Virus genome (UHGV): UHGV-0353144
Origin: a virus
Direction: 5' to 3' (one strand)
Length of the DNA: 13,630 bases
Part shown: positions 1 to 13,630 of the stretch, one piece after another
Layout of the letters: each line of letters starts with the position of its first letter
How positions within the stretch are numbered: the first letter of the stretch is position 1
Notes under the pieces: model-generated
Database searches by the model: none
Seen by the model: the letters and a program-made list of their open reading frames with translations, nothing else
Told to the model about the DNA's origin: nothing
Program-made: the position numbers and the translations under genes

Positions 1-716
1 GCCCACATCAGTGGCTGACGTCGCGCCCCCATCCCGGTAAGCATCGTGGTGTAAAGCGCATCGGTGGCGTGCTCGTGATATTCATCCACCACCGCACAGT
101 GGGGTGATGAACCATCACCGGGGTTACCGATCAGCGGTTCAAACCGCGCGCCATCCTCCGGACGATTCATGTTTGAGGCGTTAACCTCAATCCCGAACGC
201 TTCCGTCAGCATGGGTGTGCGTTTACACATCAGTCGCGCCGGGCGAAAGACTTCCCATGCCTGTTTCTCCGTCGTGGCACCGGAATACACTTCCGCGCCG
301 AACTCGTTATCACAGGCAAAACAATACAGGGCGACACCGGCAGAGATTGCTGATTTGCCGTTCTTACGGGGGATTTCGGTATACACCTCCCGGAAGCGGC
401 GCAGCCGGGAGCCTTTATTGACCCAGCCAAACGCGCAGCAGATCACAAAGAGCTGCCACGGCTCCAGCGTGATGGGCATCCTCTTGAATGCCCACTCACC
501 CTTGGTGTGCGGCAACAGCTGAATAAATTTGGCGGCCCGTTCAGCCAGGTCCTTGTCGAAGCGGTAACGAAACGACTTACTTTTTTCCGCCATCAGGTCA
601 TCAAGATGGCGCTGGCAGGCCTGAATCACAAACTGGCAGACCACAATCTTTCCGCGCACGACATCCCGGGCATACTGATTGGCAGCATTTACGTTGGGGT
701 AAGATTTCCGGCTCAT
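1..716 (-). CDS. terminase large subunit, N-terminal ~238 codons (gene continues past the window start)
   Basis: Minus-strand frame from ATG at 716 is open to position 1; I checked every codon in that frame by hand and found no stop. Translation begins [29 protein letters not shown] and contains the P-loop-like motif EIPRKNGKS seen in HK97-type large terminases. ATGA overlap with the stop of the upstream small-subunit gene. Absent from the ORF track because it has no stop in the window. Confidence 0.8.
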
Positions 717-1207
717 GATTCGATAATTTTCAGAAACGGGTTAGTGGCTTTCTTCTGCCCCGCCAGGCCAATCAGACGCTGGCGGCTGCTGGGGTCGAGT
801 CCGAGCATTGCCCCCGTGCTGCTCATCTCGGACTCCTGTTCTTTCTTGGCGGTCAGCTCCGGATTTTTGACCATACCGCCCATTGCACCGGTGATGGTGT
901 TGCCCTGGCTGGCAATATTTTTCACGGCACGTCGCCAGAACTCATAGGCTACGCACCACCGCTCAAGCACCGCGAGGTCAGTCACGCACAGCAGGCCCTG
1001 ACCGCAGAGTTCTTTGGTTGTCAGTTGCCACATGATCGTGGCGAGAGGGAGATTTTCTTCTGCGAACCACTCCGGTGGCTCAACGCCTTTGATGGGCGTA
1101 AAAACAGGTTCATCTTTGTTCAGGGCTCGCTTGCCGGGGTTTCCGGCCAGCGCCTTGCGCGCCGTTGGCTTGGGGCGACGCCCGGAACGCCCCGCCGTTC
1201 CAGCCAT
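713..1207 (-). CDS. terminase small subunit (HK97-like packaging module)
   Basis: ORF-track ORF 713..1216 starts at GTG; the ATG at 1207 has a GGAG Shine-Dalgarno about 8 nt upstream. Basic N-terminus [18 protein letters not shown]. Sits between the HNH gene and the large terminase. Confidence 0.7.
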
Positions 1208-1257
1208 ATGCGGCACTCCTGGTTAAATTTCATTTTTCGCGGGTATAAAAAAACGAT

Positions 1258-1306
1258 GGGGCGGGCAGTCCGGAAGACGTCAGGTCACAGGGATTTGACC
1301 CGCCCC
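1258..1306. repeat. GC-rich inverted repeat GGGGCGGG (1258-1265) / CCCGCCCC (1299-1306); candidate cos/packaging site
   Basis: Perfect 8-bp inverted repeat in the 115-nt HNH-TerS intergenic gap, followed toward TerS by an A/T-rich stretch. HK97-type phages place cos between the HNH gene and terminase small subunit. Confidence 0.3.
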
Positions 1307-1332
1307 TCCCCTCTGGCAGTGGGAACTGGTTC

Positions 1333-1683
1333 TTACTTCAACCGTTCACGGGCCGTCTTCGCCTTATGACACGGCCAGCACAGACTCTGCAGATTACTGT
1401 CGGCATCAGTGCCGCCATGCGCTTTAGGGATGATGTGGTCAACGGTTTTCGCTTCACGCACCACACCGGCACGCAGGCACAACTGGCACAGTCCTTTGTC
1501 ACGCTTCAACACACGCACGCGGATAACATCCCACTTCGAACCATAACCGCGCTGGTGACGGGACTGACCTGGCTTATATTGCGTCCAGCCTTCGCTTTTG
1601 TGGCTTTCACAATAGCCTGACGGATCTGTGGTGGTATGGCGGCAACCGCGAACACGGCAGGCTTTTGGGATTCGTGGCGGCAT
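1333..1683 (-). CDS. HNH endonuclease (terminase-associated)
   Basis: 116-aa ORF with Cys-rich N-terminus (CRVRGCRHTT...YCESH) and the HNH core DHIIPKAHGGTDADSNLQSLCWPCH. Lies immediately upstream of the terminase genes, as in HK97 gp74. Confidence 0.9.
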   Translation of the reverse strand: MPPRIPKACRVRGCRHTTTDPSGYCESHKSEGWTQYKPGQSRHQRGYGSKWDVIRVRVLKRDKGLCQLCLRAGVVREAKTVDHIIPKAHGGTDADSNLQSLCWPCHKAKTARERLK

Positions 1684-2036
1684 ATGTACTAATCTCCGAT
1701 TTATCCAAATTTCACTGCCATAATGCCGACATTCTCTGCCATTGTTGGCTCCGTTTATCCGTTAAAAGGGATATCAGTTAAGTTATCCCGTGTAGGGTAT
1801 AAGCCATTGTCGAGACCACTCATTGAATGGTCTCTGCAATAACCGATGTCTTTCCATCAGTCCGCCACCACAAAGAATCTTTTTTGCCATAAGGCTGGAG
1901 GTTCATCTTTCAGTGGCTGCCAGTGTTATTTCCCCACTTACTGGCTTGGGTTGTATCGCTGTACTGCCGTAACTGGTTACCCAGAATAAATTCCGGTTTC
2001 ATTATCAAGCCCACCCGTAGATGGGCTTTGTAATGG

Positions 2037-2294
2037 CTACTTCGCTTTTGCTTCCGCTCGCTTACGCCGGCGCTCTTCTTTCCTCTCGGCTTTTGCCATG
2101 TCCATGAATGCCTGCATGATCGAGTTCCGCATCATGTAGCTAACAAAGTGATGATTGACACAGCCGTTGAGGCGCAGCTGCTCGCCAAACTCATCCACCG
2201 AGGCCAATGCTTCCATCATGCCCTTCTCGCCTTTCATGAACTCTGAGAAGTCGCGCCCCGCTCTGGAGGCGCATTCAATGACACGATCACTCAT
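2037..2294 (-). CDS. hypothetical protein (85 aa), translationally coupled to the upstream KilA-N gene
   Basis: ORF-track ORF 2037..2294. Its ATG overlaps the stop of the KilA-N ORF (ATGA at 2291-2294). Lys/Arg/Glu-rich C-terminal tail (AKAERKEERRRKRAEAKAK). No family recognised. Confidence 0.5.
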   Translation of the reverse strand: MSDRVIECASRAGRDFSEFMKGEKGMMEALASVDEFGEQLRLNGCVNHHFVSYMMRNSIMQAFMDMAKAERKEERRRKRAEAKAK

Positions 2295-2788
2295 CCCGGA
2301 AGCCCGGGGATCGTAATCTGCAGCTGGTTAGCCAGGGAGTTAATCTCAGCGACCAACACTGGCTTCGTATAGCGCCATGCCGCCAGCCCTTGTCCGCAGA
2401 AGCTCGCCATGTCTTTCTTCTGGTCAAACTCATGACATTTCATGTTGAGCTGCGCACTTAAGCTGTTGCGATGCTGAAGTTCTCCAGTGAAGTAGTCATC
2501 GAGGACTTTATAGGCCGCGTACTTGAACCCGGGGTTTAACCAAGCCGCATAATCGTAAGCAACAAACTTCCCGCCATATGTTCCACCGTGTACACCGCGC
2601 TCAGTAAAAACCACAGATTCGTGGTTTTTCTCCAGCTCGGCTAAGAACTCTTTGGTCTGCTTGTTTCGCAGGTAGTGGTACGGAGATTCAGATTCACTTT
2701 TACCACTGGCTTTCCACATATCAGTGAGGCAGATCATTCCTGATTCATCAACACGGATCGGTGTATTAAAAAGCGTGATTGCTTTCAT
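2291..2788 (-). CDS. KilA-N (APSES-like) domain protein
   Basis: ORF-track ORF 2291..2824 begins at a GTG with no SD. The internal ATG at 2788 has an AAGG SD and gives N-terminus MKAITLFNTPIRVDESGMICLTDMWKASGK, which resembles the KilA-N DNA-binding domain from memory. Start assignment is uncertain. Confidence 0.6.
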   Translation of the reverse strand: MKAITLFNTPIRVDESGMICLTDMWKASGKSESESPYHYLRNKQTKEFLAELEKNHESVVFTERGVHGGTYGGKFVAYDYAAWLNPGFKYAAYKVLDDYFTGELQHRNSLSAQLNMKCHEFDQKKDMASFCGQGLAAWRYTKPVLVAEINSLANQLQITIPGLPG

Positions 2789-2930
2789 AGCGTCTTTACC
2801 TTTTAGAAAGTGAGCCTGTCTCACAGAAAAGCCGCCCGAGAGAGGTCGCCACCTATAACGGCATTTCTCAGGCTCGCTTACTGAAAGGCTCTCGTTAATA
2901 TGCGCGTGAGATGCGCGTTTACTGCGGACA

Positions 2931-2955
2931 TAAAAAAGCCCCGCATCGCGAGGCT
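2931..2955 (-). terminator. putative intrinsic terminator downstream of Rz
   Basis: On the minus-strand RNA: stem AGCCUCGC / GCGGGGCU (8 bp including one G-U), loop GAU, then UUUUUUA. Lies about 30 nt after the Rz stop. A loop of 3 nt is tight, so the stem may be 7 bp with a 5-nt loop. Confidence 0.45.
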
Positions 2956-2986
2956 CATTAAATGGACTTTGTGATTTGCAAAAAAA

Positions 2987-3454
2987 TTATTTCGGGCATT
3001 GCGTCCTGATGTATTCCTGAAGCGTTCTCAGTGCTGTTTGGTCGCGGATAATTCCGTCCCGGATACCGAGAACGTTTCGTCCAGCAACTGGAGAGAGTTC
3101 GACGGAGGCATCATTGCCCATGCCGGAGGCGCTGGAGGTTTCGGCTGAGGATGGCATAGGGCATTTTCCTTTGACGAGCACCCTACCACCATTATCAAGC
3201 TCGCGCCGAAGAGCATCATTTTCAGCTTTCGCATCAGCTAACTCCTTCGTGTATTTAGCATCGAGTGCATCAGCAGTACGCTGGCGCTGCTGCATGTCAG
3301 TAATGGTGGCAGTCGCCTGCTTCAGCTCACTGCCTTTTTTATCGCGCTGCTCTTTGTAGGCGATGGCGTTATCACGGTAATGATTAACAGCCCATGACAG
3401 GCAGACGATGATGCAGATAACCAGAGCGGAGATAATCGCGGTGACTCTGCTCAT
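2987..3454 (-). CDS. Rz: Rz i-spanin
   Basis: ORF 2987..3454. N-terminal ~85 aa ([31 protein letters not shown]...[19 protein letters not shown]) match lambda Rz as I recall it; the C-terminal part diverges. ATGA overlap with the R stop. Confidence 0.85.
3028..3234 (-). CDS. Rz1: Rz1 o-spanin, embedded in the +1 frame of Rz
   Basis: ORF entirely inside Rz. Strong SD AAGGAG 8 nt upstream of ATG at 3234. Lipobox MVVGC followed by a proline-rich segment ([11 protein letters not shown]), as in lambda Rz1. Confidence 0.75.
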
Positions 3455-3927
3455 ACCTCAATCTCTCTGACCGTTCCGCCAGCCTCTTTGAATTTTGCAA
3501 TCAGGCTGTCAGCCTTATGCTCTAACTGGCCATAACCAGCGCCCGGCAGTGAAGCCCAGATATTGCTGCAACGGTCGATTGCCTGACGAATATCACCGCG
3601 GTCAATCATCGGTAAAGCGCCACGCTCTTTAATCTGTTGCAGAGCTACAGCGTCCTGGCTTTCTGGAGAAAAATCTTTCAGGCCAAGCTGTTTACGGTAA
3701 GCATCCCACCAGCGTGAAAGAAGCTGGTAACGTCCGGCTGCTGTTGATTTGAGTTTTGGGTTTAGCGTGACAAGTTTGCGAGGGTGATCGGAGTAATCAG
3801 TGAATAGCTCTCCGCCAACAATGACGTCATAACCATGATTTCTGGTTTTCTGCCGTCCGTTATCAGTTCCCTCTGACCACGCCAGCATATCGAGGAACGC
3901 CTTACGTTGATTATTGATTTCCACCAT
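3451..3927 (-). CDS. R: endolysin (lambda R-type lytic transglycosylase)
   Basis: 158-aa product [39 protein letters not shown]... is near-identical to lambda R by recall. Overlaps the S gene end. Confidence 0.95.
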
Positions 3928-4234
3928 CTTCTACTCCGGCTTTTTTAGCAGCGAAGCGTTTGATAAGCGAACCTATCGAGTCAGTACCGATGTAGCCGAT
4001 GAACACGCTCGTTATATAAGCGAGATTGCTACTTAGTCCGGCGAAGTCGAGAAGGTCACGAATGAACCAGGCGATAATGGCGCACATCGTTGCGTCGATT
4101 ACTGTTTTTGTAAACGCACCGCCATTATATCTGCCGCGAAGGTACGCCATTGCAAACGCAAGGATTGCCCCGATGCCTTGTTCCTTTGCCGCGAGAATGG
4201 CGGCTAACAGGTCATGTTTTTCTGGCATCTTCAT
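3911..4234 (-). CDS. S: holin / antiholin (lambda S-type, class I)
   Basis: 107-aa product [39 protein letters not shown]... is near-identical to lambda S by recall, including the Met1-Lys2-Met3 dual-start motif. Confidence 0.95.
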
Positions 4235-4353
4235 GTCTTACCCACAATAAGGGGATTTGCTCTATTTAATTAGGAATAATGTCTATTACTGATAGAACAA
4301 ATCCAGGCTACTGTGTTTAGTAATCAGATTTGTTCGTGACCGATATGCACGGG

Positions 4354-4389
4354 CAAAACGGCAGGAGGTTGTTAGCGCGACCTCCTGCC
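4354..4389 (-). other. strong RNA hairpin in the late leader (10-bp perfect stem), possible attenuator/terminator
   Basis: Stem GGCAGGAGGT (4360-4369) / ACCTCCTGCC (4380-4389) with a 10-nt loop; on the minus-strand RNA it is followed by GUUUUG. About 130 nt upstream of S. Confidence 0.4.
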
Positions 4390-4634
4390 ACCCGCTTTCA
4401 CGAAGATCATGTGTAGAAGGCCGCAGCGTAACTATCACTGATGAATTCAGGATAGCCAGTGGCTACGGCTCAGTTTGGGCTGTGCTGTTGCTGGGCGGCG
4501 ATGACGCCTGTACGCATTTGGTGATCCGGTTCTGCTTCCGGTATTCGCTTAATTCAGCACAACGGAAAGAGCACTGGCTAACCAGGCGCGCCGACTCTTC
4601 ACGATTATCGGCTCAATGCTCTTACCTGTTGTGC

Positions 4635-4679
4635 AAACAAAAAAGCCACCGTTGCAACTTAAGAGTCACTAACGGCAGC
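4635..4679 (-). terminator. tR'-like intrinsic terminator of the short late-promoter transcript
   Basis: On the minus-strand RNA: GCUGCCGUU ... AACGGUGGC (9-bp stem with two G-U pairs, 17-nt loop) followed by UUUUUUGUUU. The equivalent plus-strand pairs would be C-A/A-C mismatches, so the structure is strand-specific. Positionally matches lambda tR' (flanking sequence GCACAACAGGTAAGAGC as I recall it). Confidence 0.55.
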
Positions 4680-4689
4680 TTACCCTCTA

Positions 4690-4719
4690 ATTATGGCTAA
4701 ATGGCTAATTGCATGTCAA
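4690..4719 (-). promoter_or_regulatory. late promoter PR' (sigma70) overlapping the 3' end of the Q-like gene; presumed qut region
   Basis: Minus strand: TTGACA (4714-4719), 18-bp spacer, CATAAT (4690-4695). The -35 lies in the last codons of the Q-like ORF and the Q stop TAG sits in the spacer. Predicted start is ~45 nt upstream of the tR'-like T-run. Confidence 0.55.
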
Positions 4720-5215
4720 GGTTTTTAACAGCAACATGCTTAACTTTCTCAACACGTTTACGCATTTTGAAAGCATTTTGCATTGGTTGGTACAAAACAA
4801 ATAATGACGCTTTCAGGATGTCGTCAATTTCATTTCTACAGGTTGCCAGTGAAGGTTTTCTCCATCCCTCGCCACCACGTCCACACATCTTGCGTGGCTT
4901 TGCAGTCGCGTGATAGTAGGATGCAATTGCTCGCTTAGATGAACCATGAGCGTAGTAGCTGAGGAGGATGCCAAAGGCTTTCTTGTCAATGTACATGACG
5001 GAATCGACGACCTGAGAAATCAACATTCCATCATCATCATTGCACATTGGCCTTGTCATAACTCTTCCCGGCTCTACGCTCTCCATGAACTTCGCTATTA
5101 CGCTGCTCATGCGCTTTTCCAGACGACCTGAATAAACCCATGCGCCCCACAGTTCAAGCCAGCCATTCAGCCACTCGTGCTGCTCTTTGGTGAGGTTTAG
5201 TTCTCTTATGCCCAT
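4697..5215 (-). CDS. putative late-gene antiterminator (Q-like, not the lambda Q type)
   Basis: 172-aa ORF occupying the Q position: overlaps the ninI stop at its 5' end and carries the PR' -35 at its 3' end. Sequence is unlike lambda Q as I recall it, so the call is positional only. Confidence 0.5.
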
Positions 5216-5877
5216 GCGCCTTCTCCCTGTACCTGAATCAATGTGAGATTTCCGCAGAACACTGCGCCGGTATCGATATACATCTGGTTGGCAAATTTGA
5301 GTGGTTTCACTGCTGGCGTATGACCAAAGATGAACGTGTCCGCGCCTTTGATTTCTTTCACGATCCCGTCTTGTGAGTTGCTGATTCGTTCGCGGTTCCA
5401 GATTACCTGCTGATGATCAACTGGCTTTCCGAACTCGTATTCATCACAAGGATAATCGGCGTGGCAGATGATATATTTTTTATCTTTGCTCACCAGTTCG
5501 ATGATTAACGGAAGTTCATCTGCTTTATGGGCAAGAGCTTTAGCCAGAATTTCTTTGTCGTAATCGAGATTAAAGAACCAGCCACCGCCATTAAGCAGCC
5601 AGTGATTGACGTTTCCACGCTCTGATAAGCCATCAATCATCATTTGCTCATGGTTTCCACGTACAGCTATGAACCAGGGGAATGTGATTAATTCCAGGCA
5701 TTCAACGTTCTCTGTACCGCGATCGACCAAATCGCCAACCGAGATAAGCAGGTCTTTTTTGGTGTCGAATCCTATCGTCTCCAGTTTTTTCATCAGGTTC
5801 GTGTAGCATCCGTGCAGATCGCCAACTACCCAAATATTTCGGTATTTGCTGCCATCAATTTTTTCGTAATAGCGCAT
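5206..5877 (-). CDS. ninI: Ser/Thr protein phosphatase (lambda NinI / PP-lambda type)
   Basis: ORF 5206..5952; ATG at 5877 with GGAG SD gives [29 protein letters not shown]...GNHE, the calcineurin-like metallophosphatase motifs. Near-identical to lambda NinI by recall. Confidence 0.95.
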
Positions 5878-6061
5878 CTCTTTCACTCCATCCGCGATGA
5901 ACCATGAGAACGTCGTTGACGATGGCGTGCATTTTCCCGTCTTTATCATCAACGTATTTTCTGACCGTACCGCGACTACATTTCAGTCTGCGTGCCACTT
6001 CTGTCTGGTTTCCGTATGCTTCAACGAGCATGTCTGGAATGGTTTTTACTGAGAACGTCAT
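5855..6061 (-). CDS. ninH: NinH
   Basis: ATG at 6061 gives [68 protein letters not shown] (68 aa), matching lambda NinH by recall. ATGA overlap with the rusA stop; 23-nt overlap with ninI as in lambda. Confidence 0.85.
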
Positions 6062-6453
6062 GCGGCCTCCAGTAGCTCTGTAATCATTGGCAAACTCCCG
6101 CATGTTTCAGTCACAACCAACACAAGCATTCCACCTTTAATCGCCTGATAGCGCTTGATGCGCATATCGTCTATCTGACCGTCATCCAGCCAGAAGCCCG
6201 CACTGGTGAGTGCGTCAAAAACGGCTTTGGGCAGATTGTCCAAATCTCGTTTGCGGTTATCGGGAGGTGCTGCGTGGATGGTTATTCTGATGCGAGGTGT
6301 GATTTTGATGTCTAGCTGTTGTTGCTGGATTATTTCGATTACTTCTTTTCGGTATCTCTCCCCCCAGTCGCTGATGTAGTGGATCCCTCTTGAGTGTCGC
6401 CAATATCGGTTGTTTGAAGGAGGCCACGGCAATTTTATTCGGTAGGTTTTCAT
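6058..6453 (-). CDS. rusA: RusA-type Holliday junction resolvase
   Basis: 131-aa product MKTYRIKLPWPPSNNRYWRHSRG...RDLDNLPKAVFDALTSAGFWLDDGQI matches the RusA family signature by recall. Confidence 0.85.
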   Translation of the reverse strand: MKTYRIKLPWPPSNNRYWRHSRGIHYISDWGERYRKEVIEIIQQQQLDIKITPRIRITIHAAPPDNRKRDLDNLPKAVFDALTSAGFWLDDGQIDDMRIKRYQAIKGGMLVLVVTETCGSLPMITELLEAA

Positions 6454-6740
6454 GACTTAATCTTCCCCTCCTTCAGCAGTATCGCCTGCGTCCTGATCAC
6501 GCCTTCGAGGTGGTAAAGTCTGGCGTCTTTGTTGTCGAGGTTATGGGTGCGTCGGTCGATTTCATCGTGACACGCGCTACAAGCCCATGCGCCGATCAGG
6601 TCGTCAGGCTTCATTCCCGTTCCGCAAATTCCAGCCATCCGGTAATGTGCCAGAACTGTAGTTTCAGGGTTGCCATTGCATACGCCGTAAATACGTACCT
6701 GGCATTCTCTGCCGCGTGCTTCTTTGCGTAGGTTAGCCAT
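6450..6740 (-). CDS. YbcO-like protein (DUF1364 family, putative nuclease)
   Basis: 96-aa product with RGRECQVRIYGVCNGNPETTVLAH and CSACHDEIDRRTH motifs; resembles E. coli DLP12 YbcO from memory. Adjacent to rusA as in DLP12/82-type nin regions. Confidence 0.6.
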   Translation of the reverse strand: MANLRKEARGRECQVRIYGVCNGNPETTVLAHYRMAGICGTGMKPDDLIGAWACSACHDEIDRRTHNLDNKDARLYHLEGVIRTQAILLKEGKIKS

Positions 6741-7462
6741 TAAGCAGCCTCCCCGGTTACTTTCAGCATTCCGTTATCGAGCAGCTTTCTGGTCAGCCAC
6801 TGTTGACCACGCCCGGTGATTTTTGTGGTGAACGATATCTGTATTCCGTGATTTGTGTTGACCGCTGTTTCTTTCACTGTGAAATAGCCGCGATCCATAT
6901 ATTCCTGCATTGGCACATTGCGCCGGGAACCTGAAGCAATAAGGATTTTGTGATCGCGCATCCACGCAAACAGTTTGTTTGGACCAATTCCAACAACCTT
7001 TGCAAAGTTTCCAATCAAAATTCCGCTGGCCTCGCCAACGCGATCGGCAAACTCAACTTTAGGTGCGGCAATTGCGAACTGGTTTTCCAGTTGCATTTTC
7101 TGCTCAGCAAGATCAGCAGCAAGGCGCAACGCTTCTGGTAGCGTTTTGGGGATATTAACCGCAGCTTCTTCAAGATCTCGCCAGCGGTCAACAAGGCGAG
7201 CGGTGAACTCTGGCGACAACTGGGCAACAACAACAATACTATCTCGCTTACCTTGTTCGCCTTCGAAGACGTAAGCCTCGACACTACGTCGCAGTCCTAA
7301 GTTATTGATTTTTTCGAAAACCTGCAATGCAGGAAGTTGAATAACTCCAGATTTAGCCAGGCGCTCTATTGATATTTTTACGTTATCTGGACGACTTCCC
7401 ACCAAATCAGCGATTTCAATGCTTGTCATTTTGATGGCATTGCCATTTATTAACTCATTCAT
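6740..7462 (-). CDS. phage antirepressor-like regulatory protein (Rha-type N-terminal domain + ANT/KilAC C-terminal domain)
   Basis: 240-aa ORF. N-terminus TSIEIADLVGSRPDNVKISIERL resembles the Rha family; C-terminal half (AIAAPKVEFADRV...FAWMRDHKILI...GRGQQWL) resembles the ANT antirepressor domain. Both by recall. Confidence 0.65.
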   Translation of the reverse strand: MNELINGNAIKMTSIEIADLVGSRPDNVKISIERLAKSGVIQLPALQVFEKINNLGLRRSVEAYVFEGEQGKRDSIVVVAQLSPEFTARLVDRWRDLEEAAVNIPKTLPEALRLAADLAEQKMQLENQFAIAAPKVEFADRVGEASGILIGNFAKVVGIGPNKLFAWMRDHKILIASGSRRNVPMQEYMDRGYFTVKETAVNTNHGIQISFTTKITGRGQQWLTRKLLDNGMLKVTGEAA

Positions 7463-7625
7463 CGTCTTCTTCCTCGTACATTGAGCTATTCGGATCGCTC
7501 ATCAGTTCTGCGCAGCAGTGCTCACACACGTGAACTTCCAGCACATGCAGCTTCTGACCGCAGTTAGCGCACGTTAAAGCTCGCTCGACACTTCCTTGTT
7601 CGTAACTTCGATTTTGGTCAATCAC
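7455..7625 (-). CDS. ninF: NinF
   Basis: 56-codon ORF not in the track (below its size cut-off), read by hand: (GTG)[55 protein letters not shown], matching lambda NinF by recall. GTG start overlaps the ninE stop (GTGA). Confidence 0.7.
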
Positions 7626-7804
7626 CTTGTTTTCCTCGCACGTTCTCTAAGCCACCGGATATCCCACAGGTGAGCCGTGTAGTTGAAGGTTTTTACGTCA
7701 GATTCTTTTGGGATTGGCTTGCGTTTATTTCTGGAGCGCTTCGTTGGAAGGTATTTGCAGTTTTCGCAGATTATGTCGGTGATACTTCGTCGCTGTCGTC
7801 TCAT
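7622..7804 (-). CDS. ninE: NinE
   Basis: ATG at 7804 (ATGA overlap with ninB stop) gives [60 protein letters not shown], matching lambda/DLP12 NinE by recall. The longer ORF-track start at 7864 is probably an upstream extension. Confidence 0.8.
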
Positions 7805-8244
7805 GCCGCCCTGTCTCCCCATCGCGCTTTCCATTCGAGAGCCAGTCTCGCTTCGTCTGACCACTTAACGCCACGCTCTGTACCGAATGCCTGTATAAGC
7901 TCTAATAGCTCCGCAAATTCGCTTACACGCATCCTGCTGGTTGACTGGCCTATTACCACAAAGCCATTCCCGGCAAGGTTAGGAACAACGTCCTGCTGCT
8001 TTAATGCTGCTGTAAAAACGCACTTCCAGCTTTCTGCATCCAGCCAGCGACCATGCCATTCAACCTGACGAGAGACGTCACCAAGGCAAGCCCAAAGCTT
8101 TCGATTCTGGTCTAAGCTGCGGTTGCGTTCCTGAATGGTTACTACGATTGGTTTGGTTGGGTCTGGAAGGATTTGCTGGATAGCTTGAATGGCGTTCTGC
8201 TGATGGATGGTGCTTCTTAGTTCAAACGTTAGTTTCCTCACCAT
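7801..8244 (-). CDS. ninB: NinB (Orf-family recombination mediator)
   Basis: 147-aa product [68 protein letters not shown]... is near-identical to lambda NinB by recall. Confidence 0.9.
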
Positions 8245-8386
8245 TTACGCTCCTGTAATCGTCAAGTGCAGCTGCAATAGTCCCTATCGGGTCATGGTCT
8301 TGCCCGATAATCTCATTTACGTTTTCATCTTCTTCCACACCGAAAAAGAATCGCAGGGCTAACATGATTTCTTCGTATGCGCTCAT
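8222..8386 (-). CDS. hypothetical small protein (54 aa, acidic)
   Basis: Hand-translated: [54 protein letters not shown]. Strong SD GAAGGAG 5 nt upstream of ATG at 8386. Starts 2 nt after the upstream ORF stop; its 3' end overlaps the ninB start. Confidence 0.45.
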   Translation of the reverse strand: MSAYEEIMLALRFFFGVEEDENVNEIIGQDHDPIGTIAAALDDYRSVNGEETNV

Positions 8387-8388
8387 AC

Positions 8389-8628
8389 TCACTCCTTCAC
8401 TTTGACTCCAGCAGCGCGGATGGCGCTCTGCACCTCGCTTACATACAGATATGGGGTTCGCCCACTATGCATGGTAAAGCTTTCAGGAAGCTCAATCTCG
8501 ATAGCTGCTCGCGATGCCTGCCACGCTTGCCAATACATCTCAACCATATTGGCGTATATTTTATTTTTAGGATCACATCCGGTGTAATTTTCAAACCATT
8601 CTTCAAACTGCTTTCTTGATTCGTCCAT
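8389..8628 (-). CDS. hypothetical protein (79 aa from ATG 8628)
   Basis: ORF-track ORF 8389..8652 begins at GTG; the ATG at 8628 has a GGGGA SD and gives MDESRKQFEEWFENYTGCDPKNKIYANMVEMYWQAWQ... No family recognised. Confidence 0.5.
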   Translation of the reverse strand: MDESRKQFEEWFENYTGCDPKNKIYANMVEMYWQAWQASRAAIEIELPESFTMHSGRTPYLYVSEVQSAIRAAGVKVKE

Positions 8629-8629
8629 A

Positions 8630-8845
8630 TCAATCCCCGTTAGTCGTTTCACTCACGAATCTGACAAAACCAGCCATGTTAATTTGCATGAGTTTTTTCA
8701 ACACTTTGTCTCGCCGGCTACGTTTTGGTTTTGGCCTGTGGTTGAATCTTTCACAAACTGGAAGGCTTGACGATTTCCAGTACCTATTACGCCTTGCTCC
8801 ATCTTCCGCCATATCGGCATGAATAAGGTCTGCGAGTGTGCTCAT
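8630..8845 (-). CDS. hypothetical basic protein (71 aa)
   Basis: ATG at 8845 with GGAGAGG SD (track start 8851 is GTG). Product MSTLADLIHADMAEDGARRNRYWKSSSLPVCERFNHRPKPKRSRRDKVLKK... is Arg/Lys-rich. Confidence 0.45.
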   Translation of the reverse strand: MSTLADLIHADMAEDGARRNRYWKSSSLPVCERFNHRPKPKRSRRDKVLKKLMQINMAGFVRFVSETTNGD

Positions 8846-8859
8846 ATTCACCTCTCCAG

Positions 8860-9042
8860 TTACATTGGTTTTGTAATGTTGCTAGTCATCTTACGAATAA
8901 AAAAATGCGTACGTAGCTTTGCTTCCCACATGTAAATCTCCTCAAGGCGAGATAAATCTACGAATACCGGACCTTTGTAATCTGGTCTTGATGCCCTTAT
9001 GTATGAGCTAATAGTTTGTGCATCTTGCTCGTCAAGATTCAT
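8860..9042 (-). CDS. hypothetical protein (60 aa)
   Basis: ATG at 9042 with GAGGG SD; overlaps the upstream 67-aa ORF end by 11 nt. The region is A/T-richer than its neighbours. Confidence 0.4.
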   Translation of the reverse strand: MNLDEQDAQTISSYIRASRPDYKGPVFVDLSRLEEIYMWEAKLRTHFFIRKMTSNITKPM

Positions 9043-9235
9043 GACTTCCCTCTCTAACAGATTTCAGGTTATTCCACTCCGTTACCGCACTGCGATAATT
9101 CGCGGCCGCCACAACAGCGTGGTTAGCGCAGTAGATTTGGCACCCGTTCTCCATGTCGAATATTGTCGGTGATTTTCCGCACTTACATTTTTTGGCACGC
9201 GGTGCGTCTGAACACATTCCGTTAACGGTGTCCAT
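9032..9235 (-). CDS. hypothetical Cys-rich small protein (67 aa), possible zinc ribbon
   Basis: ATG at 9235 with GAGGG SD 8 nt upstream. Product MDTVNGMCSDAPRAKKCKCGKSPTIFDMENGCQIYCANH has five Cys in the first 36 residues. First gene after the terminator that follows the helicase. Confidence 0.5.
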   Translation of the reverse strand: MDTVNGMCSDAPRAKKCKCGKSPTIFDMENGCQIYCANHAVVAAANYRSAVTEWNNLKSVREGSHES

Positions 9236-9260
9236 CAGGATCCCCCTCGTTCTTAATCCA

Positions 9261-9289
9261 ATAAAAAAGGGCTACTGTGTAAATAGCCC
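9261..9289 (-). terminator. intrinsic terminator after the helicase gene (tR2-like position)
   Basis: Stem GGGCTA (9269-9274) / TAGCCC (9284-9289) with a 9-nt loop; on the minus-strand RNA it is followed by UUUUUUAU (complement of 9261-9268). About 30 nt downstream of the helicase stop. Confidence 0.55.
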
Positions 9290-9319
9290 CTGTTATTAGC
9301 TCAGTGATGTAGATGGTCA

Positions 9320-10756
9320 TCAGAATCCTCCTTTCTTCTTGGACTGCGGTTCCTCGCGTTCACGGCGGCGCATTTCAGCAGACTGTTGGTCTGTGTCATA
9401 AATAGCGCCATTTGCCTGAATGCAATACACCGTGCCGGTATTGCCATGACGATTGAGACGAAGGATTAGTTCGGTTTCACCAGGTGGAACACTGTCATCA
9501 AAAGCGCCTTCACGATGGATCCCAACCCAATAATCGCAATCCTGTTCAATCTGCCCTGTATCTCGTGAGTCACTTGGTAATGGGCGTTTATTGGTTCGGC
9601 TTTCCAATGCGCGGTTAAGCTGCGTCAGAAGCACAACAACGCAATCAAGCTCTTTGGCAAGGTTCTTCAGTCCTTTGGTGATCATGCCGTAGGCAAGGTC
9701 GTTGCGATCGGCCTTCTCAGCGGTCATTAGTGTCAGGTAATCGACCAGAATCATGCCAACACATCCTTTTTCTCGCTTGATTCGACGGCTTTCGCTGACG
9801 ATTTGAGCCAGAGATAATCCCGGCGTGTCGTCGATGTAAAGCAGGTCGATTTCACTCAAGCGATTGGCTGTTTCGATCGCCCTGTTGAAGTCACCATCGT
9901 AATCACCCTGATAGCCGTCATCAGCGTCATTTGTCGCCGGAAGGTAAAAAATATTCGGGTTAACACCAGACTTCTGCCCTACCAGTTTTTCCAGTATCTG
10001 ATCACGTGGCATTTCAAGGCTGAACATCAGAGCGGGCTTTTTCTCATGCACTGCGCAGTTGATTGCCATCTGGCTGTATAGCGTCGTTTTACCCATCTTA
10101 GGGCGAGCGCCAATGACAAACAGAGAGCCTTTCACCAGACCTTTCGGTGACAGCATCCTGTCCAGCGATGGGATCCCTGTGCTCATTCCCCGTTGTTCGC
10201 CTGACGGGTCAAATCGCTTCTCAAGGTCGCTAACCCAGCCTTCCATGACCTCACCAAATGAGCGAAGGCCGCGACGCGATCCGGTTTTTGCATGGTCTGT
10301 CAGTTGCGTGAAAATCGCCTGAATAGCTTCGTACTTCTGCGTTGCAGTCATTCCATTGCGGGAATAGAGCAATTCCGTCGCTTCAGTCATGCGGTTGATG
10401 GCGTAGCGTTCCATTGCGGTTTCACGAACCTGCATTGCATAGGCAACAATGTTTGCTGCGCTTGGCGTGTTCTTTGCGATCTCAGCGATATAAGCAAAAC
10501 CGCCAACAGACGCCGTTAACGATTTACGCTCCAGTTCATCGAAAAGCGTCAGGCCATCTACTGGCTTTTGCTCCCGGTGCATTCTGGTTATTTCTTCGAA
10601 AAGGATTTTGTGTGGTCGGCAGTAAAATGAATCAGGCTTCAGCATCGCCAGAACTTTCTGGACGCGCTCACTGCTGTCATCATCCAGAAGCAATCCACCA
10701 ATCACCGCCTGCTCTGCCTCGATGCTATGGGGCGGCGCATAAAAATTATCGGTCAT
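9320..10756 (-). CDS. replicative DNA helicase (DnaB family, P22 gp12-like)
   Basis: ORF 9320..10771 begins at GTG; ATG at 10756 has a GAGGG SD. Walker A GARPKMGKTT and a DnaB-like N-terminal domain (IEAEQAVIGGLLLD). Start overlaps the O-like gene end by 11 nt. Confidence 0.9.
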   Translation of the reverse strand: MTDNFYAPPHSIEAEQAVIGGLLLDDDSSERVQKVLAMLKPDSFYCRPHKILFEEITRMHREQKPVDGLTLFDELERKSLTASVGGFAYIAEIAKNTPSAANIVAYAMQVRETAMERYAINRMTEATELLYSRNGMTATQKYEAIQAIFTQLTDHAKTGSRRGLRSFGEVMEGWVSDLEKRFDPSGEQRGMSTGIPSLDRMLSPKGLVKGSLFVIGARPKMGKTTLYSQMAINCAVHEKKPALMFSLEMPRDQILEKLVGQKSGVNPNIFYLPATNDADDGYQGDYDGDFNRAIETANRLSEIDLLYIDDTPGLSLAQIVSESRRIKREKGCVGMILVDYLTLMTAEKADRNDLAYGMITKGLKNLAKELDCVVVLLTQLNRALESRTNKRPLPSDSRDTGQIEQDCDYWVGIHREGAFDDSVPPGETELILRLNRHGNTGTVYCIQANGAIYDTDQQSAEMRRREREEPQSKKKGGF

Positions 10757-11645
10757 CGTGTTCACCCTCACGAACTTTCAGGTAGGTATTATCGTTAAGC
10801 AGGAAATCAAATCCCTTTTTGTGCCAGACGGTTCCGCGCTGATGGTTTGGGCGCTCTTCGAACATCCATCGGCAATTTTCGCCTACGTAGCTCAAATAAT
10901 TTCTCCAGTCCTGCATCGTGAACCCATGCCCGTCGAGCTGGCGGGTTATCACTCCGGCTTTGCGCCAGAACGTTCGGATCTGGTTTTTACGCTTGTCATT
11001 CAGTGCGCGGATTCTTGGCGCTTCAGGAAGGATTTCGTGGTAAGCATCGACAACATCCTGACAGCTAACGGAAGGTTTTTTCTTGTCAGACTTTTTGTCT
11101 GCTGTGGCACTCTCTAATACGTCAGTATTAGAGATAATATTATTATATTCTTTATCTGTGGTAATTTGCTGGTAATCTGCTGGTACAGTATTGCTTACAG
11201 GCATTGGTATTTCTGGCTTTGAGGTGGTAATTTGCTGGTAATCTGCTGGTACAAAATTTGACTGATAATCGTCATATTTCTCTACCGAGAAAACTGAGAA
11301 TTTACCGTGTGAAACCCAGTCAATCATGCCGAGTTTTTTGAACTTTCTAAGCAGGTACTGAACGCGATCTGGTTTGAGTCCTGTTTCAAACGCCAGAGAG
11401 TTTCTACCGCCAAGTAGCTTCCCTCTGCCTACCAGAATTTCTCCTGCGTCAGTCATTACATACTCAGGCGTATGCTTTGCTTTGAGGATTAAGTGAACCC
11501 ACAGATGCGCAGCTTCTGCGTCCTTGTAAAACGGCACATCCATAATTTTACGGTGCAGCAAGGCATACCCCTTACCGCTGCTTTGATGCGGTTGTTGTAG
11601 CCTTCTGGCCTCTCTGGCTTCGGCTAGATTAGATATGTTACTCAT
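10746..11645 (-). CDS. replication initiator (O-like / P22 gp18-like) containing the origin iterons
   Basis: 299-aa ORF with AAGGAG SD. Sits upstream of the DnaB helicase and contains direct repeats plus an A/T-rich tract in its coding sequence, which show up as the duplicated peptide [10 protein letters not shown]-terminal HTH-like segment. Confidence 0.75.
11131..11253. repeat. replication origin: A/T-rich tract plus two perfect 30-bp direct repeats built from 11-bp GGTAATnTGCT units
   Basis: GTGGTAATTTGCTGGTAATCTGCTGGTACA occurs at 11158-11187 and again at 11224-11253 (perfect copies, 36-bp spacer). Each copy holds tandem 11-bp sub-repeats. A/T-rich tract at 11131-11156. All inside the O-like ORF, as for lambda ori. 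Confidence 0.7.
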
Positions 11646-11784
11646 GACCTTTCTCCTTCTGCATCAGCTTCACTTTTTCCAACTCAGCCCGGAATCGACC
11701 AGGCTGCTTGAAGCTGGACAGGAAGCGATCACGTAGTATGTTTTTGTGCATTTTGTCCTGGTAAGGACTGAGTGGTTTTGTCAT
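11638..11784 (-). CDS. hypothetical small protein (48 aa)
   Basis: Hand-translated: [48 protein letters not shown]. Strong SD GAGGAGG 4-5 nt upstream of ATG at 11784. TAATG stop-start overlap with the 134-aa ORF; its stop overlaps the O-like start. Below the ORF-track size cut-off. Confidence 0.4.
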
Positions 11785-12188
11785 TAAGCCTCCTCTACTT
11801 CGTAATCAGCGAAGTAACCAGTAGACATTTTTAAAAACCTTGATTCGGTGACTGTGTAAGCCTTCCTTCCTTTCCTCTCCTTGCCTTCAGGCTCTATGAG
11901 GTGGCACGAATAAATGATTCTGCGCTGCCAGTTGCCTGGCATTTCCACCACTGCCAGAACCTCAAGAATTCTCTTTCCTTCAGCATCAGCGGTGTAAAAA
12001 CACTGATCACCATAACCACAATCGGCTGGCTCATAATTTTTGTGACAACCGCCAATCCAGCGCTCATCGGTATGCACGTTGCCGTCATAAGACTGATAAT
12101 CTGTGCATACGAAGATAAATGGATATACGGTTTCGAACTTGTCACCGGCCTTTATGCCGGTGTTTACTTGCTTGGTTTGTCCTGGCAT
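11784..12188 (-). CDS. hypothetical Cys/His-rich protein (134 aa) inserted between cII and the O-like gene
   Basis: ORF-track ORF 11784..12395 (203 aa) would overlap cII by ~170 nt. ATG at 12188 has an AGGAG SD (ACAGGAGTAATT-ATG) 34 nt after the cII stop. Product [65 protein letters not shown]... has 5 Cys and 3 His. No family recognised. Confidence 0.6.
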
Positions 12189-12222
12189 AATTACTCCTGT
12201 TACTTGGCGTAACACAGTGTGC

Positions 12223-12501
12223 TTAAGCGTCCAGACTGCTACCAACAGCTGGGCGTTTTTCTTTTGTGAGAATCGATGCCACCTGCTGAGCAAGTCTCGC
12301 CATCTCATCATCAACAACTCCCCATTCAAGAACAGCCAGAAGCATGGCCATCTTTGGGATAAAGCTGTCTTTCCATCGCGAAATTTGCGATTCATTAATC
12401 CCTAACGCGTCGGCAACCTTTCGCTGACCACGTACAGCAATTCGATTCAGGATGTTGCTTGTAATTGCATTCGCTTTCTTGCGAGTACTTGTAAGTTGCA
12501 T
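12223..12501 (-). CDS. cII: CII-like transcriptional activator
   Basis: ATG at 12501 with AAGGAA SD gives MQLTSTRKKANAITSNILNRIAVRGQRKVADALGINESQISRWKDSFIPKMAMLLAVLEWGVVDDEMARLAQQVASILT, homologous to lambda CII (shared ...SQISRWK...PK...MLLAVLEWGVVDD...MARLA.QVA.ILT) by recall. Confidence 0.85.
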   Translation of the reverse strand: MQLTSTRKKANAITSNILNRIAVRGQRKVADALGINESQISRWKDSFIPKMAMLLAVLEWGVVDDEMARLAQQVASILTKEKRPAVGSSLDA

Positions 12502-12580
12502 ATGTAAGTATTTCCTTAGATAACAATTGATTGAATGTATGCAAATAAATGCATACACCATAGGTGTGGTTTAATTTGAT
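12502..12580 (-). terminator. tR1 region (Rho-dependent in lambda) between nutR and cII
   Basis: The minus-strand sequence ...CATCAAATTAAACCACACCTATGGTGTATGCATTTATTTGCATACATTCAATCAATTGTTATCTAAGGAAATACTTACAT-ATG matches the lambda nutR-tR1-cII leader as I recall it. Rho-dependent sites cannot be confirmed from sequence alone. Confidence 0.45.
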
Positions 12581-12612
12581 GCCCTTTTTCAGGGCTGGGA
12601 TGTGTAAGAGCG
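12581..12612 (-). promoter_or_regulatory. nutR (boxA CGCTCTTAC + boxB GCCCTGAAAAAGGGC), lambda-type N utilisation site
   Basis: Minus strand reads CGCTCTTAC (12604-12612) ... GCCCTGAAAAAGGGC (12581-12595), the canonical lambda boxA and boxB hairpin, directly downstream of cro. Confidence 0.8.
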
Positions 12613-12620
12613 GGAATGTC

Positions 12621-12836
12621 TTAAGCGGCTTTGTGTTCCGGCGGGAACACGTCATCAAGACTGACTTTTGCGCCTAACTTGTTTAGGCACTCAACAAGAG
12701 CACGGCATGTTTTAAGGTCTGGGAAGCGACGACCAGATTCCCAATGTCCGATAGCTCCCTGTGTGCATCCAACTGCCTTAGCAAGTGTTGTTTGAGAGAT
12801 ATTCAGTGACTCTCGATATTTTCGTAGGTTGCTCAT
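12621..12836 (-). CDS. cro: Cro-like repressor (HTH, XRE-type)
   Basis: ORF-track ORF 12621..13007; ATG at 12836 with GGAGGG SD gives MSNLRKYRESLNISQTTLAKAVGCTQGAIGHWESGRRFPDLKTCRALVECLNKLGAKVSLDDV (71 aa). Divergent from cI across the operator region. Shares the TQG-IGHW recognition-helix motif with the cI N-terminus. Confidence 0.75.
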   Translation of the reverse strand: MSNLRKYRESLNISQTTLAKAVGCTQGAIGHWESGRRFPDLKTCRALVECLNKLGAKVSLDDVFPPEHKAA

Positions 12837-12947
12837 ATGCCCTCCATAGTAACCATGAAACAATAATACGATATGTACTTTTAGAATGCAAACAAAAAAT
12901 ACATCTTGTGCATGGATGGTTTTAGTACAGAGCGTAATAATAAGGGT
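12837..12947. promoter_or_regulatory. immunity control region (OR) with divergent PR (toward cro) and PRM-like (toward cI) promoters
   Basis: Minus-strand PR candidate: TTGCAT (12886-12891), 17-bp spacer, TATTAT (12863-12868). Plus-strand TAATAAT (12935-12941) sits just before the cI ATG, a PRM-like near-leaderless arrangement. The motif TACGnnnTGTAC occurs at 12867-12878 and inverted at 12925-12936; a related copy lies at 12900-12912. Operator boundaries are not resolved. Confidence 0.55.
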
Positions 12948-13607
12948 ATGAAAATGAAATGGTATGAACTGGCTAGATCCAGAATGAAAGAGCTCGGCAT
13001 AACTCAAGAGAAGTTAGCTGAAGAGCTTGGTATGACGCAGGGTGGAATTGGTCACTGGTTGCGCGGATCTCGTCATCCATCTCTTGACGAGATTGGTGTG
13101 GTGTTTAAATACCTTGGTATTGATAACGTCTCATTCAACCACGACGGTACATTTTCACCTGTTGGCGAATACTCATCTGCCCCCGTTAAAAAACAATATG
13201 AGTACCCTGTTTTTTCTCATGTTCAGGCCGGGATGTTCTCGCCTGAGCTTAGAACCTTTACCAAAGGTGATGCGGAGAGATGGGTCAGCACAACCAAAAA
13301 AGCCAGTGATTGTGCGTTCTGGCTTGAAGTTGAAGGTAATTCCATGACCGCGCCAACAGGATCCAAGCCAAGCTTTCCTGACGGGATGTTAATTCTCGTT
13401 GACCCTGAGCAGGCTGTTGAGCCAGGTGATTTCTGCATAGCCAGACTTGGTGGTGACGAGTTTACCTTCAAGAAACTGATCAGGGATAGCGGTCAGGTGT
13501 TCCTACAGCCACTAAACCCGCAATATCCAATGATTCCATGCAATGATAGCTGTTCCGTAGTAGGGAAAGTTATCGCCAGCCAGTGGCCTGAAGAGACATT
13601 TAGTTAA
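12948..13607 (+). CDS. cI: CI repressor (non-lambda N-terminal HTH domain, lambda-type C-terminal S24 autocleavage domain)
   Basis: ORF 12906..13607; ATG at 12948 ([40 protein letters not shown]...). From [31 protein letters not shown] through [24 protein letters not shown] to the C-terminus it matches lambda cI by recall; the N-terminal ~90 aa do not. Confidence 0.9.
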
Positions 13608-13630
13608 CAGCCTCACAACTCTAAAACACA

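Follow-up and report, generated by a model that had tools for sequence, protein, structure and literature searches.

Lambdoid mosaicism (the modular genome hypothesis) has reportedly been treated by Susskind & Botstein in 1978, De Paepe et al. in 2014 and Kupczok et al. in 2022: blocks of high identity are interspersed with unrelated alternative modules, the junctions coincide with the limits of genes, domains and regulatory elements, partners are co-inherited, and short boundary sequences occur at junctions. Juhala et al. are said to have described the mosaicism of HK97 and HK022 in 2000, and Clark et al. the HK620 boundary sequences in 2001. A passage of one account, citing Juhala 2000 and Clark 2001, states that module boundaries match gene and domain boundaries (PMC3233612). 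Such mosaics arise mainly by relaxed homologous recombination via phage Rad52-like recombinases, with help from orf and rap (PMC3945230), and interdependent genes of lambdoid phages are transferred together (PMC9836094). The traits named at the outset were all seen in the 13,630-bp stretch analysed here (the window), which shows no difference in kind. Its mosaicism is the textbook lambdoid sort, long known, and the finding is correct but ordinary.

Phage lambda (NC_001416) has the same right-arm gene order as the window but no nucleotide counterpart for about 74% of it. Lambda packages with nu1/A, which differ from the packaging genes here; its P is a helicase loader, whereas P of the window is a DnaB-type helicase. 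The window Q is of the phage-21 type, unlike that of lambda, NinG is replaced by RusA, YbcO and Roi, the genes ninC, ninD and ren are absent, and cro, OR and the cI N-terminal domain differ. Among named phages, HK620 (NC_002730) and HK022 come closest over the right arm, with O, P and orf48 98% identical, KilA-N and orf85 99-100% and YbcO plus Roi about 95%; the Rz C-terminal part and Rz1 are 94-100% identical to HK620 and just 52-71% to HK022. However, HK620 carries a lambda-type Q, a 120-aa RusA, another immunity region and P22-like podovirus packaging and structural genes, and lacks ninI and the 134-aa gene. Phage vB_EcoP-683R2 shares the immunity core (99.8%), the phage-21-type Q of 172 aa with PR' (about 97%) and the lysis genes (96.6%), and Dewey, Louie and CUS-3 carry some of the same modules; 683R2 differs in its O N-terminal domain and iterons, its nin-region content and its podovirus-type packaging, and has neither ninI nor the 134-aa gene. 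TerL and TerS are 96-97% identical in SfV, SfII, SfIV and 118970_sal3 (HNH likewise in sal3), a likeness limited to window 1-1685. The donor names denote only the nearest sequenced relatives and not true parents.

The window is the immunity-to-packaging right arm of a real temperate lambdoid prophage of E. coli, as observed directly in the copies found: all 13,630 bp recur at 99.99% identity as a prophage in draft assemblies and in a metagenome scaffold. Two independent records, draft genome GCA_020689685.1 and a separate metagenome scaffold, hold the arrangement with 1-2 mismatches, and identical partial copies occur in two more assemblies. Copies this close elsewhere mean that the window is a real element, not an assembly chimera. 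A contig joining reads of co-resident lambdoid prophages at shared conserved genes might look similar, as E. coli often carries several of them (median 3 matching places per genome, maximum 12) and the junctions adjoin conserved stretches, where assemblers can jump between copies. But the independent recurrences effectively refute such an artefact, which is hardly credible when, in addition, 107 indexed blocks contain the antirepressor allele peculiar to this arrangement, every ORF is intact and the junctions have proper stop/start overlaps. An identical prophage (locus L023) encodes an Erf recombinase, beside the NinB/Orf and RusA recombination genes of the window itself, and after TerL it continues with a portal, an S78 protease and an HK97-fold capsid (Pfam families); its head module is SfV/HK97-style.

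A preliminary description had called the window a fine-scale mosaic of lambda-like and other lambdoid blocks. If it were merely a piece of one known phage, the term mosaic would add nothing. The 99.99% identical copies in public draft assemblies speak for that, but they are the same element rather than a characterised phage, and the window is collinear only trivially, with its own prophage. No record among 50,697 deposited phages covers more than 49% of it (best single place, HK620, 49%), no genome among 5,426 complete E. coli genomes more than 63-66%, and eight named phages jointly tile only 82.7% at at least 90% identity. This combination of modules is absent from deposited phage genomes, and derivation from a single known phage is very improbable.

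Lambda-like blocks were mapped by local blastn against lambda, base-level edge alignments and a 100-bp identity table, which placed the breakpoints base by base; the resulting block map is a direct observation. Lambda-like sequence (at least 85% identity) makes up 23-26% of the window, its blocks being 93-99% identical, and alignment reproduced every block assignment of the preliminary description: S, R, the Rz N-terminal part, the late leader, ninB/E/F, ninH/I, nutR-tR1 and the cI C-terminal domain are lambda-like. By blastn and the 100-bp table no nucleotide match in lambda was found for the packaging genes (1-1685), KilA-N/orf85, the Rz C-terminal part with Rz1, Q, PR', RusA, YbcO, the antirepressor, the small ORFs at 8236-9320, P, O, orf48, the 134-aa ORF, cro and the cI N-terminal domain. 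Features below lie on the minus strand unless stated otherwise.

The packaging block (1..1685) is of SfV/sal3 type, 96-97% identical to SfV, SfII, SfIV, 118970_sal3 and vB_EcoM-720R4, and has no nucleotide match in lambda, HK97 or P22. Pfam families, assigned via the identical prophage, identify the TerL N-terminal part (1-716), a TerS of the P27/Terminase_4 family (713-1207) and an HNH endonuclease (1333-1683). Because window 1274 corresponds to the first position of the linear SfV and SfIV records, a cos site probably lies near there, in the HNH-TerS intergenic region. The earlier label "HK97-like" holds for family and gene order (HNH, cos, TerS, TerL) but not for nucleotides: TerL and HNH are only 25-36% identical to their HK97 counterparts as proteins, TerS has no significant match among HK97 proteins, and the true nucleotide relatives are the SfV group. 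Next come an intergenic stretch with an 85-aa ORF (1733..2290; 96-99% to HK97, HK620 and mEp234, common also to HK022), the ORF itself (2037-2294) being assigned to phrog_875, a PHROG with no function assigned, and an HK620-type region (2291..2955, 99-100%) with a KilA-N/ORF11CD3 protein (2291-2788; Pfam KilA-N, 8e-16). A terminator scan predicted an intrinsic terminator at 2956-2936. The C-terminal part of Rz and the body of Rz1, an embedded gene (2987..3207; Rz1 at 3028-3234), are of HK620/683R2 type, 94-100% identical to both. Lambda homology ends here about 25 nt past the Rz1 ATG; the adjoining lambda-like block (3207-4644, 94.7% to lambda 44776-46213) comprises the Rz N-terminal part (about 82 codons), the R endolysin (3451-3927), the S holin (3911-4234) and the late leader as far as the U-tract of tR'.

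The Q antiterminator (4697..5215, 172 aa) is of phage-21 type (PDB 6JNX and 6P18, E 1e-92; Pfam PF06530), and its DNA is 97-98% identical to 683R2, CUS-3 and HK75. Q is itself mosaic, with residues 1-102 nearly identical to Q21, residues 103-162 about 65% identical and a 10-aa tail. Its unit includes a predicted PR' promoter (4719-4690, TTGACA-18-CATAAT, 11/12 positions in the promoter scan) and, with PR' at 4633..4719 by scan, fold and alignment, the tR' hairpin with its U-tract (-21.5 kcal/mol, z -2.6). A junction had been placed in the tR' stem; it does lie at tR', but really in the U-tract immediately 3' of the hairpin, where lambda homology restarts, and in the following sequence of about 30 nt, TGCACAACAGGTAAGAGCATTGA, which is conserved whatever the Q type. 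Window 4633-4696 matches the "bsq4 boundary sequence" annotated in CUS-3, whose annotated boundary sequences in the Q-S interval include the PR'-tR' stretch with the tR' junction.

Upstream of Q lies the lambda-like ninI-ninH block (5213-6069; 97.3% to lambda 43032-43888, 98.5% to mEp234), with the ninI phosphatase gene at 5206-5877 and ninH at 5855-6061; base-level alignment put one edge at the Q ATG and the other 9 nt before the start codon of ninH. The RusA Holliday-junction resolvase (6058..6453; Pfam RusA) is a 131-aa variant, 100% identical to one prophage locus (L017), whereas HK97 and HK022 reach just 71-77% in this region; the final codons of rusA with the stop, GAGGCCGCATGA, recur at the end of lambda ninG. 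By alignment, YbcO and the Roi/KilAC antirepressor (6449..7460) are of HK620/HK97/HK022 type (YbcO at 6450-6740, Pfam YbcO; antirepressor at 6740-7462, Pfam ANT), 94-100% identical except in a divergent patch at ~7260-7405 (67-87%) seen with every panel member. The lambda-like ninF-ninE block (7460-7797, 96.5%) and ninB block (7801-8235, 92.7%) hold the widely conserved genes ninF (7455-7625), ninE (7622-7804) and ninB (7801-8241). An ATGA overlap joins ninB to ninE; hence lambda ninC and ninD are cleanly absent. Orf54, a phiTE_015-family ORF, DUF7301 and orf60 (8236..9037; PHROG and Pfam) form a segment absent from the named-phage panel; the whole of it is covered only by prophage SFAD3 (95%), and 8598-9054 by Stx phages. 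The HK97-type orf67 and ninA-like orf32 (9038..9320) are 98.9% identical to HK97 32059-32341, and the terminator scan predicted a tR2-like terminator at 9291-9267, at whose foot, position 9289, the HK620-type homology stops.

The replication module (9289..11784) is of HK620/HK022 type, 98.2-98.6% identical in DNA to these phages, and comprises the DnaB-like P (9320-10756), O (10746-11645) and orf48/DUF2740 (11638-11784); repeat analysis located ori iterons inside O (11158-11258). Phages 683R2, mEp234 and HCP8S3 share it only downstream of 11155, adjoining the iterons. It had been termed P22-like, which is right for the type but not for identity, O and P being 25% and 31% identical to P22 gp18 and gp12 as proteins.

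Beyond the replication module, cII (12223..12501; aligned with lambda, HK620 and P22) is of HK620/P22-C1 type from codon 2 to about 62 (90-96% identity to HK620 vs 51-72% to lambda), and its 3' end, with a predicted oop-like terminator, is of a third type; the PRE -35 TTGC repeats of cII itself lie in its 5' coding region. BoxA/nutR (boxB GCCCTGAAAAAGGGC) and tR1 up to the cII SD and ATG (12499-12614) match lambda 38247-38362 at ~99%, with 1-2 mismatches, and the N gene upstream of nutR in the identical prophage belongs to the lambda N family (PF11438). The immunity core (12615..13196) is not lambda-like: cro (12621-12836), OR and the N-terminal domain of cI, which binds DNA (plus strand, about 12912/12954-13196), match vB_EcoP-683R2 and 720R6 at 99.8% identity, Dewey and Louie at 99.5-99.7%. 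The cI C-terminal domain for oligomerisation and autocleavage (13197..13607, plus strand) is of lambda/HK97 type (94.4% to HK97; 93.8% to lambda over 13197-13601; PDB lambda cI 3BDN and 8GMU, the latter with E 2e-89), and edge alignment put the junction in the hinge, at ~lambda codon 102.

Junction clusters were scored against 20 non-self references. As had been claimed, they fall at gene boundaries or regulatory elements: 24 of the 54 clusters are no more than 15 nt from a gene edge vs about 5 expected, such positions making up 9.9% of the window (binomial P about 5e-11), an enrichment counted directly. The remaining ones include terminators, nutR, the cII start codon, the O iterons and the cI hinge, and junctions seen exact to the base fall in ATGA overlaps, at start codons, in the U-tract and in the interval from the cro stop to boxA. 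Clusters found with the largest numbers of references bound conserved genes (6449, 7451, 7597/7631, 7804 and 8235); those around ninF/ninE/ninB (7460..8235) are common to 9-15 references. A sibling prophage (L019) matches the window at 99.5% over 1767-4575 and 9289-13630 and differs in its modules at 4575-6449 and 7804-9289, which by comparison of the two sequences points to module exchange between conserved flanks. Partners seen to be co-inherited are the Q21-type Q with PR'/tR', lambda nutR with lambda-type N, and the iterons with the O N-terminal domain.

This prophage arm is very probably a patchwork made by repeated recombination and selection for intact parts, a reading that none of the results contradicts; we infer the events from present-day sequences and the mechanism from the literature. 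Lambdoid phages and prophages meeting in the same cells would recombine over and over, with short, widely conserved stretches acting as homologous crossover sites; candidates are ninB, ninE, ninF, ybcO, S, R, the sequence right after tR' and the SD/ATG motif before orf48 or O. Between them unrelated alternatives would be exchanged: lambda-type for phage-21-type Q, ninG for roi-ybcO-rusA, ninC-ninD for nothing, and differing cro plus cI N-terminal domains or O N-terminal domains with iterons. Non-homologous joins may also happen, more rarely. Base-level alignment found sequence unrelated to lambda beyond most lambda block edges, so each joint could be a short-homology crossover or illegitimate recombination followed by selection, and the data fit either. 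Only recombinants with all genes, protein domains and regulatory sites intact would survive, which would explain why junctions cluster at start/stop codons, terminators, nutR, the cI hinge and ori iterons and why interacting parts travel together. Q would stay beside PR' and tR', and cII beside the site it binds; cro would be kept with OR plus the DNA-binding domain of cI, the iterons with the N-terminal domain of O, Rz1 with the C-terminal part of Rz, and nutR with lambda-type N.

Alternatively, a site-directed process acting on short "boundary" or "linker" sequences, such as the SD/ATG 15-mer and the post-tR' 30-mer, might make the junctions. It would account for ACAGGAGTAATTATG, which marks the left end of the 134-aa cassette exactly, for GAGGCCGCATGA where rusA meets ninH, for TGCACAACAGGTAAGAGCATTGA after tR' and for the annotated boundary sequences of CUS-3. 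However, these motifs have other grounds for conservation, as ribosome-binding site and start codon, stop/start overlaps or terminator U-tract, and the complement of ATTATG is presumably the -10 hexamer of the oop promoter. Their conservation alone would let them serve as homologous crossover sites of the ordinary kind, they have no associated site-specific recombinase or homing enzyme, and edge alignments revealed many junctions without a shared motif. Both models are open in the literature, where experiments favour relaxed homologous recombination (PMC3233612, PMC3945230). We thus consider a site-directed origin unlikely and prefer general recombination with selection.

The sole slightly unusual piece is the 134-aa gene, whose insertion point coincides exactly with a conserved ribosome-binding site plus start codon. 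Its cassette (11784..12200; left junction 12200, right 11784; phrog_30464, function not assigned) is bounded by the SD/ATG motif ACAGGAGTAATTATG and by the displaced ATG of orf48, where the two genes overlap as TAATG. The suggestion that this ORF re-uses an O-type SD was borne out, as the same motif stands before orf48 in P22, HK620 and HK97 and a very similar one before O in lambda. The 50,697 phage records contain no match to the gene, and 2 of the 5,426 complete E. coli genomes carry it. For the identical protein 815 assembly blocks are listed; in 10/10 contexts examined the gene lies between cII and DUF2740.

The long ORFs of the window, all but one of them on the minus strand, follow the order of the lambda right arm. 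According to the ORF map, the annotations of matching phages and the gene calls and Pfam matches of L023 (the prophage locus identical to the window), this lambdoid synteny comprises cI, divergent cro, nutR/tR1, cII, the replication genes, the nin region, Q, PR'/tR', S-R-Rz/Rz1 and the packaging genes. Gene limits were taken from the L023 gene calls, and all genes except cI are given on the minus strand. The window was then compared by blastn with lambda, HK97, P22, HK620, HK022, vB_EcoP-683R2 (683R2), mEp234, 118970_sal3 and 14 prophage loci, and identity was scored in 100-bp bins. Block edges were also resolved to base level. The block map with its abrupt edges confirmed the mosaic of lambda and other lambdoid modules that the preliminary description had recognized from the sequence alone, and its interpretation is supported as well.

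Six blocks are lambda-like and together make up 23-26% of the window. The first (3207-4644, 94.7% identical to lambda) holds the N-terminal part of Rz, R, S and the late leader, with S, R, Rz and Rz1 occupying 4234-2987. It is followed by ninI and ninH (5213-6069, 97.3%; genes at 6061-5206), ninF and ninE (7460-7797, 96.5%) and ninB (7801-8235, 92.7%), the last three genes running from 8241 to 7455. The remaining two are nutR and tR1 up to the cII ATG (12499-12614, about 99%) and the C-terminal domain of cI (13197-13601, 93.8%). Lambdoid phages are classically defined by their ability to recombine with lambda into viable hybrids. Since 93-99% identity to lambda extends through several blocks, each 340 to 1,440 bp long, such viable recombination with lambda is plausible for this element.

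The other modules match different relatives. The packaging genes (1-1685) resemble those of SfV, SfII and sal3 (96-97%), and the block with orf85 and the KilA-N gene (1733-2955; 85-aa ORF at 2294-2037, KilA-N protein at 2788-2291) is 99-100% identical to HK620. The only PADLOC hit was a weak partial match of the KilA-N protein to the candidate defence system PDC-S22 (7e-9, ~45 residues), which we judged not meaningful. The C-terminal part of Rz and Rz1 (2987-3207) are shared with HK620 and 683R2. Within the nin region, the RusA variant (6069-6449) was matched by prophage L017 only, YbcO and the antirepressor (6449-7460) by HK620 and HK97, the small nin-region ORFs (8236-9037) by prophage SFAD3 only, and orf67, orf32 and tR2 (9038-9320) by HK97 at 99%; six small ORFs are called between 9320 and 8222. 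When eight named phages were tiled at a threshold of at least 90% identity, only 82.7% of the window was covered and at least five donors were needed, while a greedy minimal-switch donor path through the whole panel of non-self references (phages and prophages other than the window's own element) consisted of 16 segments. Two patches, 1485-1571 in the HNH gene and 8408-8498 in a phiTE_015-family ORF, stayed below 90% identity to every non-self reference amid well-conserved surroundings.

The mosaic description would be trivial if the whole window were collinear with one known phage. No single place in any of 50,697 deposited phage records covered 80% of the window, the best being HK620 with 49%; none of 5,426 complete E. 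coli genomes reached 80% either, the best covering 63% by megablast and 66% by blastn. We thus rejected a single known collinear genome, as nothing was collinear except copies of the element itself, which occur in draft and metagenome assemblies. These were found with the exact antirepressor protein, which contains a patch unmatched in the panel, as a look-up key for contigs of the same gene order. The draft contig from GCA_020689685.1 differs from the window by 1 mismatch in 13,630 bp and a metagenome scaffold by 2 mismatches, and identical partial copies occur in two more assemblies. Because near-identical copies come from separate assemblies, the window is a real recurrent prophage rather than an assembly chimera.

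The HSP ends from 20 non-self references were collapsed to 54 junction clusters, at which blocks of at least 90% identity switch abruptly to unrelated sequence. A gene edge lies within 15 nt of 24 of the 54 clusters, compared with 9.9% of window positions (binomial P=5e-11), and within 30 nt of 32 of them, compared with 18% expected (P=2e-11). Hence the placement of junctions at gene boundaries or in regulatory elements, as originally proposed, was borne out. Many of the remaining clusters fall in intergenic DNA, those shared by the largest numbers of references flank the conserved ybcO, ninF, ninE and ninB, and the intragenic ones are found in the hinge of cI, beside the iterons of O and where Rz and Rz1 overlap. 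Several joints are exact to the base or nearly so: lambda homology stops at the Q start codon in the ninI/Q junction, the ninF/antirepressor junction is the antirepressor ATG, the 5' junction of ninB is codon 3, and HK620-type homology stops at 9289, the foot of a tR2-like hairpin. As ninB and ninE are joined by an ATGA overlap, lambda ninC-ninD are precisely missing. The Rz junction lies ~25 nt past the embedded Rz1 start; therefore the C-terminal part of Rz arrived together with the body of Rz1.

RusA (6453-6058) is a 131-aa variant as opposed to the usual 120 aa, and its DNA is only 71-77% identical to rusA of HK97 and HK022. At its joint with the lambda-type ninH, lambda homology starts 9 nt upstream of the ninH ATG within GAGGCCGCATGA, which is also the end of lambda ninG; RusA thus has its last codons and stop in common with the end of ninG. 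YbcO is encoded at 6740-6450, and next to it the Roi/KilAC antirepressor (7462-6740) carries a patch of ~150 bp (7260-7405) in which identity to all non-self references drops to 67-87%, compared with 97-100% for the rest of the gene. This patch marks an allele specific to this prophage lineage; 107 index blocks list exactly this protein.

Q with its PR' and tR' (5215-4697; block 4610-5215) was correctly described as non-lambda, and it can be specified further. It is homologous to Q21 (PF06530) and not to lambda Q (PF03589), with PDB matches to 6JNX and 6P18 at E 1e-92, and the unit is about 98% identical to those of 683R2, CUS-3 and HK75. The gene is a mosaic in its own right: near-identity to Q21 (PDB 6JNX) over residues 1-102 gives way to about 65% identity over residues 103-162, after which comes a 10-residue C-terminal tail. 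This 172-aa variant is also present in 683R2, CUS-3, MS 115-1 and SFAD3, and a predicted strong PR' promoter (4719-4690) and a hairpin with a U-tract (about 4680-4640) accompany Q in 683R2, CUS-3 and HK75. The junction placed in the tR' stem does lie at the tR' terminator, but lambda homology restarts at the U-tract and the hairpin belongs to the Q21-type unit. Some 30 nt after the U-tract (TGCACAACAGGTAAGAGCATTGA) are common to lambda, 683R2, SFAD3 and the sibling prophage L019 regardless of Q type, and the CUS-3 record annotates the stretch mapping to 4633-4696 as 'bsq4; boundary sequence'. Rfam at the gathering threshold and ARAGORN detected no structured RNA and no tRNA anywhere in the window. 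The Q-S interval is thus free of tRNA or stx-type insertions, unlike that of the HCP8S3 prophage.

The packaging genes had been called HK97-like and the replication module P22-like, and in both cases the likeness holds for family and gene order while a close relationship was rejected. The order is HNH endonuclease (1683-1333), cos, TerS (1207-713) and the start of TerL (716-1), then portal, S78 protease and HK97-fold capsid, and L023 gave the corresponding Pfam series PF01844, PF05119, PF03354/PF20441, PF04860, PF04586 and PF05065. Against HK97 gp74, gp1 and gp2, however, there was no nucleotide match; at the protein level HNH shows 36% identity (69 aa) and TerL 25.5% (188 aa), with no significant match for TerS. 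For SfV and SfIV, the linear GenBank entries start exactly at window position 1274, between HNH and TerS (intergenic region 1208-1332). This phage type therefore probably has its cos cleavage site at about 1274, in which case the window would span the virion genome ends.

Replication comprises P, O and orf48 (9289-11784), 98% identical to HK620 and HK022 at the DNA level. An O-like initiator (11645-10746) with internal iterons (11158-11258) is followed by a DnaB-family helicase (10756-9320; 478 aa, Pfam DnaB and DnaB_C in L023) in place of the lambda P loader, as in the P22/HK022-type module, though the two proteins are only 25% and 31% identical to P22 gp18 and gp12. Within O, 683R2, mEp234 and HCP8S3 match only downstream of 11155, abutting the iterons.

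In the early control region, the cro/nutR junction falls between the cro stop codon and boxA, and from boxA, past tR1, as far as the SD and ATG of cII the sequence is of lambda type. After nutR and tR1, cII (12501-12223) changes type exactly at its ATG, being HK620-like from codon 2 onward over its 5' two-thirds. As in lambda PRE, the -10 region presumably lies within this boxA-to-ATG stretch, and the TTGC-N6-TTGC activator site at the 5' end of the cII coding sequence. The cI gene (about 12912-13607, plus strand) switches in the hinge near lambda codon 102, in agreement with a PDB match to the lambda C-terminal domain. No lambda match was found over cro (12836-12621), OR and the cI N-terminal domain (12615-13196), which are 99.8% identical to 683R2. 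Only the cI C-terminal domain is lambda-like in the immunity region.

Interacting parts are inherited jointly: Q21-type Q with its own PR' and tR'; lambda nutR with, in L023, a lambda-type N (PF11438); cro, OR and the cI N-terminal domain as one unit; the O N-terminal domain with the iterons; and the Rz C-terminal part with Rz1. Over 1767-4575 and 9289-13630 the sibling L019 matches the window at 99.5% identity. At 4575-6449 its Q module is of lambda type and lacks ninI, and at 7804-9289 its small ORFs are different ones. The Q21-ninI-ninH-rusA-ybcO stretch is found in L017 at 98% identity. L019, L017 and the window are siblings, distinguished by the exchange of whole modules between common flanks. 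Exchange would have occurred mainly by relaxed homologous recombination in conserved flanks. Phage recombinases may have catalysed it (Erf is encoded by the identical prophage, NinB/Orf and RusA by the window), and occasional illegitimate joins would have been sieved by selection. Relaxed homologous exchange plus selected illegitimate joins is also the published view (PMC3945230; PMC3233612; PMC9836094). Lambdoid mosaicism is established knowledge, as are the enrichment at gene boundaries, the boundary sequences and the probable mechanism of recombination. The window is a clean worked example with base-exact junctions, showing which parts must move together. Its importance beyond annotation is small; practically, it permits correct module-by-module annotation of a recurrent E. 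coli prophage and points to one uncharacterised 134-aa accessory gene.

This gene (ORF 12188-11784) is the least ordinary piece of the window. It is placed to the base (11784-12200) between ACAGGAGTAATTATG and the displaced ATG of orf48, the DUF2740 gene (11784-11638), with a TAATG overlap. The SD/ATG motif ACAGGAGTAATTATG also precedes orf48 in P22, HK620 and HK97, and a closely similar one precedes O in lambda, so the suggested re-use of an O-type SD proved right. Since both boundaries are sharp, at the SD on the left (12200, against prophage locus L013) and at 11784 on the right (against HK620, HK022 and P22), the cassette behaves as a discrete 416-bp module. The gene was absent from the deposited phages searched, and 2 of 5,426 complete E. 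coli genomes carry it. Entries for the exact protein occur in 815 assembly index blocks, and each of the ten contexts examined placed it between cII and DUF2740, next to immunity and replication modules of various kinds. One P22-like carrier, the MS 115-1 prophage (L009 / L012), also has in the early left operon a gene (L012 5320-6294) for a protein of the Gad1 family (PF25705), whose members are anti-Gabija proteins.

Pfam and PADLOC gave no match for the ORF, PHROGs assigned it to phrog_30464, a family of unknown function, and its homologues form 26 clusters of hypothetical proteins confined to Enterobacterales. The AlphaFold2 model is confident (pLDDT 84.9) and mostly beta; Foldseek against the PDB returned nothing significant (best E-value 0.44), the sole BFVD match was one unnamed viral protein, and a literature search on the RefSeq accession found nothing. 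It seems rather improbable that the cassette would provide a new early-expressed accessory function such as exclusion or anti-defence, with the SD/ATG motif as a recurrent docking point for start-codon-precise insertion into the cII-O interval of lambdoid phages.

Rfam returned no family over 12163-12275. Within this interval, a plus-strand promoter-like site, TTTACT-17-CATAAT preceded by TG, faces the cII 3' end, where a hairpin and the GGGCGTTTTTCTTTT behind it are similar to the oop terminator of lambda. An oop-like antisense RNA is probable here on the plus strand. The -10 hexamer of the site is the complement of the SD/ATG motif, and this complement may also supply the -10 of the oop promoter.

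Follow-up and report, generated by a model that had tools for sequence, protein, structure and literature searches.

The HNH endonuclease gene and the gene for the terminase small subunit (TerS) at one end of this viral sequence are separated by a short intergenic region, which raises the question of whether the phage chromosome is cut here during packaging and, if so, which sequences in the region direct the cut. A preliminary description had proposed a cos site between the two genes, with a GC-rich 8-bp inverted repeat as its cue. We analysed the whole 13,630-nt stretch, called the window in the following. Its similarity to phages with mapped chromosome ends makes it very probable that a lambdoid prophage with a head-packaging module of the SfV/SfI/phiP27 type (HNH, P27-family TerS and the large subunit, TerL) has its cos site at 1225-1311. 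The cos feature in the window is thus already known and ordinary, as the cut has been mapped in the near-identical phage SfI.

The packaging genes and the intergenic spacer

The genes and sequence elements of the region are as follows, with signed positions counted from the predicted minus-strand nick.

1-716, minus strand: TerL, N-terminal ATPase part (PF03354, E=1e-20); the gene runs past the window edge
713-1207, minus strand: TerS, P27 family, 164 aa (PF05119 Terminase_4, E=4e-21)
1216-1220, minus strand: TerS ribosome-binding site AGGAG, 8 nt upstream of the ATG at 1207
1225-1253, minus strand: A/T-rich block TTTTTTTATACCCGCGAAAAATGAAATTT (T7-AT-ACCCGCG-A5-TG-AAATTT), +5 to +33, predicted TerS-binding site (cosB equivalent)
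1233-1244, minus strand: core of the A/T-rich block, ACCCGCGAAAAA (ACCCGCG and A-tract), +14 to +25, analogue of the HK97 site
1258-1267, minus strand: cohesive-end sequence (cosN equivalent) 5'-TGCCCGCCCC-3', identical to the SfI 10-nt gap
1268-1274, minus strand: TCCGGAC, with '...GAC' directly 5' of the cohesive end in the alignment, context of the predicted plus-strand nick (1267/1268)
1275-1291, minus strand: spacer between G-box and cleavage region, variable in sequence and nearly constant in length (~17 nt)
1292-1311, minus strand: G-box with TCAAATC, GGGGAGGGGCGGGTCAAATC, -54 to -35, holding the right repeat arm (1299-1306)
1333-1683, minus strand: HNH endonuclease gene, 116 aa (PF01844, E=2e-16)

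The order HNH, TerS, TerL, with all three genes on the minus strand at this window end, is that of the SfV, SfI and phiP27 records. The HNH protein is the accessory nuclease of HK97-like cos packaging modules; among solved structures the HNH endonuclease of phage GVE2 (5H0M, E=7e-12) is closest to it, and an HNH endonuclease is annotated at the same place in the SfV and SfI records. TerS is 98-99% identical to TerS of SfIV and SfV. It has 665 homologues at E<=1e-5, and the named ones among the matches listed are all called 'phage terminase small subunit P27 family'. Only 238 aa of the TerL N-terminus fall inside the window, and these gave a weak phmmer match to the HK97 TerL structure 6Z6D (E=1.2e-3) in addition to the Pfam TerL_ATPase domain. 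The SfV and SfI records begin TerS at the ATG equivalent to window position 1207. Because TerS starts at this ATG, the HNH-TerS spacer runs from 1208 to 1332 (125 nt). The preliminary description had given a 115-nt intergenic region from 1217, which does lie between the two genes, but its left boundary was taken from a GTG open reading frame start at 1216 and has to be moved.

The proposed site therefore lies between HNH and a P27-family TerS gene and upstream of TerL, the position of cos in SfV, SfI and phiP27. An HNH gene adjoining the terminase genes with cos in between is also the layout described for HK97 (PMC13595911).

The probable cohesive end and geometry of the cut

In megablast searches of phage records, the spacer region was ~97-100% identical to SfI, SfV, SfII and SfIV, and identity over the spacer and its flanks was 96.9-99.4% for these phages and for Salmonella phage 118970_sal3. 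More distant matches came from ST64B, Klebsiella phages and the Stx2e phage phiP27, whose record has a 'cos-site' feature under the match. The Shigella phages SfI, SfV, SfII and SfIV share the HNH-cos-TerS position and the identical 10-mer TGCCCGCCCC, and from the G-box to the start codon of TerS the window departs from SfI at just two positions. Elsewhere in the window, in contrast, the genes (lysis, Q, nin, replication and immunity) form a different mosaic. For many E. coli prophages the match begins only at about 1733.

Three further sets of sequences were compared. The first was drawn from 80 IMG/VR loci whose TerS is near-identical (99-100%), which gave 51 distinct upstream regions; it thus records variation within the family rather than a deep comparison. 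The second was chosen by TerS similarity or as archetype, independently of any DNA motif, and contained phiP27, phiE125 and phiBtTUL1a, Mcat29, Kp4885-3, VW-6S and HK97. The third consisted of 28 hits in one-genome-per-species contigs to a pattern requiring the G-box and CCGCGAAA, so that both boxes are conserved there by construction.

The SfI report describes run-off sequencing of the virion DNA termini and comparison with the prophage, which gave a 10-nt gap, 5'-TGCCCGCCCC-3', that was concluded to be the cos site (PMC3636060). Positions 1258-1267 on the minus strand equal this 10-mer exactly and consist of the left repeat arm and two more bases. The SfI record itself breaks at the mapped 10-mer, ending ...TTCCGGACTGCCCGCCCC and beginning GTCGTTTTTTTATACCCGCG..., and cos has been reported to be identical in SfI, SfII, SfV and SfIV (PMC3851460). 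In the same alignment column, the phiP27 record has a 10-nt misc_feature 'cos-site', CGCCCGCCCC, with one base different, the phiE125 record ends precisely with the 10-mer CGCCCGCTTC, and the end of the HK97 record aligns as well. The placement of cos between HNH and TerS is thus upheld, by the SfI-mapped end and by the phiP27 feature. The bases around the predicted cut are conserved unevenly. GAC or TAC precedes the 10-mer in most aligned lineages (TGAC in HK97 and Kp4885-3, GGAC in phiE125 and phiP27), with Mcat29 and three genome hits differing, and the 10-mer starts with YGCC in most lineages while its 3' half varies (TGCCCGCCCC, CGCCCGCTTC, CGCCGCCAAA, CGCCGCCAGT, TGCCACCTTG and others).

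The preliminary description had held that the nick positions are unreadable from the sequence; homology to the SfI-mapped end nevertheless allows them to be predicted. Terminase would cut concatemeric DNA at the 10-bp TGCCCGCCCC (minus strand, 1258-1267), with nicks at 1258/1257 on the minus strand and at 1267/1268 on the plus strand, to give ends with 10-nt 3' overhangs. The virion chromosome would start with ATCGTTTTTTT... just upstream of TerS, its left end at 1257 reading toward TerS, and would finish just downstream of HNH with its right end at 1258-1267.

We considered it unlikely that the site is a cos with another cut geometry, such as 5' overhangs or nicks displaced by a few bases. 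The SfV record begins TCCGGACTGCCCGCCCCATCG... (TCCGGAC...), 7 nt upstream of the SfI-mapped 10-mer, so that the end assignments published within the SfV/SfI family do not agree fully, and the available part of the SfI report states no polarity (PMC3636060). However, 10 nt are missing from both outward run-off reads, where 5' overhangs would have given an overlap, and because of this we infer recessed 5' ends, that is 3' overhangs, for the SfI group. This polarity agrees with the explicit 10-base 3' extension 5'-CGCCCGCTTC-3' of phiE125 and phi644-2 (PMC2920897) and the 10-nt 3' overhang of HK97 (PMC11331095; also a figure legend in PMC9410871), which fall in the same column, and phiP27 marks the same 10 nt. 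Headful (pac) packaging, with the spacer merely an intergenic region with a ribosome-binding site, is hardly credible. Nothing specific speaks for it, although some P27-family or HK97-like terminases are uncharacterised. The SfI report describes a linear genome that has defined ends with a 10-nt gap, and explicitly sets this phage apart from the pac phages Sf6 and SfX (PMC3636060); the virion DNA of SfIV has identical, specific ends (PMC3851460); HNH-associated terminase modules are of the cos type in HK97; and satellite-like islands hold the 85-bp block alone. Packaging from the window would on this evidence be of the cos type with 3' overhangs.

The inverted repeat

The repeat finder returned the perfect 8-bp inverted repeat as it had been described, GGGGCGGG at 1258-1265 and CCCGCCCC at 1299-1306, with 100% complementarity and 33 nt between them. 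Among 1000 mononucleotide shuffles of the 125-nt spacer, 6.8% held a perfect inverted repeat of at least 8 bp, and the complementarity of the G-box to the downstream segment in the window had P=0.05. Taken alone, the inverted repeat is within chance expectation (P about 0.05-0.07) and not statistically unusual. The whole block, by contrast, is conserved among relatives to a degree that far exceeds chance.

The complementarity of the two arms does not follow this conservation. Several relatives whose box reads GGGGGAGG or GGGGGTAG have TGCCCGCCCC or CGCCCGCCCC all the same (L035, L066, L071, L077 and the L006 island), and relatives with GGGGCGGG are found with non-complementary 10-mers (CGCCGCTTAG, CGCCGCCAGT, TGCCACCTTG and others, in Xenorhabdus, Providencia and Kp4885-3). 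HK97 has no inverted repeat between its G-box and its end. In 26 lineage representatives, the longest complement of the box in the following 38 nt had a mean of 5.77 nt, near the composition expectation of 5.31 nt from matched shuffles, and an 8-nt complement was reached only by the window group (window, phiP27 and L097) and by one unrelated metagenome-assembled genome (L104). Because complementarity is not kept in relatives, the repeat arms appear to be parts of two separately conserved elements that are complementary by chance here. The alignments assign the left arm to the cohesive end and the right arm to the G-box, and indicate that the repeat itself is not a recognition element. As a cue to cos the repeat was in part a coincidence: one arm is the cohesive end, but the repeat is no hallmark of such sites, whose elements persist in relatives without complementarity.

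The repeat could in principle act as a hairpin or cruciform, as a terminator or attenuator between the lysis/HNH and head genes, or as a symmetric protein site. On the transcribed strand a T7 run comes 4 nt after the 3' arm CCCGCCCC, the predicted fold pairs both arms, and in the Xenorhabdus relatives a canonical terminator-like hairpin with a T-run, including a compensatory change, overlaps the predicted cleavage site. In the window, however, a rho-independent terminator, with its G+C-rich stem, 3-8-nt loop and T-run no more than 2 nt away, is not formed, since the arms enclose a 33-nt loop and the T-run begins 4 nt past the 3' arm. A scan detected no terminator-like site in 1000-2300 and no promoter-like site in the spacer, and no Rfam family matched anywhere in the window. 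The single-strand folds of the spacer were unexceptional (z=-1.17 as DNA, z=-1.69 as RNA). With the terminator scan, the fold z-scores, the Rfam search and the unconserved complementarity all against it, the hairpin or terminator reading was rejected, and a function of the repeat as such is very improbable.

Elements flanking the cut and their distribution

In gene orientation, the site reads G-box with TCAAATC, a spacer of ~17 nt, ...GAC, the 10-mer, a short T-rich stretch, an A/C-CCGCGAAA box with A/T sequence, and the TerS ribosome-binding site. In anchored alignments the flanking G-box, the GAC, the T-run and the ACCCGCGAAA box are conserved in register. The 1275-1291 spacer occurs in at least five sequence variants of the same length or one nt different among the 51 upstream regions from the 80 IMG/VR loci.

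The A/T-rich run toward TerS noted on the minus strand in the preliminary description is present at 1225-1253, and its core resembles the TerS site of HK97. That site, CTAACCCGATTTTTT at +15 to +29, was defined by EMSA and cryoEM and has a critical C:G pair followed by an A-tract (PMC11331095). An arginine of HK97 TerS contacts the C:G pair at position 21 and the essential A-tract is deformed inside the TerS channel; bound TerS stalls the motor with the cleavage site positioned in the nuclease of TerL, and cutting is stimulated by the HNH protein gp74 (PMC11331095; PMC9410871). The window core ACCCGCGAAAAA at +14 to +25 is like the HK97 site in position and in sequence type, and by this analogy ACCCGCG with A5 is the predicted TerS site. 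The core box is kept as CCCGCGAAA in phiP27, phiE125 and VW-6S and as ACCGCGAAA in Mcat29 and Kp4885-3; it does not vary among the IMG/VR relatives, and the orphan copies in satellites have it too.

The resemblance to HK97 does not extend to the TerS protein. The term 'HK97 type' used in the preliminary description fits the module layout and the cos architecture, but TerS is of the P27 family and has no detectable homology to HK97 gp1. Neither BLASTP nor hhalign profile comparison (probability 0.1%) related the P27-family TerS to gp1, and a search of PDB sequences with TerS gave no match. An AlphaFold2 model of TerS (pLDDT 80) had no significant fold match in the PDB; HK97 TerS (6Z6E) ranked 28 in the Foldseek search with a TM of 0.45 by target, the highest target-normalised TM listed, at a non-significant E=2.8. 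Homology of P27-family TerS to gp1 was rejected on these results.

On the other side of the cut, the G-box is better conserved than the cleavage sequence and occurs in phages of Escherichia, Klebsiella, Moraxella, Pseudomonas and Burkholderia. It is conserved in SfV, SfI, phiP27, Moraxella Mcat29, Klebsiella Kp4885-3 and Pseudomonas VW-6S and degenerate in phiE125, and six of the eight phage lineages that had been selected independently of the motif have it. In HK97, a run of nine G leads into TCAAATC, which occupies -41 to -35 exactly as in the window, and the comparison with HK97-family cos sequences suggested earlier brings this element as well as the 10-nt end into register. The G-box is absent from this position upstream of TerS in Vibrio phage H8 and Streptococcus phage Javan244 (P27-family TerS 49% and 34% identical), and the architecture is therefore not universal in phages with a P27-family TerS.

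The phages with known ends share this anatomy to different degrees. phiP27, the type phage of the P27 TerS family, has the G-box GGGGAGGGGCGGGTCAAATC, GGAC, the 10-mer, the T-run and ACCCGCGAAA. It differs in the first base of the 10-mer (CGCCCGCCCC), has a spacer one nt longer, and is 82% identical in DNA over 77 nt and ~50% in TerS. The Burkholderia phages phiE125, phi644-2 and phi1026b have a P27-family TerS ~50% identical to that of the window, an HNH gene upstream, and 10-base 3' extensions CGCCCGCTTC that fall in the same column. Their end is preceded by GGAC and followed by CCCGCGAAATTAAAAATT, and a G-rich box is present upstream, whereas this G-box is degenerate (GGGGAGGGGGGAGAAAAAG), the last four overhang bases differ and an extra GC-rich hairpin lies upstream. 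HK97 (gp1 TerS, gp2 TerL, gp74 HNH) shares the order HNH, cos, TerS, TerL, the 10-nt end in the same column after GAC, and the G-run with TCAAATC, and its TerS site is of the ACCCG and A/T-tract type that is predicted for the window. Its cohesive end, CGCCGCCAAA, differs. The likeness to lambda (cosQ-cosN-cosB) is one of plan, with a termination element on the right end, a nicking site, and a TerS-binding region by the TerS gene (PMC6092414). There is no sequence similarity to lambda, which has 12-nt 5' overhangs, a Nu1-type TerS and no HNH, against predicted 10-nt 3' overhangs, a P27-family TerS and an HNH cofactor at the window site. The site is not a lambda-type cos, as TerS belongs to PF05119 and not to Nu1, and the DNA matches were to phages of the SfV, phiP27 and ST64B type and none to lambda.

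By analogy with lambda, the G-box is a predicted cis-acting cos subsite in the position of cosQ. We propose more tentatively that the G-box (GGGGAGGGG[C/G][G/A]GGTCAAATC, -54 to -35) could be an element in its own right, acting in cis and deeply conserved across HK97-like HNH-dependent cos sites, a reading that we hold possible but somewhat less than even. If it is a distinct element, it may serve as, for example, a cosQ-like termination or positioning signal, and its reader would be TerL, HNH or the portal-bound motor because the cut separates it from the side on which the HK97 TerS site was mapped. In a mechanism of this kind, TerS would bind ACCCGCG and the A-tract ~14-25 bp inside the left end, mark the site, and stall the motor for the terminal cut. 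TerL would make the staggered nicks, stimulated by the adjacent HNH protein; the dependence of packaging on HNH here is predicted by analogy with HK97. The G-box, at the right end of the packaged genome and placed like lambda cosQ, would be the third cis element, with TerL, HNH and the portal as candidate partners, and its DNA would already be inside or entering the motor at termination. Its fixed distance from the cut makes the G-box a testable candidate for the signal that ends packaging or positions the nuclease in the HK97 in vitro system. We found no description of the G-box in the searchable literature, a scope without the original HK97, SfV and phiP27 papers, and a literature search with the sequence motifs of the site returned unrelated papers only.

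The cos core (1225-1312; ~85 bp) was found in 1628 of 5426 complete E. coli genomes (30%). Some of these cores stand in satellite-like islands without neighbouring HNH and TerS genes, where the block from about 1228 to 1310 is 85-98% identical to the window. The G-box is kept in satellite-like islands, including cf-PICI-like elements, and in their orphan cos copies. Because the conserved block spans from G-box to A-tract in every island, the functional unit would be ~85 bp, and its presence in islands that lack flanking HNH and TerS genes is as expected of a cis-acting packaging signal. That satellites carry helper-type cos sites is an established principle (PMC6092414; see also PMC5052747), and the frequency of the core, satellite-like islands included, bears on which phages can package which satellites. 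Only the fixed-position G-box common to HK97 and the satellite-island copies without adjacent HNH and TerS genes go beyond the literature accessible to us, as leads and not as results.

Four islands illustrate the settings of the core. In L005 it lies at the clpS-proximal end of the island genes (protease-capsid fusion, DUF1441 protein, SSB and primase) and is 97.6% identical to 1228-1310, while the islands that hold it in L006 and L125 encode a PerC regulator and have replication genes of the primase type. In L124 the core stands at the end of an island whose gene content, in our reading of the RefSeq annotation, is that of a capsid-forming PICI. This island has its own HNH, TerS and TerL, and its TerS is 36% identical to that of the window in a 90-aa local alignment and has a much shorter N-terminus.

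A G-rich box at a fixed distance from the cohesive end

The packaging site carries a G-run followed by TCAAATC, a box whose position relative to the cohesive end is constant (-54 to -35). This G-box is found at the following loci.

Window 1292-1311, G-box of the cos core
L090, G-box at the right end of HK97
L093, L094 and L126, G-boxes of further relatives

At its fixed distance the box is present in HK97, phiP27, Moraxella Mcat29, Klebsiella Kp4885-3 and Pseudomonas VW-6S, and the cleavage sequence is less conserved than the box itself. The G-box is shared although at least the HK97 TerS has no detectable relation to the P27-family TerS of the window. A description of this box was not found in the accessible literature.

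In the Xenorhabdus relatives, the predicted cleavage site is held in the loop of a hairpin at two prophage loci.

L101:7416-7441, minus strand, terminator-like hairpin of a Xenorhabdus prophage
L116:1340-1365, minus strand, terminator-like hairpin of a Xenorhabdus prophage

The hairpin has a canonical terminator-like form, with a 9-bp stem, an 8-nt loop and T7, and comparison of two Xenorhabdus species revealed a compensatory change in it (GCCCC...GGGGC vs GACCC...GGGTC). The structure may act as a terminator, or alternatively as a symmetric nuclease site.

Record ends and physical ends

Database records of the SfV/SfI phage group are linearised at differing points within the same spacer. The SfV record (L001) starts 7 nt upstream of the 10-mer mapped in SfI, as compared with the SfI end (L004). 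The ST64B match stops at the position corresponding to window 1223, and for SfII the match points to a record that begins near window 1332. In this group, the end of a record is unsafe as a proxy for a physical end. Pseudomonas phage VW-6S (MF975720) has ~64 nt common to both of its record ends (L126:1-64 and L128:1-64), the G-box included; these shared ends look like the assembly overlap of a circularised contig and not a true terminal repeat.

Orphan cos copies in E. coli islands

Copies of the cos core were also located in E. coli chromosomes, in islands of two types.

L005:9001-9083, orphan cos core, E. coli NZ_CP115376, first type
L124:10001-10083, orphan cos core, E. coli NZ_CP024240, first type
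L006:9001-9104, orphan cos core, E. coli NZ_CP028746, second type
L125:10001-10087, orphan cos core, E. coli NZ_CP062855, second type

The cores of the first type are 94-98% identical to window 1228-1310, carry the 10-mer TGCCAGCCCC and have no directly adjoining HNH or TerS gene. In the second type the identity of the core is ~85%, the G-box reads GGGGAGGGGGTAG and the 10-mer is intact. Among 60 evenly spaced E. coli records, with orphan type assigned from match extent and identity, the best match was of one or the other type in about one quarter.

Each first-type core lies at one end of a satellite-like island, and the two islands have in common a 93-aa protein of unknown function encoded beside cos (83% identity). 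The L005 island encodes a protease-capsid fusion, DUF1441, SSB and a primase. By its gene content, the L124 island corresponds to a capsid-forming PICI. It carries an HNH, TerS and TerL of its own, with cos following TerL instead of separating HNH from TerS. The second island type carries genes for a PerC-family regulator, a pRiA4b ORF-3 family protein and a 'phage DNA ejection protein', together with primase-type replication genes (TOPRIM/DUF927 in L006, DUF5906 in L125).

Gene neighbourhood of the packaging module

Upstream of HNH in gene orientation, the ~350 nt that separate it from the next gene (window ~1684-2036) contain no ORF of at least 50 aa, and position 1733 is the start of many matches between E. 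coli prophages and the remainder of the window. This suggests a mosaic joint that would divide the HNH-cos-terminase module from the lysis and regulatory module. Three further genes were noted.

2037-2294, minus strand, phrog_875 protein of unknown function
2291-2824, minus strand, Rha-like/phrog_129 transcriptional regulator
6450-6740, minus strand, second annotated HNH endonuclease (phrog_131, 96 aa)

The phrog_875 and Rha-like regulator genes (2037-2824) are placed between the Rz spanin and HNH genes, within what is usually the late operon. The phrog_131 HNH gene is located outside the packaging module, in the nin region, where it is flanked by an Ant-like antirepressor and RusA.

Follow-up and report, generated by a model that had tools for sequence, protein, structure and literature searches.

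The window, the whole stretch of 13,630 nt analysed here, is the right arm of a lambdoid prophage, and all of its genes are encoded by the minus strand. It includes O and P for replication, the nin region, Q and the holin, endolysin and Rz genes. The region of interest and its neighbours are, from right to left:

2291-2824, minus strand: KilA-N gene, downstream of Rz
2037-2294, minus strand: 85-aa gene of the hkbL type (phrog_875)
1684-2036: the gap under study, 353 nt
1333-1683, minus strand: HNH gene (Pfam HNH, E 2e-16)
713-1216, minus strand: terminase small subunit gene (terS)

A DUF2560 identity considered for the 85-aa gene was dropped in favour of phrog_875 (hkbL type); RefSeq places the DUF2560 label in HK620 on hkbM. 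The ORF list puts the gap between the 85-aa and HNH genes, both on the minus strand, at exactly 1684-2036, the extent given in an initial reading of the letters and ORFs only (the sequence-only reading). That reading had also noted that the gap stands out among tightly packed genes, but it is not the sole large gap: the interval between Q and the holin gene (4235-4696, 462 nt) is larger than the 353-nt gap, and further intergenic gaps follow Rz (2825-2986, 162 nt) and separate HNH from terS (1217-1332, 116 nt).

Positions 1733-2036 recur with 90-100% identity in more than 200 phage records. The same unannotated space lies ahead of the HNH gene gp74 in HK97 and between hkbL and hkbM in HK620; in P22 it separates rha from orf80 and its sole annotation is a 25-codon "orf25". 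Homology breakpoints at 134 loci divide this sequence into three pieces, module A, core B and module C, and the gap can be described by the following elements:

2000-2035, minus strand: hairpin H1, equal to module A (2035-2000), immediately 3′ of the stop codon of the 85-aa hkbL-like gene
1972-1999, minus strand: variable linker, an insertion hot spot in the interval between H1 and core B
1845-1971, minus strand: core B, a conserved RNA core of 127 nt, whose 5′ part is a pseudoknot domain, followed by the long hairpin at 1917-1864 and by H5, a short hairpin at 1858-1845
1915-1952, minus strand: Proteo-phage-1-like core (stem P2, loop, tail, pseudoknot)
1950-1948 (CCC) with 1934-1932 (GGG), minus strand: P2 stem, 3 bp
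1947-1935, minus strand: loop AAGCCAGUAAGUG, 13 nt, closed by the CCC/GGG of P2
1930-1915, minus strand: tail AAUAACACUGGCAGCC
1945-1941 (GCCAG) with 1923-1919 (CUGGC), minus strand: predicted pseudoknot between loop and tail
1897-1902, minus strand: ACCUCC in the apical internal loop of the long hairpin, unpaired in the predicted fold
Module C, minus strand: H6 (1840-1805), H7 (1789-1768) with UUUU, and a ribosome-binding site
1805-1840, minus strand: hairpin H6, a paralogue of H1 arranged as a direct repeat, at the closing end of the core B cassette
1764-1789, minus strand: hairpin H7, GGGAUA...UAUCCC followed by UUUU, weakly terminator-like
1752-1749, minus strand: ribosome-binding site GGAG of an hkbM/orf80-type gene (phrog_571)
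1742-1740, minus strand: ATG start of the hkbM/orf80-type gene, which is cut after 10 nt
1684-1733, minus strand: recombination joint and private 50-nt leader of the HNH gene, with its own Shine–Dalgarno GGAG at 1697-1694

The module occupying the gap is non-coding. No convincing ORF had been seen initially, and this was upheld: the minus-strand ORFs span only 13-35 codons, none has a usable Shine–Dalgarno sequence, and Pfam and PHROG searches with all six short ORFs of the gap on both strands gave no match. One or more small proteins could be imagined to start from the 35-aa ORF at 1783-1890, the 28-aa ORF at 1820-1906, the 30/34-aa ORF at 1910-2014 or the equivalent of P22 orf25, and some depositors have annotated such ORFs (CDS0073 and CDS0074 in Dewey, orf25 in P22). 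Two ORFs starting within core B indeed have their N-terminal 15-21 codons inside the conserved sequence. However, nothing beyond these codons is kept: the C-termini vary with whichever module comes downstream, indels of 1 nt and 2 nt inside the ORFs give rise to frameshift variants, and the eight common polymorphisms of core B have no codon periodicity. The ORF at 1910-2014 is broken by a 1-nt indel in the linker that separates the window from HK97, L and HK620. In the records listed, RefSeq calls no feature under core B apart from an overlap with the end of the Rha gene. With neither a ribosome-binding site nor a conserved frame nor codon-like substitution detected in the gap ORFs, a coding function is very unlikely.

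All three inverted repeats named in the sequence-only reading are present, namely 1755-1773 with 1784-1802 (core GGGATA/TATCCC, then TTTT on the minus strand), 1806-1822 with 1824-1840, and 2000-2013 with 2022-2035. As minus-strand RNA, positions 1740-2036 fold with −101.6 kcal/mol compared to −71.0 ± 4.4 for 200 shuffled sequences, none of which was as stable (z −6.96); folding of the plus strand is weaker (z −3.99). H1 is built from an outer stem of 5 bp, a CA/GA internal loop and an inner stem of 9 bp. It folds with −20.6 kcal/mol and a z of −5.94 on the minus strand versus −3.46 on the plus strand, and each of its pairs is kept in 42-48 of 48 distinct homologues. The pair 2023-2012 is C-G in 27 of these 48 and U-G in 19, while 2021-2014 is U-G in 44. 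H6 (−24.2 kcal/mol, z −5.99) is paired at nearly every position in 46-47 of 47 distinct homologues. A second H6 allele carries four pairs changed from G-C to A-U on both sides together with a different loop, and the pair 1831-1815 occurs as A-U in 14, G-U in 24 and G-C in 9 of the 47 distinct sequences. Since a G-U pair would read as an A-C mismatch on the plus strand, the H1 and H6 structures belong to the minus-strand RNA, and the folds of the single hairpins agree with this assignment. Covariance across homologues, proposed beforehand as a check for a structured RNA, is therefore found in both hairpins: their pairing is kept by G-U and compensatory changes, on the minus strand only. H1 and H6 are selected as RNA structures of the late (minus) strand. 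Neither is followed by a U-tract on that strand.

The two hairpins are alignable end to end (ATTrCArAr.CCAT...GTGG.yT.GAyAATG), and the window contains this pattern at exactly two sites, both on the minus strand and one on each side of core B. The H1 piece is also found without core B in Stx2 and other phages. In Stx phage 2851, a single hairpin of this kind is present, core B is missing, and the 5′ flank is that of H1 and the 3′ flank that of H6. Together with the paralogy of H1 and H6, this defines linker, core B, H5 and H6 as a cassette. Judged from these sequence comparisons, a ~195-nt unit bracketed by direct hairpin repeats would have been either inserted here or deleted in 2851. The linker is where homology breakpoints cluster; it carries a 57-nt insertion in HK620, and in some E. 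coli prophages matches spanning the gap are interrupted by extra DNA with a Gp49-family gene. The cassette thereby resembles the morons, which Juhala et al. in 2000 reportedly described as autonomous insertions between late genes of lambdoid phages: it is a discrete unit, present or absent between the same flanks, at a hot spot for Gp49-like genes, HNH genes and, in P22, a gene on the opposite strand. In contrast to morons, it lacks a protein gene, a strong terminator and any promoter that could be recognised, and it is bracketed by direct hairpin repeats.

A relative of core B has been detected as RNA. Sequencing of small RNAs from P22-infected Salmonella catalogued ten phage RNAs in 2026, among them P22G, 204 nt from the late strand downstream of ORF201/rha (PMC13397905). 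P22G was measured at 488 RPM in infected cells, at 374 RPM in vesicles and not at all in uninfected samples; the authors gave it no structure, family or function (PMC13397905). Its ends were set by read coverage, and the paper does not say whether P22G was one of the two RNAs verified by RT-PCR (PMC13397905). We found that window positions 1970-1827 match nt 59-204 of P22G in 140 of 146 positions (96%) on the minus (late) strand, the 3′ end of P22G falling in the 5′ arm of H6 and its 5′ end 39 nt inside rha. By this criterion core B and P22G are homologues that share the late strand and the location, between the lysis-accessory and the packaging genes. The two differ in that P22 has neither H1 nor linker, so that its RNA begins inside rha; the sequence 5′ of core B is thus unrelated, H1 plus linker in the window versus the end of rha in P22. 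P22G comes from a single small-RNA sequencing study and could be a breakdown product of a late mRNA present in large amounts. No homologue of the remaining novel small RNAs of P22 (B, E, F, H and I) exists in the window.

A search for tRNAs and tmRNAs found none, and no Rfam family matched anywhere in the window at gathering thresholds. The best of 4227 Rfam families for the gap was Proteo-phage-1 (RF03044), which matched 1915-1986 on the minus strand with 19.6 bits (E 0.29-0.41), less than half of the gathering score of 42 bits and thus below the threshold. Proteo-phage-1 is a computationally derived RNA motif whose function is unknown (Weinberg et al. 2017, PMC5737381), and Rfam classes it as an sRNA gene. 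Canonical members score 58-88 bits; for a subtype that immediately precedes terS the scores are no higher than 33-39 bits, and the family thus already includes relatives below the threshold. A covariance model of P2 stem, loop and tail (R1) was built from five Pseudomonas-type sequences only, with the enterobacterial ones left out. It matched the window at 1915-1952 (minus strand) with 24.4 bits, the best noise match reaching 15.6 bits, and an E-value of ~2e-4 that is rough, being derived from 113-139 kb of searched sequence with a shortened calibration. The copies of P22, HK97 and Shimwellia received ~25 bits with the same model.

Of the parts that define the motif, the window has the P2 hairpin with the conserved loop (A)AAGCCnGnnAGUG and the conserved 3′ tail AAnAACnCnGGCAGCC that pairs with this loop. 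On the alignment obtained with R1, 98.6% of the cells in P2 and the pseudoknot are paired compared to 84.6 ± 2.0 in shuffles, and only 14-48% when the partners are slid out of register. Both partners differ between sequences in four P2 pairs and in one pseudoknot pair, the latter being G-C in 11 cases, A-U in 5, G-U in 1 and something else in 1. This count is independent of the alignment fit because the covariance models do not contain the pseudoknot. The loop-tail pairing reads GCCAG/CUGGC in the window, GCCGG/CCGGC in canonical members and GUCGG/CUGGC in the second Pseudomonas copy (L163b). The likeness thus comprises a 13-nt loop with a short closing stem, the tail, a covarying pseudoknot between the two, a further hairpin that begins right after the tail, and a phage setting. 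On the other hand, the 5′ P1 hairpin with its internal loop is absent in the window (the cmscan alignment of P1 contains non-standard pairs), P2 has only 3 bp and the linker is shorter. Conservation among the enterobacterial copies does not extend upstream of 1971. The settings also differ, the window copy lying in the middle of a late operon and the canonical members in high-GC Pseudomonas-type phages, some with a terminator of their own. A reciprocal nhmmer search with a core B profile against the Pseudomonas-type loci gave nothing significant (E 0.33-8.5), three of its five top matches falling on the Proteo-phage-1 motif. For these reasons core B is classed here as distantly related to Proteo-phage-1 and, by Rfam's own rule, not as a member. 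The small RNA that the sequence-only reading had listed among the possible contents of the gap is supported by this core match, by the 96% identity with P22G and by the minus-strand covariation in H1 and H6.

Of 5426 complete E. coli genomes, 1120 (~21%) carry core B, in one to three copies each, and only about eight positions are commonly polymorphic among 108 distinct copies from phage contigs. It could be argued that such a sequence is a passive boundary, kept as homology for recombination between mosaic modules, with the hairpins as ordinary gene-end structures. The genome papers of HK620, HK97 and HK022 are said to have proposed conserved boundary sequences at module joints. In line with this, homology breakpoints gather at the edges (1733, ~1845, ~1972 and ~1987), the flanking genes are highly variable, and the nucleotide diversity of core B (0.03) is near the 0.05-0.06 of modules A and C on either side, with no clear reduction, so that conservation taken alone may reflect recent exchange. 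A comparison with the diversity of the flanking genes is uninformative, mosaicism leaving only 3-7 loci with the same flanks. Core B folded alone is moreover no more stable than its shuffles (z −0.59), which makes thermodynamics unusable as evidence for it, and no informative covariation occurs within the enterobacterial copies. A helix at 1972-1938 in the minimum-free-energy fold of the full gap was rejected, its pair 1971-1939 being unpaired in 53 of 108 homologues. However, a passive boundary would not explain why the motif is matched in unrelated high-GC Pseudomonas phages with a covarying pseudoknot, why H1 and H6 have a strand-specific G-U pattern, or why P22G accumulates, and we regard this explanation as improbable.

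A promoter for the packaging genes, suggested initially as a possible content of the gap, was not borne out: a scan for −35/−10 elements with 16-18 nt spacing, which detects consensus-like promoters only, found no sigma-70-like site on either strand of 1684-2036 or in the P22 equivalent. This bears on the possibility of a free-standing, trans-acting sRNA gene (an RNA "moron") with its own promoter and with H6 or H7 as its end, which would act in lysogens or late in infection by base-pairing with host or phage mRNAs, for instance via ACCUCC. The abundance of P22G in infected cells and vesicles, the classification of Proteo-phage-1 as an sRNA gene, and the bracketed cassette, which can be absent, would all suit such a gene. 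An intrinsic terminator also follows the motif before the next gene in some lineages (L174, L163, L181), and H7 ends in a short U-run. Nevertheless, apart from the missing promoter, the sequence 5′ of core B differs between phages. H7 (−8.3 kcal/mol, z −3.31), with a stem nearly invariant across 47 homologues, has only 6 bp, four U residues and a long loop, and fails the criteria of the terminator scan, which found no terminator in the gap. Many copies lack H6 and H7 altogether: where module C is replaced, the next ribosome-binding site lies within ~33 nt of core B, which marks core B as an autonomous unit. Since no promoter is present and the upstream sequences of P22 and the window are unrelated, the RNA is probably cut from the late transcript and not separately initiated; a free-standing sRNA gene is thus unlikely.

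The position of core B and its relatives within operons invites another interpretation. In enterobacterial phages core B is always sense to the late genes and lies after Rz, Rha/KilA-N or hkbL, and the following gene varies (hkbM-type at 60 loci, Gp49-like at 21, HNH at 11 and terS at 5, plus others). Among the more distant relatives, three loci with the low-scoring subtype (L131, L144, L153) have it just ahead of terS and terL. Two Pseudomonas prophages (L163, L170) have the motif after NinG, an HNH gene and a phrog_3412 gene, where the late operon would presumably begin, and one of the two contains two copies 1.25 kb apart. The relative in L181 is followed by a terminator and then a gene start, and in yet another lineage the motif is in the early region. 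Relatives at the head of long operons, and the order of core, hairpins, U-run hairpin and ribosome-binding site in the window, could be taken to mean that the element is a put/nut- or riboswitch-like leader acting in cis, its pseudoknot controlling read-through at H7 into the packaging and head genes. But late transcription in lambdoid phages is already made termination-resistant by Q, and the Q gene is present in the window. Furthermore, H7 is weak and missing in many copies and neither a ligand nor a partner protein is indicated, so that antitermination or attenuation is quite improbable here.

We consider it likely that the gap consists of a structured, non-coding RNA module of the late strand together with a recombination joint. 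The RNA would be carried as part of the Q-dependent late transcript of the prophage. A promoter of its own is improbable because none was found and the upstream sequence differs between phages, and a stable fragment of the late mRNA would be the more likely form. The flanking hairpins and the pseudoknot would block RNases so that a protected fragment accumulates. The most likely role is accordingly that of a stable structured RNA domain that is excised from, or punctuates, the late transcript. Tentatively, and at somewhat less than even chances, the element may serve in cis as processing or stability punctuation, capping the packaging/head segment of the mRNA at its 5′ end and the lysis-accessory segment at its 3′ end. 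A parallel is offered by hairpins that process or stabilise polycistronic phage mRNAs, for example the T7 RNase III sites and the lambda sib and N-leader sites. Like these, H1 and H6 have stems of ~15 bp with a small internal loop, lie between genes on a long transcript and could leave protective hairpins at RNA ends. They have no sequence similarity to known RNase III sites, however, and their stems are shorter than classical two-turn substrates.

That the released RNA works in trans, either by binding a protein as a decoy or by regulating through the exposed ACCUCC loop, is possible but rather doubtful. ACCUCC (1902-1897) is letter for letter the anti-Shine–Dalgarno core of 16S rRNA. In several other lineages the hairpin right after the tail also has a C/U-rich string in its loop (ACUCCAC, CUCUCAC, ACCUCAC or UCCUCC), and going by the predicted folds we infer that an exposed C/U-rich loop may be a recurrent feature. 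At the far end of these ideas, and a long shot, core B and its closing hairpin could be a mobile RNA-only cassette, related to Proteo-phage-1, that inserts or deletes at a conserved gene-end hairpin and whose excised, pseudoknotted RNA acts in trans late in infection. The spread of the cassette among lambdoid phages would then stem from this action, possibly by sequestering a host factor or defence protein or by binding of the ACCUCC loop to Shine–Dalgarno sequences.

The RNA itself was already catalogued as P22G in 2026 and the motif as Proteo-phage-1 in 2017; the link between the two, the covariation of the pseudoknot and the hairpin-bracketed cassette are new here. In our literature searches nothing was found on the function of Proteo-phage-1, DUF2560 or P22 orf80/rha, and no paper linked P22G to Proteo-phage-1. 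A full-text search with the motif name was empty, and the core sequence appeared in the searchable literature only in the P22G paper. The element has been sitting unannotated for decades in the model phages HK97, HK022, HK620 and P22. Two orphan observations, a small RNA of P22 and an Rfam motif of Pseudomonas-type phages, appear to describe the same kind of RNA, giving the motif a genetically tractable host-phage system and P22G a structure that can be tested. If a role in processing or stability of the late transcript, or an action in trans, were true, this would be a widespread, unstudied layer of late expression in temperate phages. In genome annotation, a label as non-coding RNA region would suit the gap better than a set of short hypothetical ORFs.

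The left end of the gap has a separate origin. The sequence ACGGAGCCAACAATGGCAGAG contains the ribosome-binding site and the start of the 80-aa hkbM/orf80-type gene of Dewey, HK620, L and P22. In the alignment, ACGGAGCCAACAATGGCAGAGA is common to the window, Dewey, HK97, HK620, L and P22, which diverge beyond it. The gene is intact (80 aa) in Dewey and HK620, HK97 retains 25 codons of it before its own, different HNH gene, and in the window the remnant is the 13-codon ORF 1742-1701. The truncations in the window and HK97 imply no fewer than two events in which an HNH-packaging module was fused into the 5′ part of this gene. Of the two further contents proposed in the sequence-only reading, a gene remnant holds for the 10-nt stub only; since HK97, HK620 and P22 have no coding sequence in the remainder of the gap either, this part is not a decayed gene. 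A recombination scar holds for the left end only, where the similarity to more than 200 phages breaks off: all matches within our phage collection end at window position 1733, as do all whole-window matches to HK620, HK022, Sf6 and others. The leftmost 50 nt are a recombination joint that fuses a different HNH-terminase module to the hkbM/orf80-type gene 10 nt into its sequence, and the same joint is found in only 14 complete E. coli genomes.

The gap between the 85-aa gene and the HNH gene, which holds the conserved non-coding RNA core B, is an insertion site used repeatedly by accessory genes. In three complete E. coli genomes (H95, H100 and H103) the match spanning the gap is interrupted by additional DNA bearing a Gp49-family gene; in 21 IMG/VR loci a gene of this kind immediately follows core B.

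The corresponding "gap" of P22 (locus L003, BK000583) measures 833 nt, with extra content at positions 720-1340 of the locus, from orf25 to orf80. This segment holds an opposite-strand ORF with its own Shine–Dalgarno sequence, apparently unannotated, which is accompanied by a bidirectional terminator at 1296-1316, and it also includes a fragment similar to the N-terminal end of another small terminase (LTDKQEMFCHEYLIDLNATQAAI).

Elsewhere among the late genes of the window, the 162-nt gap between Rz and the KilA-N gene (2825-2986) contains a clear case of an intrinsic terminator, immediately preceded by the Rz stop codon.

Window 2930-2956, minus strand: intrinsic terminator, GAGCCTCGC-GAT-GCGGGGCTT, 9 pairs, then TTTTAT

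Since the site is located midway within the late operon, polymerase modified by the late antitermination protein Q presumably reads through the terminator. The HNH and terS genes are separated by a further non-coding gap of 116 nt (1217-1332), which corresponds in position to the cos site of HK97-type phages, located in the interval between the gp74 HNH gene and the small terminase gene.

Several comparison loci carry Proteo-phage-1 (RF03044), the phage RNA motif to which core B is distantly related. A prophage of Pseudomonas sp. JDS08PS003 (L163) has two copies 1.25 kb apart, with two small ORFs between them. Upstream of both copies are NinG, an HNH gene and a phrog_3412 gene, and the gene order on the NinG side is matched in a second Pseudomonas prophage, L170.

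L163 5997-6075: Proteo-phage-1 copy, 57.9 bits
L163 7249-7329: Proteo-phage-1 copy, 79.2 bits

In the type-1 Pseudomonas-phage loci (L126-L160), conservation extends about 90 nt past the Rfam model and takes in a hairpin whose pairing is kept through compensatory changes (GGCTC/GAGCC, GCTGG/CCAGC, GCTCC/GGAGC). Next comes a long hairpin that is conserved at its base (GCATCGGAG...CTCCGATGC) but has an upper part wholly different from phage to phage; these features occupy the region ~70-200 nt 3′ of the motif. In locus L178 an intrinsic terminator stands immediately upstream of the canonical element, and a tRNA-like 3′ end (GGTTCGATTCCCTGTATCCGCTCCA) occurs about 230 nt after it. Finally, locus L174 contains a second RNA motif, located upstream of an integrase-like gene and ~250 nt downstream of the Proteo-phage-1-like element and its terminator.

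L174 1363-1437, minus strand: c4-2 antisense-RNA motif (RF02944), 42.3 bits

Follow-up and report, generated by a model that had tools for sequence, protein, structure and literature searches.

What lies between the lysis cassette of a phage and the KilA-N gene next to it, and how is that gene expressed? The question is raised by UHGV virus genome UHGV-0353144, of which a stretch of 13,630 nucleotides (the window) was analysed. An initial annotation had described, in the interval between the lysis and packaging genes, a terminator-like hairpin downstream of Rz, a KilA-N gene and an ATGA-coupled 85-aa ORF with a highly charged tail, with a tandem repeat between the hairpin and the KilA-N start. 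Each of these features is present on the minus strand when read from the sequence (Table 1): the hairpin with its stem and T-run, the two genes, of which the second overlaps the stop codon of the first as ATGA and encodes the C-terminal tail KAERKEERRRKRAEAKAK, and the exact repeat ATGCGCGT-GAG-ATGCGCGT at 2900-2907 and 2911-2918, with an 11-bp period.

Table 1. Features of the locus, in the order in which they are transcribed
Feature	Position	Strand	Detail
Terminator-like hairpin with T-run	2956-2936	minus	9-bp stem, 6 GC pairs; closes the lysis cassette, 3' of Rz/Rz1
8-bp direct repeat (leader hairpin H0)	2900-2918	minus	stem GCGC 2916-2913 with GCGC 2905-2902, loop AUCUCAC
Non-coding leader	2916-2789	minus	~130 nt; opens with GCGC hairpin
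P1 5' strand	2894-2889	minus	CGAGAG; abuts anti-SD strand; pairs with 2842-2837 as long-range pseudoknot or alternative helix
Anti-SD strand	2888-2881	minus	CCUUUCAG; pairs with SD strand 2806-2799
P2 5' strand	2875-2869	minus	GAGCCUG
P3 5' strand	2868-2859	minus	AGAAAUGCCG
Apical hairpin P4	2854-2843	minus	AGGU-GGCG-ACCU
P1 3' strand	2842-2837	minus	CUCUCG; between P4 and P3 3' strand
P3 3' strand	2834-2825	minus	CGGCUUUUCU
P2 3' strand	2818-2812	minus	CAGGCUC; variable 6-7-nt bulge between P3 and P2 3' strands
SD strand	2806-2799	minus	CUAAAAGG; Shine-Dalgarno AAGG, ~8 nt 5' of ATG 2788, in basal helix
KilA-N + ORF11CD3 protein	ATG 2788 to TGA 2291	minus	165 aa; HK620 hkbK homologue
85-aa protein	2294-2037	minus	HK620 hkbL homologue (phrog_875); three-helix bundle, basic C-terminal tail
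Cassette 3' hairpin	2026-2009	minus	conserved; 7-bp stem, without T-run

Judged by its sequence, the gene pair is an ordinary one, already catalogued as hkbK/hkbL. Across both genes, nucleotide identity to HK620 is 98.4%. The pair is found in 241 phage records and shares gene order, ATGA coupling and position after Rz with HK620 (also with the HK97 gp61-like gene and with the 'kilA' plus hypothetical protein of Stx phages). Unlike in HK620, the downstream DUF2560 gene (hkbM) is truncated in the window and replaced by an HNH-TerS packaging module. In Pfam the first protein matches KilA-N (PF04383; 6.6e-16, 58.5 bits against a cutoff of 23.8, residues 7-101) and ORF11CD3 (PF10549; 2.4e-13, 50.5 bits against a cutoff of 25, residues 109-161). 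The N terminus thereby passes the profile cutoff and shows the APSES-like alpha/beta DNA-binding fold that had been expected of it; the proposed 'split' KilA-N architecture was abandoned since the protein has a C-terminal ORF11CD3 domain of its own. The ORF11CD3 region, which sits C-terminal to a Bro-type N-domain, was modelled as a long helical hairpin. A Foldseek comparison of the KilA-N model with the PDB returned nothing significant, and a PDB sequence search returned no match. Assignment to a defence system was dropped since PADLOC gave only a weak PDC-S22 match (33 bits over ~30 residues). A BstA-type abortive-infection protein was also rejected as no BstA or other defence model matched beyond this one and the protein is 165 aa long with an ORF11CD3 C terminus; BstA itself, a prophage-encoded abortive-infection protein with a KilA-N domain, exceeds it in length and ends in a distinct domain (PMC8585504).

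The 85-aa ORF had been suspected of being a detached C-terminal domain of the KilA-N protein. It is instead a three-helix module whose relatives always either follow a Bro-type gene in tight coupling or form an N-terminal fusion with T5orf172, and the homologous domain forms the N terminus of T5orf172/MUG113 proteins. No fusion of an hkbL-like domain to KilA-N was found among 19 representative matches from 1.84 billion proteins, and the sole apparent fusion of the two (P0001) looks like a frameshift artefact. Within the protein pair the residues C8, C45, H48 and H49 are invariant. The pair most likely comprises a predicted DNA-binding regulator and a helical adaptor partner. Phage antirepressors, which bind and inactivate the phage repressor, are usually under Arc/Mnt, LexA or similar control. 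An antirepressor-like function is possible for the predicted KilA-N protein; no Arc/Mnt/LexA-type control region was found in the window, and the occurrence of one hkbL relative in an arc-arc-P22_AR_N-Rha-hkbL operon is suggestive only as a hint of such a role.

The stretch in front of the pair is a folded leader. RNAalifold predicts a rod in which P2 and P3 make up a helix of 17-19 bp, with a nearly continuous 5' strand and an asymmetric 6-7-nt bulge in the 3' strand. The closing pair of P4 is A-U in 33-38 sequences and U-A in 16-30, and P4 is dispensable in some diverged copies, being missing from L008:8502-8629 and L071:337-472. Diverged copies keep the fold despite little sequence identity. 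Three unpaired elements are invariant (the GGCG loop, a UAAG junction and ACGCU before the AUG), and conservation of the leader sequence extends to unpaired positions, perhaps in part through recent spread or recombination and not RNA function. An alternative hairpin, CUGU-GAG-ACAG, was discarded as it is not kept in Morganellaceae copies. A small ORF within the leader (annotated as c341 gp64) was rejected because it carries 1-nt indels among relatives and has no conserved ATG.

The first hairpin of this leader accounts for the 8-bp repeat, which had been read as a possible binding site. Exact 8-mer direct repeats of such spacing number 6 in the window versus a shuffle mean of 2.7 (maximum 12), so the repeat alone is within chance expectation. 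Relatives keep a GCGC-N6-7-GCGC hairpin and most of them lack the direct repeat; variants include CGCGC-AUCGCA-GCGCG and, in Klebsiella phages, GCGU...ACGC, neither of which contains it. RNAalifold gives H0 four pairs, with 96-99% of cells paired and CG to UA compensation. The 'direct repeat' is the self-complementary GCGC stem of H0, and the idea of a tandem protein-binding site falls with it since the hairpin and not the repeat is conserved.

The fold is backed by covariation. In a structure-agnostic MAFFT alignment 87.5% of cells are paired and 27 of the 40 pairs show compensatory change, a level reached by none of 500 shuffles. A CM-guided alignment gave 91.9% of cells paired and compensatory change in 26 of 34 pairs (0/500 shuffles), compared with 4-6 pairs in slid controls. 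All six pairs of P1 change on both sides in the MAFFT alignment, with variants such as CCCGAG/CUCGGG, CCAAGA/UCUUGG, CAUGAG/CUCAUG, CACAGAA/UUCUGUG, CCAAGAA/UUCUUGG, CUCAGAA/UUCUGAG and, in P22, CCACCGA/UCGGUGG; the P1 helix averages 6.3 bp with its own partner versus 3.7 bp with shuffled 5' segments. Compensatory change affects 8 of the 10 pairs of P3, for example AGGAACGCCG/CGGCGUUCCU and AGAAAUGUCG/CGAUAUUUCU. The anti-SD/SD helix (57-64/148-155 of alignment A8) has two-sided changes in five of its eight pairs and 86% of cells paired, contains one conserved C.A mismatch, and takes the form CUUAUAG/CUAUAGG in Morganellaceae copies. A strand test counted 50 G.U cells versus 21 A.C cells with one conserved C.A column left out. 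The probability that the SD is unpaired is 0.026 in the window, and its median is 0.064 in leaders compared with 0.50 when the upstream sequence is shuffled. Because most leader sequences were retrieved with GAGCCTGAG...GGTGGCGACC kept constant in the search pattern, leader diversity is under-sampled; many of the aligned rows also come from close relatives. On these alignments the SD is base-paired in a conserved, covarying helix, as in an SD-sequestering mRNA leader. P1 may coexist with the rod as a pseudoknot or represent an alternative state.

The leader is not tied to the KilA-N gene. It precedes more than 20 unrelated first genes in Enterobacterales prophages, with Pfam domains that include Rha, KilA-N, ANT, Bro-N, P22_AR_N, T5orf172/MUG113 and HNH_3. 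These fall into 26 clusters, and the lysis/packaging interval, occupied by at least that many, is the variable accessory slot that the initial annotation had supposed. The leader ranges over about 20 genera of Enterobacterales. Among 5,426 complete E. coli genomes, 641 contain it, and no annotated feature overlaps the match; PGAP annotation at the leader was absent from 646 E. coli records. At least 120 metagenome contigs carry it, and the metagenome scan yielded many more copies and no new diverged types. Copies lie upstream of rha in P22 (64 bits) and phi80 (169 bits), and another lies in a Klebsiella tail-gene region upstream of KilA-N/P63C and hkbL. Where cassettes stand in tandem, each has its own leader. 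The borders of the cassette are conserved, with the leader at the 5' end and a hairpin plus a 254-nt block at the 3' end; the same 45-nt block lies 3' of different cassettes in HK620, E212 and Gally. Rfam 15 gave no relevant match at E<=1 in the window region and none at gathering score in 10 loci, and no description of the leader was found in the literature on hkbK, ORF11CD3, rha/IHF and structured RNA/antirepressors. The leader is apparently a widespread folded RNA that has gone undescribed.

A moron is an autonomous promoter-gene-terminator unit that is expressed from the prophage. A sigma-70-type scan found no promoter-like site on the minus strand in 1600-3100, including the stretch from the terminator to the ATG (2789-2935), and a -10-like TATAGG in that stretch is not conserved. 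No intrinsic terminator was called downstream of the pair either, as the cassette 3' hairpin, which lacks a T-run, was passed over by the terminator scan. An independent moron promoter is thus not supported, the intergenic stretch being a structured leader that runs into the start codon. Of 165 distinct contexts upstream of the leader, 122 contain a terminator-like hairpin comparable to the one in the window. GCCG...CGGC followed by UUUUCU was considered as an attenuator terminator and rejected on the covariation of the U-run, which is one strand of a helix: the run pairs with AGAAA and is replaced in relatives by GUUCCU, GCUCCU or AUUUCU, with compensating changes on the 5' side.

The locus is probably best understood as an exchangeable accessory cassette in which a rod-folded, SD-hiding leader limits translation of the first gene in the late transcript or makes it conditional. 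Cassettes of this family would belong to the Q-dependent late operon of lambdoid and P22-like phages, where they would usually separate the lysis genes from the packaging genes, and would consist of the leader, a first gene, often a coupled small partner, and the 3' hairpin. The first gene would usually encode a Bro-network DNA-binding protein (here KilA-N plus ORF11CD3) or an HNH/GIY-YIG-like nuclease, and the partner would here be the 85-aa three-helix protein. In the predicted rod the anti-SD strand pairs with the SD strand and P2 and P3 stack above it, while the long-range helix P1 would join the nucleotides just 5' of the anti-SD to the apical region and extend the SD pairing. Translational repression by the leader, which the fold suggests with moderate confidence, would hold the first gene down within an abundant late transcript, and the second gene would follow the first by translational coupling. 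Low translation would make sense for proteins whose overproduction is harmful, for example P1 KilA or Rha. Candidates for release of the SD include RNase processing, a host or phage factor and ribosome-driven opening.

Occlusion of this kind has precedents. In T4-family phages the homing-endonuclease genes I-TevI, segB and mobE have simple local hairpins that sequester the ribosome-binding site and are bypassed by an internal late promoter (PMC2988022). As in those genes, mRNA structure is predicted here to occlude an SD within a larger transcription unit, in front of a mobile gene for a potentially harmful DNA-binding protein or nuclease. The present leader differs in being ~130 nt long and multi-helical with a long-range helix, in being shared family-wide across unrelated genes, and in that no internal promoter was detected. 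The isrK-orf45-anrP mRNA of Gifsy-1, upstream of an antirepressor-like gene, is transcribed but kept translationally silent by intramolecular structure; IsrK lies just downstream of a Q-like gene, and activation occurs in trans by its own short isoform via an upstream ORF (PMC4825925). The two systems share a prophage mRNA structure upstream of an antirepressor-like gene, with silencing in the present case predicted from the fold; unlike isrK, the leader has a different position, no upstream ORF and no Rfam IsrK match. Nearly all genes behind the leader come from the Bro network, in which KilA-N, Bro-N, Rha, ANT, P22_AR_N, T5orf172 and ORF11CD3 domains are shuffled (Iyer et al. 2002, via PMC10111431). 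The parts of that literature consulted make no mention of a shared structured leader or of a recurrent hkbL-like coupled partner.

Other roles for the leader have been weighed. It is somewhat unlikely, though conceivable, that the leader is a factor-responsive switch (riboswitch-like, or controlled by a protein or sRNA), with P1 and the rod as two states or as a stabilised pseudoknot and a specific signal, possibly tied to the IHF dependence of Rha, turning translation on. Two independently covarying, topologically crossing helices and the invariant unpaired nucleotides are consistent with a switch, as is the position of the leader upstream of rha in phi80 and P22, where the phi80 record on Rha reads 'DNA synthesis inhibition in IHF- hosts'. 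However, P4, which bears the invariant GGCG loop, is missing from some diverged copies, inspection by eye revealed no IHF consensus in the leader, and neither a ligand, protein or sRNA partner nor a published account of the leader was found. It is improbable that the main role of the leader lies in RNA processing or stability, with SD pairing secondary; it would then free the cassette mRNA from the late polycistron, for example as an RNase III site comparable to the inter-cistronic hairpins of T7. The long bulged P2/P3 helix and a location between two modules of a long operon, right after a terminator hairpin, would fit such an element, whereas the anti-SD/SD pairing is maintained by covariation even where the SD is altered (as in the Morganellaceae copies) and an RNase III substrate would have no obvious need of P1.

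Still less probable is conservation at the DNA level, as a flank for recombination or homing through which selfish Bro/HNH/GIY-YIG cassettes displace each other, the RNA fold being incidental. The conserved cassette borders agree with this, as do the many nuclease-like cassette genes (HNH_3 or T5orf172), the HNH gene inserted directly after the leader in Dewey and the near-identical leaders of phages with different neighbouring genes. The compensatory changes and the excess of G.U over A.C cells, however, are not expected of a mere homology arm, the fold persists in copies with little sequence identity, and the SD and ATG mark the exact end of the element. Scarcely credible is an autonomous moron that has a promoter of its own, a repeat bound by a protein (perhaps the KilA-N product) and, in the 85-aa ORF, a detached KilA-N C terminus: the exact periodic repeat, the hairpins on both sides of the pair and the DNA-binding fold of KilA-N speak for it, but the comparative data given above largely refute it, and the same upstream sequence serves genes that have no KilA-N domain.

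The SD-hiding leader is a strongly covarying RNA of ~130 nt. About one-eighth of complete E. coli genomes carry it, as do the model phages P22, phi80 and HK620, yet it lies outside all Rfam 15 families and the genome annotations checked. For P22 and phi80 it also suggests that rha has been annotated with a start codon too far upstream. The conserved 5' and 3' borders help explain how cassettes are swapped between phages. More speculatively, and with low confidence, the leader may represent a new pseudoknotted, signal-responsive RNA class that travels with mobile Bro/HNH/GIY-YIG cassettes in enterobacterial phages and times their translation. Its position upstream of rha in phi80 and P22 alike makes such an RNA a possible missing link to the 30-year-old finding that the block to phage growth by Rha is confined to IHF-deficient hosts. 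Classical phage genetics could test the leader directly. The leader provides a common regulatory handle for a large and poorly understood set of phage accessory genes, namely those for Bro, KilA-N, Rha and ANT proteins and for free-standing nucleases.

Every gene of the window, those on either side of the region in question included, is carried on the minus strand (see the table). The initial annotation had described a terminator-like hairpin, an exact repeat, a KilA-N gene and an ATGA-coupled 85-aa ORF here; all were found, and the KilA-N identity is borne out by the Pfam match.

Features of the KilA-N region and its neighbours (window coordinates unless a comparison locus is named)
Feature	Coordinates	Strand	Remarks
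Q	5215-4697	-	
Holin S	4234-3911	-	
Lysozyme R	3927-3451	-	
Rz/Rz1	3454-2987	-	
Terminator-like hairpin	2956-2936	-	
KilA-N/85-aa region		-	between Rz/Rz1 and HNH endonuclease gene
Exact repeat ATGCGCGT-GAG-ATGCGCGT	2900-2918		
Leader	2916-2789	-	predicted RNA structure
165-aa protein	ATG 2788	-	Pfam KilA-N 6.6e-16, ORF11CD3 2.4e-13
85-aa ORF	2294-2037	-	start overlaps KilA-N stop as ATGA; highly basic tail at end
Conserved 3' hairpin	2026-2009		
Non-coding block, 254 nt	1743-1996	-	
DUF2560 remnant, 13 codons	1701-1742	-	ATG 1742, stop 1701
HNH endonuclease	1683-1333	-	ATG 1683
Small terminase	1216-713	-	
Tandem cassettes	L128 3506-5700; L151 3494-5540; L008 7312-9045; L157 3276-5180		comparison loci

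The 8-mer repeat, first taken as a possible binding site, is by itself statistically ordinary, as the window contains six close 8-mer repeats against a shuffle mean of 2.7 (maximum 12). Its RNA form, ACGCGCAU-CUC-ACGCGCAU, holds the self-complementary GCGC twice and thus can form a hairpin, H0 (2916-2913 with 2905-2902). The counterparts in relatives (CGCGC-AUCGCA-GCGCG, UGCGCA-GUCGCA-UGCGCA and GCGU-AUCGUAC-ACGC) keep the hairpin and none is a direct repeat; the conserved feature at this site is the hairpin.

H0 is the first element of a structured leader of about 130 nt that precedes the KilA-N gene. RNAalifold, applied to 68 distinct leader sequences, predicted H0 (GCGC/GCGC), a long rod whose SD helix joins CCUUUCAG to the SD strand CUAAAAGG, P2 (GAGCCUG with CAGGCUC), P3 (AGAAAUGCCG with CGGCUUUUCU) and, at the apex, the hairpin P4 (NGGU-GGCG-ACCN'). 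A covariance model derived from these aligned sequences found one leader per locus nearly throughout and also picked up diverged second copies. When 55 sequences were aligned under the model, 91.9% of cells were paired and 26 of 34 pairs showed compensatory changes; none of 500 shuffles reached this level, and slid controls gave 4-6 pairs. A structure-agnostic MAFFT alignment of 56 sequences, which takes in the P22, Dewey and Klebsiella copies, gave 87.5% paired cells and compensation in 27 of 40 pairs (0/500 shuffles; slid controls 6-16 pairs, 35-47% paired). A further helix, P1, is formed by the six nucleotides directly 5' of the anti-SD strand and the strand just 3' of P4. All six P1 pairs covary in the MAFFT alignment. 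The variants include CGAGAG/CUCUCG, CCCGAG/CUCGGG, CCAAGA/UCUUGG, CAUGAG/CUCAUG, CACAGAA/UUCUGUG, CCAAGAA/UUCUUGG, CUCAGAA/UUCUGAG and CCACCGA/UCGGUGG, and the mean helix is 6.3 bp with its own partner versus 3.7 bp with shuffled 5' segments. Since P1 crosses the rod, it would be either an alternative fold or a pseudoknot, in which it would stack beside P2-P3 on the SD helix. A C.A mismatch within the anti-SD/SD helix (2883 with 2804) is kept in about 50 of 55 copies, and Morganellaceae leaders have a U-A pair instead; the mismatch may adjust how stable the helix is.

The leader is widespread. A 211-bp intergenic query revealed conservation ahead of different genes (Rha regulators, other KilA-N proteins and a GIY-YIG-like protein), and scans with exact patterns, which under-sample diversity, placed it in viral contigs and in metagenome contigs (at least 120 of each) and in prophages of about 20 Enterobacterales genera, from Escherichia to Photorhabdus, Xenorhabdus, Morganella, Yersinia, Serratia and Pantoea. 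Megablast found it in 641 of 5,426 complete E. coli genomes, none of which carries an annotation under the match. The first genes behind it form 26 clusters (Phage_pRha, KilA-N, ANT, Bro-N, P22_AR_N+ORF11CD3, T5orf172/MUG113, and HNH_3 (+AP2 or HTH); a few have no Pfam match), and the distance from the leader 3' end to the ATG is constant in all. No Rfam 15 family matches the leader, and literature searches did not find a description, which may still exist. Leaders almost identical to the E. coli type, with Rha or T5orf172 cassettes behind them, also turn up in MAGs whose labels name unrelated groups (Cellvibrionaceae, Bacillota, Collinsella; L136, L154, L159, L162), most likely through contamination or mis-binned enterobacterial phage contigs. 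In phage c341 an annotated 56-aa CDS, gp64 (L005 1518-1688), falls entirely inside the leader and is probably spurious, because relatives show 1-nt indels there.

The cassette is located within the Q-dependent late operon, and a scan for sigma-70-like promoters found none ahead of it, which speaks against a promoter of its own; from these two points the leader would probably be transcribed together with the late genes. Folding predictions give the SD a probability of being unpaired of 0.026 in the window, with a median of 0.064 over 55 copies, versus 0.50 when the upstream sequence is shuffled. The fold would hide the SD of the first gene, limiting or gating translation of products harmful in excess, and the coupled second gene would follow through translational coupling. 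KilA of phage P1 kills the host, and the phi80 record annotates Rha with 'DNA synthesis inhibition in IHF- hosts'. The closest precedents are the hairpins that sequester the RBS in homing-endonuclease genes of the T4 family (PMC2988022) and the translationally silent Gifsy-1 isrK-orf45-anrP mRNA (PMC4825925), but these are structurally unrelated and simpler, or differently organised. Rival explanations for the leader are an RNase III-type processing site, a factor-responsive switch and, with much lower probability, a recombination flank acting purely at the DNA level. With one conserved C.A column set aside, G.U cells outnumber A.C cells by 50 to 21, in favour of an RNA of the coding strand.

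Comparison of loci indicates that the leader moves together with the cassette genes. Where two cassettes stand in tandem directly before terS, each has a leader of its own, the second strongly diverged, and several first genes have a second ORF coupled at -4 or -1 from families unrelated to hkbL, the HK620 homologue of the 85-aa ORF. In a Klebsiella prophage (L172 2101-3252) the tail-gene region holds a leader (73.7 bits), a KilA-N/P63C gene and an hkbL homologue; thus the whole unit occurs outside the post-lysis slot. In phage Dewey (L002 2099-2789) the KilA-N/hkbL pair is 99.8% identical to that of the window, but an inserted gene for an HNH endonuclease of 183 aa separates it from its leader, a diverged copy (75 bits). 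Locus L056 is a cassette deletion or 'empty' slot, lacking everything from mid-leader to just beyond the 3' hairpin; the leader ends after P3 and is fused to window-type sequence 3' of the cassette hairpin (3774-3925; junction ...GCGAA|ACCGGAATTT, with GAA microhomology). The lysis cassette is what usually lies upstream: 122 of 165 contexts have a terminator hairpin, and 162 of 237 have an Rz homologue no more than 400 nt away. Downstream, the conserved 3' hairpin and the 254-nt non-coding block follow cassettes of differing content. The block, nearly invariant among phages with different cassettes, occurs in 194 phage records (P22, ST64T and HK620 included), folds with an MFE of -80.7 vs -60.9 kcal/mol in shuffles (z -4.3) and contains small annotated CDSs in Dewey and in P22 ('orf25'); possible readings are another structured RNA or a carrier of small ORFs. 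A DUF2560 gene (hkbM/P22 orf80) normally lies 3' of it. The window retains a remnant of this gene abutting the HNH endonuclease start region, and the joint is a mosaic border between a P22/HK620-type module and an HK97-type HNH-TerS packaging module.

The 85-aa protein is a member of phrog_875, and neither Pfam nor NCBIfam has a match for it. The confident structure prediction (pLDDT 92) is a bundle of three helices, of which the C-terminal one is long and basic. The family is tiny (19 representatives at 50% identity in 1.84 billion proteins), and C8, C45, H48 and H49 are invariant across it, which suggests a possible metal site. The proposal that it is a detached KilA-N C-terminal domain does not hold, as no fusion to KilA-N was found in the family; its homologous domain instead lies at the N-terminal end of T5orf172/MUG113 proteins, c341 gp65 among them (28% identity, E 3e-11). 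Free-standing relatives are always closely coupled downstream of Bro-type genes, for example the KilA-N+P63C gene in the tail region of the Klebsiella prophage or Rha in an arc-arc-P22_AR_N-Rha operon. By this coupling and the shared domain, the protein behaves like a Bro-network partner or adaptor module. In that immI-like operon (L175 154-2738), arc, arc, an Ant-like P22_AR_N gene and Rha are followed, with a 4-nt overlap, by the hkbL homologue, tying the family to an antirepressor context. The most defensible description of the pair would be a DNA-binding regulator and a helical partner, expressed late at low level. PADLOC gave one weak candidate match only for the pair. In phi80 the slot upstream of the packaging genes houses defence and counter-defence genes (Tai/Ati, PMC11364771), and the abortive-infection protein BstA contains KilA-N (PMC8585504).

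A leader also precedes rha in two well-known phages. The phi80 copy (L299, JX871397, 5636-5782) is identical to the window type (169 bits), and P22 has a diverged copy (L298, BK000583, 896-1051; 64 bits, E 4e-16, covariance-model E-values being rough). The annotated rha starts fall inside the leader, at locus position 976 in P22 and at 5740 (GTG) in phi80, and a conserved, SD-preceded ATG lies downstream in frame (1045 and 5776, respectively), so that annotated Rha is probably too long by 23 residues in P22 and by 12 in phi80. The window has a GTG at 2824 that is the counterpart of the annotated phi80 start. Since the leader is present at rha of both phages, the element is directly testable by established genetics.

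Follow-up and report, generated by a model that had tools for sequence, protein, structure and literature searches.

The segment between positions 5215 and 4635 of the 13,630-nt stretch of virus genome UHGV-0353144 analysed here (the window) is very likely the late-gene switch of a lambdoid phage or prophage, built on an antiterminator of the phage 21 family. It consists of a Q gene, a late promoter PR' that begins within the last codons of Q, two putative Q-binding repeats, a promoter-proximal pause element and a compact terminator, tR'. On both sides it is embedded in DNA that closely resembles lambda.

The Q gene, the late promoter and the terminator

The Q reading frame comprises 172 codons plus a stop (5215..4697, on the minus strand, from which the genes of the window are read), starting with ATG and ending with TAG at 4699..4697. 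When its product was compared by phmmer with all PDB chains, the sole matches were to phage 21 Q (6JNX, E = 1.6e-92; 6P18, E = 5.2e-92; residues 1-162), and it is 85% identical to the protein of the solved structure. It also scores 90.3 bits for Pfam PF06530, for which the cutoff is 26. Q proteins fall into three unrelated families, of which PF06530 corresponds to Q21 and the others are lambda Q (PF03589) and Q82 (PF06323) (PMC9388147). Neither of these two was recovered: PF03589 had no match in the Pfam search and no lambda Q structure was among the PDB matches, and PF06323 had no match at E <= 0.001. By homology, the 172-aa protein is a Q antiterminator of the Q21 family, of the subtype found in Sf6, L and HK75, and is not lambda Q. 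The residues with which Q21 touches RNA polymerase or builds the ring in the exit channel are W26, V27, V39, K42 and S46 (PMC6606751), and all five are conserved here, within an N-terminal part that is identical to Q21.

The surroundings of the gene are those of a Q gene. NinI phosphatase lies upstream (5206..5952, Pfam search) and the lambda-type holin gene S downstream (3911..4234, minus strand; PF05106 and lambda homology), followed by R and the Rz spanin, the latter recognized by Pfam and R, which lies between S and Rz, only through its DNA match to lambda since it has no Pfam match. Q thus stands at the end of the early-right (nin) operon, ahead of the late promoter and the lysis genes, in an order collinear with lambda, and by homology S would be the first late gene under Q control.

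PR' has a -35 hexamer, TTGACA, at 4719..4714 (minus strand), inside Q codons 166-168 where it encodes Leu-Asp-Met, and after an 18-nt spacer a -10 hexamer, CATAAT, at 4695..4690 (minus strand), in the position that the phage 21 -10 occupies relative to the downstream repeat. The spacer, which is longer than optimal, contains the Q stop codon. At 11 of 12 consensus positions this is the best site of the window, and dinucleotide shuffles of the window would lead one to expect 0.15 sites of at least 11/12 against the one observed, with 13% of shuffles holding at least one. The score by itself is only modestly beyond chance, and the reality of the promoter rests on its position and homology; TTGACA occupies the -35 position in all 164 related loci that are readable there. 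As a separate matter, CATAAT (5/6) is nearer the consensus than the annotated phage 21 -10, AACACT (3/6; locus L005, 1719..1724), and the spacers are 18 and 17 nt, respectively, so that basal strength may differ between the two promoters.

Two direct 8-bp repeats, AATTAGCC (4710..4703) and ATTTAGCC (4702..4695), both on the minus strand, form the putative Q-binding element (QBE), where phage 21 has ATTGAGCA and AATGAGCA. The downstream repeat includes the Q stop TAG, and the DNA of the -35 and the QBE encodes the 10-aa C-terminal tail of Q. In phage 21 each of the two QBE subsites has a conserved C:G pair, at -21 and -13 (PMC6606751), a placement that confirms the +1 given in the phage 21 record. 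If G4683 (minus strand), 7 nt past the -10 and equivalent to the mapped phage 21 start, is taken as +1 of the window, the conserved C of each repeat likewise falls at -21 and -13. Furthermore, the gap from the downstream repeat to the pause element is 12 nt in the window and in phage 21 alike. Because this geometry is preserved, I infer a start at 4683 and a terminated RNA of 44-45 nt.

The sigma-dependent pause element (SDPE), TAAGCT, at 4682..4677 (minus strand; +2 to +7), has the same sequence and position as the SDPE annotated in phage 21, and contributes to the 5' arm of the terminator hairpin. That hairpin (4681..4643, followed by U6 at 4644..4639, minus strand) has 17 bp and one bulge and is identical to phage 21 tR'; indeed, the 44 nt from the SDPE through the T-run (4682..4639) are 100% identical to phage 21. 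Folded as minus-strand RNA it reaches -20.2 kcal/mol (z = -4.1, none of 200 shuffles as stable). A simple terminator scan missed tR' because of the stem bulge, and it was direct folding that detected it. The complementary strand folds weakly (-10.6 kcal/mol, z = -1.6) and lacks a following T-run, which makes the hairpin strand-specific. In the lambda sequence the distance from the PR' start to the T-run of tR' is about 193 nt, and the lambda leader RNA is about 194 nt long. The original prediction, made from the letters alone, had proposed a non-lambda Q at the Q position, a near-consensus TTGACA-18-CATAAT promoter with its -35 in the last Q codons, a strand-specific hairpin with a U-run close behind it, and a short RNA far below the size of lambda 6S; all four proposals are borne out, the homology searches supplying the family of Q and the lambda distance of about 193 nt the contrast in RNA length.

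No Rfam family matched anywhere in the window at gathering thresholds, and the hairpin variants among the related loci carry too few changes for covariation to be counted: a few single substitutions, some producing G-U pairs and some breaking pairs. A second hairpin, at 4395..4349 (minus strand; -28.2 kcal/mol, z = -3.0) and followed by GUUUUG, is found about 290 nt past tR' and is shared with lambda; it may correspond to one of the additional late-leader terminators reported for that phage.

How would such a switch work? Q closes the early-right operon, and RNA polymerase would start constitutively at PR', at the predicted G4683. Sigma70 region 2 would then re-bind the -10-like TAAGCT at +2 to +7 and cause a promoter-proximal pause. 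Without Q, polymerase would resume, terminate at the hairpin and U-tract, and free a transcript of about 45 nt. When Q is present, two protomers would sit on the two direct 8-bp repeats between the -35 and the -10 and engage the paused complex, the upstream one placing its ring (the 'nozzle') into the RNA exit channel so that the nascent RNA threads through it. Terminator hairpins such as that at 4681..4643 would be blocked, and polymerase would run past tR' and along the lambda-type leader to reach S, R, Rz and the late operon. Since the pause element lies in the 5' arm of the terminator, with only about 25 nt between pause and release, Q would have to load at the pause, as is known for modules of the 21 type. 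Antitermination by Q21 at the phage 21 PR'-tR' has been shown in vitro and nozzle structures have been solved; a search of the literature found no experiments on the 172-aa subtype.

Three other readings of these elements can be set against a Q21-type late switch. That the promoter and hairpin are chance matches beside an unrelated gene draws on the 13% of shuffled windows with a promoter match as good, but it is effectively refuted by homology to the mapped PR' and tR' of phage 21, by conservation of the elements in more than 160 loci, by the z-score of the hairpin, and by their location, on the correct strand and with Q on one side and the lysis genes on the other. It is very improbable that the segment is an inactive relic of a prophage in decay, its elements recognizable but functionless. 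Although prophage copies are common, with 893 of 5426 complete E. coli genomes holding part of a 201-nt junction query (27 of them hold at least 80% of it), the Q frame is full length and 98-100% identical to the copies in the viable phages Sf6, HK75, HK629 and CUS-3, the -35, repeats, -10, pause element, hairpin and U-tract are all intact, and the flanking ninI, S, R and Rz frames are open.

Hardly more probable is that the short terminated RNA is itself the main product, a constitutive regulatory sRNA of the lysogen comparable to StxS. Lysogens of lambda, 21, 82, phi80 and P22 do make short RNAs terminated at tR', that of Stx phages is an sRNA that binds Hfq (PMC7547250), and the 44-nt block is nearly invariant among loci that differ on both sides of it. 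However, nearly the whole 45-nt RNA is taken up by the 17-bp hairpin, with only two unpaired nucleotides at the 5' end and hence no obvious seed, and it matches no Rfam family. Its pause and terminator roles together with recent recombination explain the invariance equally well, and an sRNA would in any case supplement antitermination, not take its place.

Joints of the cassette and mosaicism

The window matches lambda on both sides of the switch: positions 6069..5213 correspond to lambda 43032..43888 at 97.3% identity, and 4644..3207 to lambda 44776..46213 at 94.7%, whereas the 568 bp between these blocks have no lambda match. The left joint is a 16-nt sequence, AGGGAGAAGGCGCATG (5213..5228, minus strand), that comprises the end of ninI, the ribosome-binding site of Q and its ATG and is common to the window, lambda and phage 21; upstream of it the DNA is lambda-like and downstream it is 21-like. 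In the lambda record, 43884^43885 is annotated as misc_recomb. On the right the joint is formed by the terminator's T-tract (window 4644, lambda 44776), in which lambda homology begins and continues as a lambda-type late leader up to the start of S (4235..4644, minus strand). The original prediction had the leader downstream of the terminator matching lambda, as the 94.7% block confirms, and envisaged a Q/qut/PR'/tR' cassette swapped into lambda-like DNA with its junction inside the terminator. Replacement of Q, PR' and the 6S region relative to lambda stands; the joint needs correcting, for it lies at the T-tract and not within the hairpin, which is wholly of the 21 type. As judged from these alignments, the cassette exchanged relative to lambda extends from the Q ATG to the T-tract.

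The cassette is in turn, by the same kind of comparison, a mosaic of two Q21-family alleles. Identity to phage 21 is 99% from 5228 to about 4950, about 70% from about 4949 to 4683, and 100% from 4682 to 4639. The first change of identity falls sharply inside Q near window 4950, at about codon 88-89 and shortly before helix H5. Q codons 1 to about 88 (4950..5215, minus strand) align to phage 21 at about 99% DNA identity, and codons from about 89 to 172 (4700..4949, minus strand), which encode H5, loop L3, the recognition helix H6 and the tail, at about 70%. In the protein, residues 1-94 are identical to Q21 and residues 1-102 are so apart from H95R, whereas residues 103-162 have diverged and the 10-aa tail has been added. 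On this evidence, the half of Q that binds RNA polymerase and the half that reads DNA differ in their histories.

The diverged part of Q also overlaps what looks, by homology, like an antisense paQ site. A CII-type repeat, TTGC-GTGGCT-TTGC, lies at 4890..4903 on the plus strand, with TAGGAT at 4917..4922 (plus strand), 17 nt past its central hexamer. The phage 21 record places an antisense paQ and CII site there (TTGCGAGGTCTTGC, TAAGAT), and the motif is kept despite the divergence of this region of Q.

To place the joints in a wider sample, Q genes were found by tblastn and 166 related loci were tabulated by Q type, hairpin and downstream leader. The 172-aa Q with the 21-type hairpin is followed by the lambda-type leader in 37 loci and by tRNA-Asn/tRNA-Thr in 28; for the 162-aa Q21 type, with single-base variants of each arrangement counted, the numbers are 17 and 57. 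Because both leaders follow the same hairpin with both Q subtypes, these counts give no direction of exchange. Together with the diverging loci described next, they mark the T-tract and the border between -10 and +1 as joints at which recombination has recurred, which agrees with the mosaicism known for lambdoid phages. The window is a tidy case of that mosaicism at the resolution of single elements, with joints at the Q start codon, at about codon 89 and at the T-tract.

About 21 of the related loci (L011, 1526..2231; L060, L063, L082 and L087, which is HK629) diverge directly past the -10. They have another initial transcribed region, with TATGCT as a possible pause element, and another terminator, AAGCCCACC..GTGGGCTTTTTT; most of them then carry a gene for a 170-aa endonuclease of the HNH/AP2 type, followed by a complete 21-type SDPE and hairpin. 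The annotation of HK629 itself puts pR' elsewhere, at 42745.

When window 4638..4476 was compared with loci L005 (1781..1937) and L001 (1167..1322), one and the same slot contained about 163 nt of lambda-type leader in the window and about 157 nt with tRNA-Asn and tRNA-Thr in phage 21 and Sf6, bounded by the T-tract and by a 61-nt patch (4475..4415) that is 98% identical to phage 21. A tRNA scan of the window found none; it thus lacks the tRNA-Asn/tRNA-Thr pair situated behind tR' in phage 21 and Sf6. The remainder of the window is a lambdoid early-right mosaic, comprising a cI-like segment 93.8% identical to lambda, a cII region at 74%, and ninB and ninE-ninF segments at 92-96% (coordinates cited for the mosaic are 13601..13197, 12614..12248 and 8235..7460). 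The stretches between these lambda-like segments match HK620, HK022, Sf6 and mEp234 rather than lambda.

Specificity of Q for its repeats

Both repeats of the window differ from the phage 21 subsites at the same 2 of 8 positions, G to T and A to C, giving a core of TTAGCC where phage 21 has TGAGCA and leaving A-W-T-x-A-G-C-x unchanged. On the protein side, of the eight DNA-contact residues listed for Q21 (PMC6606751), S93, K94, R113, A124, T125 and R127 are kept in the 172-aa Q, whereas H95 is replaced by R and R128 by N, both being residues described as base-reading. Loop L3, which enters the minor groove, is strongly diverged between the two proteins. The DNA-reading half of Q and its repeats have diverged together from those of phage 21, probably giving a different Q/QBE specificity.

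Among the related loci, the 172-aa Q (R95/N128) is accompanied by TTAGCC-type repeats in 85 of 85, and Q21 (H95/R128) by TGAGCA-type repeats in all 79 that are readable, with no hybrids among the 164. Such an association would suit a matched change in specificity, but it is not independent evidence, because the elements are less than 250 bp apart and each subtype is near-clonal.

I would give roughly even chances to a stronger proposal: that 172-aa Q/TTAGCC and Q21/TGAGCA are a natural orthogonal pair within one family, with H95R, R128N and L3 re-targeting Q. The idea of orthogonality has already been raised for phage L, and no test of orthogonality between the Q subtypes was found in the literature. 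Were it true, prophages of the two subtypes would be unable to switch on each other's late genes when resident in the same cell, and the pair would offer a clean system for the DNA-recognition code of the Q21 helix-turn-loop-helix motif, since polymerase interface, pause element and terminator are identical in both. To judge from the names of the contigs, both subtypes seem to be present, in separate prophages, in one IMG genome (2534681604), at loci L027 (contig _000001) and L091 (contig _000006). If a single genome does hold both, cross-talk or insulation between them would be biologically relevant.

The competing explanation is neutral drift, under which the variant repeats and H95R/R128N are without effect, the 172-aa Q has the specificity of phage 21 Q, and each would activate the other's late promoter. 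It is unlikely, though it deserves more weight than the alternatives considered for the switch as a whole. Six of the eight listed contacts are unchanged, the repeats retain A-W-T-x-A-G-C-x and the exact register to +1, and the pause element and terminator are identical to those of phage 21. However, drift does not readily account for the same two positions being changed in both repeats, nor for the replacement of two base-reading residues along with heavy divergence of the minor-groove loop. Moreover, the authors of the phage L study concluded that specificity likely differs, and there are no hybrids in 164 loci, although tight linkage weakens that last point.

Comparison with known late modules

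The module is already known: it is the common late module of the Sf6/L/HK75 type, annotated in GenBank, and its variant repeats have been discussed for phage L. As a discovery it matters little, being a textbook-type late switch shared by hundreds of phages and by prophages in numerous E. coli genomes. At least 598 confirmed relatives of this Q are present in IMG/VR, the best 80 of which are 98-100% identical in protein. The DNA of Q, promoter and terminator in the window is 97-98% identical to that of Sf6 (gene 59), HK75, CUS-3, HK629, HF4s, Huey and many Salmonella phages, and the subtype shares the same 172-aa Q with R95 and N128 and the repeats AATTA(G/T)CC/ATTTAGCC. PR', a qut site and tR' carry the remark 'similar to phage 21' in the Sf6 record, pR' and Tr' are annotated in that of HK75, and the record of CUS-3 labels the 64 bp past Q 'boundary sequence'. 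For the gp23 module of Salmonella phage L, the genome paper proposed the variant repeats AATTATCC/ATTTAGCC as the QBE, described them as overlapping the 3' end of a Q-like gene whose protein has diverged from residue 94 on, and concluded that a different target specificity is likely.

Differences from these relatives are confined to what follows. HK75 and CUS-3 have the same joint to the lambda-type leader as the window, but inside the leader their segment between window 4610 and 4484 is different. Sf6 and phage L have tRNA genes past the T-tract where the window has the lambda-type leader, and HK629 has the other initial transcribed region and the HNH endonuclease gene. Nothing else of substance distinguishes the Sf6-type modules from that of the window.

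Phage 21 is the reference for the mechanism. Its record (OL657228) marks the -35, QBE, -10, +1, SDPE (TAAGCTG) and terminator, citing Guo et al., 1991, and the structures of its Q are 6P18, 6P19 and 6JNX. Its Q belongs to the same family, the two direct 8-bp repeats that lie between its -35 and -10 have the register to +1 seen in the window, and its TAAGCT, hairpin, T-run and RNA-polymerase-contact residues are identical. It differs in its 17-nt spacer, its -10 (AACACT), the Q stop, which lies 6 nt upstream of the -35 rather than inside the promoter, and the tRNA-Asn and tRNA-Thr genes in place of the lambda-type leader. Lambda, finally, shares with the window the genome position, the near-identical flanks (ninG-ninI on one side and the leader-S-R-Rz region on the other) and the logic, in which a constitutive promoter is followed by a sigma-dependent pause and a terminator, and Q acts as a nozzle. 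Its Q, however, is of the unrelated family PF03589, acting as a monomer on a non-repeat site and requiring NusA (PMC9388147).

Follow-up and report, generated by a model that had tools for sequence, protein, structure and literature searches.

What does the gene lying between ninF and a ybcO-rusA pair in this lambdoid prophage encode, and how is it related to the ninG gene that lambda carries in the same region? The window analysed here, that is, the whole 13,630-nt stretch of UHGV virus genome UHGV-0353144, had received an initial annotation from its letters alone, which proposed a 240-aa antirepressor with a Rha-like N-terminal and an ANT-like C-terminal domain, standing in place of ninG. 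The open reading frame itself is real: in the list of ORFs with translations it runs from ATG to TAA at exactly 6740-7462 (240 aa, stop codon included). It lies on the minus strand, a point absent from the initial annotation.

The product aligned by BLASTP over its full length with Roi of phage HK022 (AF069308, HK022_65), a protein of the same size, with 215 of 241 positions identical (89%, E=9e-160). When 50,697 phage records were searched by tblastn, the annotated roi genes of HK620, HK140 and many Stx phages were 90-92% identical to it, and copies with 89-92% identity were present in HK140, N7, HK620, HK633, HK75, CUS-3, HK022 and dozens of Stx1- and Stx2-converting phages. The records call these genes roi or "DNA-binding protein Roi", or carry the RefSeq propagated name "anti-repressor Ant", which is also the label of the family in PHROG 63. 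Judged by its sequence, the gene at 6740-7462 is the roi of an HK022/HK620-type lambdoid prophage, and is as such already known. DNA similar to some part of 5000-9000, the 4 kb that include roi, occurs in 2,361 of 5,426 complete E. coli genomes (~44%). With the Roi protein as query, NCBIfam assigned no family and a PDB sequence search found no relatives, while PADLOC gave no defence-system match for Roi or YbcO. One further copy, 98% identical to the E. coli-type allele of the window, sits on a 3.9-kb contig of a "Bacillota bacterium" MAG (JAEZCC010000011.1); this contig almost certainly comes from an enterobacterial prophage and was mis-binned.

The first description of Roi came from HK022 (Clerget & Boccard 1996, J Bacteriol 178:4077), and later papers citing this study (PMC3430580, PMC4587872) present it as a DNA-binding protein linked to lytic growth and to dependence on IHF. 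For prophage Gally it is listed as a transcriptional regulator (PMC9928086), and IS629 insertions in the roi of Stx phages have been proposed to affect toxin production (PMC4587872). Almost 30 years after its description its role in lytic development is poorly understood, although the gene is present in many Stx-converting phages.

The domain composition proposed initially stood up well for the C-terminal half and less directly for the N-terminal half. Pfam placed ANT/KilAC (PF03374) at residues 126-228 (6779-7087, minus strand) with 111.5 bits against a cutoff of 25.3 (E=3.1e-32), whereas Phage_pRha (PF09669) matched residues 12-99 with only 17.1 bits, below its cutoff of 29.9 (E=0.0086). Close alleles scored higher for the latter, with 36.7 bits for Roi of Stx2a_F723 (90% identical overall) and 25.2 bits for HK022 Roi. 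A search of 1.84 billion cluster representatives returned 6,377 related clusters, with E<=1e-30 for 162, and among 64 diverse full-length homologs with 34-56% identity ANT was matched by all 64 and Phage_pRha by 60 (best E=8.8e-18). Since alleles that are about 90% identical reach 36.7 bits and 60 of the 64 homologs match, the N-terminal domain of the window protein is homologous to the Rha family, of which this allele is, by sequence comparison, a divergent member.

Pfam, the homologs and an AF2 model together delimit this Rha-family winged-helix domain to residues ~10-101 (7160-7435, minus strand), modelled with a pLDDT of 90.8 as beta-alpha-alpha-beta-beta followed by two helices. In the same model a long linker helix (107-143 in model numbering) spans residues ~108-144 (7031-7141, minus strand) and leads into the KilAC domain, whose fold is a MerR/excisionase-like winged helix resembling DNA-binding winged helices. 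Roi is not the only gene of this kind in the window. Just downstream of the holin-endolysin-Rz lysis cassette, where rha is found in P22 and phi80, a minus-strand gene at 2291-2824 has a product of 177 aa that combines a KilA-N domain (58 bits) with an ORF11CD3 domain (50 bits); it matched PHROG 518, "Rha-like transcriptional regulator", and weakly PADLOC PDC-S22 (E=7e-9). Its domains indicate that, besides Roi, the prophage encodes another regulator from the domain-shuffled KilA/Bro/Rha group.

The neighbours agree with the initial annotation. Strong Pfam matches on the minus strand identified NinB, NinE and NinF upstream of roi, and YbcO, RusA and NinH downstream, where genes for a NinI-type phosphatase and for a Q antiterminator follow on that strand. 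The roi ATG overlaps the stop of ninF (7455-7625) by 8 nt (GATGAATGA), and its TAA shares 1 nt, as TAATG, with the ATG of the ybcO-family putative nuclease gene (6450-6740; 150 bits), which is followed by the gene for the Holliday-junction resolvase RusA (6058-6453; 68 bits) and by ninH (5855-6103). The same order, ninB-ninE-ninF-roi-ybcO (or a homolog)-rusA-ninH-Q, is common to HK022, HK620 and the window, whereas lambda reads ninF-ninG-ninH at this position.

To place this arrangement in context, the genes next to roi were classified in 84 loci. The layout ninF-roi-ybcO-rusA-ninH was found in ~70, and each phage had either ybcO-rusA or ninG, the two never occurring together (0/84), in line with the earlier suggestion that RusA is the alternative to NinG. 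In at least five loci roi lies directly upstream of a true ninG, namely in Stx2a_F723 (NinG, 299 bits in Pfam) and at least four others. Because the layout is standard in HK022 and HK620 and roi also precedes a true ninG, it is ybcO-rusA that replaces ninG and roi is an extra module. The description "in place of lambda ninG" was thus right in that lambda has ninG at this position, but imprecise as to which gene replaces it; the comparison of loci identifies roi as an independent add-on between ninF and the slot filled by ninG or ybcO-rusA.

Further downstream the window differs from HK022 in having a NinI-type phosphatase gene and a different type of Q. The phosphatase gene, of the Ser/Thr type, lies between ninH and Q, a place where HK022 and HK620 have no ninI, and ninI occurs in a roi context in only 5 of the 84 loci, the window included. 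Its ORF (5206-5952, minus strand) is listed from a TTG and overlaps ninH by ~100 nt; as profiles match it only from residue ~23-39 onward, translation probably starts further downstream. The Q antiterminator (4697-5215, minus strand) is of the Phage_antitermQ/DUF1133 type and not of the lambda/HK022 type. Behind a ninF-roi-ybcO-rusA-ninH block that is otherwise the same, the surveyed roi loci have either one Q type or the other, which makes a clear mosaic junction.

How the gene is expressed bears on what it can do. No promoter-like site was found upstream of roi, where scan counts were at or below the shuffled expectation. The overlaps with ninF (8 nt) and ybcO (1 nt), together with the lack of a predicted promoter, mark roi as an operon gene, and the suggestion that it could be a regulatory moron was abandoned on these grounds. 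The strongest terminator-like hairpin, a 10-bp stem followed by a T-run at 9267-9291 (minus strand), comes just after the DnaB-like P gene (9320-10771), at the position that tR2 has in the HK620 annotation; all of the nin region, and roi with it, comes after this hairpin. A terminator-like match inside roi itself (7024-7040) was at chance level. The location of roi in the nin operon behind a tR2-like terminator implies that Roi is made only after derepression and antitermination, too late for it to set off induction of the prophage that carries it. In the resident repressor, encoded at 12906-13607 on the plus strand, an HTH_3 domain is combined with Peptidase_S24, and the latter implies induction by RecA-stimulated autocleavage with no need of an antirepressor.

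Upstream of the replication genes one more ORF is listed, at 11784-12395 (minus strand) between cII (12223-12561) and O, whereas in lambdoid phages O usually follows cII directly. It matched only PHROG 30464 (unknown function, residues 70-203) and had no Pfam match; as listed it overlaps cII, so that its actual start is probably an internal one. The roi of prophage Gally is 90.8% identical to that of the window, and in Gally macrophage-specific antisense transcripts run from Q up to roi (PMC9928086). These are compatible with a boundary at roi, and they prove nothing.

We then considered whether Roi is a true antirepressor, its KilAC half inactivating the CI-type repressor of its own or a co-resident prophage much as P1 Ant1/Ant2 act on C1. 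The names given by PHROG and RefSeq speak for this, as does the similarity to P1 Ant1, which P1 annotation places in an Ant1/Ant2 complex with the C1 repressor: the linker helix and KilAC domain, the C-terminal ~140-180 residues to which the BLASTP similarity is confined, are 56% identical over 179 aa. The same module, however, is 51% identical over 198 aa to that of P1 KilA, which is not an antirepressor; KilA kills the host. The domain thus does not specify antirepression and, as it occurs in proteins of different reported activities, the name "antirepressor" does not predict function. What differs between these proteins is the N-terminus, which is AntA in Ant and KilA-N in KilA, neither of them related to the Rha domain of Roi. 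Roi also lacks other marks of known antirepressors. The Pfam search found no AntA (PF08346) or AntB domain of the P1 type, and no P22_AR_N or P22_AR_C domain of the P22 type; Stx phages with roi, Stx2a_F723 among them, have an ORF6N/P22_AR_C antirepressor encoded by another gene in the vicinity. While C4 antisense RNA and icd control P1 ant in immI, roi has no immI-type control and is an unregulated member of the nin operon, expressed once the resident repressor is gone, a repressor whose autocleavage domain would in any case make an antirepressor unnecessary for induction.

To our knowledge antirepressor action has never been demonstrated for roi, and its characterised HK022 ortholog, 89% identical, is a DNA-binding protein with an IHF-dependent phenotype. 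We therefore trace the label to the Pfam name and regard an antirepressor function as very unlikely. "Phage antirepressor KilAC domain-containing protein" is in this case a domain-propagated name and is no evidence that the prophage induces its neighbours; the nearest characterised protein to the window Roi is an IHF-linked DNA-binding regulator.

A different function for the KilAC half is suggested by Listeria phages, where proteins such as phi10403S AriS and A118 gp42 join a swappable N-terminal regulator domain (AntA/AntB, Bro-N or pRha) to a C-terminal KilAC that suppresses the SOS response, in AriS by the KilAC domain alone (Azulay et al. 2022, PMC9043618). By Pfam and its homologs Roi has this pRha-KilAC architecture. 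It could then be a dual regulator, with the Rha domain acting on genes of its own phage and KilAC dampening host SOS, probably through RecA, and so restraining co-resident prophages rather than inducing them. Yet its KilAC is only 32% identical, over 117 aa, to that of gp42, which has the SOS-suppressing activity, and the comparison is with a Gram-positive system; the AriS effect was seen on overexpression, while deletion at the native level left SOS transcription unchanged (PMC9043618). The fold, moreover, resembles DNA-binding winged helices, and for E. coli phages no similar case is known. By this analogy such an activity seems improbable for Roi; it would be compatible with the explanation we prefer, binding of Roi and IHF to DNA, and does not exclude it.

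That explanation starts from the roi gene itself. In 30-nt bins the window allele is identical to the roi of HK022, HK620 and Stx phages at 28-30 of 30 nt, except in a hypervariable block at gene nt ~60-210 (7253-7403, minus strand; residues ~20-70), where only 15-23 of 30 nt agree. The residues concerned form the second helix of the HTH together with the beta-hairpin wing, and among 80 IMG/VR loci at least four allele types exist, with four main ones. HK022 has a different allele here, its DNA for residues ~20-66 (the recognition-type helix and the wing) being ~55-65% identical to ours.

Within the variable block lie two constant elements. The first is an exact match to the IHF core consensus AATCAATAACTTA, WATCAANNNNTTR, at 7298-7310 (minus strand; gene nt 153-165) with an A-tract before the core. 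It is the sole exact match in the 13.6-kb window, where 0.58 were expected, and it occurs at the same gene position in all the roi alleles compared, HK022 included (gene nt 153). The core persists down to 40% protein identity in a subclass of homologs with an I-N-x-L-G insert in the wing, which includes prophages of Acinetobacter, Gilliamella and Shimwellia. In 13 distinct alleles no stretch of invariant nucleotides within residues 12-82 is longer than AATCA, with which the core begins, and the codons of the core are fixed as well: Ile is ATC and Leu is TTR in 13 of 13, as opposed to 37% and 35% elsewhere in the same genes.

The second element is a perfect 13-bp palindrome, CCTGCA-T-TGCAGG, at 7321-7333 (gene nt 130-142), a candidate protein-binding site on the strength of its pairing and covariation. 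It sits 10 bp upstream of the IHF core, at a fixed offset of -23, and HK022 carries a near-identical one. At this offset the 13 alleles have on average 5.46 of 6 complementary pairs, with 3.69 at the next best offset and a background over 160 offsets of 1.52 +/- 0.69. Like the core, the palindrome is kept in alleles down to 40% protein identity while its letters change: at least 12 variants with compensatory changes were found, among them CCTCAAaTTGAGG, CCACCAtTGGTGG, GCTCCAtTGGAGC and CCGCCAaTGGCGt. The third, synonymous base of a Pro codon changes in step with the second position of the fourth codon, a coupling for which protein coding offers no explanation. In 16 distinct alleles 90.6% of cells were paired, compared with 72.4 +/- 2.9% after shuffling (0/500 shuffles), and the covariation score was 0.365 as against 0.099 (0/500). 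Four of the six pairs changed on both sides (59/500 shuffles), with six further pair types (10/500). These last two measures are the most robust to shared ancestry and only moderately significant, and the alleles are related, so that the evidence for the palindrome is good and not conclusive.

Could the palindrome act in RNA, or the region serve as a promoter? The fold of the 81-nt region was no more stable than that of its shuffles (z=-0.21), its minimum-energy structure did not contain the palindrome, and a hairpin with a 1-nt loop is impossible; an RNA hairpin was therefore rejected, and a protein site on duplex DNA appears to be the better reading. An internal promoter was likewise rejected, there being no sigma-70-like site near 7298-7333 and scan counts below the shuffled expectation. 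Elsewhere in the window the palindrome had five matches at <=3 mismatches, with 5.1 expected; without recurrence in the window, no Roi regulon is evident.

It might also be argued that neither element is a binding site and that both follow as by-products from shared ancestry and the conservation of a peptide (P-x-x-x-V ... I-N-x-L-G), or mark a recombination junction of mosaic segments. Both do overlap conserved amino acids in related alleles, column composition by itself gives 72% pairing, and one allele has only 3 of 6 pairs and another 4 of 6. A peptide, however, would not fix the synonymous positions of the Ile and Leu codons or couple the third base of the Pro codon to a second codon position. 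Slid controls fall to 28-45% pairing with almost no covariation, the core forms an island of invariance in a block that is otherwise 60-70% identical, and published work ties Roi to IHF (PMC3430580, PMC4587872). We accordingly give the by-product reading a low probability.

Some alleles show how the two elements behave when the gene changes. In three IMG/VR loci the protein has an N-terminal extension (255-289 aa in all) and the cassette shifts along with it, placing the core at gene nt 168 or 312. In one of these, L200 (the others being L195 and L173), the IHF consensus is lost (ATCAGT) and the palindrome is the weakest among these IMG/VR alleles (4/6), as if the two had decayed jointly. A predicted IHF site is also annotated in P1, inside ant1 near the start of ant2 (18946-18958 of locus L326, P1 record 48945-48957), which makes ant1 another KilAC-domain gene with an intragenic IHF site, in a non-homologous part of the gene.

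The 1996 study reportedly found that Roi binds a site in its own gene, closely linked to an IHF site, and that IHF stabilises this binding; point mutations in roi are said to relieve the IHF dependence of HK022. The palindrome and the IHF core described here fit this account and probably correspond to that site.

Taken with the gene context, these data lead us to a reading that we hold to be reasonably probable, namely that this is the roi of an HK022/HK620-type prophage and that Roi and IHF bind the predicted intragenic site and modulate lytic development. The gene belongs to the delayed-early class and to the rightward nin operon, on the minus strand in this window, where its translation is coupled to that of ninF and ybcO. 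Its product, built of a Rha-family winged helix, a long helix and a KilAC domain with a winged-helix fold, would bind DNA sequence-specifically at the palindrome in its own coding sequence while host IHF would bind the core 10 bp away. Such a complex would stand in the path of PR-initiated transcription toward Q, and could modulate delayed-early read-through or the level of Roi itself, and hence lytic development. This would explain why Roi blocks lytic growth without IHF. That Roi is the protein bound at the palindrome, and what the complex does, we infer from sequence, and a palindrome of 6+1+6 is short for a classical HTH dimer.

The Rha proteins of phi80 and P22 (orf201) offer a parallel. 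The product of rha in these phages blocks lytic growth in IHF-deficient hosts (PMC4936722), a published IHF-mutant phenotype that matches the one announced by the title of the 1996 Roi study. Their N-terminal winged helix (PF09669) is homologous to that of Roi by way of close homologs that link the two, although the window allele falls below the Pfam cutoff. The genes differ in setting and form: classical rha belongs to the late operon, downstream of lysis, and roi to the delayed-early genes of the nin region, with a KilAC C-terminus in its product.

The location of the cassette allows a further step, which we put forward as tentative and somewhat doubtful: the DNA that encodes the wing may double as the Roi operator, and the palindrome-IHF cassette may diversify together with the recognition helix and wing, each allele recognising its own palindrome. 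If this were true, roi would be an immunity-like specificity module in the nin region and an IHF-gated checkpoint on the way to Q. The cassette persists in genes for Rha-KilAC proteins as far apart as those of Escherichia, Acinetobacter and Gilliamella, and the intragenic element gives a concrete, testable handle on the role of Roi; the cassette and its co-diversification with the DNA-binding domain are the only part of this locus that might be worth experiments.

Finally, outside the nin region, an HNH endonuclease gene (1333-1683, minus strand) lies immediately upstream of the gene for the terminase small subunit (713-1216, minus strand), a pairing that is typical of HK97-like cos packaging modules.

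Follow-up and report, generated by a model that had tools for sequence, protein, structure and literature searches.

In bacteriophage lambda, the nin genes are non-essential, as known from the nin5 deletion, and are tightly packed with ATGA junctions (PMC8022706). The run of five small ORFs described here was found in a 13,630-nucleotide stretch of a virus genome (UHGV-0353144; the whole stretch is called the window below). It resembles the lambda ren/nin block in that it follows the replication genes and lies behind a tR2-like terminator, and it shares with the nin genes the packing of small ORFs, the ATGA-type junctions and a mosaic, apparently dispensable content (PMC8022706). However, none of the five ORFs is homologous to Ren or NinC-NinI, and the helicase of the window is a homologue of DnaB, not lambda P.

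Phages HK97 and CUS-3 have, like the window, NinA and gp60 directly after a DnaB-type helicase, and they share with it both the terminator hairpin within NinA and the 14-nt overlap between NinA and the following gene. The other end of this gene pair is different: in HK97 and CUS-3, gp60 is 70 aa long, ends with ...SHEKTNL and overlaps ninB, whereas its 67-aa counterpart in the window (ORF1) ends with ...SHES and runs into ORF2, owing to the insertion of four genes at the ninB ATG.

The third point of reference is the Lar/RalR family of restriction-alleviation proteins (PF14354, TIGR03655), which includes lar of the Rac prophage. Like ORF1, Lar proteins are small (about 60-70 aa) and are encoded in lambdoid phages at the ninB-proximal slot, Lar standing directly upstream of ninB. 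The predicted layout of ORF1 also recalls that of Lar: an N-terminal Cys knuckle and a G after it lead into a beta hairpin, which holds the second pair of metal ligands, and the motif A-[IV]-x-x-W-N lies in a helix at the C-terminus. The ligand patterns differ (CxC...CxxH in ORF1, CxxC...CxxC in Lar), as do the residues following WN, which are NL or SL for ORF1 and RR for Lar. Since the Rac Lar/RalR protein has been described also as a DNase toxin, Lar membership alone would not fix the mechanism of ORF1.

Organization of the locus

A first-pass annotation of the window had placed five packed small ORFs between a terminator and ninB. All five were confirmed and are widely conserved protein-coding genes of lambda-like prophages, while a sixth ORF in the same interval, that of NinA, had been overlooked (cf. 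Table 1).

Table 1. Features between the helicase gene and ninB, with positions in the window
Feature	Position	Strand	Assignment or basis
DnaB-like helicase, other flank	10771..9320	-	phrog_19
NinA (ORF0), 32 aa	9222..9320	-	phrog_5907 at 6.9e-18
Intrinsic terminator hairpin, tR2-like, then U-run	9267..9291	-	consensus scan and RNA fold
ORF1, 67 aa, Cys-rich	9032..9235	-	phrog_6308 at 1.3e-50
ORF2, 60 aa	8860..9042	-	phrog_21123 at 5e-40
ORF3, 71 aa, basic	8630..8845	-	PF23975 (DUF7301) at 1.6e-31; phrog_1785
ORF4, 79 aa	8389..8628	-	PF26207 (Phage_phiTE_015); phrog_343 at 4e-26
ORF5, 54 aa, acidic	8222..8386	-	phrog_1603 at 1.5e-32
ninB (Orf recombination mediator), right-hand boundary	7801..8244	-	phrog_72 at 3.1e-57

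The tight packing reported earlier, with overlaps of 11 and 23 nt and gaps of 1-2 nt, agrees with the spacing that we found: ORF1 and ORF2 overlap by 11 nt, ORF3 and ORF4 are separated by 1 nt (TGAnATG) and ORF4 and ORF5 by 2 nt, and the last 23 nt of ORF5 overlap ninB, the first 23 nt of which double as the code for the C-terminal tail of any gene lying upstream. The gap between ORF2 and ORF3 is 14 nt. A purine-rich Shine-Dalgarno sequence is present 4-7 nt 5' of each ATG (GAGGGGGA, GAGAGGGA, GGAGAGG, GGGGA and GAAGGAG, from ORF1 to ORF5), as had been claimed, but that of ORF4 is weak rather than good. The run is also partly A/T-richer than its surroundings, as stated at first pass, with a GC content of 0.405-0.445 over positions 8500-9100 versus about 0.47-0.55 in the flanks and a minimum of 0.38 in ORF2.

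The terminator that had been noticed after the helicase gene was recovered by a consensus scan as a 10-bp stem followed by TTTTTTATT. Its RNA fold has a free energy of -17.7 kcal/mol (z = -4.08), and none of 200 shuffled sequences folded as well. The hairpin is located inside the NinA ORF, 3' of the helicase stop codon and 5' of ORF1, and the NinA start overlaps that stop codon (TGATG). The hydrophobic 32-aa product is 100% identical to HK97 gp56 and 94% identical to CUS-3 ninA, and this identity, together with its place directly after the helicase gene, identifies it as NinA. Its exact sequence occurs on at least 1000 contigs, often misnamed 'histone H1'.

The run is embedded in an early-right operon whose members are cI, cro, cII, O, the DnaB-like helicase, NinB, NinE/NinF-like proteins, Ant/Roi, YbcO, RusA, a NinI-like protein and Q. 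A promoter scan revealed no sigma-70-like promoter on the minus (coding) strand from 9600 to 8222, the sole promoter-like match on this strand being 7799..7770, downstream of ninB, and a terminator scan revealed none downstream of the five ORFs, the only one being upstream. A search for boxA/nut patterns found no nut site in the expected place, the N gene was not found in the window, and Rfam indicated no RNA family in 7700-9700. Transcription from pR would reach the run only when antitermination carries RNA polymerase past the terminator, which would make these genes delayed-early, as the lambda nin genes are, and, again by analogy with lambda, translation may be coupled from gene to gene across the run.

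The five ORFs belong to catalogued families

Although the first-pass annotation had recognised none of the five products, all are members of families that have already been catalogued, namely gp60, phrog_21123, DUF7301, Phage_phiTE_015 and phrog_1603, so its observation was right but ordinary. Its view that the ORFs are real genes is well borne out: (i) each of the five has a match to a PHROG family of its own (E 1e-26 to 1e-50), (ii) full-length homologues occur in other phage groups at 35-64% amino acid identity, and (iii) pN/pS is below 1, with values of 0.07-0.57 for ORF1-3 that derive from small counts. The matching families are uncharacterised ones, not well-characterised housekeeping proteins of the nin region. 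The Pfam profile search that had been proposed was informative for ORF3 (DUF7301) and ORF4 (PF26207), whereas ORF1, ORF2 and ORF5 had no Pfam match; the ORF4 assignment comes from precomputed tables, as the local Pfam copy used for our scans was without the PF26207 model. Scans with PADLOC, Pfam and NCBIfam gave no functional match for the five families, DUF7301 being the sole match among these scans. Literature searches returned nothing relevant on them, the accessory-gene screen of Silas et al. (200 genes) includes none of the five proteins, and PDB sequence searches with ORF2-5 gave no match.

ORF2 is 88% identical to its homologue in Stx2a phages and 41% identical, over the full length, to that of Serratia phage Eta. 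Its pN/pS is 0.25-0.57, and its exact sequence is found on 696 contigs. The representative of its 90% cluster is a NinX/DUF2591 protein, to which no similarity was visible by eye, and this kinship was treated as a clustering artefact.

The strongly basic and the acidic products noted at first pass are ORF3 (pI 10.35, 15 K+R) and ORF5 (pI 4.05, 13 D+E versus 2 K+R), respectively. ORF3 matches DUF7301 (PF23975) with 108.6 bits (cut-off 27) over model positions 1-64 of 65, and this end-to-end match marks it as an ordinary member of the family; proteins identical to it are labelled 'DUF7301 family protein' at NCBI. Its homologues in BTP1 and phage L are 64% identical to it, while a DUF7301 paralogue of Stx phages that adjoins Lar has 45% identity. 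ORF5 is 91% identical in Salmonella phage BTP1, where it also stands directly before ninB, and 49-61% identical to homologues in Klebsiella myophages of 137-147 kb, with a conserved core YEEIM.AL...EII.QDHDPI.TIA.ALDDYR. In the virulent Klebsiella phage FBKp34, the homologue is located between nrdD and nrdG, which does not point to anti-restriction.

ORF4 starts with ATG; a GTG further upstream (8652) can be dismissed as the start, since all homologues begin with MDESRK. We found 488 homologues. The precomputed tables give PF26207 for an identical protein (P0017) and for all 120 listed homologues, by which ORF4 is assigned to PF26207/phrog_343. Its AF2 model (pLDDT 77) has a predicted N-terminal helical hairpin. 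In this family, three conserved anchors (MDESRKQFEE, W.AWQASRAAIEI and IRAAGIKVKE), common to hundreds of enterobacterial prophage proteins, frame two hypervariable cassettes, which are shuffled between them; the allele of the window is one particular combination of an N- and a C-cassette, present on 91 contigs. This build was the most unusual thing that we observed.

ORF1 and the Lar family

The Cys-rich product of the first-pass annotation is ORF1, with Cys at positions 8, 17, 19, 32 and 36. It is 97-98% identical to HK97 gp60 (AAF31135), and this full-length identity and the same genomic position assign it to the HK97 gp60 family (phrog_6308). The family is tiny (16 clusters, with eight representatives among 1.84 billion proteins), and its full-length, non-chimeric members, including the divergent P0137, conserve C8, C17, C19, G20, C32, C36, H39, W54 and N55. 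In ORF1, a putative zinc ribbon precedes a C-terminal helix, which carries AVxEWN. ORF1 fails the four-Cys ribbon pattern CxxC...CxxC, the aligned pairs being C17-x-C19 and C36-x-x-H39, to which the conserved C8 and C32 are added. Its AF2 model (pLDDT 53) was too poor for use, and a BFVD search with this poor model gave no fold match (best E 1.2).

A full HMMER search with the ORF1 profile against the 1.84 billion representatives retrieved the family itself only and thus no sequence bridge to Lar. Neither ORF1 nor 13 family members matched the Lar HMMs (PF14354, TIGR03655), even at E <= 10, while the genuine Lar of E. coli MB64 scored 50.5 and 53.8 bits against them, and a Lar HMM built in this analysis gave ORF1 only 8.3 bits. 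Comparison of the ORF1 family with an alignment of 55 Lar sequences by hhalign yielded a probability of 68% (P = 4.7e-5, 40 columns), and none of 300 column shuffles reached this score (maximum 22.6 versus 23.3). Yet a control, the NinF-like zinc ribbon from the same window, which is unrelated to ORF1, came nearly as high (66%, 26 columns), so the link between ORF1 and Lar rests mainly on the extra AVxEWN helix. A PDB sequence search with Lar gave no match.

A mosaic slot among relatives

Slot architectures were compared across 56 loci. HK97 and CUS-3 have NinA and gp60 only, Stx phages have NinA, the DUF7301 paralogue and Lar, and BTP1 carries five small genes that are either different or related. 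A Lar family gene stands directly before ninB in E. coli MB64, in phages 24B and BP-4795 and in two further loci (L112, L132), and in many relatives the gene after ninB encodes a Dam-type methyltransferase. Relative to HK97, the window has ORF2-ORF5 as an insert placed precisely at the start codon of ninB, with the breakpoint at GTCATGA(A) in the junction alignment. The DNA of the helicase end, NinA and gp60 in HK97 and CUS-3 is 98-99% identical to that of the window, and NinB is 94% identical. The helicase and NinB flanks and the differing contents among relatives thus confirm that the slot corresponds to ren/ninA of lambda, where the nin region begins and is variable, and that it is a place for accessory genes, as had been proposed.

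The exact gene arrangement recurs in one other locus (L143) and eight similar places. At least 80% of the run is present in only 2 of 5426 complete E. coli genomes, and in a database search no phage record carried at least 80% of it. The run probably consists of small accessory genes that are independent of each other and make up a mosaic cassette where the nin region of a lambdoid (HK97/P22-type) prophage begins. It would be dispensable for lytic growth, because close relatives are without these genes, and its genes may be exchanged from phage to phage by recombination at the short conserved junction sequences.

Possible roles of the genes

As to function, we tentatively propose that each gene may act on its own, and not as a part of one multi-gene machine, to modulate conflicts of the phage with its host or with other phages, for instance by alleviating restriction or by countering another defence. 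Such a role is suggested by association: the slot before ninB is alternately occupied by restriction-alleviation genes of the Lar family, and the predicted layout of ORF1 is Lar-like, with beta strands between a zinc knuckle and a helix that ends in AVxEWN.

The genes might instead be housekeeping modulators that assist the helicase and NinB in replication, recombination or nucleotide metabolism, as could be suggested by their place between these two genes, by the nrdD-nrdG neighbourhood of the ORF5 homologue in FBKp34 and by the strongly basic ORF3, which could mean nucleic-acid binding. This is unlikely, since HK97 and CUS-3 are without ORF2-5 despite the near-identical DNA and NinB described above, and since the genes are found freely combined with NinB types sharing only 37-46% identity and with differing replication proteins, i.e. 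a primase-helicase (locus L145) or a lambda-type P (BP-4795).

It is quite improbable that the basic ORF3 and the acidic ORF4 form a two-gene system (toxin-antitoxin, exclusion or regulator-effector) in which the ORF4 cassettes would confer specificity. Their charges are complementary, their order is the same in BTP1 and phage L despite identities of 64% and 35-43%, and their 1-nt offset is invariant in about 45 loci, a count biased by the choice of these loci through near-exact ORF3 peptides. However, an obligate pair had to be rejected, because in two loci (L145, L146) the identical ORF4 allele follows a 68-aa membrane protein with two TM segments in place of DUF7301. Furthermore, in Stx phages the gene right after the DUF7301 paralogue is Lar and not an ORF4 homologue, the ORF4 family (the homologues of ORF4 alone being looked at) also occurs in seszw-like and Pseudomonas phages, and neither PADLOC nor toxin-antitoxin families gave a match.

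Lysogenic-conversion 'morons', expressed by the prophage for the benefit of the host, could likewise show the presence/absence polymorphism and the somewhat lowered GC content, but this is a very improbable role for genes that are embedded in and probably translationally linked to a repressed early-right operon, with no coding-strand promoter-like site within or just upstream of the run and no terminator 3' of it. Finally, it is hardly credible that some of the ORFs are untranslated chance frames in DNA conserved as recombination linkers or RNA elements: although PGAP omits NinA, ORF1 and ORF2 in the three RefSeq prophages inspected (and ORF3 in one) and NinA and ORF1 have too few substitutions to give a firm pN/pS, homologues at 35-64% identity preserve frame, length and conserved residues, every ORF has a Shine-Dalgarno sequence, Rfam has no match in the region, and the opposite-strand ORFs are without support.

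Biological meaning

As found, the run matters little: conserved hypothetical genes already listed in databases occupy a slot of lambdoid phages whose variability is textbook knowledge. Its practical value lies in a clean map of coordinates, families, junctions and alternative slot contents, in which six very common enterobacterial prophage proteins, several of them with exact sequences on at least 1000 public contigs, have been placed. Because the genes sit where Lar-type anti-restriction genes often occur, they are cheap and well-defined candidates for anti-defence screens, and the cassette shuffling of ORF4 provides a compact natural case of intragenic modular exchange. A bolder extension of the conflict reading, which we regard as rather unlikely, would make the ORF4 family a specificity protein of modular design, whose two cassettes, independently exchangeable on a conserved helical scaffold and reassorted among prophages by recombination at three anchors of about 25-30 nt, would recognise variable targets of hosts or rival phages, with a divergent CxC/CxxH Lar-like branch (gp60) and an acidic, Lar-substituting ORF5 alongside. 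If this were true, ORF4 would be a previously unrecognised and rapidly diversifying counter-defence or exclusion factor at the point where the nin region starts.

Organization and coding status of the run

Five closely packed small ORFs (ORF1 to ORF5) separate a DnaB-like helicase gene from ninB in the window, which represents a lambdoid early-right operon with the order cI (plus strand), cro, cII, a 134-aa gene, an O-like initiator, helicase, the run, NinB, NinE/NinF-like genes, an Ant/Roi-like protein, YbcO, RusA, a NinI-like phosphatase and Q. The ORF that separates cII from the O-like initiator gene has no Pfam match and marks another accessory-gene slot in the same operon.

Coordinates and family assignments of the run and associated features
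Feature	Coordinates	Strand	Length (aa)	Family or property
ORF between cII and O-like gene	~11784-12188	minus		phrog_30464 (E 1e-94, 134-aa profile)
DnaB-like helicase	10771..9320	minus	483	phrog_19
NinA ORF	9320..9222	minus	32	NinA; hydrophobic
Terminator hairpin	9291..9267	minus		10 bp, then U-run
G-run GAGGGGGA	9235-9250	minus		G5
ORF1	9235..9032	minus	67	HK97 gp60; Cys-rich
ORF2	9042..8860	minus	60	phrog_21123; lowest GC of the run (0.38)
ORF3	8845..8630	minus	71	Pfam DUF7301, full-length (108.6 bits); pI 10.35
ORF4	8628..8389	minus	79	Pfam PF26207, Phage_phiTE_015
ORF5	8386..8222	minus	54	phrog_1603; pI 4.05
ninB	8244..7801	minus		phrog_72

The packing described in the first-pass annotation (overlaps of 11 nt between ORF1 and ORF2 and of 23 nt between ORF5 and ninB, and gaps of 1-2 nt) was reproduced exactly, and a purine-rich Shine-Dalgarno sequence was present at every start, as had been stated. 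The helicase gene ends in TGATG, one base being common to its stop codon and the ATG of the NinA ORF. The terminator proposed behind the helicase gene was likewise recovered (z = -4.08 versus shuffles), and its hairpin falls within the NinA coding sequence. The A/T-richer part corresponds to a GC content of 0.41-0.45 over positions 8500-9100, versus 0.47-0.55 in the flanks.

The claim that these are real genes was borne out by profile searches, in which each of ORF1 to ORF5 matched its own PHROG family (E 4e-26 to 1.3e-50) and the NinA ORF also matched one (E 6.9e-18). Homologues were found for ORF2 in Serratia phage Eta (41% identity, full-length), for ORF3 in Salmonella phages BTP1 and L (64%) and in Stx phages (45%), for ORF4 in 488 sequences, and for ORF5 in BTP1 (91%) and in virulent Klebsiella myophages of 137-147 kb (49-61%). 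The pN/pS ratio was 0.07-0.57 where substitutions suffice, the counts for ORF1 being small and NinA uninformative, and no Rfam family was found in the region of the run. The exact sequences of ORF3, ORF5 and NinA each occur in at least 1000 public contigs, that of ORF2 in 696, that of ORF1 in 105 (514 for a 70-aa form) and that of ORF4 in 91. Judged from these comparisons, ORF1 to ORF5 and the NinA ORF are all genes. The automated PGAP annotation omits intact NinA, ORF1 and ORF2, 97-100% identical to those of the window, in RefSeq E. coli prophages of complete genomes (L001:1504-2193, L002 and L003:1501-1976), and the DUF7301 gene of L001 is also left without annotation.

Family identities

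The 32-aa ORF, which the first-pass annotation had overlooked, is NinA, being 100% identical to HK97 gp56 and 94% identical to CUS-3 'ninA'; NCBI records often call this protein 'histone H1', which is clearly spurious. ORF1 is 97-98% identical to HK97 gp60, and no Pfam family was found for ORF2 or ORF5. None of the five ORFs had been recognized in the first-pass annotation; their families are in fact catalogued, and a described function was found for none. PADLOC, NCBIfam and PDB sequence searches gave no match for the proteins of the run, literature searches with family names, accessions and locus tags returned nothing, and the set of 200 accessory genes that Silas et al. screened includes none of these five. 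The 90%-identity cluster that contains the 60-aa ORF2 is represented by a 122-aa NinX/DUF2591 protein with no visible similarity to it, which probably reflects a clustering artefact of the protein collection.

Some public sequences (P0002, P0004, P0165) carry an in-frame fusion of NinA with gp60, as in the 98-aa P0002 (20 member sequences) and the 153-aa HF4s_0047. The G5 run at this junction also serves as the Shine-Dalgarno sequence of ORF1, and the fusion is consistent with the loss of one G from it. Since G5 was present in all 13 fetched loci with an exact match to the junction sequence, the fusion is either rare or a sequencing error.

A mosaic slot in front of ninB

HK97, CUS-3, HF4s and others match the window only in the first 283 nt of the region (helicase end, NinA and gp60) and then pass straight to ninB. 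In the junction alignment, the window equals HK97 up to ...GGGAAGTCATGAA, and since the same ATG opens ninB in HK97 and ORF2 in the window, ORF2 to ORF5 constitute a block of four genes inserted at the start codon of ninB. The proteins gp60 of HK97, a Lar protein (restriction-alleviation family) in E. coli MB64 and ORF5 all end in the tail ...E(K/E)TN(V/L). This tail is specified by the initial ~23 nt of ninB, read in a different frame (window 8222-8244, minus strand; L004:1476-1498; L002:2673-2692), so the 23-nt overlap belongs to the ninB junction and not to ORF5. The overlap junction is conserved and outlasts replacement of the preceding gene.

In a survey of 56 related loci and annotated phages, the slot contained, in varied combinations, NinA, gp60, ORF2, DUF7301 or its 45% paralogue, an ORF4-family gene, and either ORF5, a Lar-family gene or nothing. 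Among the 5426 complete E. coli genomes searched, only two had at least 80% of this particular run, and its exact arrangement recurs in draft assemblies and metagenomes (L143 and 8 similar places). The nin region is known to be non-essential and tightly packed, with ATGA-type junctions (PMC8022706); the mosaic slot fits this behaviour and agrees with the earlier placement of the run at the variable start of the region.

Genuine Lar genes lie directly upstream of ninB in MB64, L112, L132 and Stx phages 24B and BP-4795, with a DUF7301 paralogue preceding Lar in the two Stx phages, and Dam-type methyltransferases are often found downstream of ninB; these neighbours lend associative support, and no more than that, to a restriction-related neighbourhood. 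ORF5, a strongly acidic protein of two-helix type with a conserved DHDP turn, takes the slot held elsewhere by Lar. One 83-aa homologue of it (57% identity over the core; L088:2405-2656), gp115 of the virulent 141-kb Klebsiella myophage vB_KpM_FBKp34, is flanked by nrdD and nrdG, which encode anaerobic ribonucleotide reductase functions, a neighbourhood that is uninformative. A second DUF7301 paralogue (45% identity), the one found directly upstream of Lar in the two Stx phages, was noted in L093, L094, L099, L101, L104 and L107 (~3183-3350 in L093 and close relatives), where it separates ninB from the ORF4-family gene. The BP-4795 annotation joins part of this paralogue and Lar into one 'Lar-like' CDS, and one IMG/VR contig (L132:2718-3176) has an in-frame fusion of an ORF4-family gene with a Lar-family protein (152 aa, ending ...AVIAWNRRAGDEETNV).

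ORF1 resembles Lar in layout

The ORF1 family conserves C17-x-C19-G, C32, C36-x-x-H39 and a C-terminal AVxEWN. Compared by hhalign with a Lar alignment built for this purpose from 55 sequences of IMG/VR loci, it scored 68% probability (P = 4.7e-5, 40 columns), a score reached by none of 300 column shuffles. C19-G, [IV]-x-C36 and AVxEWN of ORF1 align on C-G, V-x-C and AIxAWN of Lar. Against the link, ORF1 was detected by neither of the Lar HMMs, its ligand pattern is non-canonical, and a NinF-like zinc ribbon of the same window gave 66% over its knuckle. With a pLDDT of 53 the AF2 model is poor, although its topology of four strands and then a long helix is compatible with such a layout. The protein thus seems Lar-like in layout, not a demonstrated member of the family.

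Cassette exchange within ORF4

In most loci ORF3 and ORF4 adjoin at a constant distance of 1 nt. Their pairing is not obligate, because in L145 and L146 the identical ORF4 allele follows a 68-aa protein with two TM segments. ORF4 cassettes were compared between the window and loci L001-L006 and L090-L136, which were fetched by near-exact ORF3 peptides, so that the contrast with an invariant ORF3 is partly built in. Three anchors, ATGGACGAATCAAGAAAGCAGTTTGA..., ...TGGCAGGCATCGCGAGCAGCTAT... and ...CGCGCTGCTGGAGTCAAAGTGAAGGAGTGA, are nearly invariant in DNA, including synonymous sites, and the next gene has its Shine-Dalgarno sequence within the last of them; the two segments between them are unalignable across alleles. 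In the 36 DNA alleles, at least 7 N-cassette types were variously combined with at least 10 C-cassette types: the N-type of the window pairs with five C-types, and its C-type with two N-types. A 62-aa short form (L003, L130, L134) is without the middle anchor and C-cassette. In the AF2 model (pLDDT 77) the N-cassette and middle anchor form a helical hairpin predicted with confidence, the C-cassette being of low confidence. The family undergoes intragenic modular exchange via recombination at short conserved linkers; its variety may be the product of selection for diversification or simply of frequent recombination.

Proposed explanation

The original observation was thus confirmed and its interpretation supported, with the qualification that ORF1 to ORF5 belong to already catalogued families in a well-known variable slot. 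We propose that they are independent, dispensable accessory genes that would be expressed as delayed-early genes by transcription from pR across the terminator inside NinA, with their translation coupled along the run, and that would be exchanged as modules at junction sequences. We are highly confident of the structural and evolutionary part of this explanation. The functional part is put forward tentatively: the most likely role of these genes would be the modulation of host defence or of inter-phage competition.

Follow-up and report, generated by a model that had tools for sequence, protein, structure and literature searches.

Does a pair of perfect repeats inside the gene of an O-like initiator mark the place where a prophage starts to copy its DNA, and if so, to which of the known origin types does it belong? 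The repeats were noticed in a DNA stretch of 13,630 nucleotides from UHGV virus genome UHGV-0353144, the whole of which is referred to here as the window. There is hardly any doubt that they form the replication origin of a lambda-like prophage, located inside the gene of the very protein that recognises them. The reading that best explains the observations, and which comparison with related sequences makes very probable, is a theta-replication origin of a lambdoid prophage of the HK022/HK620/VT2-Sakai type, situated within that part of the initiator gene which codes for the linker. The elements of the locus are listed in Table 1 in the direction of transcription.

Table 1. Elements of the origin and the genes around it, in window coordinates.
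Element	Position	Strand	Description
O-like replication initiator gene	10746..11645	-	299 aa
N-terminal winged-helix domain (predicted fold)	11262-11645	-	aa 1-128 of the initiator
Iteron cluster 1	11220..11252	-	three head-to-tail 11-bp units GTACCAGCAGA, TTACCAGCAAA, TTACCACCTCA
Spacer	11187..11219	-	33 bp; holds the clusters 66 bp (6 x 11) apart; sequence variable among relatives
Iteron cluster 2	11154..11186	-	11-bp units GTACCAGCAGA, TTACCAGCAAA, TTACCACAGAT
AT-rich tract	11135..11157	.	AGATAAAGAATATAATAATATTA (gene strand), 23 bp, 8.7% G+C
Palindrome	11111..11134	.	perfect 10+4+10, TCTCTAATAC-TGAC-GTATTAGAGA (inverted-repeat search)
Initiator linker			aa 129-178 of the initiator
C-terminal domain			~aa 173-299 of the initiator
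DnaB-type replicative helicase gene	9320..10771	-	483 aa; shares 26 nt with the end of the initiator gene

The repeated element is a 30-mer that reads TGTACCAGCAGATTACCAGCAAATTACCAC on the gene strand (the minus strand of the window) and GTGGTAATTTGCTGGTAATCTGCTGGTACA on the plus strand. In agreement with the preliminary description, both copies, at 11158-11187 and 11224-11253, are perfect, and the whole array lies inside the ORF 10746-11645 on the minus strand. The copies are 66 bp apart from start to start, and for exact 30-mer repeat pairs in 13.6 kb the expectation by chance is ~8e-11. Tandem Repeats Finder returned a period of 11 in both arrays (11154-11185 and 11225-11251), which bears out the tandem units of 11-bp periodicity that had been described. 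Each 30-mer holds three 11-bp units with the core TTACCA(G/C)C, so that the total is six phased iterons at 0, 11, 22, 66, 77 and 88; the 7-bp core occurs three times per 30-mer, the third copy having a diverged tail, and in cluster 2 the tail of the last unit enters the AT-rich tract. The units are direct repeats without dyad symmetry. With up to one mismatch allowed, the 11-mer TTACCAGCARA has four matches in the window, all of them in the array and on the minus strand, and the core TACCAVC is found 11 times against 2.9 expected, five of the 11 being within the array. A seventh TACCA, located in the spacer at 11209, was rejected as an iteron; it is off the 11-bp phase and is kept in CobraSix despite the different iteron there, and therefore probably reflects coding constraint. 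Similarly, TTACCACGAAA at 11033-11043, 132 bp (12 x 11) from an iteron, was taken as a coincidence, since it belongs to a segment of the C-domain shared with Sf6, whose iterons differ.

Across three successive units the TACCA core is read in frames 1, 0 and 2. As a period of 11 bp cannot be divided by three and one word appears in three frames, the repeat acts on the DNA and not on the protein. Each 30-mer encodes an identical decapeptide, the two copies being 22 residues apart, and the decapeptide itself is not internally repetitive. The helical periodicity claimed for the array holds within each triplet of iterons. On relaxed B-DNA with 10.5 bp per turn, however, the two triplets are ~100 degrees out of phase, hence a location on the same face of the helix needs underwound or wrapped DNA between them, which would itself favour melting.

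The A/T-rich tract adjoining the repeats, also part of the preliminary description, belongs to the stretch with the highest A+T content in the window, where 23-mers with only two G or C residues start at 11126-11135. It lies directly downstream of the iterons in the direction of the gene, as in origins of the three-part type, and is presumed to be the DNA-unwinding element. Beyond the tract follows an inverted repeat, again as in three-part lambdoid origins. This palindrome is the third element of the origin and part of the feature, whose extent had been given correctly for the array but with a start too far to the right; the palindrome extends it leftward. As both lambda (GTCAGAG...CTCTGAC) and P22 (CCCCC-TAAA-GGGGG) carry an inverted repeat in the equivalent place, the palindrome completes the classical three-part anatomy. 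As single-stranded DNA, the palindrome of the window has a folding energy of -10.1 kcal/mol (z = -5.4).

The origin takes up positions 394-535 of the 900 in the initiator gene, between the codons of the winged-helix domain and those of the C-domain, and thus in the linker. By comparison, this corresponds to the lambda-style placement of an origin within gene O, with the AT-rich tract next to it, that had been suggested. The lambda origin, with four iterons in gene O, likewise lies within the linker-coding middle of the initiator gene, and iterons, A/T-rich tract and inverted repeat follow one another in the same order in the direction of transcription. The initiator belongs to PHROG 345, 'replication initiation O-like' (E = 2e-87). 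Searches with the initiator against Pfam, NCBIfam and the PDB sequences gave no significant match, in Pfam not even at E <= 10, and the alignment of its N-domain with lambda O by hhalign had a probability of 0.2%, that is, no relationship. Hence the term 'O-like' is appropriate for the position and the role of the protein, but not for its sequence, which has no detectable kinship to lambda O. A profile of 12 N-domains gave weak winged-helix hints against the PDB (best E = 0.02), and the domain is predicted to adopt a winged-helix fold, in which a helix-turn-helix precedes a beta-hairpin wing. By sequence family the initiator matches neither pSK41 RepA, which represents the RepA_N-type plasmid initiators (PDB 4pta), nor the N-domain of DnaD, and the fold match to RepA_N and the DnaD N-domain is no better than that to CRP, MarR and TFE, which are generic winged-helix regulators.

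The following gene matches the Pfam families DnaB_C (1.2e-60) and DnaB (5e-31), and carries the same annotation in the relatives. This agrees with the proposed pairing of the origin with a DnaB-type helicase rather than with lambda P. Upstream of the initiator are a cII homologue and a divergent cI-type repressor; the region as a whole is a lambdoid early-right operon. Matches to the DnaA box (TTWTNCACA, one mismatch allowed) are at chance level, with 25 in the window versus 26.5 expected and none between 10096 and 11990, so there is no evidence for a DnaA-dependent origin. A scan of 10700-12000 for promoters and terminators gave counts at the level of shuffled sequences. Between the cII homologue and a 48-aa hkaW-like ORF (11638-11784) there is a 203-aa ORF (11784-12395, minus strand), which belongs to PHROG 30464 (unknown function) and has no Pfam or NCBIfam match. 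HK620 and the loci of two initiator alleles described below (L069 and L070) have nothing in its place, and the homology to HK022 ends at 11784. On the opposite strand, inside the initiator gene, a 119-aa ORF (10758-11117, plus strand) is named 'hypothetical protein ORF b66' in the record of the Stx1-converting phage; it is probably a spurious call opposite the real gene.

For the comparison with relatives we used phages together with 51 prophage loci, found with a seven-sequence alignment in a collection of one genome per species; 44 of these loci are enterobacterial. Downstream of the N-domain codons the top self-match lag is 66 bp in 39 of the 44 enterobacterial loci and a lower-ranked one in three more, with secondary lags of 11, 55 and 77 bp. 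With 66 bp as the strongest spacing in so many loci, the layout of three plus three iterons is kept. The iteron word itself changes, with at least eight different words among the loci and similar variation among the phage relatives. TTACCAGCArA is found in the window, an Enterobacter and a Pantoea, and other lineages have TGTCCAGCCnn, GTGCCAACAnA, TGTCCAACGGn, AATCCAAnGGA, GATTCCCAGAA and others; the CCA centre is common to all of them. In more distantly related phages (Vibrio, Lactobacillus, Listeria, Pseudomonas) and prophages (Bacteroidia, Elusimicrobia), a single series of three to six direct repeats of 11 bp stands in the corresponding place after the N-domain, and an A-rich tract comes next. 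The linker peptide changes completely among the relatives, while the 11-bp and 66-bp geometry of the DNA stays. In the Pantoea locus (L020), where the N-domain has 70% protein identity, the identity to the window is 83-90% in the iteron bins, as compared with 63% in the bin with most of the spacer and 47-83% in the bins coding for the N-domain. The iteron DNA thus appears, by this comparison, to be more conserved than the adjoining coding DNA. A 12-bp period occurs in loci from Silvania (L035) and Leclercia (L038), which have TTACCAA-type repeats with lags of 12, 56 and 80, and in a Prevotella locus (L065) with about ten tandem 12-bp units, ATGAGCAAACAA. As 12 is a multiple of three, the argument from the reading frame does not apply to these three loci.

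The palindrome is present in all 44 enterobacterial loci, as a perfect stem of 9-11 bp with 22 distinct sequences. Its distance from the second cluster is nearly constant, with the same position in 27 of the 44; the palindromes were chosen as the best within a search range of 110 nt per sequence, and their position is nevertheless nearly fixed. All ten pairs show compensatory changes and none is altered on one side only. Over the 22 distinct sequences 96.8% of the cells are paired, and the inner nine pairs are 100% Watson-Crick without any G-T wobble. The covariation score of 0.87 exceeds both the 0.21 of shuffles and the values obtained on sliding the partner columns, which do not go beyond 0.21; at the centre, T(A/G)A(C/A) is conserved. 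Because one-sided changes are absent and the inner nine pairs contain no wobble, the pattern fits a palindromic DNA duplex, or hairpins formed by both strands, better than an RNA structure. In the literature searched, we found no description of this covariation, which extends over more than 40 prophages.

Variation of the iteron word is accompanied by variation at residues 94-97, with which the predicted recognition helix begins. RVQY is found with TTACCAG, and also with the 12-bp variant TTACCAA, RIQY with TTCCCAG, RVKS with TGTCCAG, KVKS with TGTCCAA, and R(I/V)KY with GTGCCAA. These pairs fit a direct reading of the iterons by the predicted helix; since the lineages are few, related and not independent, the match between helix and word is a support for such reading and not a proof.

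An origin is not the only explanation that can be given for such repeats. Plasmid iterons often have double roles, control among them, and the array could likewise consist of initiator-binding repeats that serve mainly for autoregulation, titration, incompatibility or as a roadblock to transcription or translation, with the true origin elsewhere. We nevertheless consider a purely controlling array improbable, as the extreme AT-rich tract and the conserved palindrome, always at a fixed distance, correspond to the origin anatomy of lambda and P22, and the iteron word is clustered nowhere else in the 13.6-kb window. The palindrome and the AT-rich tract could also lie outside the origin and form an intrinsic terminator of antisense transcription, and a consensus scan does flag 11111-11134 together with TAATATTATT as a weak terminator-like site on the plus strand. 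However, the stem has only three G-C pairs, the tail is a mixture of A and T without a T run, one such site is found where 1.4 are expected from shuffles, and the 22 distinct sequences are devoid of G-T wobble in the inner nine pairs. The sole promoter-like site in 10700-12000, at 11715-11742 on the plus strand, is downstream of the palindrome and therefore cannot drive transcription into it. Taken together, this makes a terminator very unlikely.

A duplication of a peptide linker by slippage, leaving repeats without any role in the DNA, would account for two 30-mers that encode one decapeptide 22 residues apart, and alleles with three and four copies, described below, show that the linker tolerates expansion. 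Such an event does not explain the 11-bp period inside the 30-mer, with its three reading frames and a peptide that lacks internal repetition; furthermore, the relatives retain the 11-bp and 66-bp geometry despite a wholly changed peptide, and the iteron DNA is better conserved than the neighbouring coding DNA. The evidence from layout, word, frame and conservation together excludes a mere peptide duplication, and repeats without a DNA role are scarcely credible.

The right comparators for this origin are HK022, HK620, Sf6, ST64T and L. Over window 11050-11350 the identity to HK620 and HK022 amounts to 98.7-99.3%, the value for HK620 being 99.3% over 301 bp, and VT2-Sakai is 99.3% identical to the origin segment. 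The sequence of HK022 was reportedly presented by Oberto et al. in 1994. The comparison with related origins that had been recommended leads to HK620, whose GenBank record holds a two-piece rep_origin on exactly these 30-mers, mapping to window 11158-11253 in a gap-free match (NC_002730.1; Clark et al. 2001, J Mol Biol 311:657, as cited in PMC3349717). The window thus shares with the HK022/HK620-type lambdoid origin the rep_origin sequence, the layout of six repeats, and a PHROG 345 initiator combined with a DnaB-type helicase. HK620, HK022 and VT2-Sakai have identical 30-mers, the same initiator and the same DnaB-type helicase, and nothing of substance differs. Outside the replication module the window is a different mosaic, with another cII/cI region and the extra 203-aa ORF. 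At 99.2-99.6% identity, the initiator gene is also found in Wanchaivirus PDP110P2, VT2-Sakai, the Stx1-converting phage, Stx2 II and many other Stx phages.

A sister type is represented by phages L, ST64T and Sf6. They have the same layout as the window (3 x 11 bp, a spacer of 33 bp, 3 x 11 bp, AT-rich tract and palindrome), as well as the same C-terminal domain and helicase, but their iteron word is TGTCCAACG instead of TTACCAGCA, their recognition helix has KVKS instead of RVQY, and their N-domain is 46-57% identical to that of the window. In gene 18 of phage L, six imprecise 11-bp repeats, TGTCCAACGGA, have been described as the likely origin (PMC8022706), and the Sf6 record contains a parallel feature, a 'repeat region reminiscent of the phage lambda origin; similar to phage HK620'. 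The annotations of HK620 and Sf6 themselves rest on analogy with lambda. As the near-identical phage HK620 carries a GenBank annotation and the sister type is in print, the origin was already known; its finding is correct but ordinary, the arrangement is not new, and there is nothing categorically new in it. No binding, unwinding or origin-cloning study of the HK022/HK620 origin type was found in the literature searched.

The iterons are unrelated to those of lambda, as had been stated, and differ from them in both sequence and form. Lambda iterons are 18 bp long and dyad-symmetric, with a spacing of 20-24 bp, and are bound by O dimers, whereas those of the window are 11-bp direct repeats without a dyad; the partner of lambda O is P, which loads the host DnaB, whereas the window encodes a DnaB-type helicase of its own. 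The system therefore stands outside the Lambda O family (Pfam Phage_rep_O), to which neither the sequence of the initiator nor the type of iteron (18-19 bp with a dyad in that family) assigns it. P22, which had been named as a comparator, resembles the window in having the origin inside the initiator gene, a DnaB-type helicase (gene 12) and the three-part anatomy. It is however the wrong comparator, because the origin in its gene 18 belongs to another specificity class. There, four repeats of ~20 bp (TCGGTAAAAC...) were confirmed directly; they are absent from the window, and the P22 initiator is only ~25% identical to the L-type protein. The origin types of P22 and L have been described as different (PMC8022706).

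The relatives indicate where the two halves of this system have been joined. Sf6 shares ~55% identity with the window as far as gene position ~510, in the AT-rich tract, and 97-100% thereafter. An Enterobacter prophage (L017) shows the reverse, with 87-100% before the tract in all but one 30-nt bin and 63-87% after it, and the homology to mEp506 ends at window 11155. The AT-rich tract is thus a mosaic recombination joint between a module of N-domain and iterons and a module of palindrome, C-domain and helicase. The codons of the N-domain adjoin the iterons, and the two are therefore passed on together as a single specificity module. In the Erwinia phage Eho59 (vB_EhrS_59, L005 1077-2027), a GTGCCAAC-type N-domain, iterons and palindrome akin to those of a Klebsiella relative are combined with a different C-domain, and the partner is of the lambda-P type instead of a DnaB-type helicase. 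This natural domain swap can be used to test which part of the initiator recruits which helicase system. The number of modules varies as well. An initiator allele of 321 aa (L070, 2501-3466) has three copies of the 66-bp module of triplet and spacer, with nine iterons, and one of 343 aa (L069, 2501-3532) has four copies, with 12 iterons; unequal recombination between the 30-mers is the likely source of both alleles.

These observations suggest how the origin may work. The N-terminal winged-helix domains would bind the six 11-bp direct repeats head to tail, one domain per repeat, and the two triplets, 66 bp apart, would form a single, one-sided nucleoprotein array. The array could strain the adjoining AT-rich tract until it melts, upon which the palindrome just beyond would fold back into hairpins that mark or stabilise the edge of the bubble; this folding upon opening of the tract would mark the entry site of the helicase. 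The C-terminal domain would then bring in the DnaB-type helicase of the phage, with no need for a loader of the lambda-P type. Occupation of each 11-bp unit by a single monomer, a function of the palindrome and a contact with the helicase are all inferred. In lambda, origin binding is the task of the N-domain of O, while its C-domain recruits the helicase side (PMC12663957, PMC8022706).

Initiation could be mechanistically unlike that of lambda, with a head-to-tail winged-helix array and the palindrome as a structure-specific element that positions the helicase without a P-type loader; we put this forward as a tentative and rather doubtful proposal. PhoB-type response regulators bind 11-bp direct repeats, and the initiator may similarly place one winged helix per turn on its repeats, instead of dimers on iterons with a dyad. 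The palindrome may be extruded as a hairpin or cruciform when the AT-rich tract melts, and might in this form be the structure to which structure-sensing defences such as Lamassu or SbcCD respond at phage origins. While lambda replicates, Lamassu is enriched at its origin, according to recent evidence (PMC12663957), which gives the structural elements of such origins some current relevance.

Many Shiga-toxin prophages replicate from this type of origin, VT2-Sakai, the Stx1-converting phage and Stx2 II among them. All the biochemistry that we found for the origins of Stx phages deals with the lambda-type O/iteron system (PMC7466680). The comparison yields a set of natural specificity variants, with at least eight iteron words, each with a variant of the recognition helix, and in addition a swappable palindrome stem. 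They can be used to test the reading of 11-bp repeats by a winged helix and the loading of a phage-encoded DnaB-type helicase.

More than 100 contigs carry the 299-aa protein in exactly this form, and of 5426 complete E. coli genomes, 227 contain at least 80% of window 11100-11300. Near-identical initiator genes of the E. coli/Shigella type also occur in two assemblies of unrelated bacteria. One, on a 386-bp contig of Xanthomonas pisi (L025), matches the N-domain of the window at 100%; the other, in Chryseobacterium sp. 18061 (L050), combines TGTCCAAC iterons with the palindrome of the window. For the Xanthomonas contig, contamination of the assembly is likelier than a real transfer, while the Chryseobacterium case, inside a contig of 799 kb, is less clear-cut.

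Follow-up and report, generated by a model that had tools for sequence, protein, structure and literature searches.

A cro-OR-cI lysogeny switch, very probably of the VT2-Sakai/cI2c immunity type, in a mosaic lambdoid phage genome

The closest described relatives of the switch analyzed here come from Stx phages. Smith et al. (2012) described the repressor variant cI2c, for which lambda CI was 100% identical at the carboxy terminus and the amino terminus was unique (PMC3430580). Fagerlund et al. (2022) grouped lambda CI with Stx-phage CI in Clade I, the Eru2/Eru3 members of which were 61% identical to lambda CI (PMC8951638). As far as the account of Fattah et al. (2000) in PMC10742460 goes, the VT2-Sakai CI displays high C-terminal and low N-terminal homology to lambda CI, as well as cross-immunity. 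EMSAs of lambda CI on VT2-Sakai sites have also been published, and the operators listed there (PMC10742460, Table S1) are the same six that the GenBank record AP005153 annotates as 17-bp 'putative operators'.

The window, i.e. the whole stretch of DNA that was analyzed, is one strand of 13,630 nucleotides from the virus genome UHGV-0353144. Judged from its sequence, the region 12621-13607 very probably belongs to a lambdoid immunity region of the VT2-Sakai/cI2c type and makes up its right-hand half (cro, OR, and cI), with the mechanism proposed below. The window ends 23 bases past cI, and OL, PL, and N were therefore read from a near-identical phage. An earlier note on this DNA had proposed a cognate cI/Cro pair with a lambda-type tail on a non-lambda head, and this core reading held. 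The note had placed the region at 12837-13607, which takes in cI and the spacer, but Cro falls outside, at 12621-12836. The genes and protein domains are as follows.

12501-12223, minus strand: cII of the lambda family, downstream of cro (Pfam Phage_CII, E 4e-43)
12836-12621, minus strand: cro, 71 aa, an all-alpha HTH_3 Cro (from the ORF list)
12741-12764, minus strand: recognition helix of Cro, TQGAIGHW
12840-12845, minus strand: Shine-Dalgarno sequence of cro, GGAGGG
12837-12947: cro-cI spacer, 111 bp between the divergent genes
12948 (or in-frame ATG 12954)-13607, plus strand: cI, 219 aa (from the ORF list)
12948-13196, plus strand: N-terminal DNA-binding domain and linker of cI, aa 1-83 (Pfam HTH_3 E 8.3e-11, residues 11-58)
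13035-13058, plus strand: recognition helix of cI, TQGGIGHW
13197-13607, plus strand: C-terminal S24 autocleavage and oligomerization domain of cI, lambda type (Pfam Peptidase_S24 E 8.9e-29, residues 87-209)
13227-13232, 13341-13343, and 13470-13472, plus strand: cleavage site Ala94-Gly95, Ser132, and Lys175 of cI, mapped to lambda

The immunity type was that of VT2-Sakai/cI2c: 12621-13607 displayed 93-94% DNA identity with VT2-Sakai, the Stx1-converting phage AP005153, Stx2-II, 2851, Nil2, 1717, YYZ-2008, and the PA-series Stx2a phages. The P22-like phages vB_EcoP-720R6, 683R2, Louie, and Dewey carried the module with 99.6-100% identity. The head, Cro, and OR were collinear with those of VT2-Sakai (94.1% DNA identity over 12621-13195), and the operators, with OL1-3 read in 720R6, matched the six annotated and published 17-mers. 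Relative to the VT2-Sakai (Sp5)-type phages, Cro differed at one of 71 residues and cI at seven, with an unchanged recognition helix and the same promoter layout; the DNA divergence of ~6% was concentrated between the operators and included a 1-bp indel. Homo-immunity with the VT2-Sakai-type phages is predicted from the identical recognition helices and the conserved half-sites. About one in seven complete E. coli genomes (776 of 5,426) carried the immunity-specific part (12621-13200), and in 115 of them the identity was at least 99%. The Clade I repressor mentioned above is presumably the cI2c-type repressor of the window.

The reference copy of VT2-Sakai (NC_000902) differs from that of the window in one further respect, as its cI has a CAG-to-TAG change in the Gln codon of the recognition helix (~13038-13040 here), whereas the window copy is intact. 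This TAG codon splits the VT2-Sakai cI into two annotated fragments. Smith et al. (2012) tied the stop codon to the non-inducible Sakai prophage (PMC3430580).

The similarity to the Stx phages was directly seen to end exactly at the gene ends of the module (12621-13607), and on the left side of cro HK620 and Sf6 matched best, a pattern that amounts to classical lambdoid module mosaicism. The backbone around the module is itself a mosaic, P22-like or HK620/Sf6-like. The flanks differ from those of the VT2-Sakai type, which is a Stx phage, while the window has cII and nutR of the HK620/Sf6 type and a P22-like backbone.

Within cI, the DNA turned lambda-like abruptly at 13197, a linker position immediately ahead of YEYPVF (Tyr84 corresponds to lambda Tyr101), and the likeness ended at the cI stop codon. 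The earlier note had matched the C-terminal ~130 residues to lambda cI, and the alignment bore this out: residues 84-219, counted with the stop codon, were identical to lambda cI at 134 of 137 positions (~98%), the differences being S139C, E217D, and G236S in lambda numbering, and the DNA was identical at 383 of 411 positions (93%). The codon differences in this domain were 24 synonymous and three non-synonymous, which shows purifying selection. Among solved structures, cI matched the full-length lambda repressor with E 2e-96 (PDB 3bdn) and the C-terminal domain of lambda with E 2e-89 (8gmu); together with the Pfam matches, these made the assignment of the domains unambiguous. The A94-G95, S132, and K175 of cI align with A111-G112, S149, and K192 of lambda, and with its N-terminal HTH and a C-terminal Peptidase_S24 domain having the Ala-Gly site and the Ser/Lys dyad, cI has the domain features of the LexA/cI-type S24 autocleaving repressors. 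The 98% identity to the lambda domain suggests that cI undergoes RecA-stimulated self-cleavage at Ala94-Gly95 by Ser132/Lys175.

The N-terminal part of cI gave a different picture. DNA upstream of 13197 yielded no alignment with lambda, and BLASTP aligned only the 26-residue helix-2/helix-3 core of the head with the lambda head (12 of 26 residues identical, 46%; E 1e-7). Lambda Gln44 and the acidic positive-control positions were kept (E34 as E and D38 as E). The head is 17 residues shorter than that of lambda and is devoid of the long N-terminal arm. In view of this core match, the cI head is a strongly diverged member of the same HTH_3 family as the lambda head. The statement that it is unrelated to the lambda HTH domain therefore goes too far, although the divergence is strong and the DNA cannot be aligned. 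A lambda-type head with the recognition helix QSGVGALFN was not found in cI, nor was a Cro of the lambda fold: Cro matched HTH_3 (E 1.4e-12), HTH_31, and HTH_19, its sequence was unlike that of lambda Cro, and it is all-alpha, whereas lambda Cro is alpha+beta.

The Cro protein and the cI head were 35% identical over 62 residues (E 5e-13), and the recognition helices TQGAIGHW and TQGGIGHW share the motif that had been pointed out before. By their sequences, the two are a paralogous HTH_3 pair. The Cro and repressor head of phage 434, and those of P22, likewise form paralogous HTH_3 pairs that have residues of the recognition helix and operators in common. Among solved structures, those nearest to Cro included the P22 C2 and 434 repressor heads with marginal similarity (E 0.006-0.1), and the operators and the C-terminal domain of 434 and P22 differ from those here. 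The cI head was 96.4% identical to the Stx-phage cI heads and 54% identical to those of the Salmonella P22-like phages g341c, epsilon34, and SPN9CC, whose C1 is a full-length orthologue (70% overall; Cro 43% identical). The annotated sites of g341c, ATAC-N5-GTAT, have the same core and spacer as those here, but the recognition helix of g341c, TKGAVSHW, is unlike TQGGIGHW. The distance between the OR1 and OR3 centers is 59 bp in g341c, as in the window; its middle site is ambiguous, and the best candidate gives a spacing of 24/35 as against 33/26 here.

The operators and promoters are listed below; strand is given for the promoters.

12864-12880: OR1, TAATACGATATGTACTT, overlaps the PR -10 element and spacer
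12897-12913: OR2, AAATACATCTTGTGCAT, the weakest dyad, centered at about -49 relative to PR and about -43 relative to the putative start of PRM
12923-12939: OR3, TAGTACAGAGCGTAATA, overlaps the PRM -10 element
12863-12891, minus strand: PR promoter, -35 TTGCAT at 12886-12891, 17-bp spacer, -10 TATTAT at 12863-12868, inferred start near 12856
12913-12941, plus strand: putative PRM promoter, read from the sequence, -35 TGGATG at 12913-12918, 17-bp spacer, -10 AATAAT at 12936-12941
7187-7203, 7220-7236, and 7245-7261 of phage 720R6 (99.9% identical), beyond the end of the window: OL3, OL2, and OL1

Two exact copies of TACGnnnTGTAC occur in the 13.6 kb, both in the cro-cI spacer and inverted, where 0.03 are expected. 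The motif TACGNNNTGTAC matched the 13,630-base window twice, at 12867-12878 (plus strand) and 12925-12936 (minus strand), against 0.03 expected from shuffles, and none of the 200 shuffles reached two. The bare core TACN5GTA gave three matches versus 1.2 expected, which is not significant; it is informative only as a longer motif or as a dyad matrix. These 12-mers, taken in the earlier note as marks of OR1 and OR3, lie within 17-bp dyads and are thus the inner parts of OR1 (first motif) and OR3 (second motif), i.e. the cores of published operators. They are indeed inverted and present in two copies, but they overlap the -10 elements of PR and PRM by just 1-2 bases, the full 17-bp operators doing so by 4-5 bases. 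The note had counted two sites and missed the third, OR2.

The operator is a 17-bp dyad, (T/A)A(G/A)TAC-N5-GTA(C/T)T(T/A), with a half-site consensus of (T/A)A(G/A)TAC(A/G), in which A5 and C6 were invariant in 12 of 12 half-sites. A weight matrix made solely from three sites beyond the window, the OL sites of the 99.9%-identical phage, ranked OR1 first, OR3 second, and OR2 third among 13,614 window positions. When OR2 was left out of the matrix, it still ranked third of 13,614 and was the only other positive-scoring site of the spacer. It is a weak dyad, its score being 8.9-9.7 versus ~8.4 for the best background elsewhere in the window. No positive-scoring site was found near center 12896, where a lambda-spaced OR2 would lie. 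In AP005153, which is 6% diverged, the top six positions of the weight matrix were all six annotated operators. OR1 was identical to the published VT2-Sakai OL1 at 16 of 17 positions and to OR1 at 15 of 17; OR2 and OR3 were identical to the published OR2 and OR3 at 15 and 16 of 17 positions, respectively. Operators with TATCACCGC-type half-sites, as in lambda (L003 2952-3015), were not found; the half-site is AGTAC(A/G) here versus ATCACC in lambda. The earlier note had named as an argument against itself a head of known immunity type whose mapped operators do not correspond to the motifs. The immunity type is known, yet its annotated operators coincide with the motifs.

The consensus scan reported PR as TTTGCA/18/TATTAT, and AP005153 has a 'putative major rightward promoter' at the same position. 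The PRM elements have eight of 12 consensus matches, which is below the threshold of the scan, and they match the 'putative maintenance promoter' in the same record. From the positions of these elements, +1 would be at ~12948, the A of the first ATG of cI, suggesting that the cI mRNA is leaderless, as in lambda. The cI gene opens with two in-frame ATGs (MKMKW, 12948-12956). The first falls on the start predicted for a leaderless PRM transcript, and the second (12954) has AAGGG (12942-12946) at a proper Shine-Dalgarno distance, which would serve the second ATG on longer transcripts. The start of cI differs among GenBank records: ON470605 places it at the equivalent of 12954, and AP005153 at an ATG further upstream, within OR2.

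We infer the whole mechanism from this anatomy and from established lambda biology. Dimers of cI would bind the three 17-bp dyads via the HTH_3 head. At OR1, cI would cover the PR -10 element and turn off cro and rightward early transcription. At OR2, which abuts the weak PRM -35 element at about -43, it probably activates PRM, since OR2 is at a lambda-like position and the acidic positive-control residues are conserved. At OR3, cI would cover the PRM -10 element, resulting in autorepression, and the PRM transcript, starting at the cI AUG, is probably leaderless. Cro, as a paralogue of the cI head with a near-identical recognition helix, would bind the same dyads and favor lytic growth. The lambda-type tail would supply dimerization, cooperative tetramer/octamer contacts, and RecA-stimulated self-cleavage. 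Because the tail is ~98% identical to that of lambda and has the cleavage site and Ser132/Lys175, induction is expected to be coupled to the SOS response, as it is in lambda.

Lambda and the window have in common HTH_3 heads, a set of three 17-bp dyads between the divergent promoters PR and PRM, and probably a leaderless cI transcript. The spacing of the sites is different in spite of the near-identical cooperativity domain. The center-to-center distances are 33 bp for OR1-OR2 and 26 bp for OR2-OR3, and 33 and 25 bp at OL (720R6), as compared with 24/23 bp at OR and 24/20 at OL in lambda. The 6%-diverged Stx-phage variant has 32/26 at OR and 33/25 at OL. The PR -35 element falls in the gap between OR1 and OR2, whereas in lambda it is inside OR2, and the PR and PRM starts are ~92 bp apart versus 83 in lambda; relative to PRM, OR2 is centered at about -43 as against -42 in lambda. 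The 33 bp between OR1 and OR2 make ~3.1 helical turns, and the 26 bp of OR2-OR3 and 25 bp of OL2-OL1 are near the lambda spacing. If lambda-type pairwise cooperativity favors the close pair, OR2 and OR3 would load together; in addition, the shared tail might permit mixed oligomers with the lambda-type repressors of co-resident prophages. We regard this reading as distinctly unlikely. Were it true, joint loading of OR2 and OR3 would lead to strong PRM autorepression, a low repressor level, and 'hair-trigger' behavior. Such behavior has been proposed for other Stx prophages.

Other readings of the operators and of the origin of the hybrid were considered. The possibility that the functional operator is the asymmetric 12-mer, with two inverted copies making a two-site switch devoid of OR2, draws on there being exactly two copies in the window as against 0.03 expected. 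It is scarcely credible, however, as G4 and T8 of the 12-mer fall in the 5-bp spacer of the dyad, which is variable at other sites (AAATC, ATTTT, and AAAGC at OL; AATAT in VT2-Sakai OR1), the dyad model fits six sites per phage in two diverged variants, and a third positive-scoring site lies between both motifs. With the 17-bp dyad retained as the operator, a further question is whether the immunity is novel and arose by a recent graft of a foreign head, Cro, and operators onto lambda cI, as in the imm-swap recombinant with its own specificity that the earlier note had envisaged. The abrupt similarity to lambda from 13197 to the cI stop codon does have the look of a recombination junction in some lineage. 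The same junction and head are nevertheless found in the 6%-diverged VT2-Sakai-type Stx phages and in the 776 E. coli genomes, and the repressor type is already in the literature as cI2c/Clade I. Moreover, the C-terminal domains of the window, lambda, and the Stx phages are about equally distant from each other (93.2, 91.5, and 92.9% DNA identity), so the window did not recently acquire the copy of lambda itself. The full-length g341c orthologue (70% identity overall, 54% in the head) argues that the head-tail pairing is old; the recombinant could just as well be lambda. A novel immunity from a recent swap is thus very improbable, and both 'novel' and 'recent' are contradicted; the sequences point to an old head-tail junction, and the swap may have gone in either direction.

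There is also the question of whether the VT2-Sakai/cI2c-type immunity of the window partly overlaps that of lambda, either by cross-immunity through residual likeness of helix and operators or by mixed dimers and oligomers between prophages through the shared tails. The A2, A5, and C6 positions are common to the operators, and Gln44 is kept. The work of Fattah et al. (2000), to the extent that it is recounted in PMC10742460, pointed to cross-immunity between VT2-Sakai and lambda, and lambda CI bound all six VT2-Sakai operators at 3.7-6.4 µM, as compared with 0.2-3.1 µM for its own sites (PMC10742460). However, such micromolar affinities for short oligonucleotides approach those of non-specific binding, and positions 3, 4, and 7 are not the same in the two half-sites (TATCACC versus AGTACA). 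As to the tails, the domains are identical at 134 of 137 positions, and the DNA for the lambda-type C-terminal domain was found at 1,428 places in 1,207 of the 5,426 E. coli genomes, with up to three per genome, versus 802 places in 776 genomes for the head-and-cro part. The larger number of genomes with the C-terminal domain shows that the tail is common to at least the lambda and VT2-Sakai immunity types, and by these counts different heads on the same tail sometimes co-reside in one cell, which favors the overlap. On balance, we consider a partial overlap with lambda immunity unlikely.

Around the module, a boxA-like CGCTCTTAC and a boxB hairpin, GCCCTGAAAAAGGGC, are present between cro and cII (~12582-12614, minus strand). 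We take these to be equal to the lambda nutR boxA and boxB, and the specificity of N-antitermination therefore looks lambda-like, though the immunity is not that of lambda. An ORF of 134 aa (11784-12188, minus strand) lies between cII and a 48-aa orf/the O replication gene, where lambda has nothing; it matched phrog_30464 (function unassigned) end-to-end (E 3e-95), had no Pfam match, and is Cys/His-rich. Phage 720R6 lacks this ORF at the corresponding place, and it is possibly a moron-like insertion. A scan of the whole window at the Rfam gathering threshold gave no matches. None of the phage records and none of the complete E. coli genomes covered at least 80% of the window, the best being HK620 (49%) and an E. 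coli prophage (63%). The backbone is thus a unique mosaic in those collections, each module of which is common.

The switch of the window is an ordinary cro-operator-cI lysogeny switch. As its immunity type has been published before, has annotated copies in GenBank, and is very common, it is of little importance as a discovery; what is gained is a clean assignment to the VT2-Sakai/cI2c immunity group with exact operator and promoter coordinates. The module is also a natural case in which the lambda oligomerization domain acts on operators with another spacing, and it would lend itself to tests of how cooperativity and prophage stability depend on that spacing in the Stx-phage relatives.
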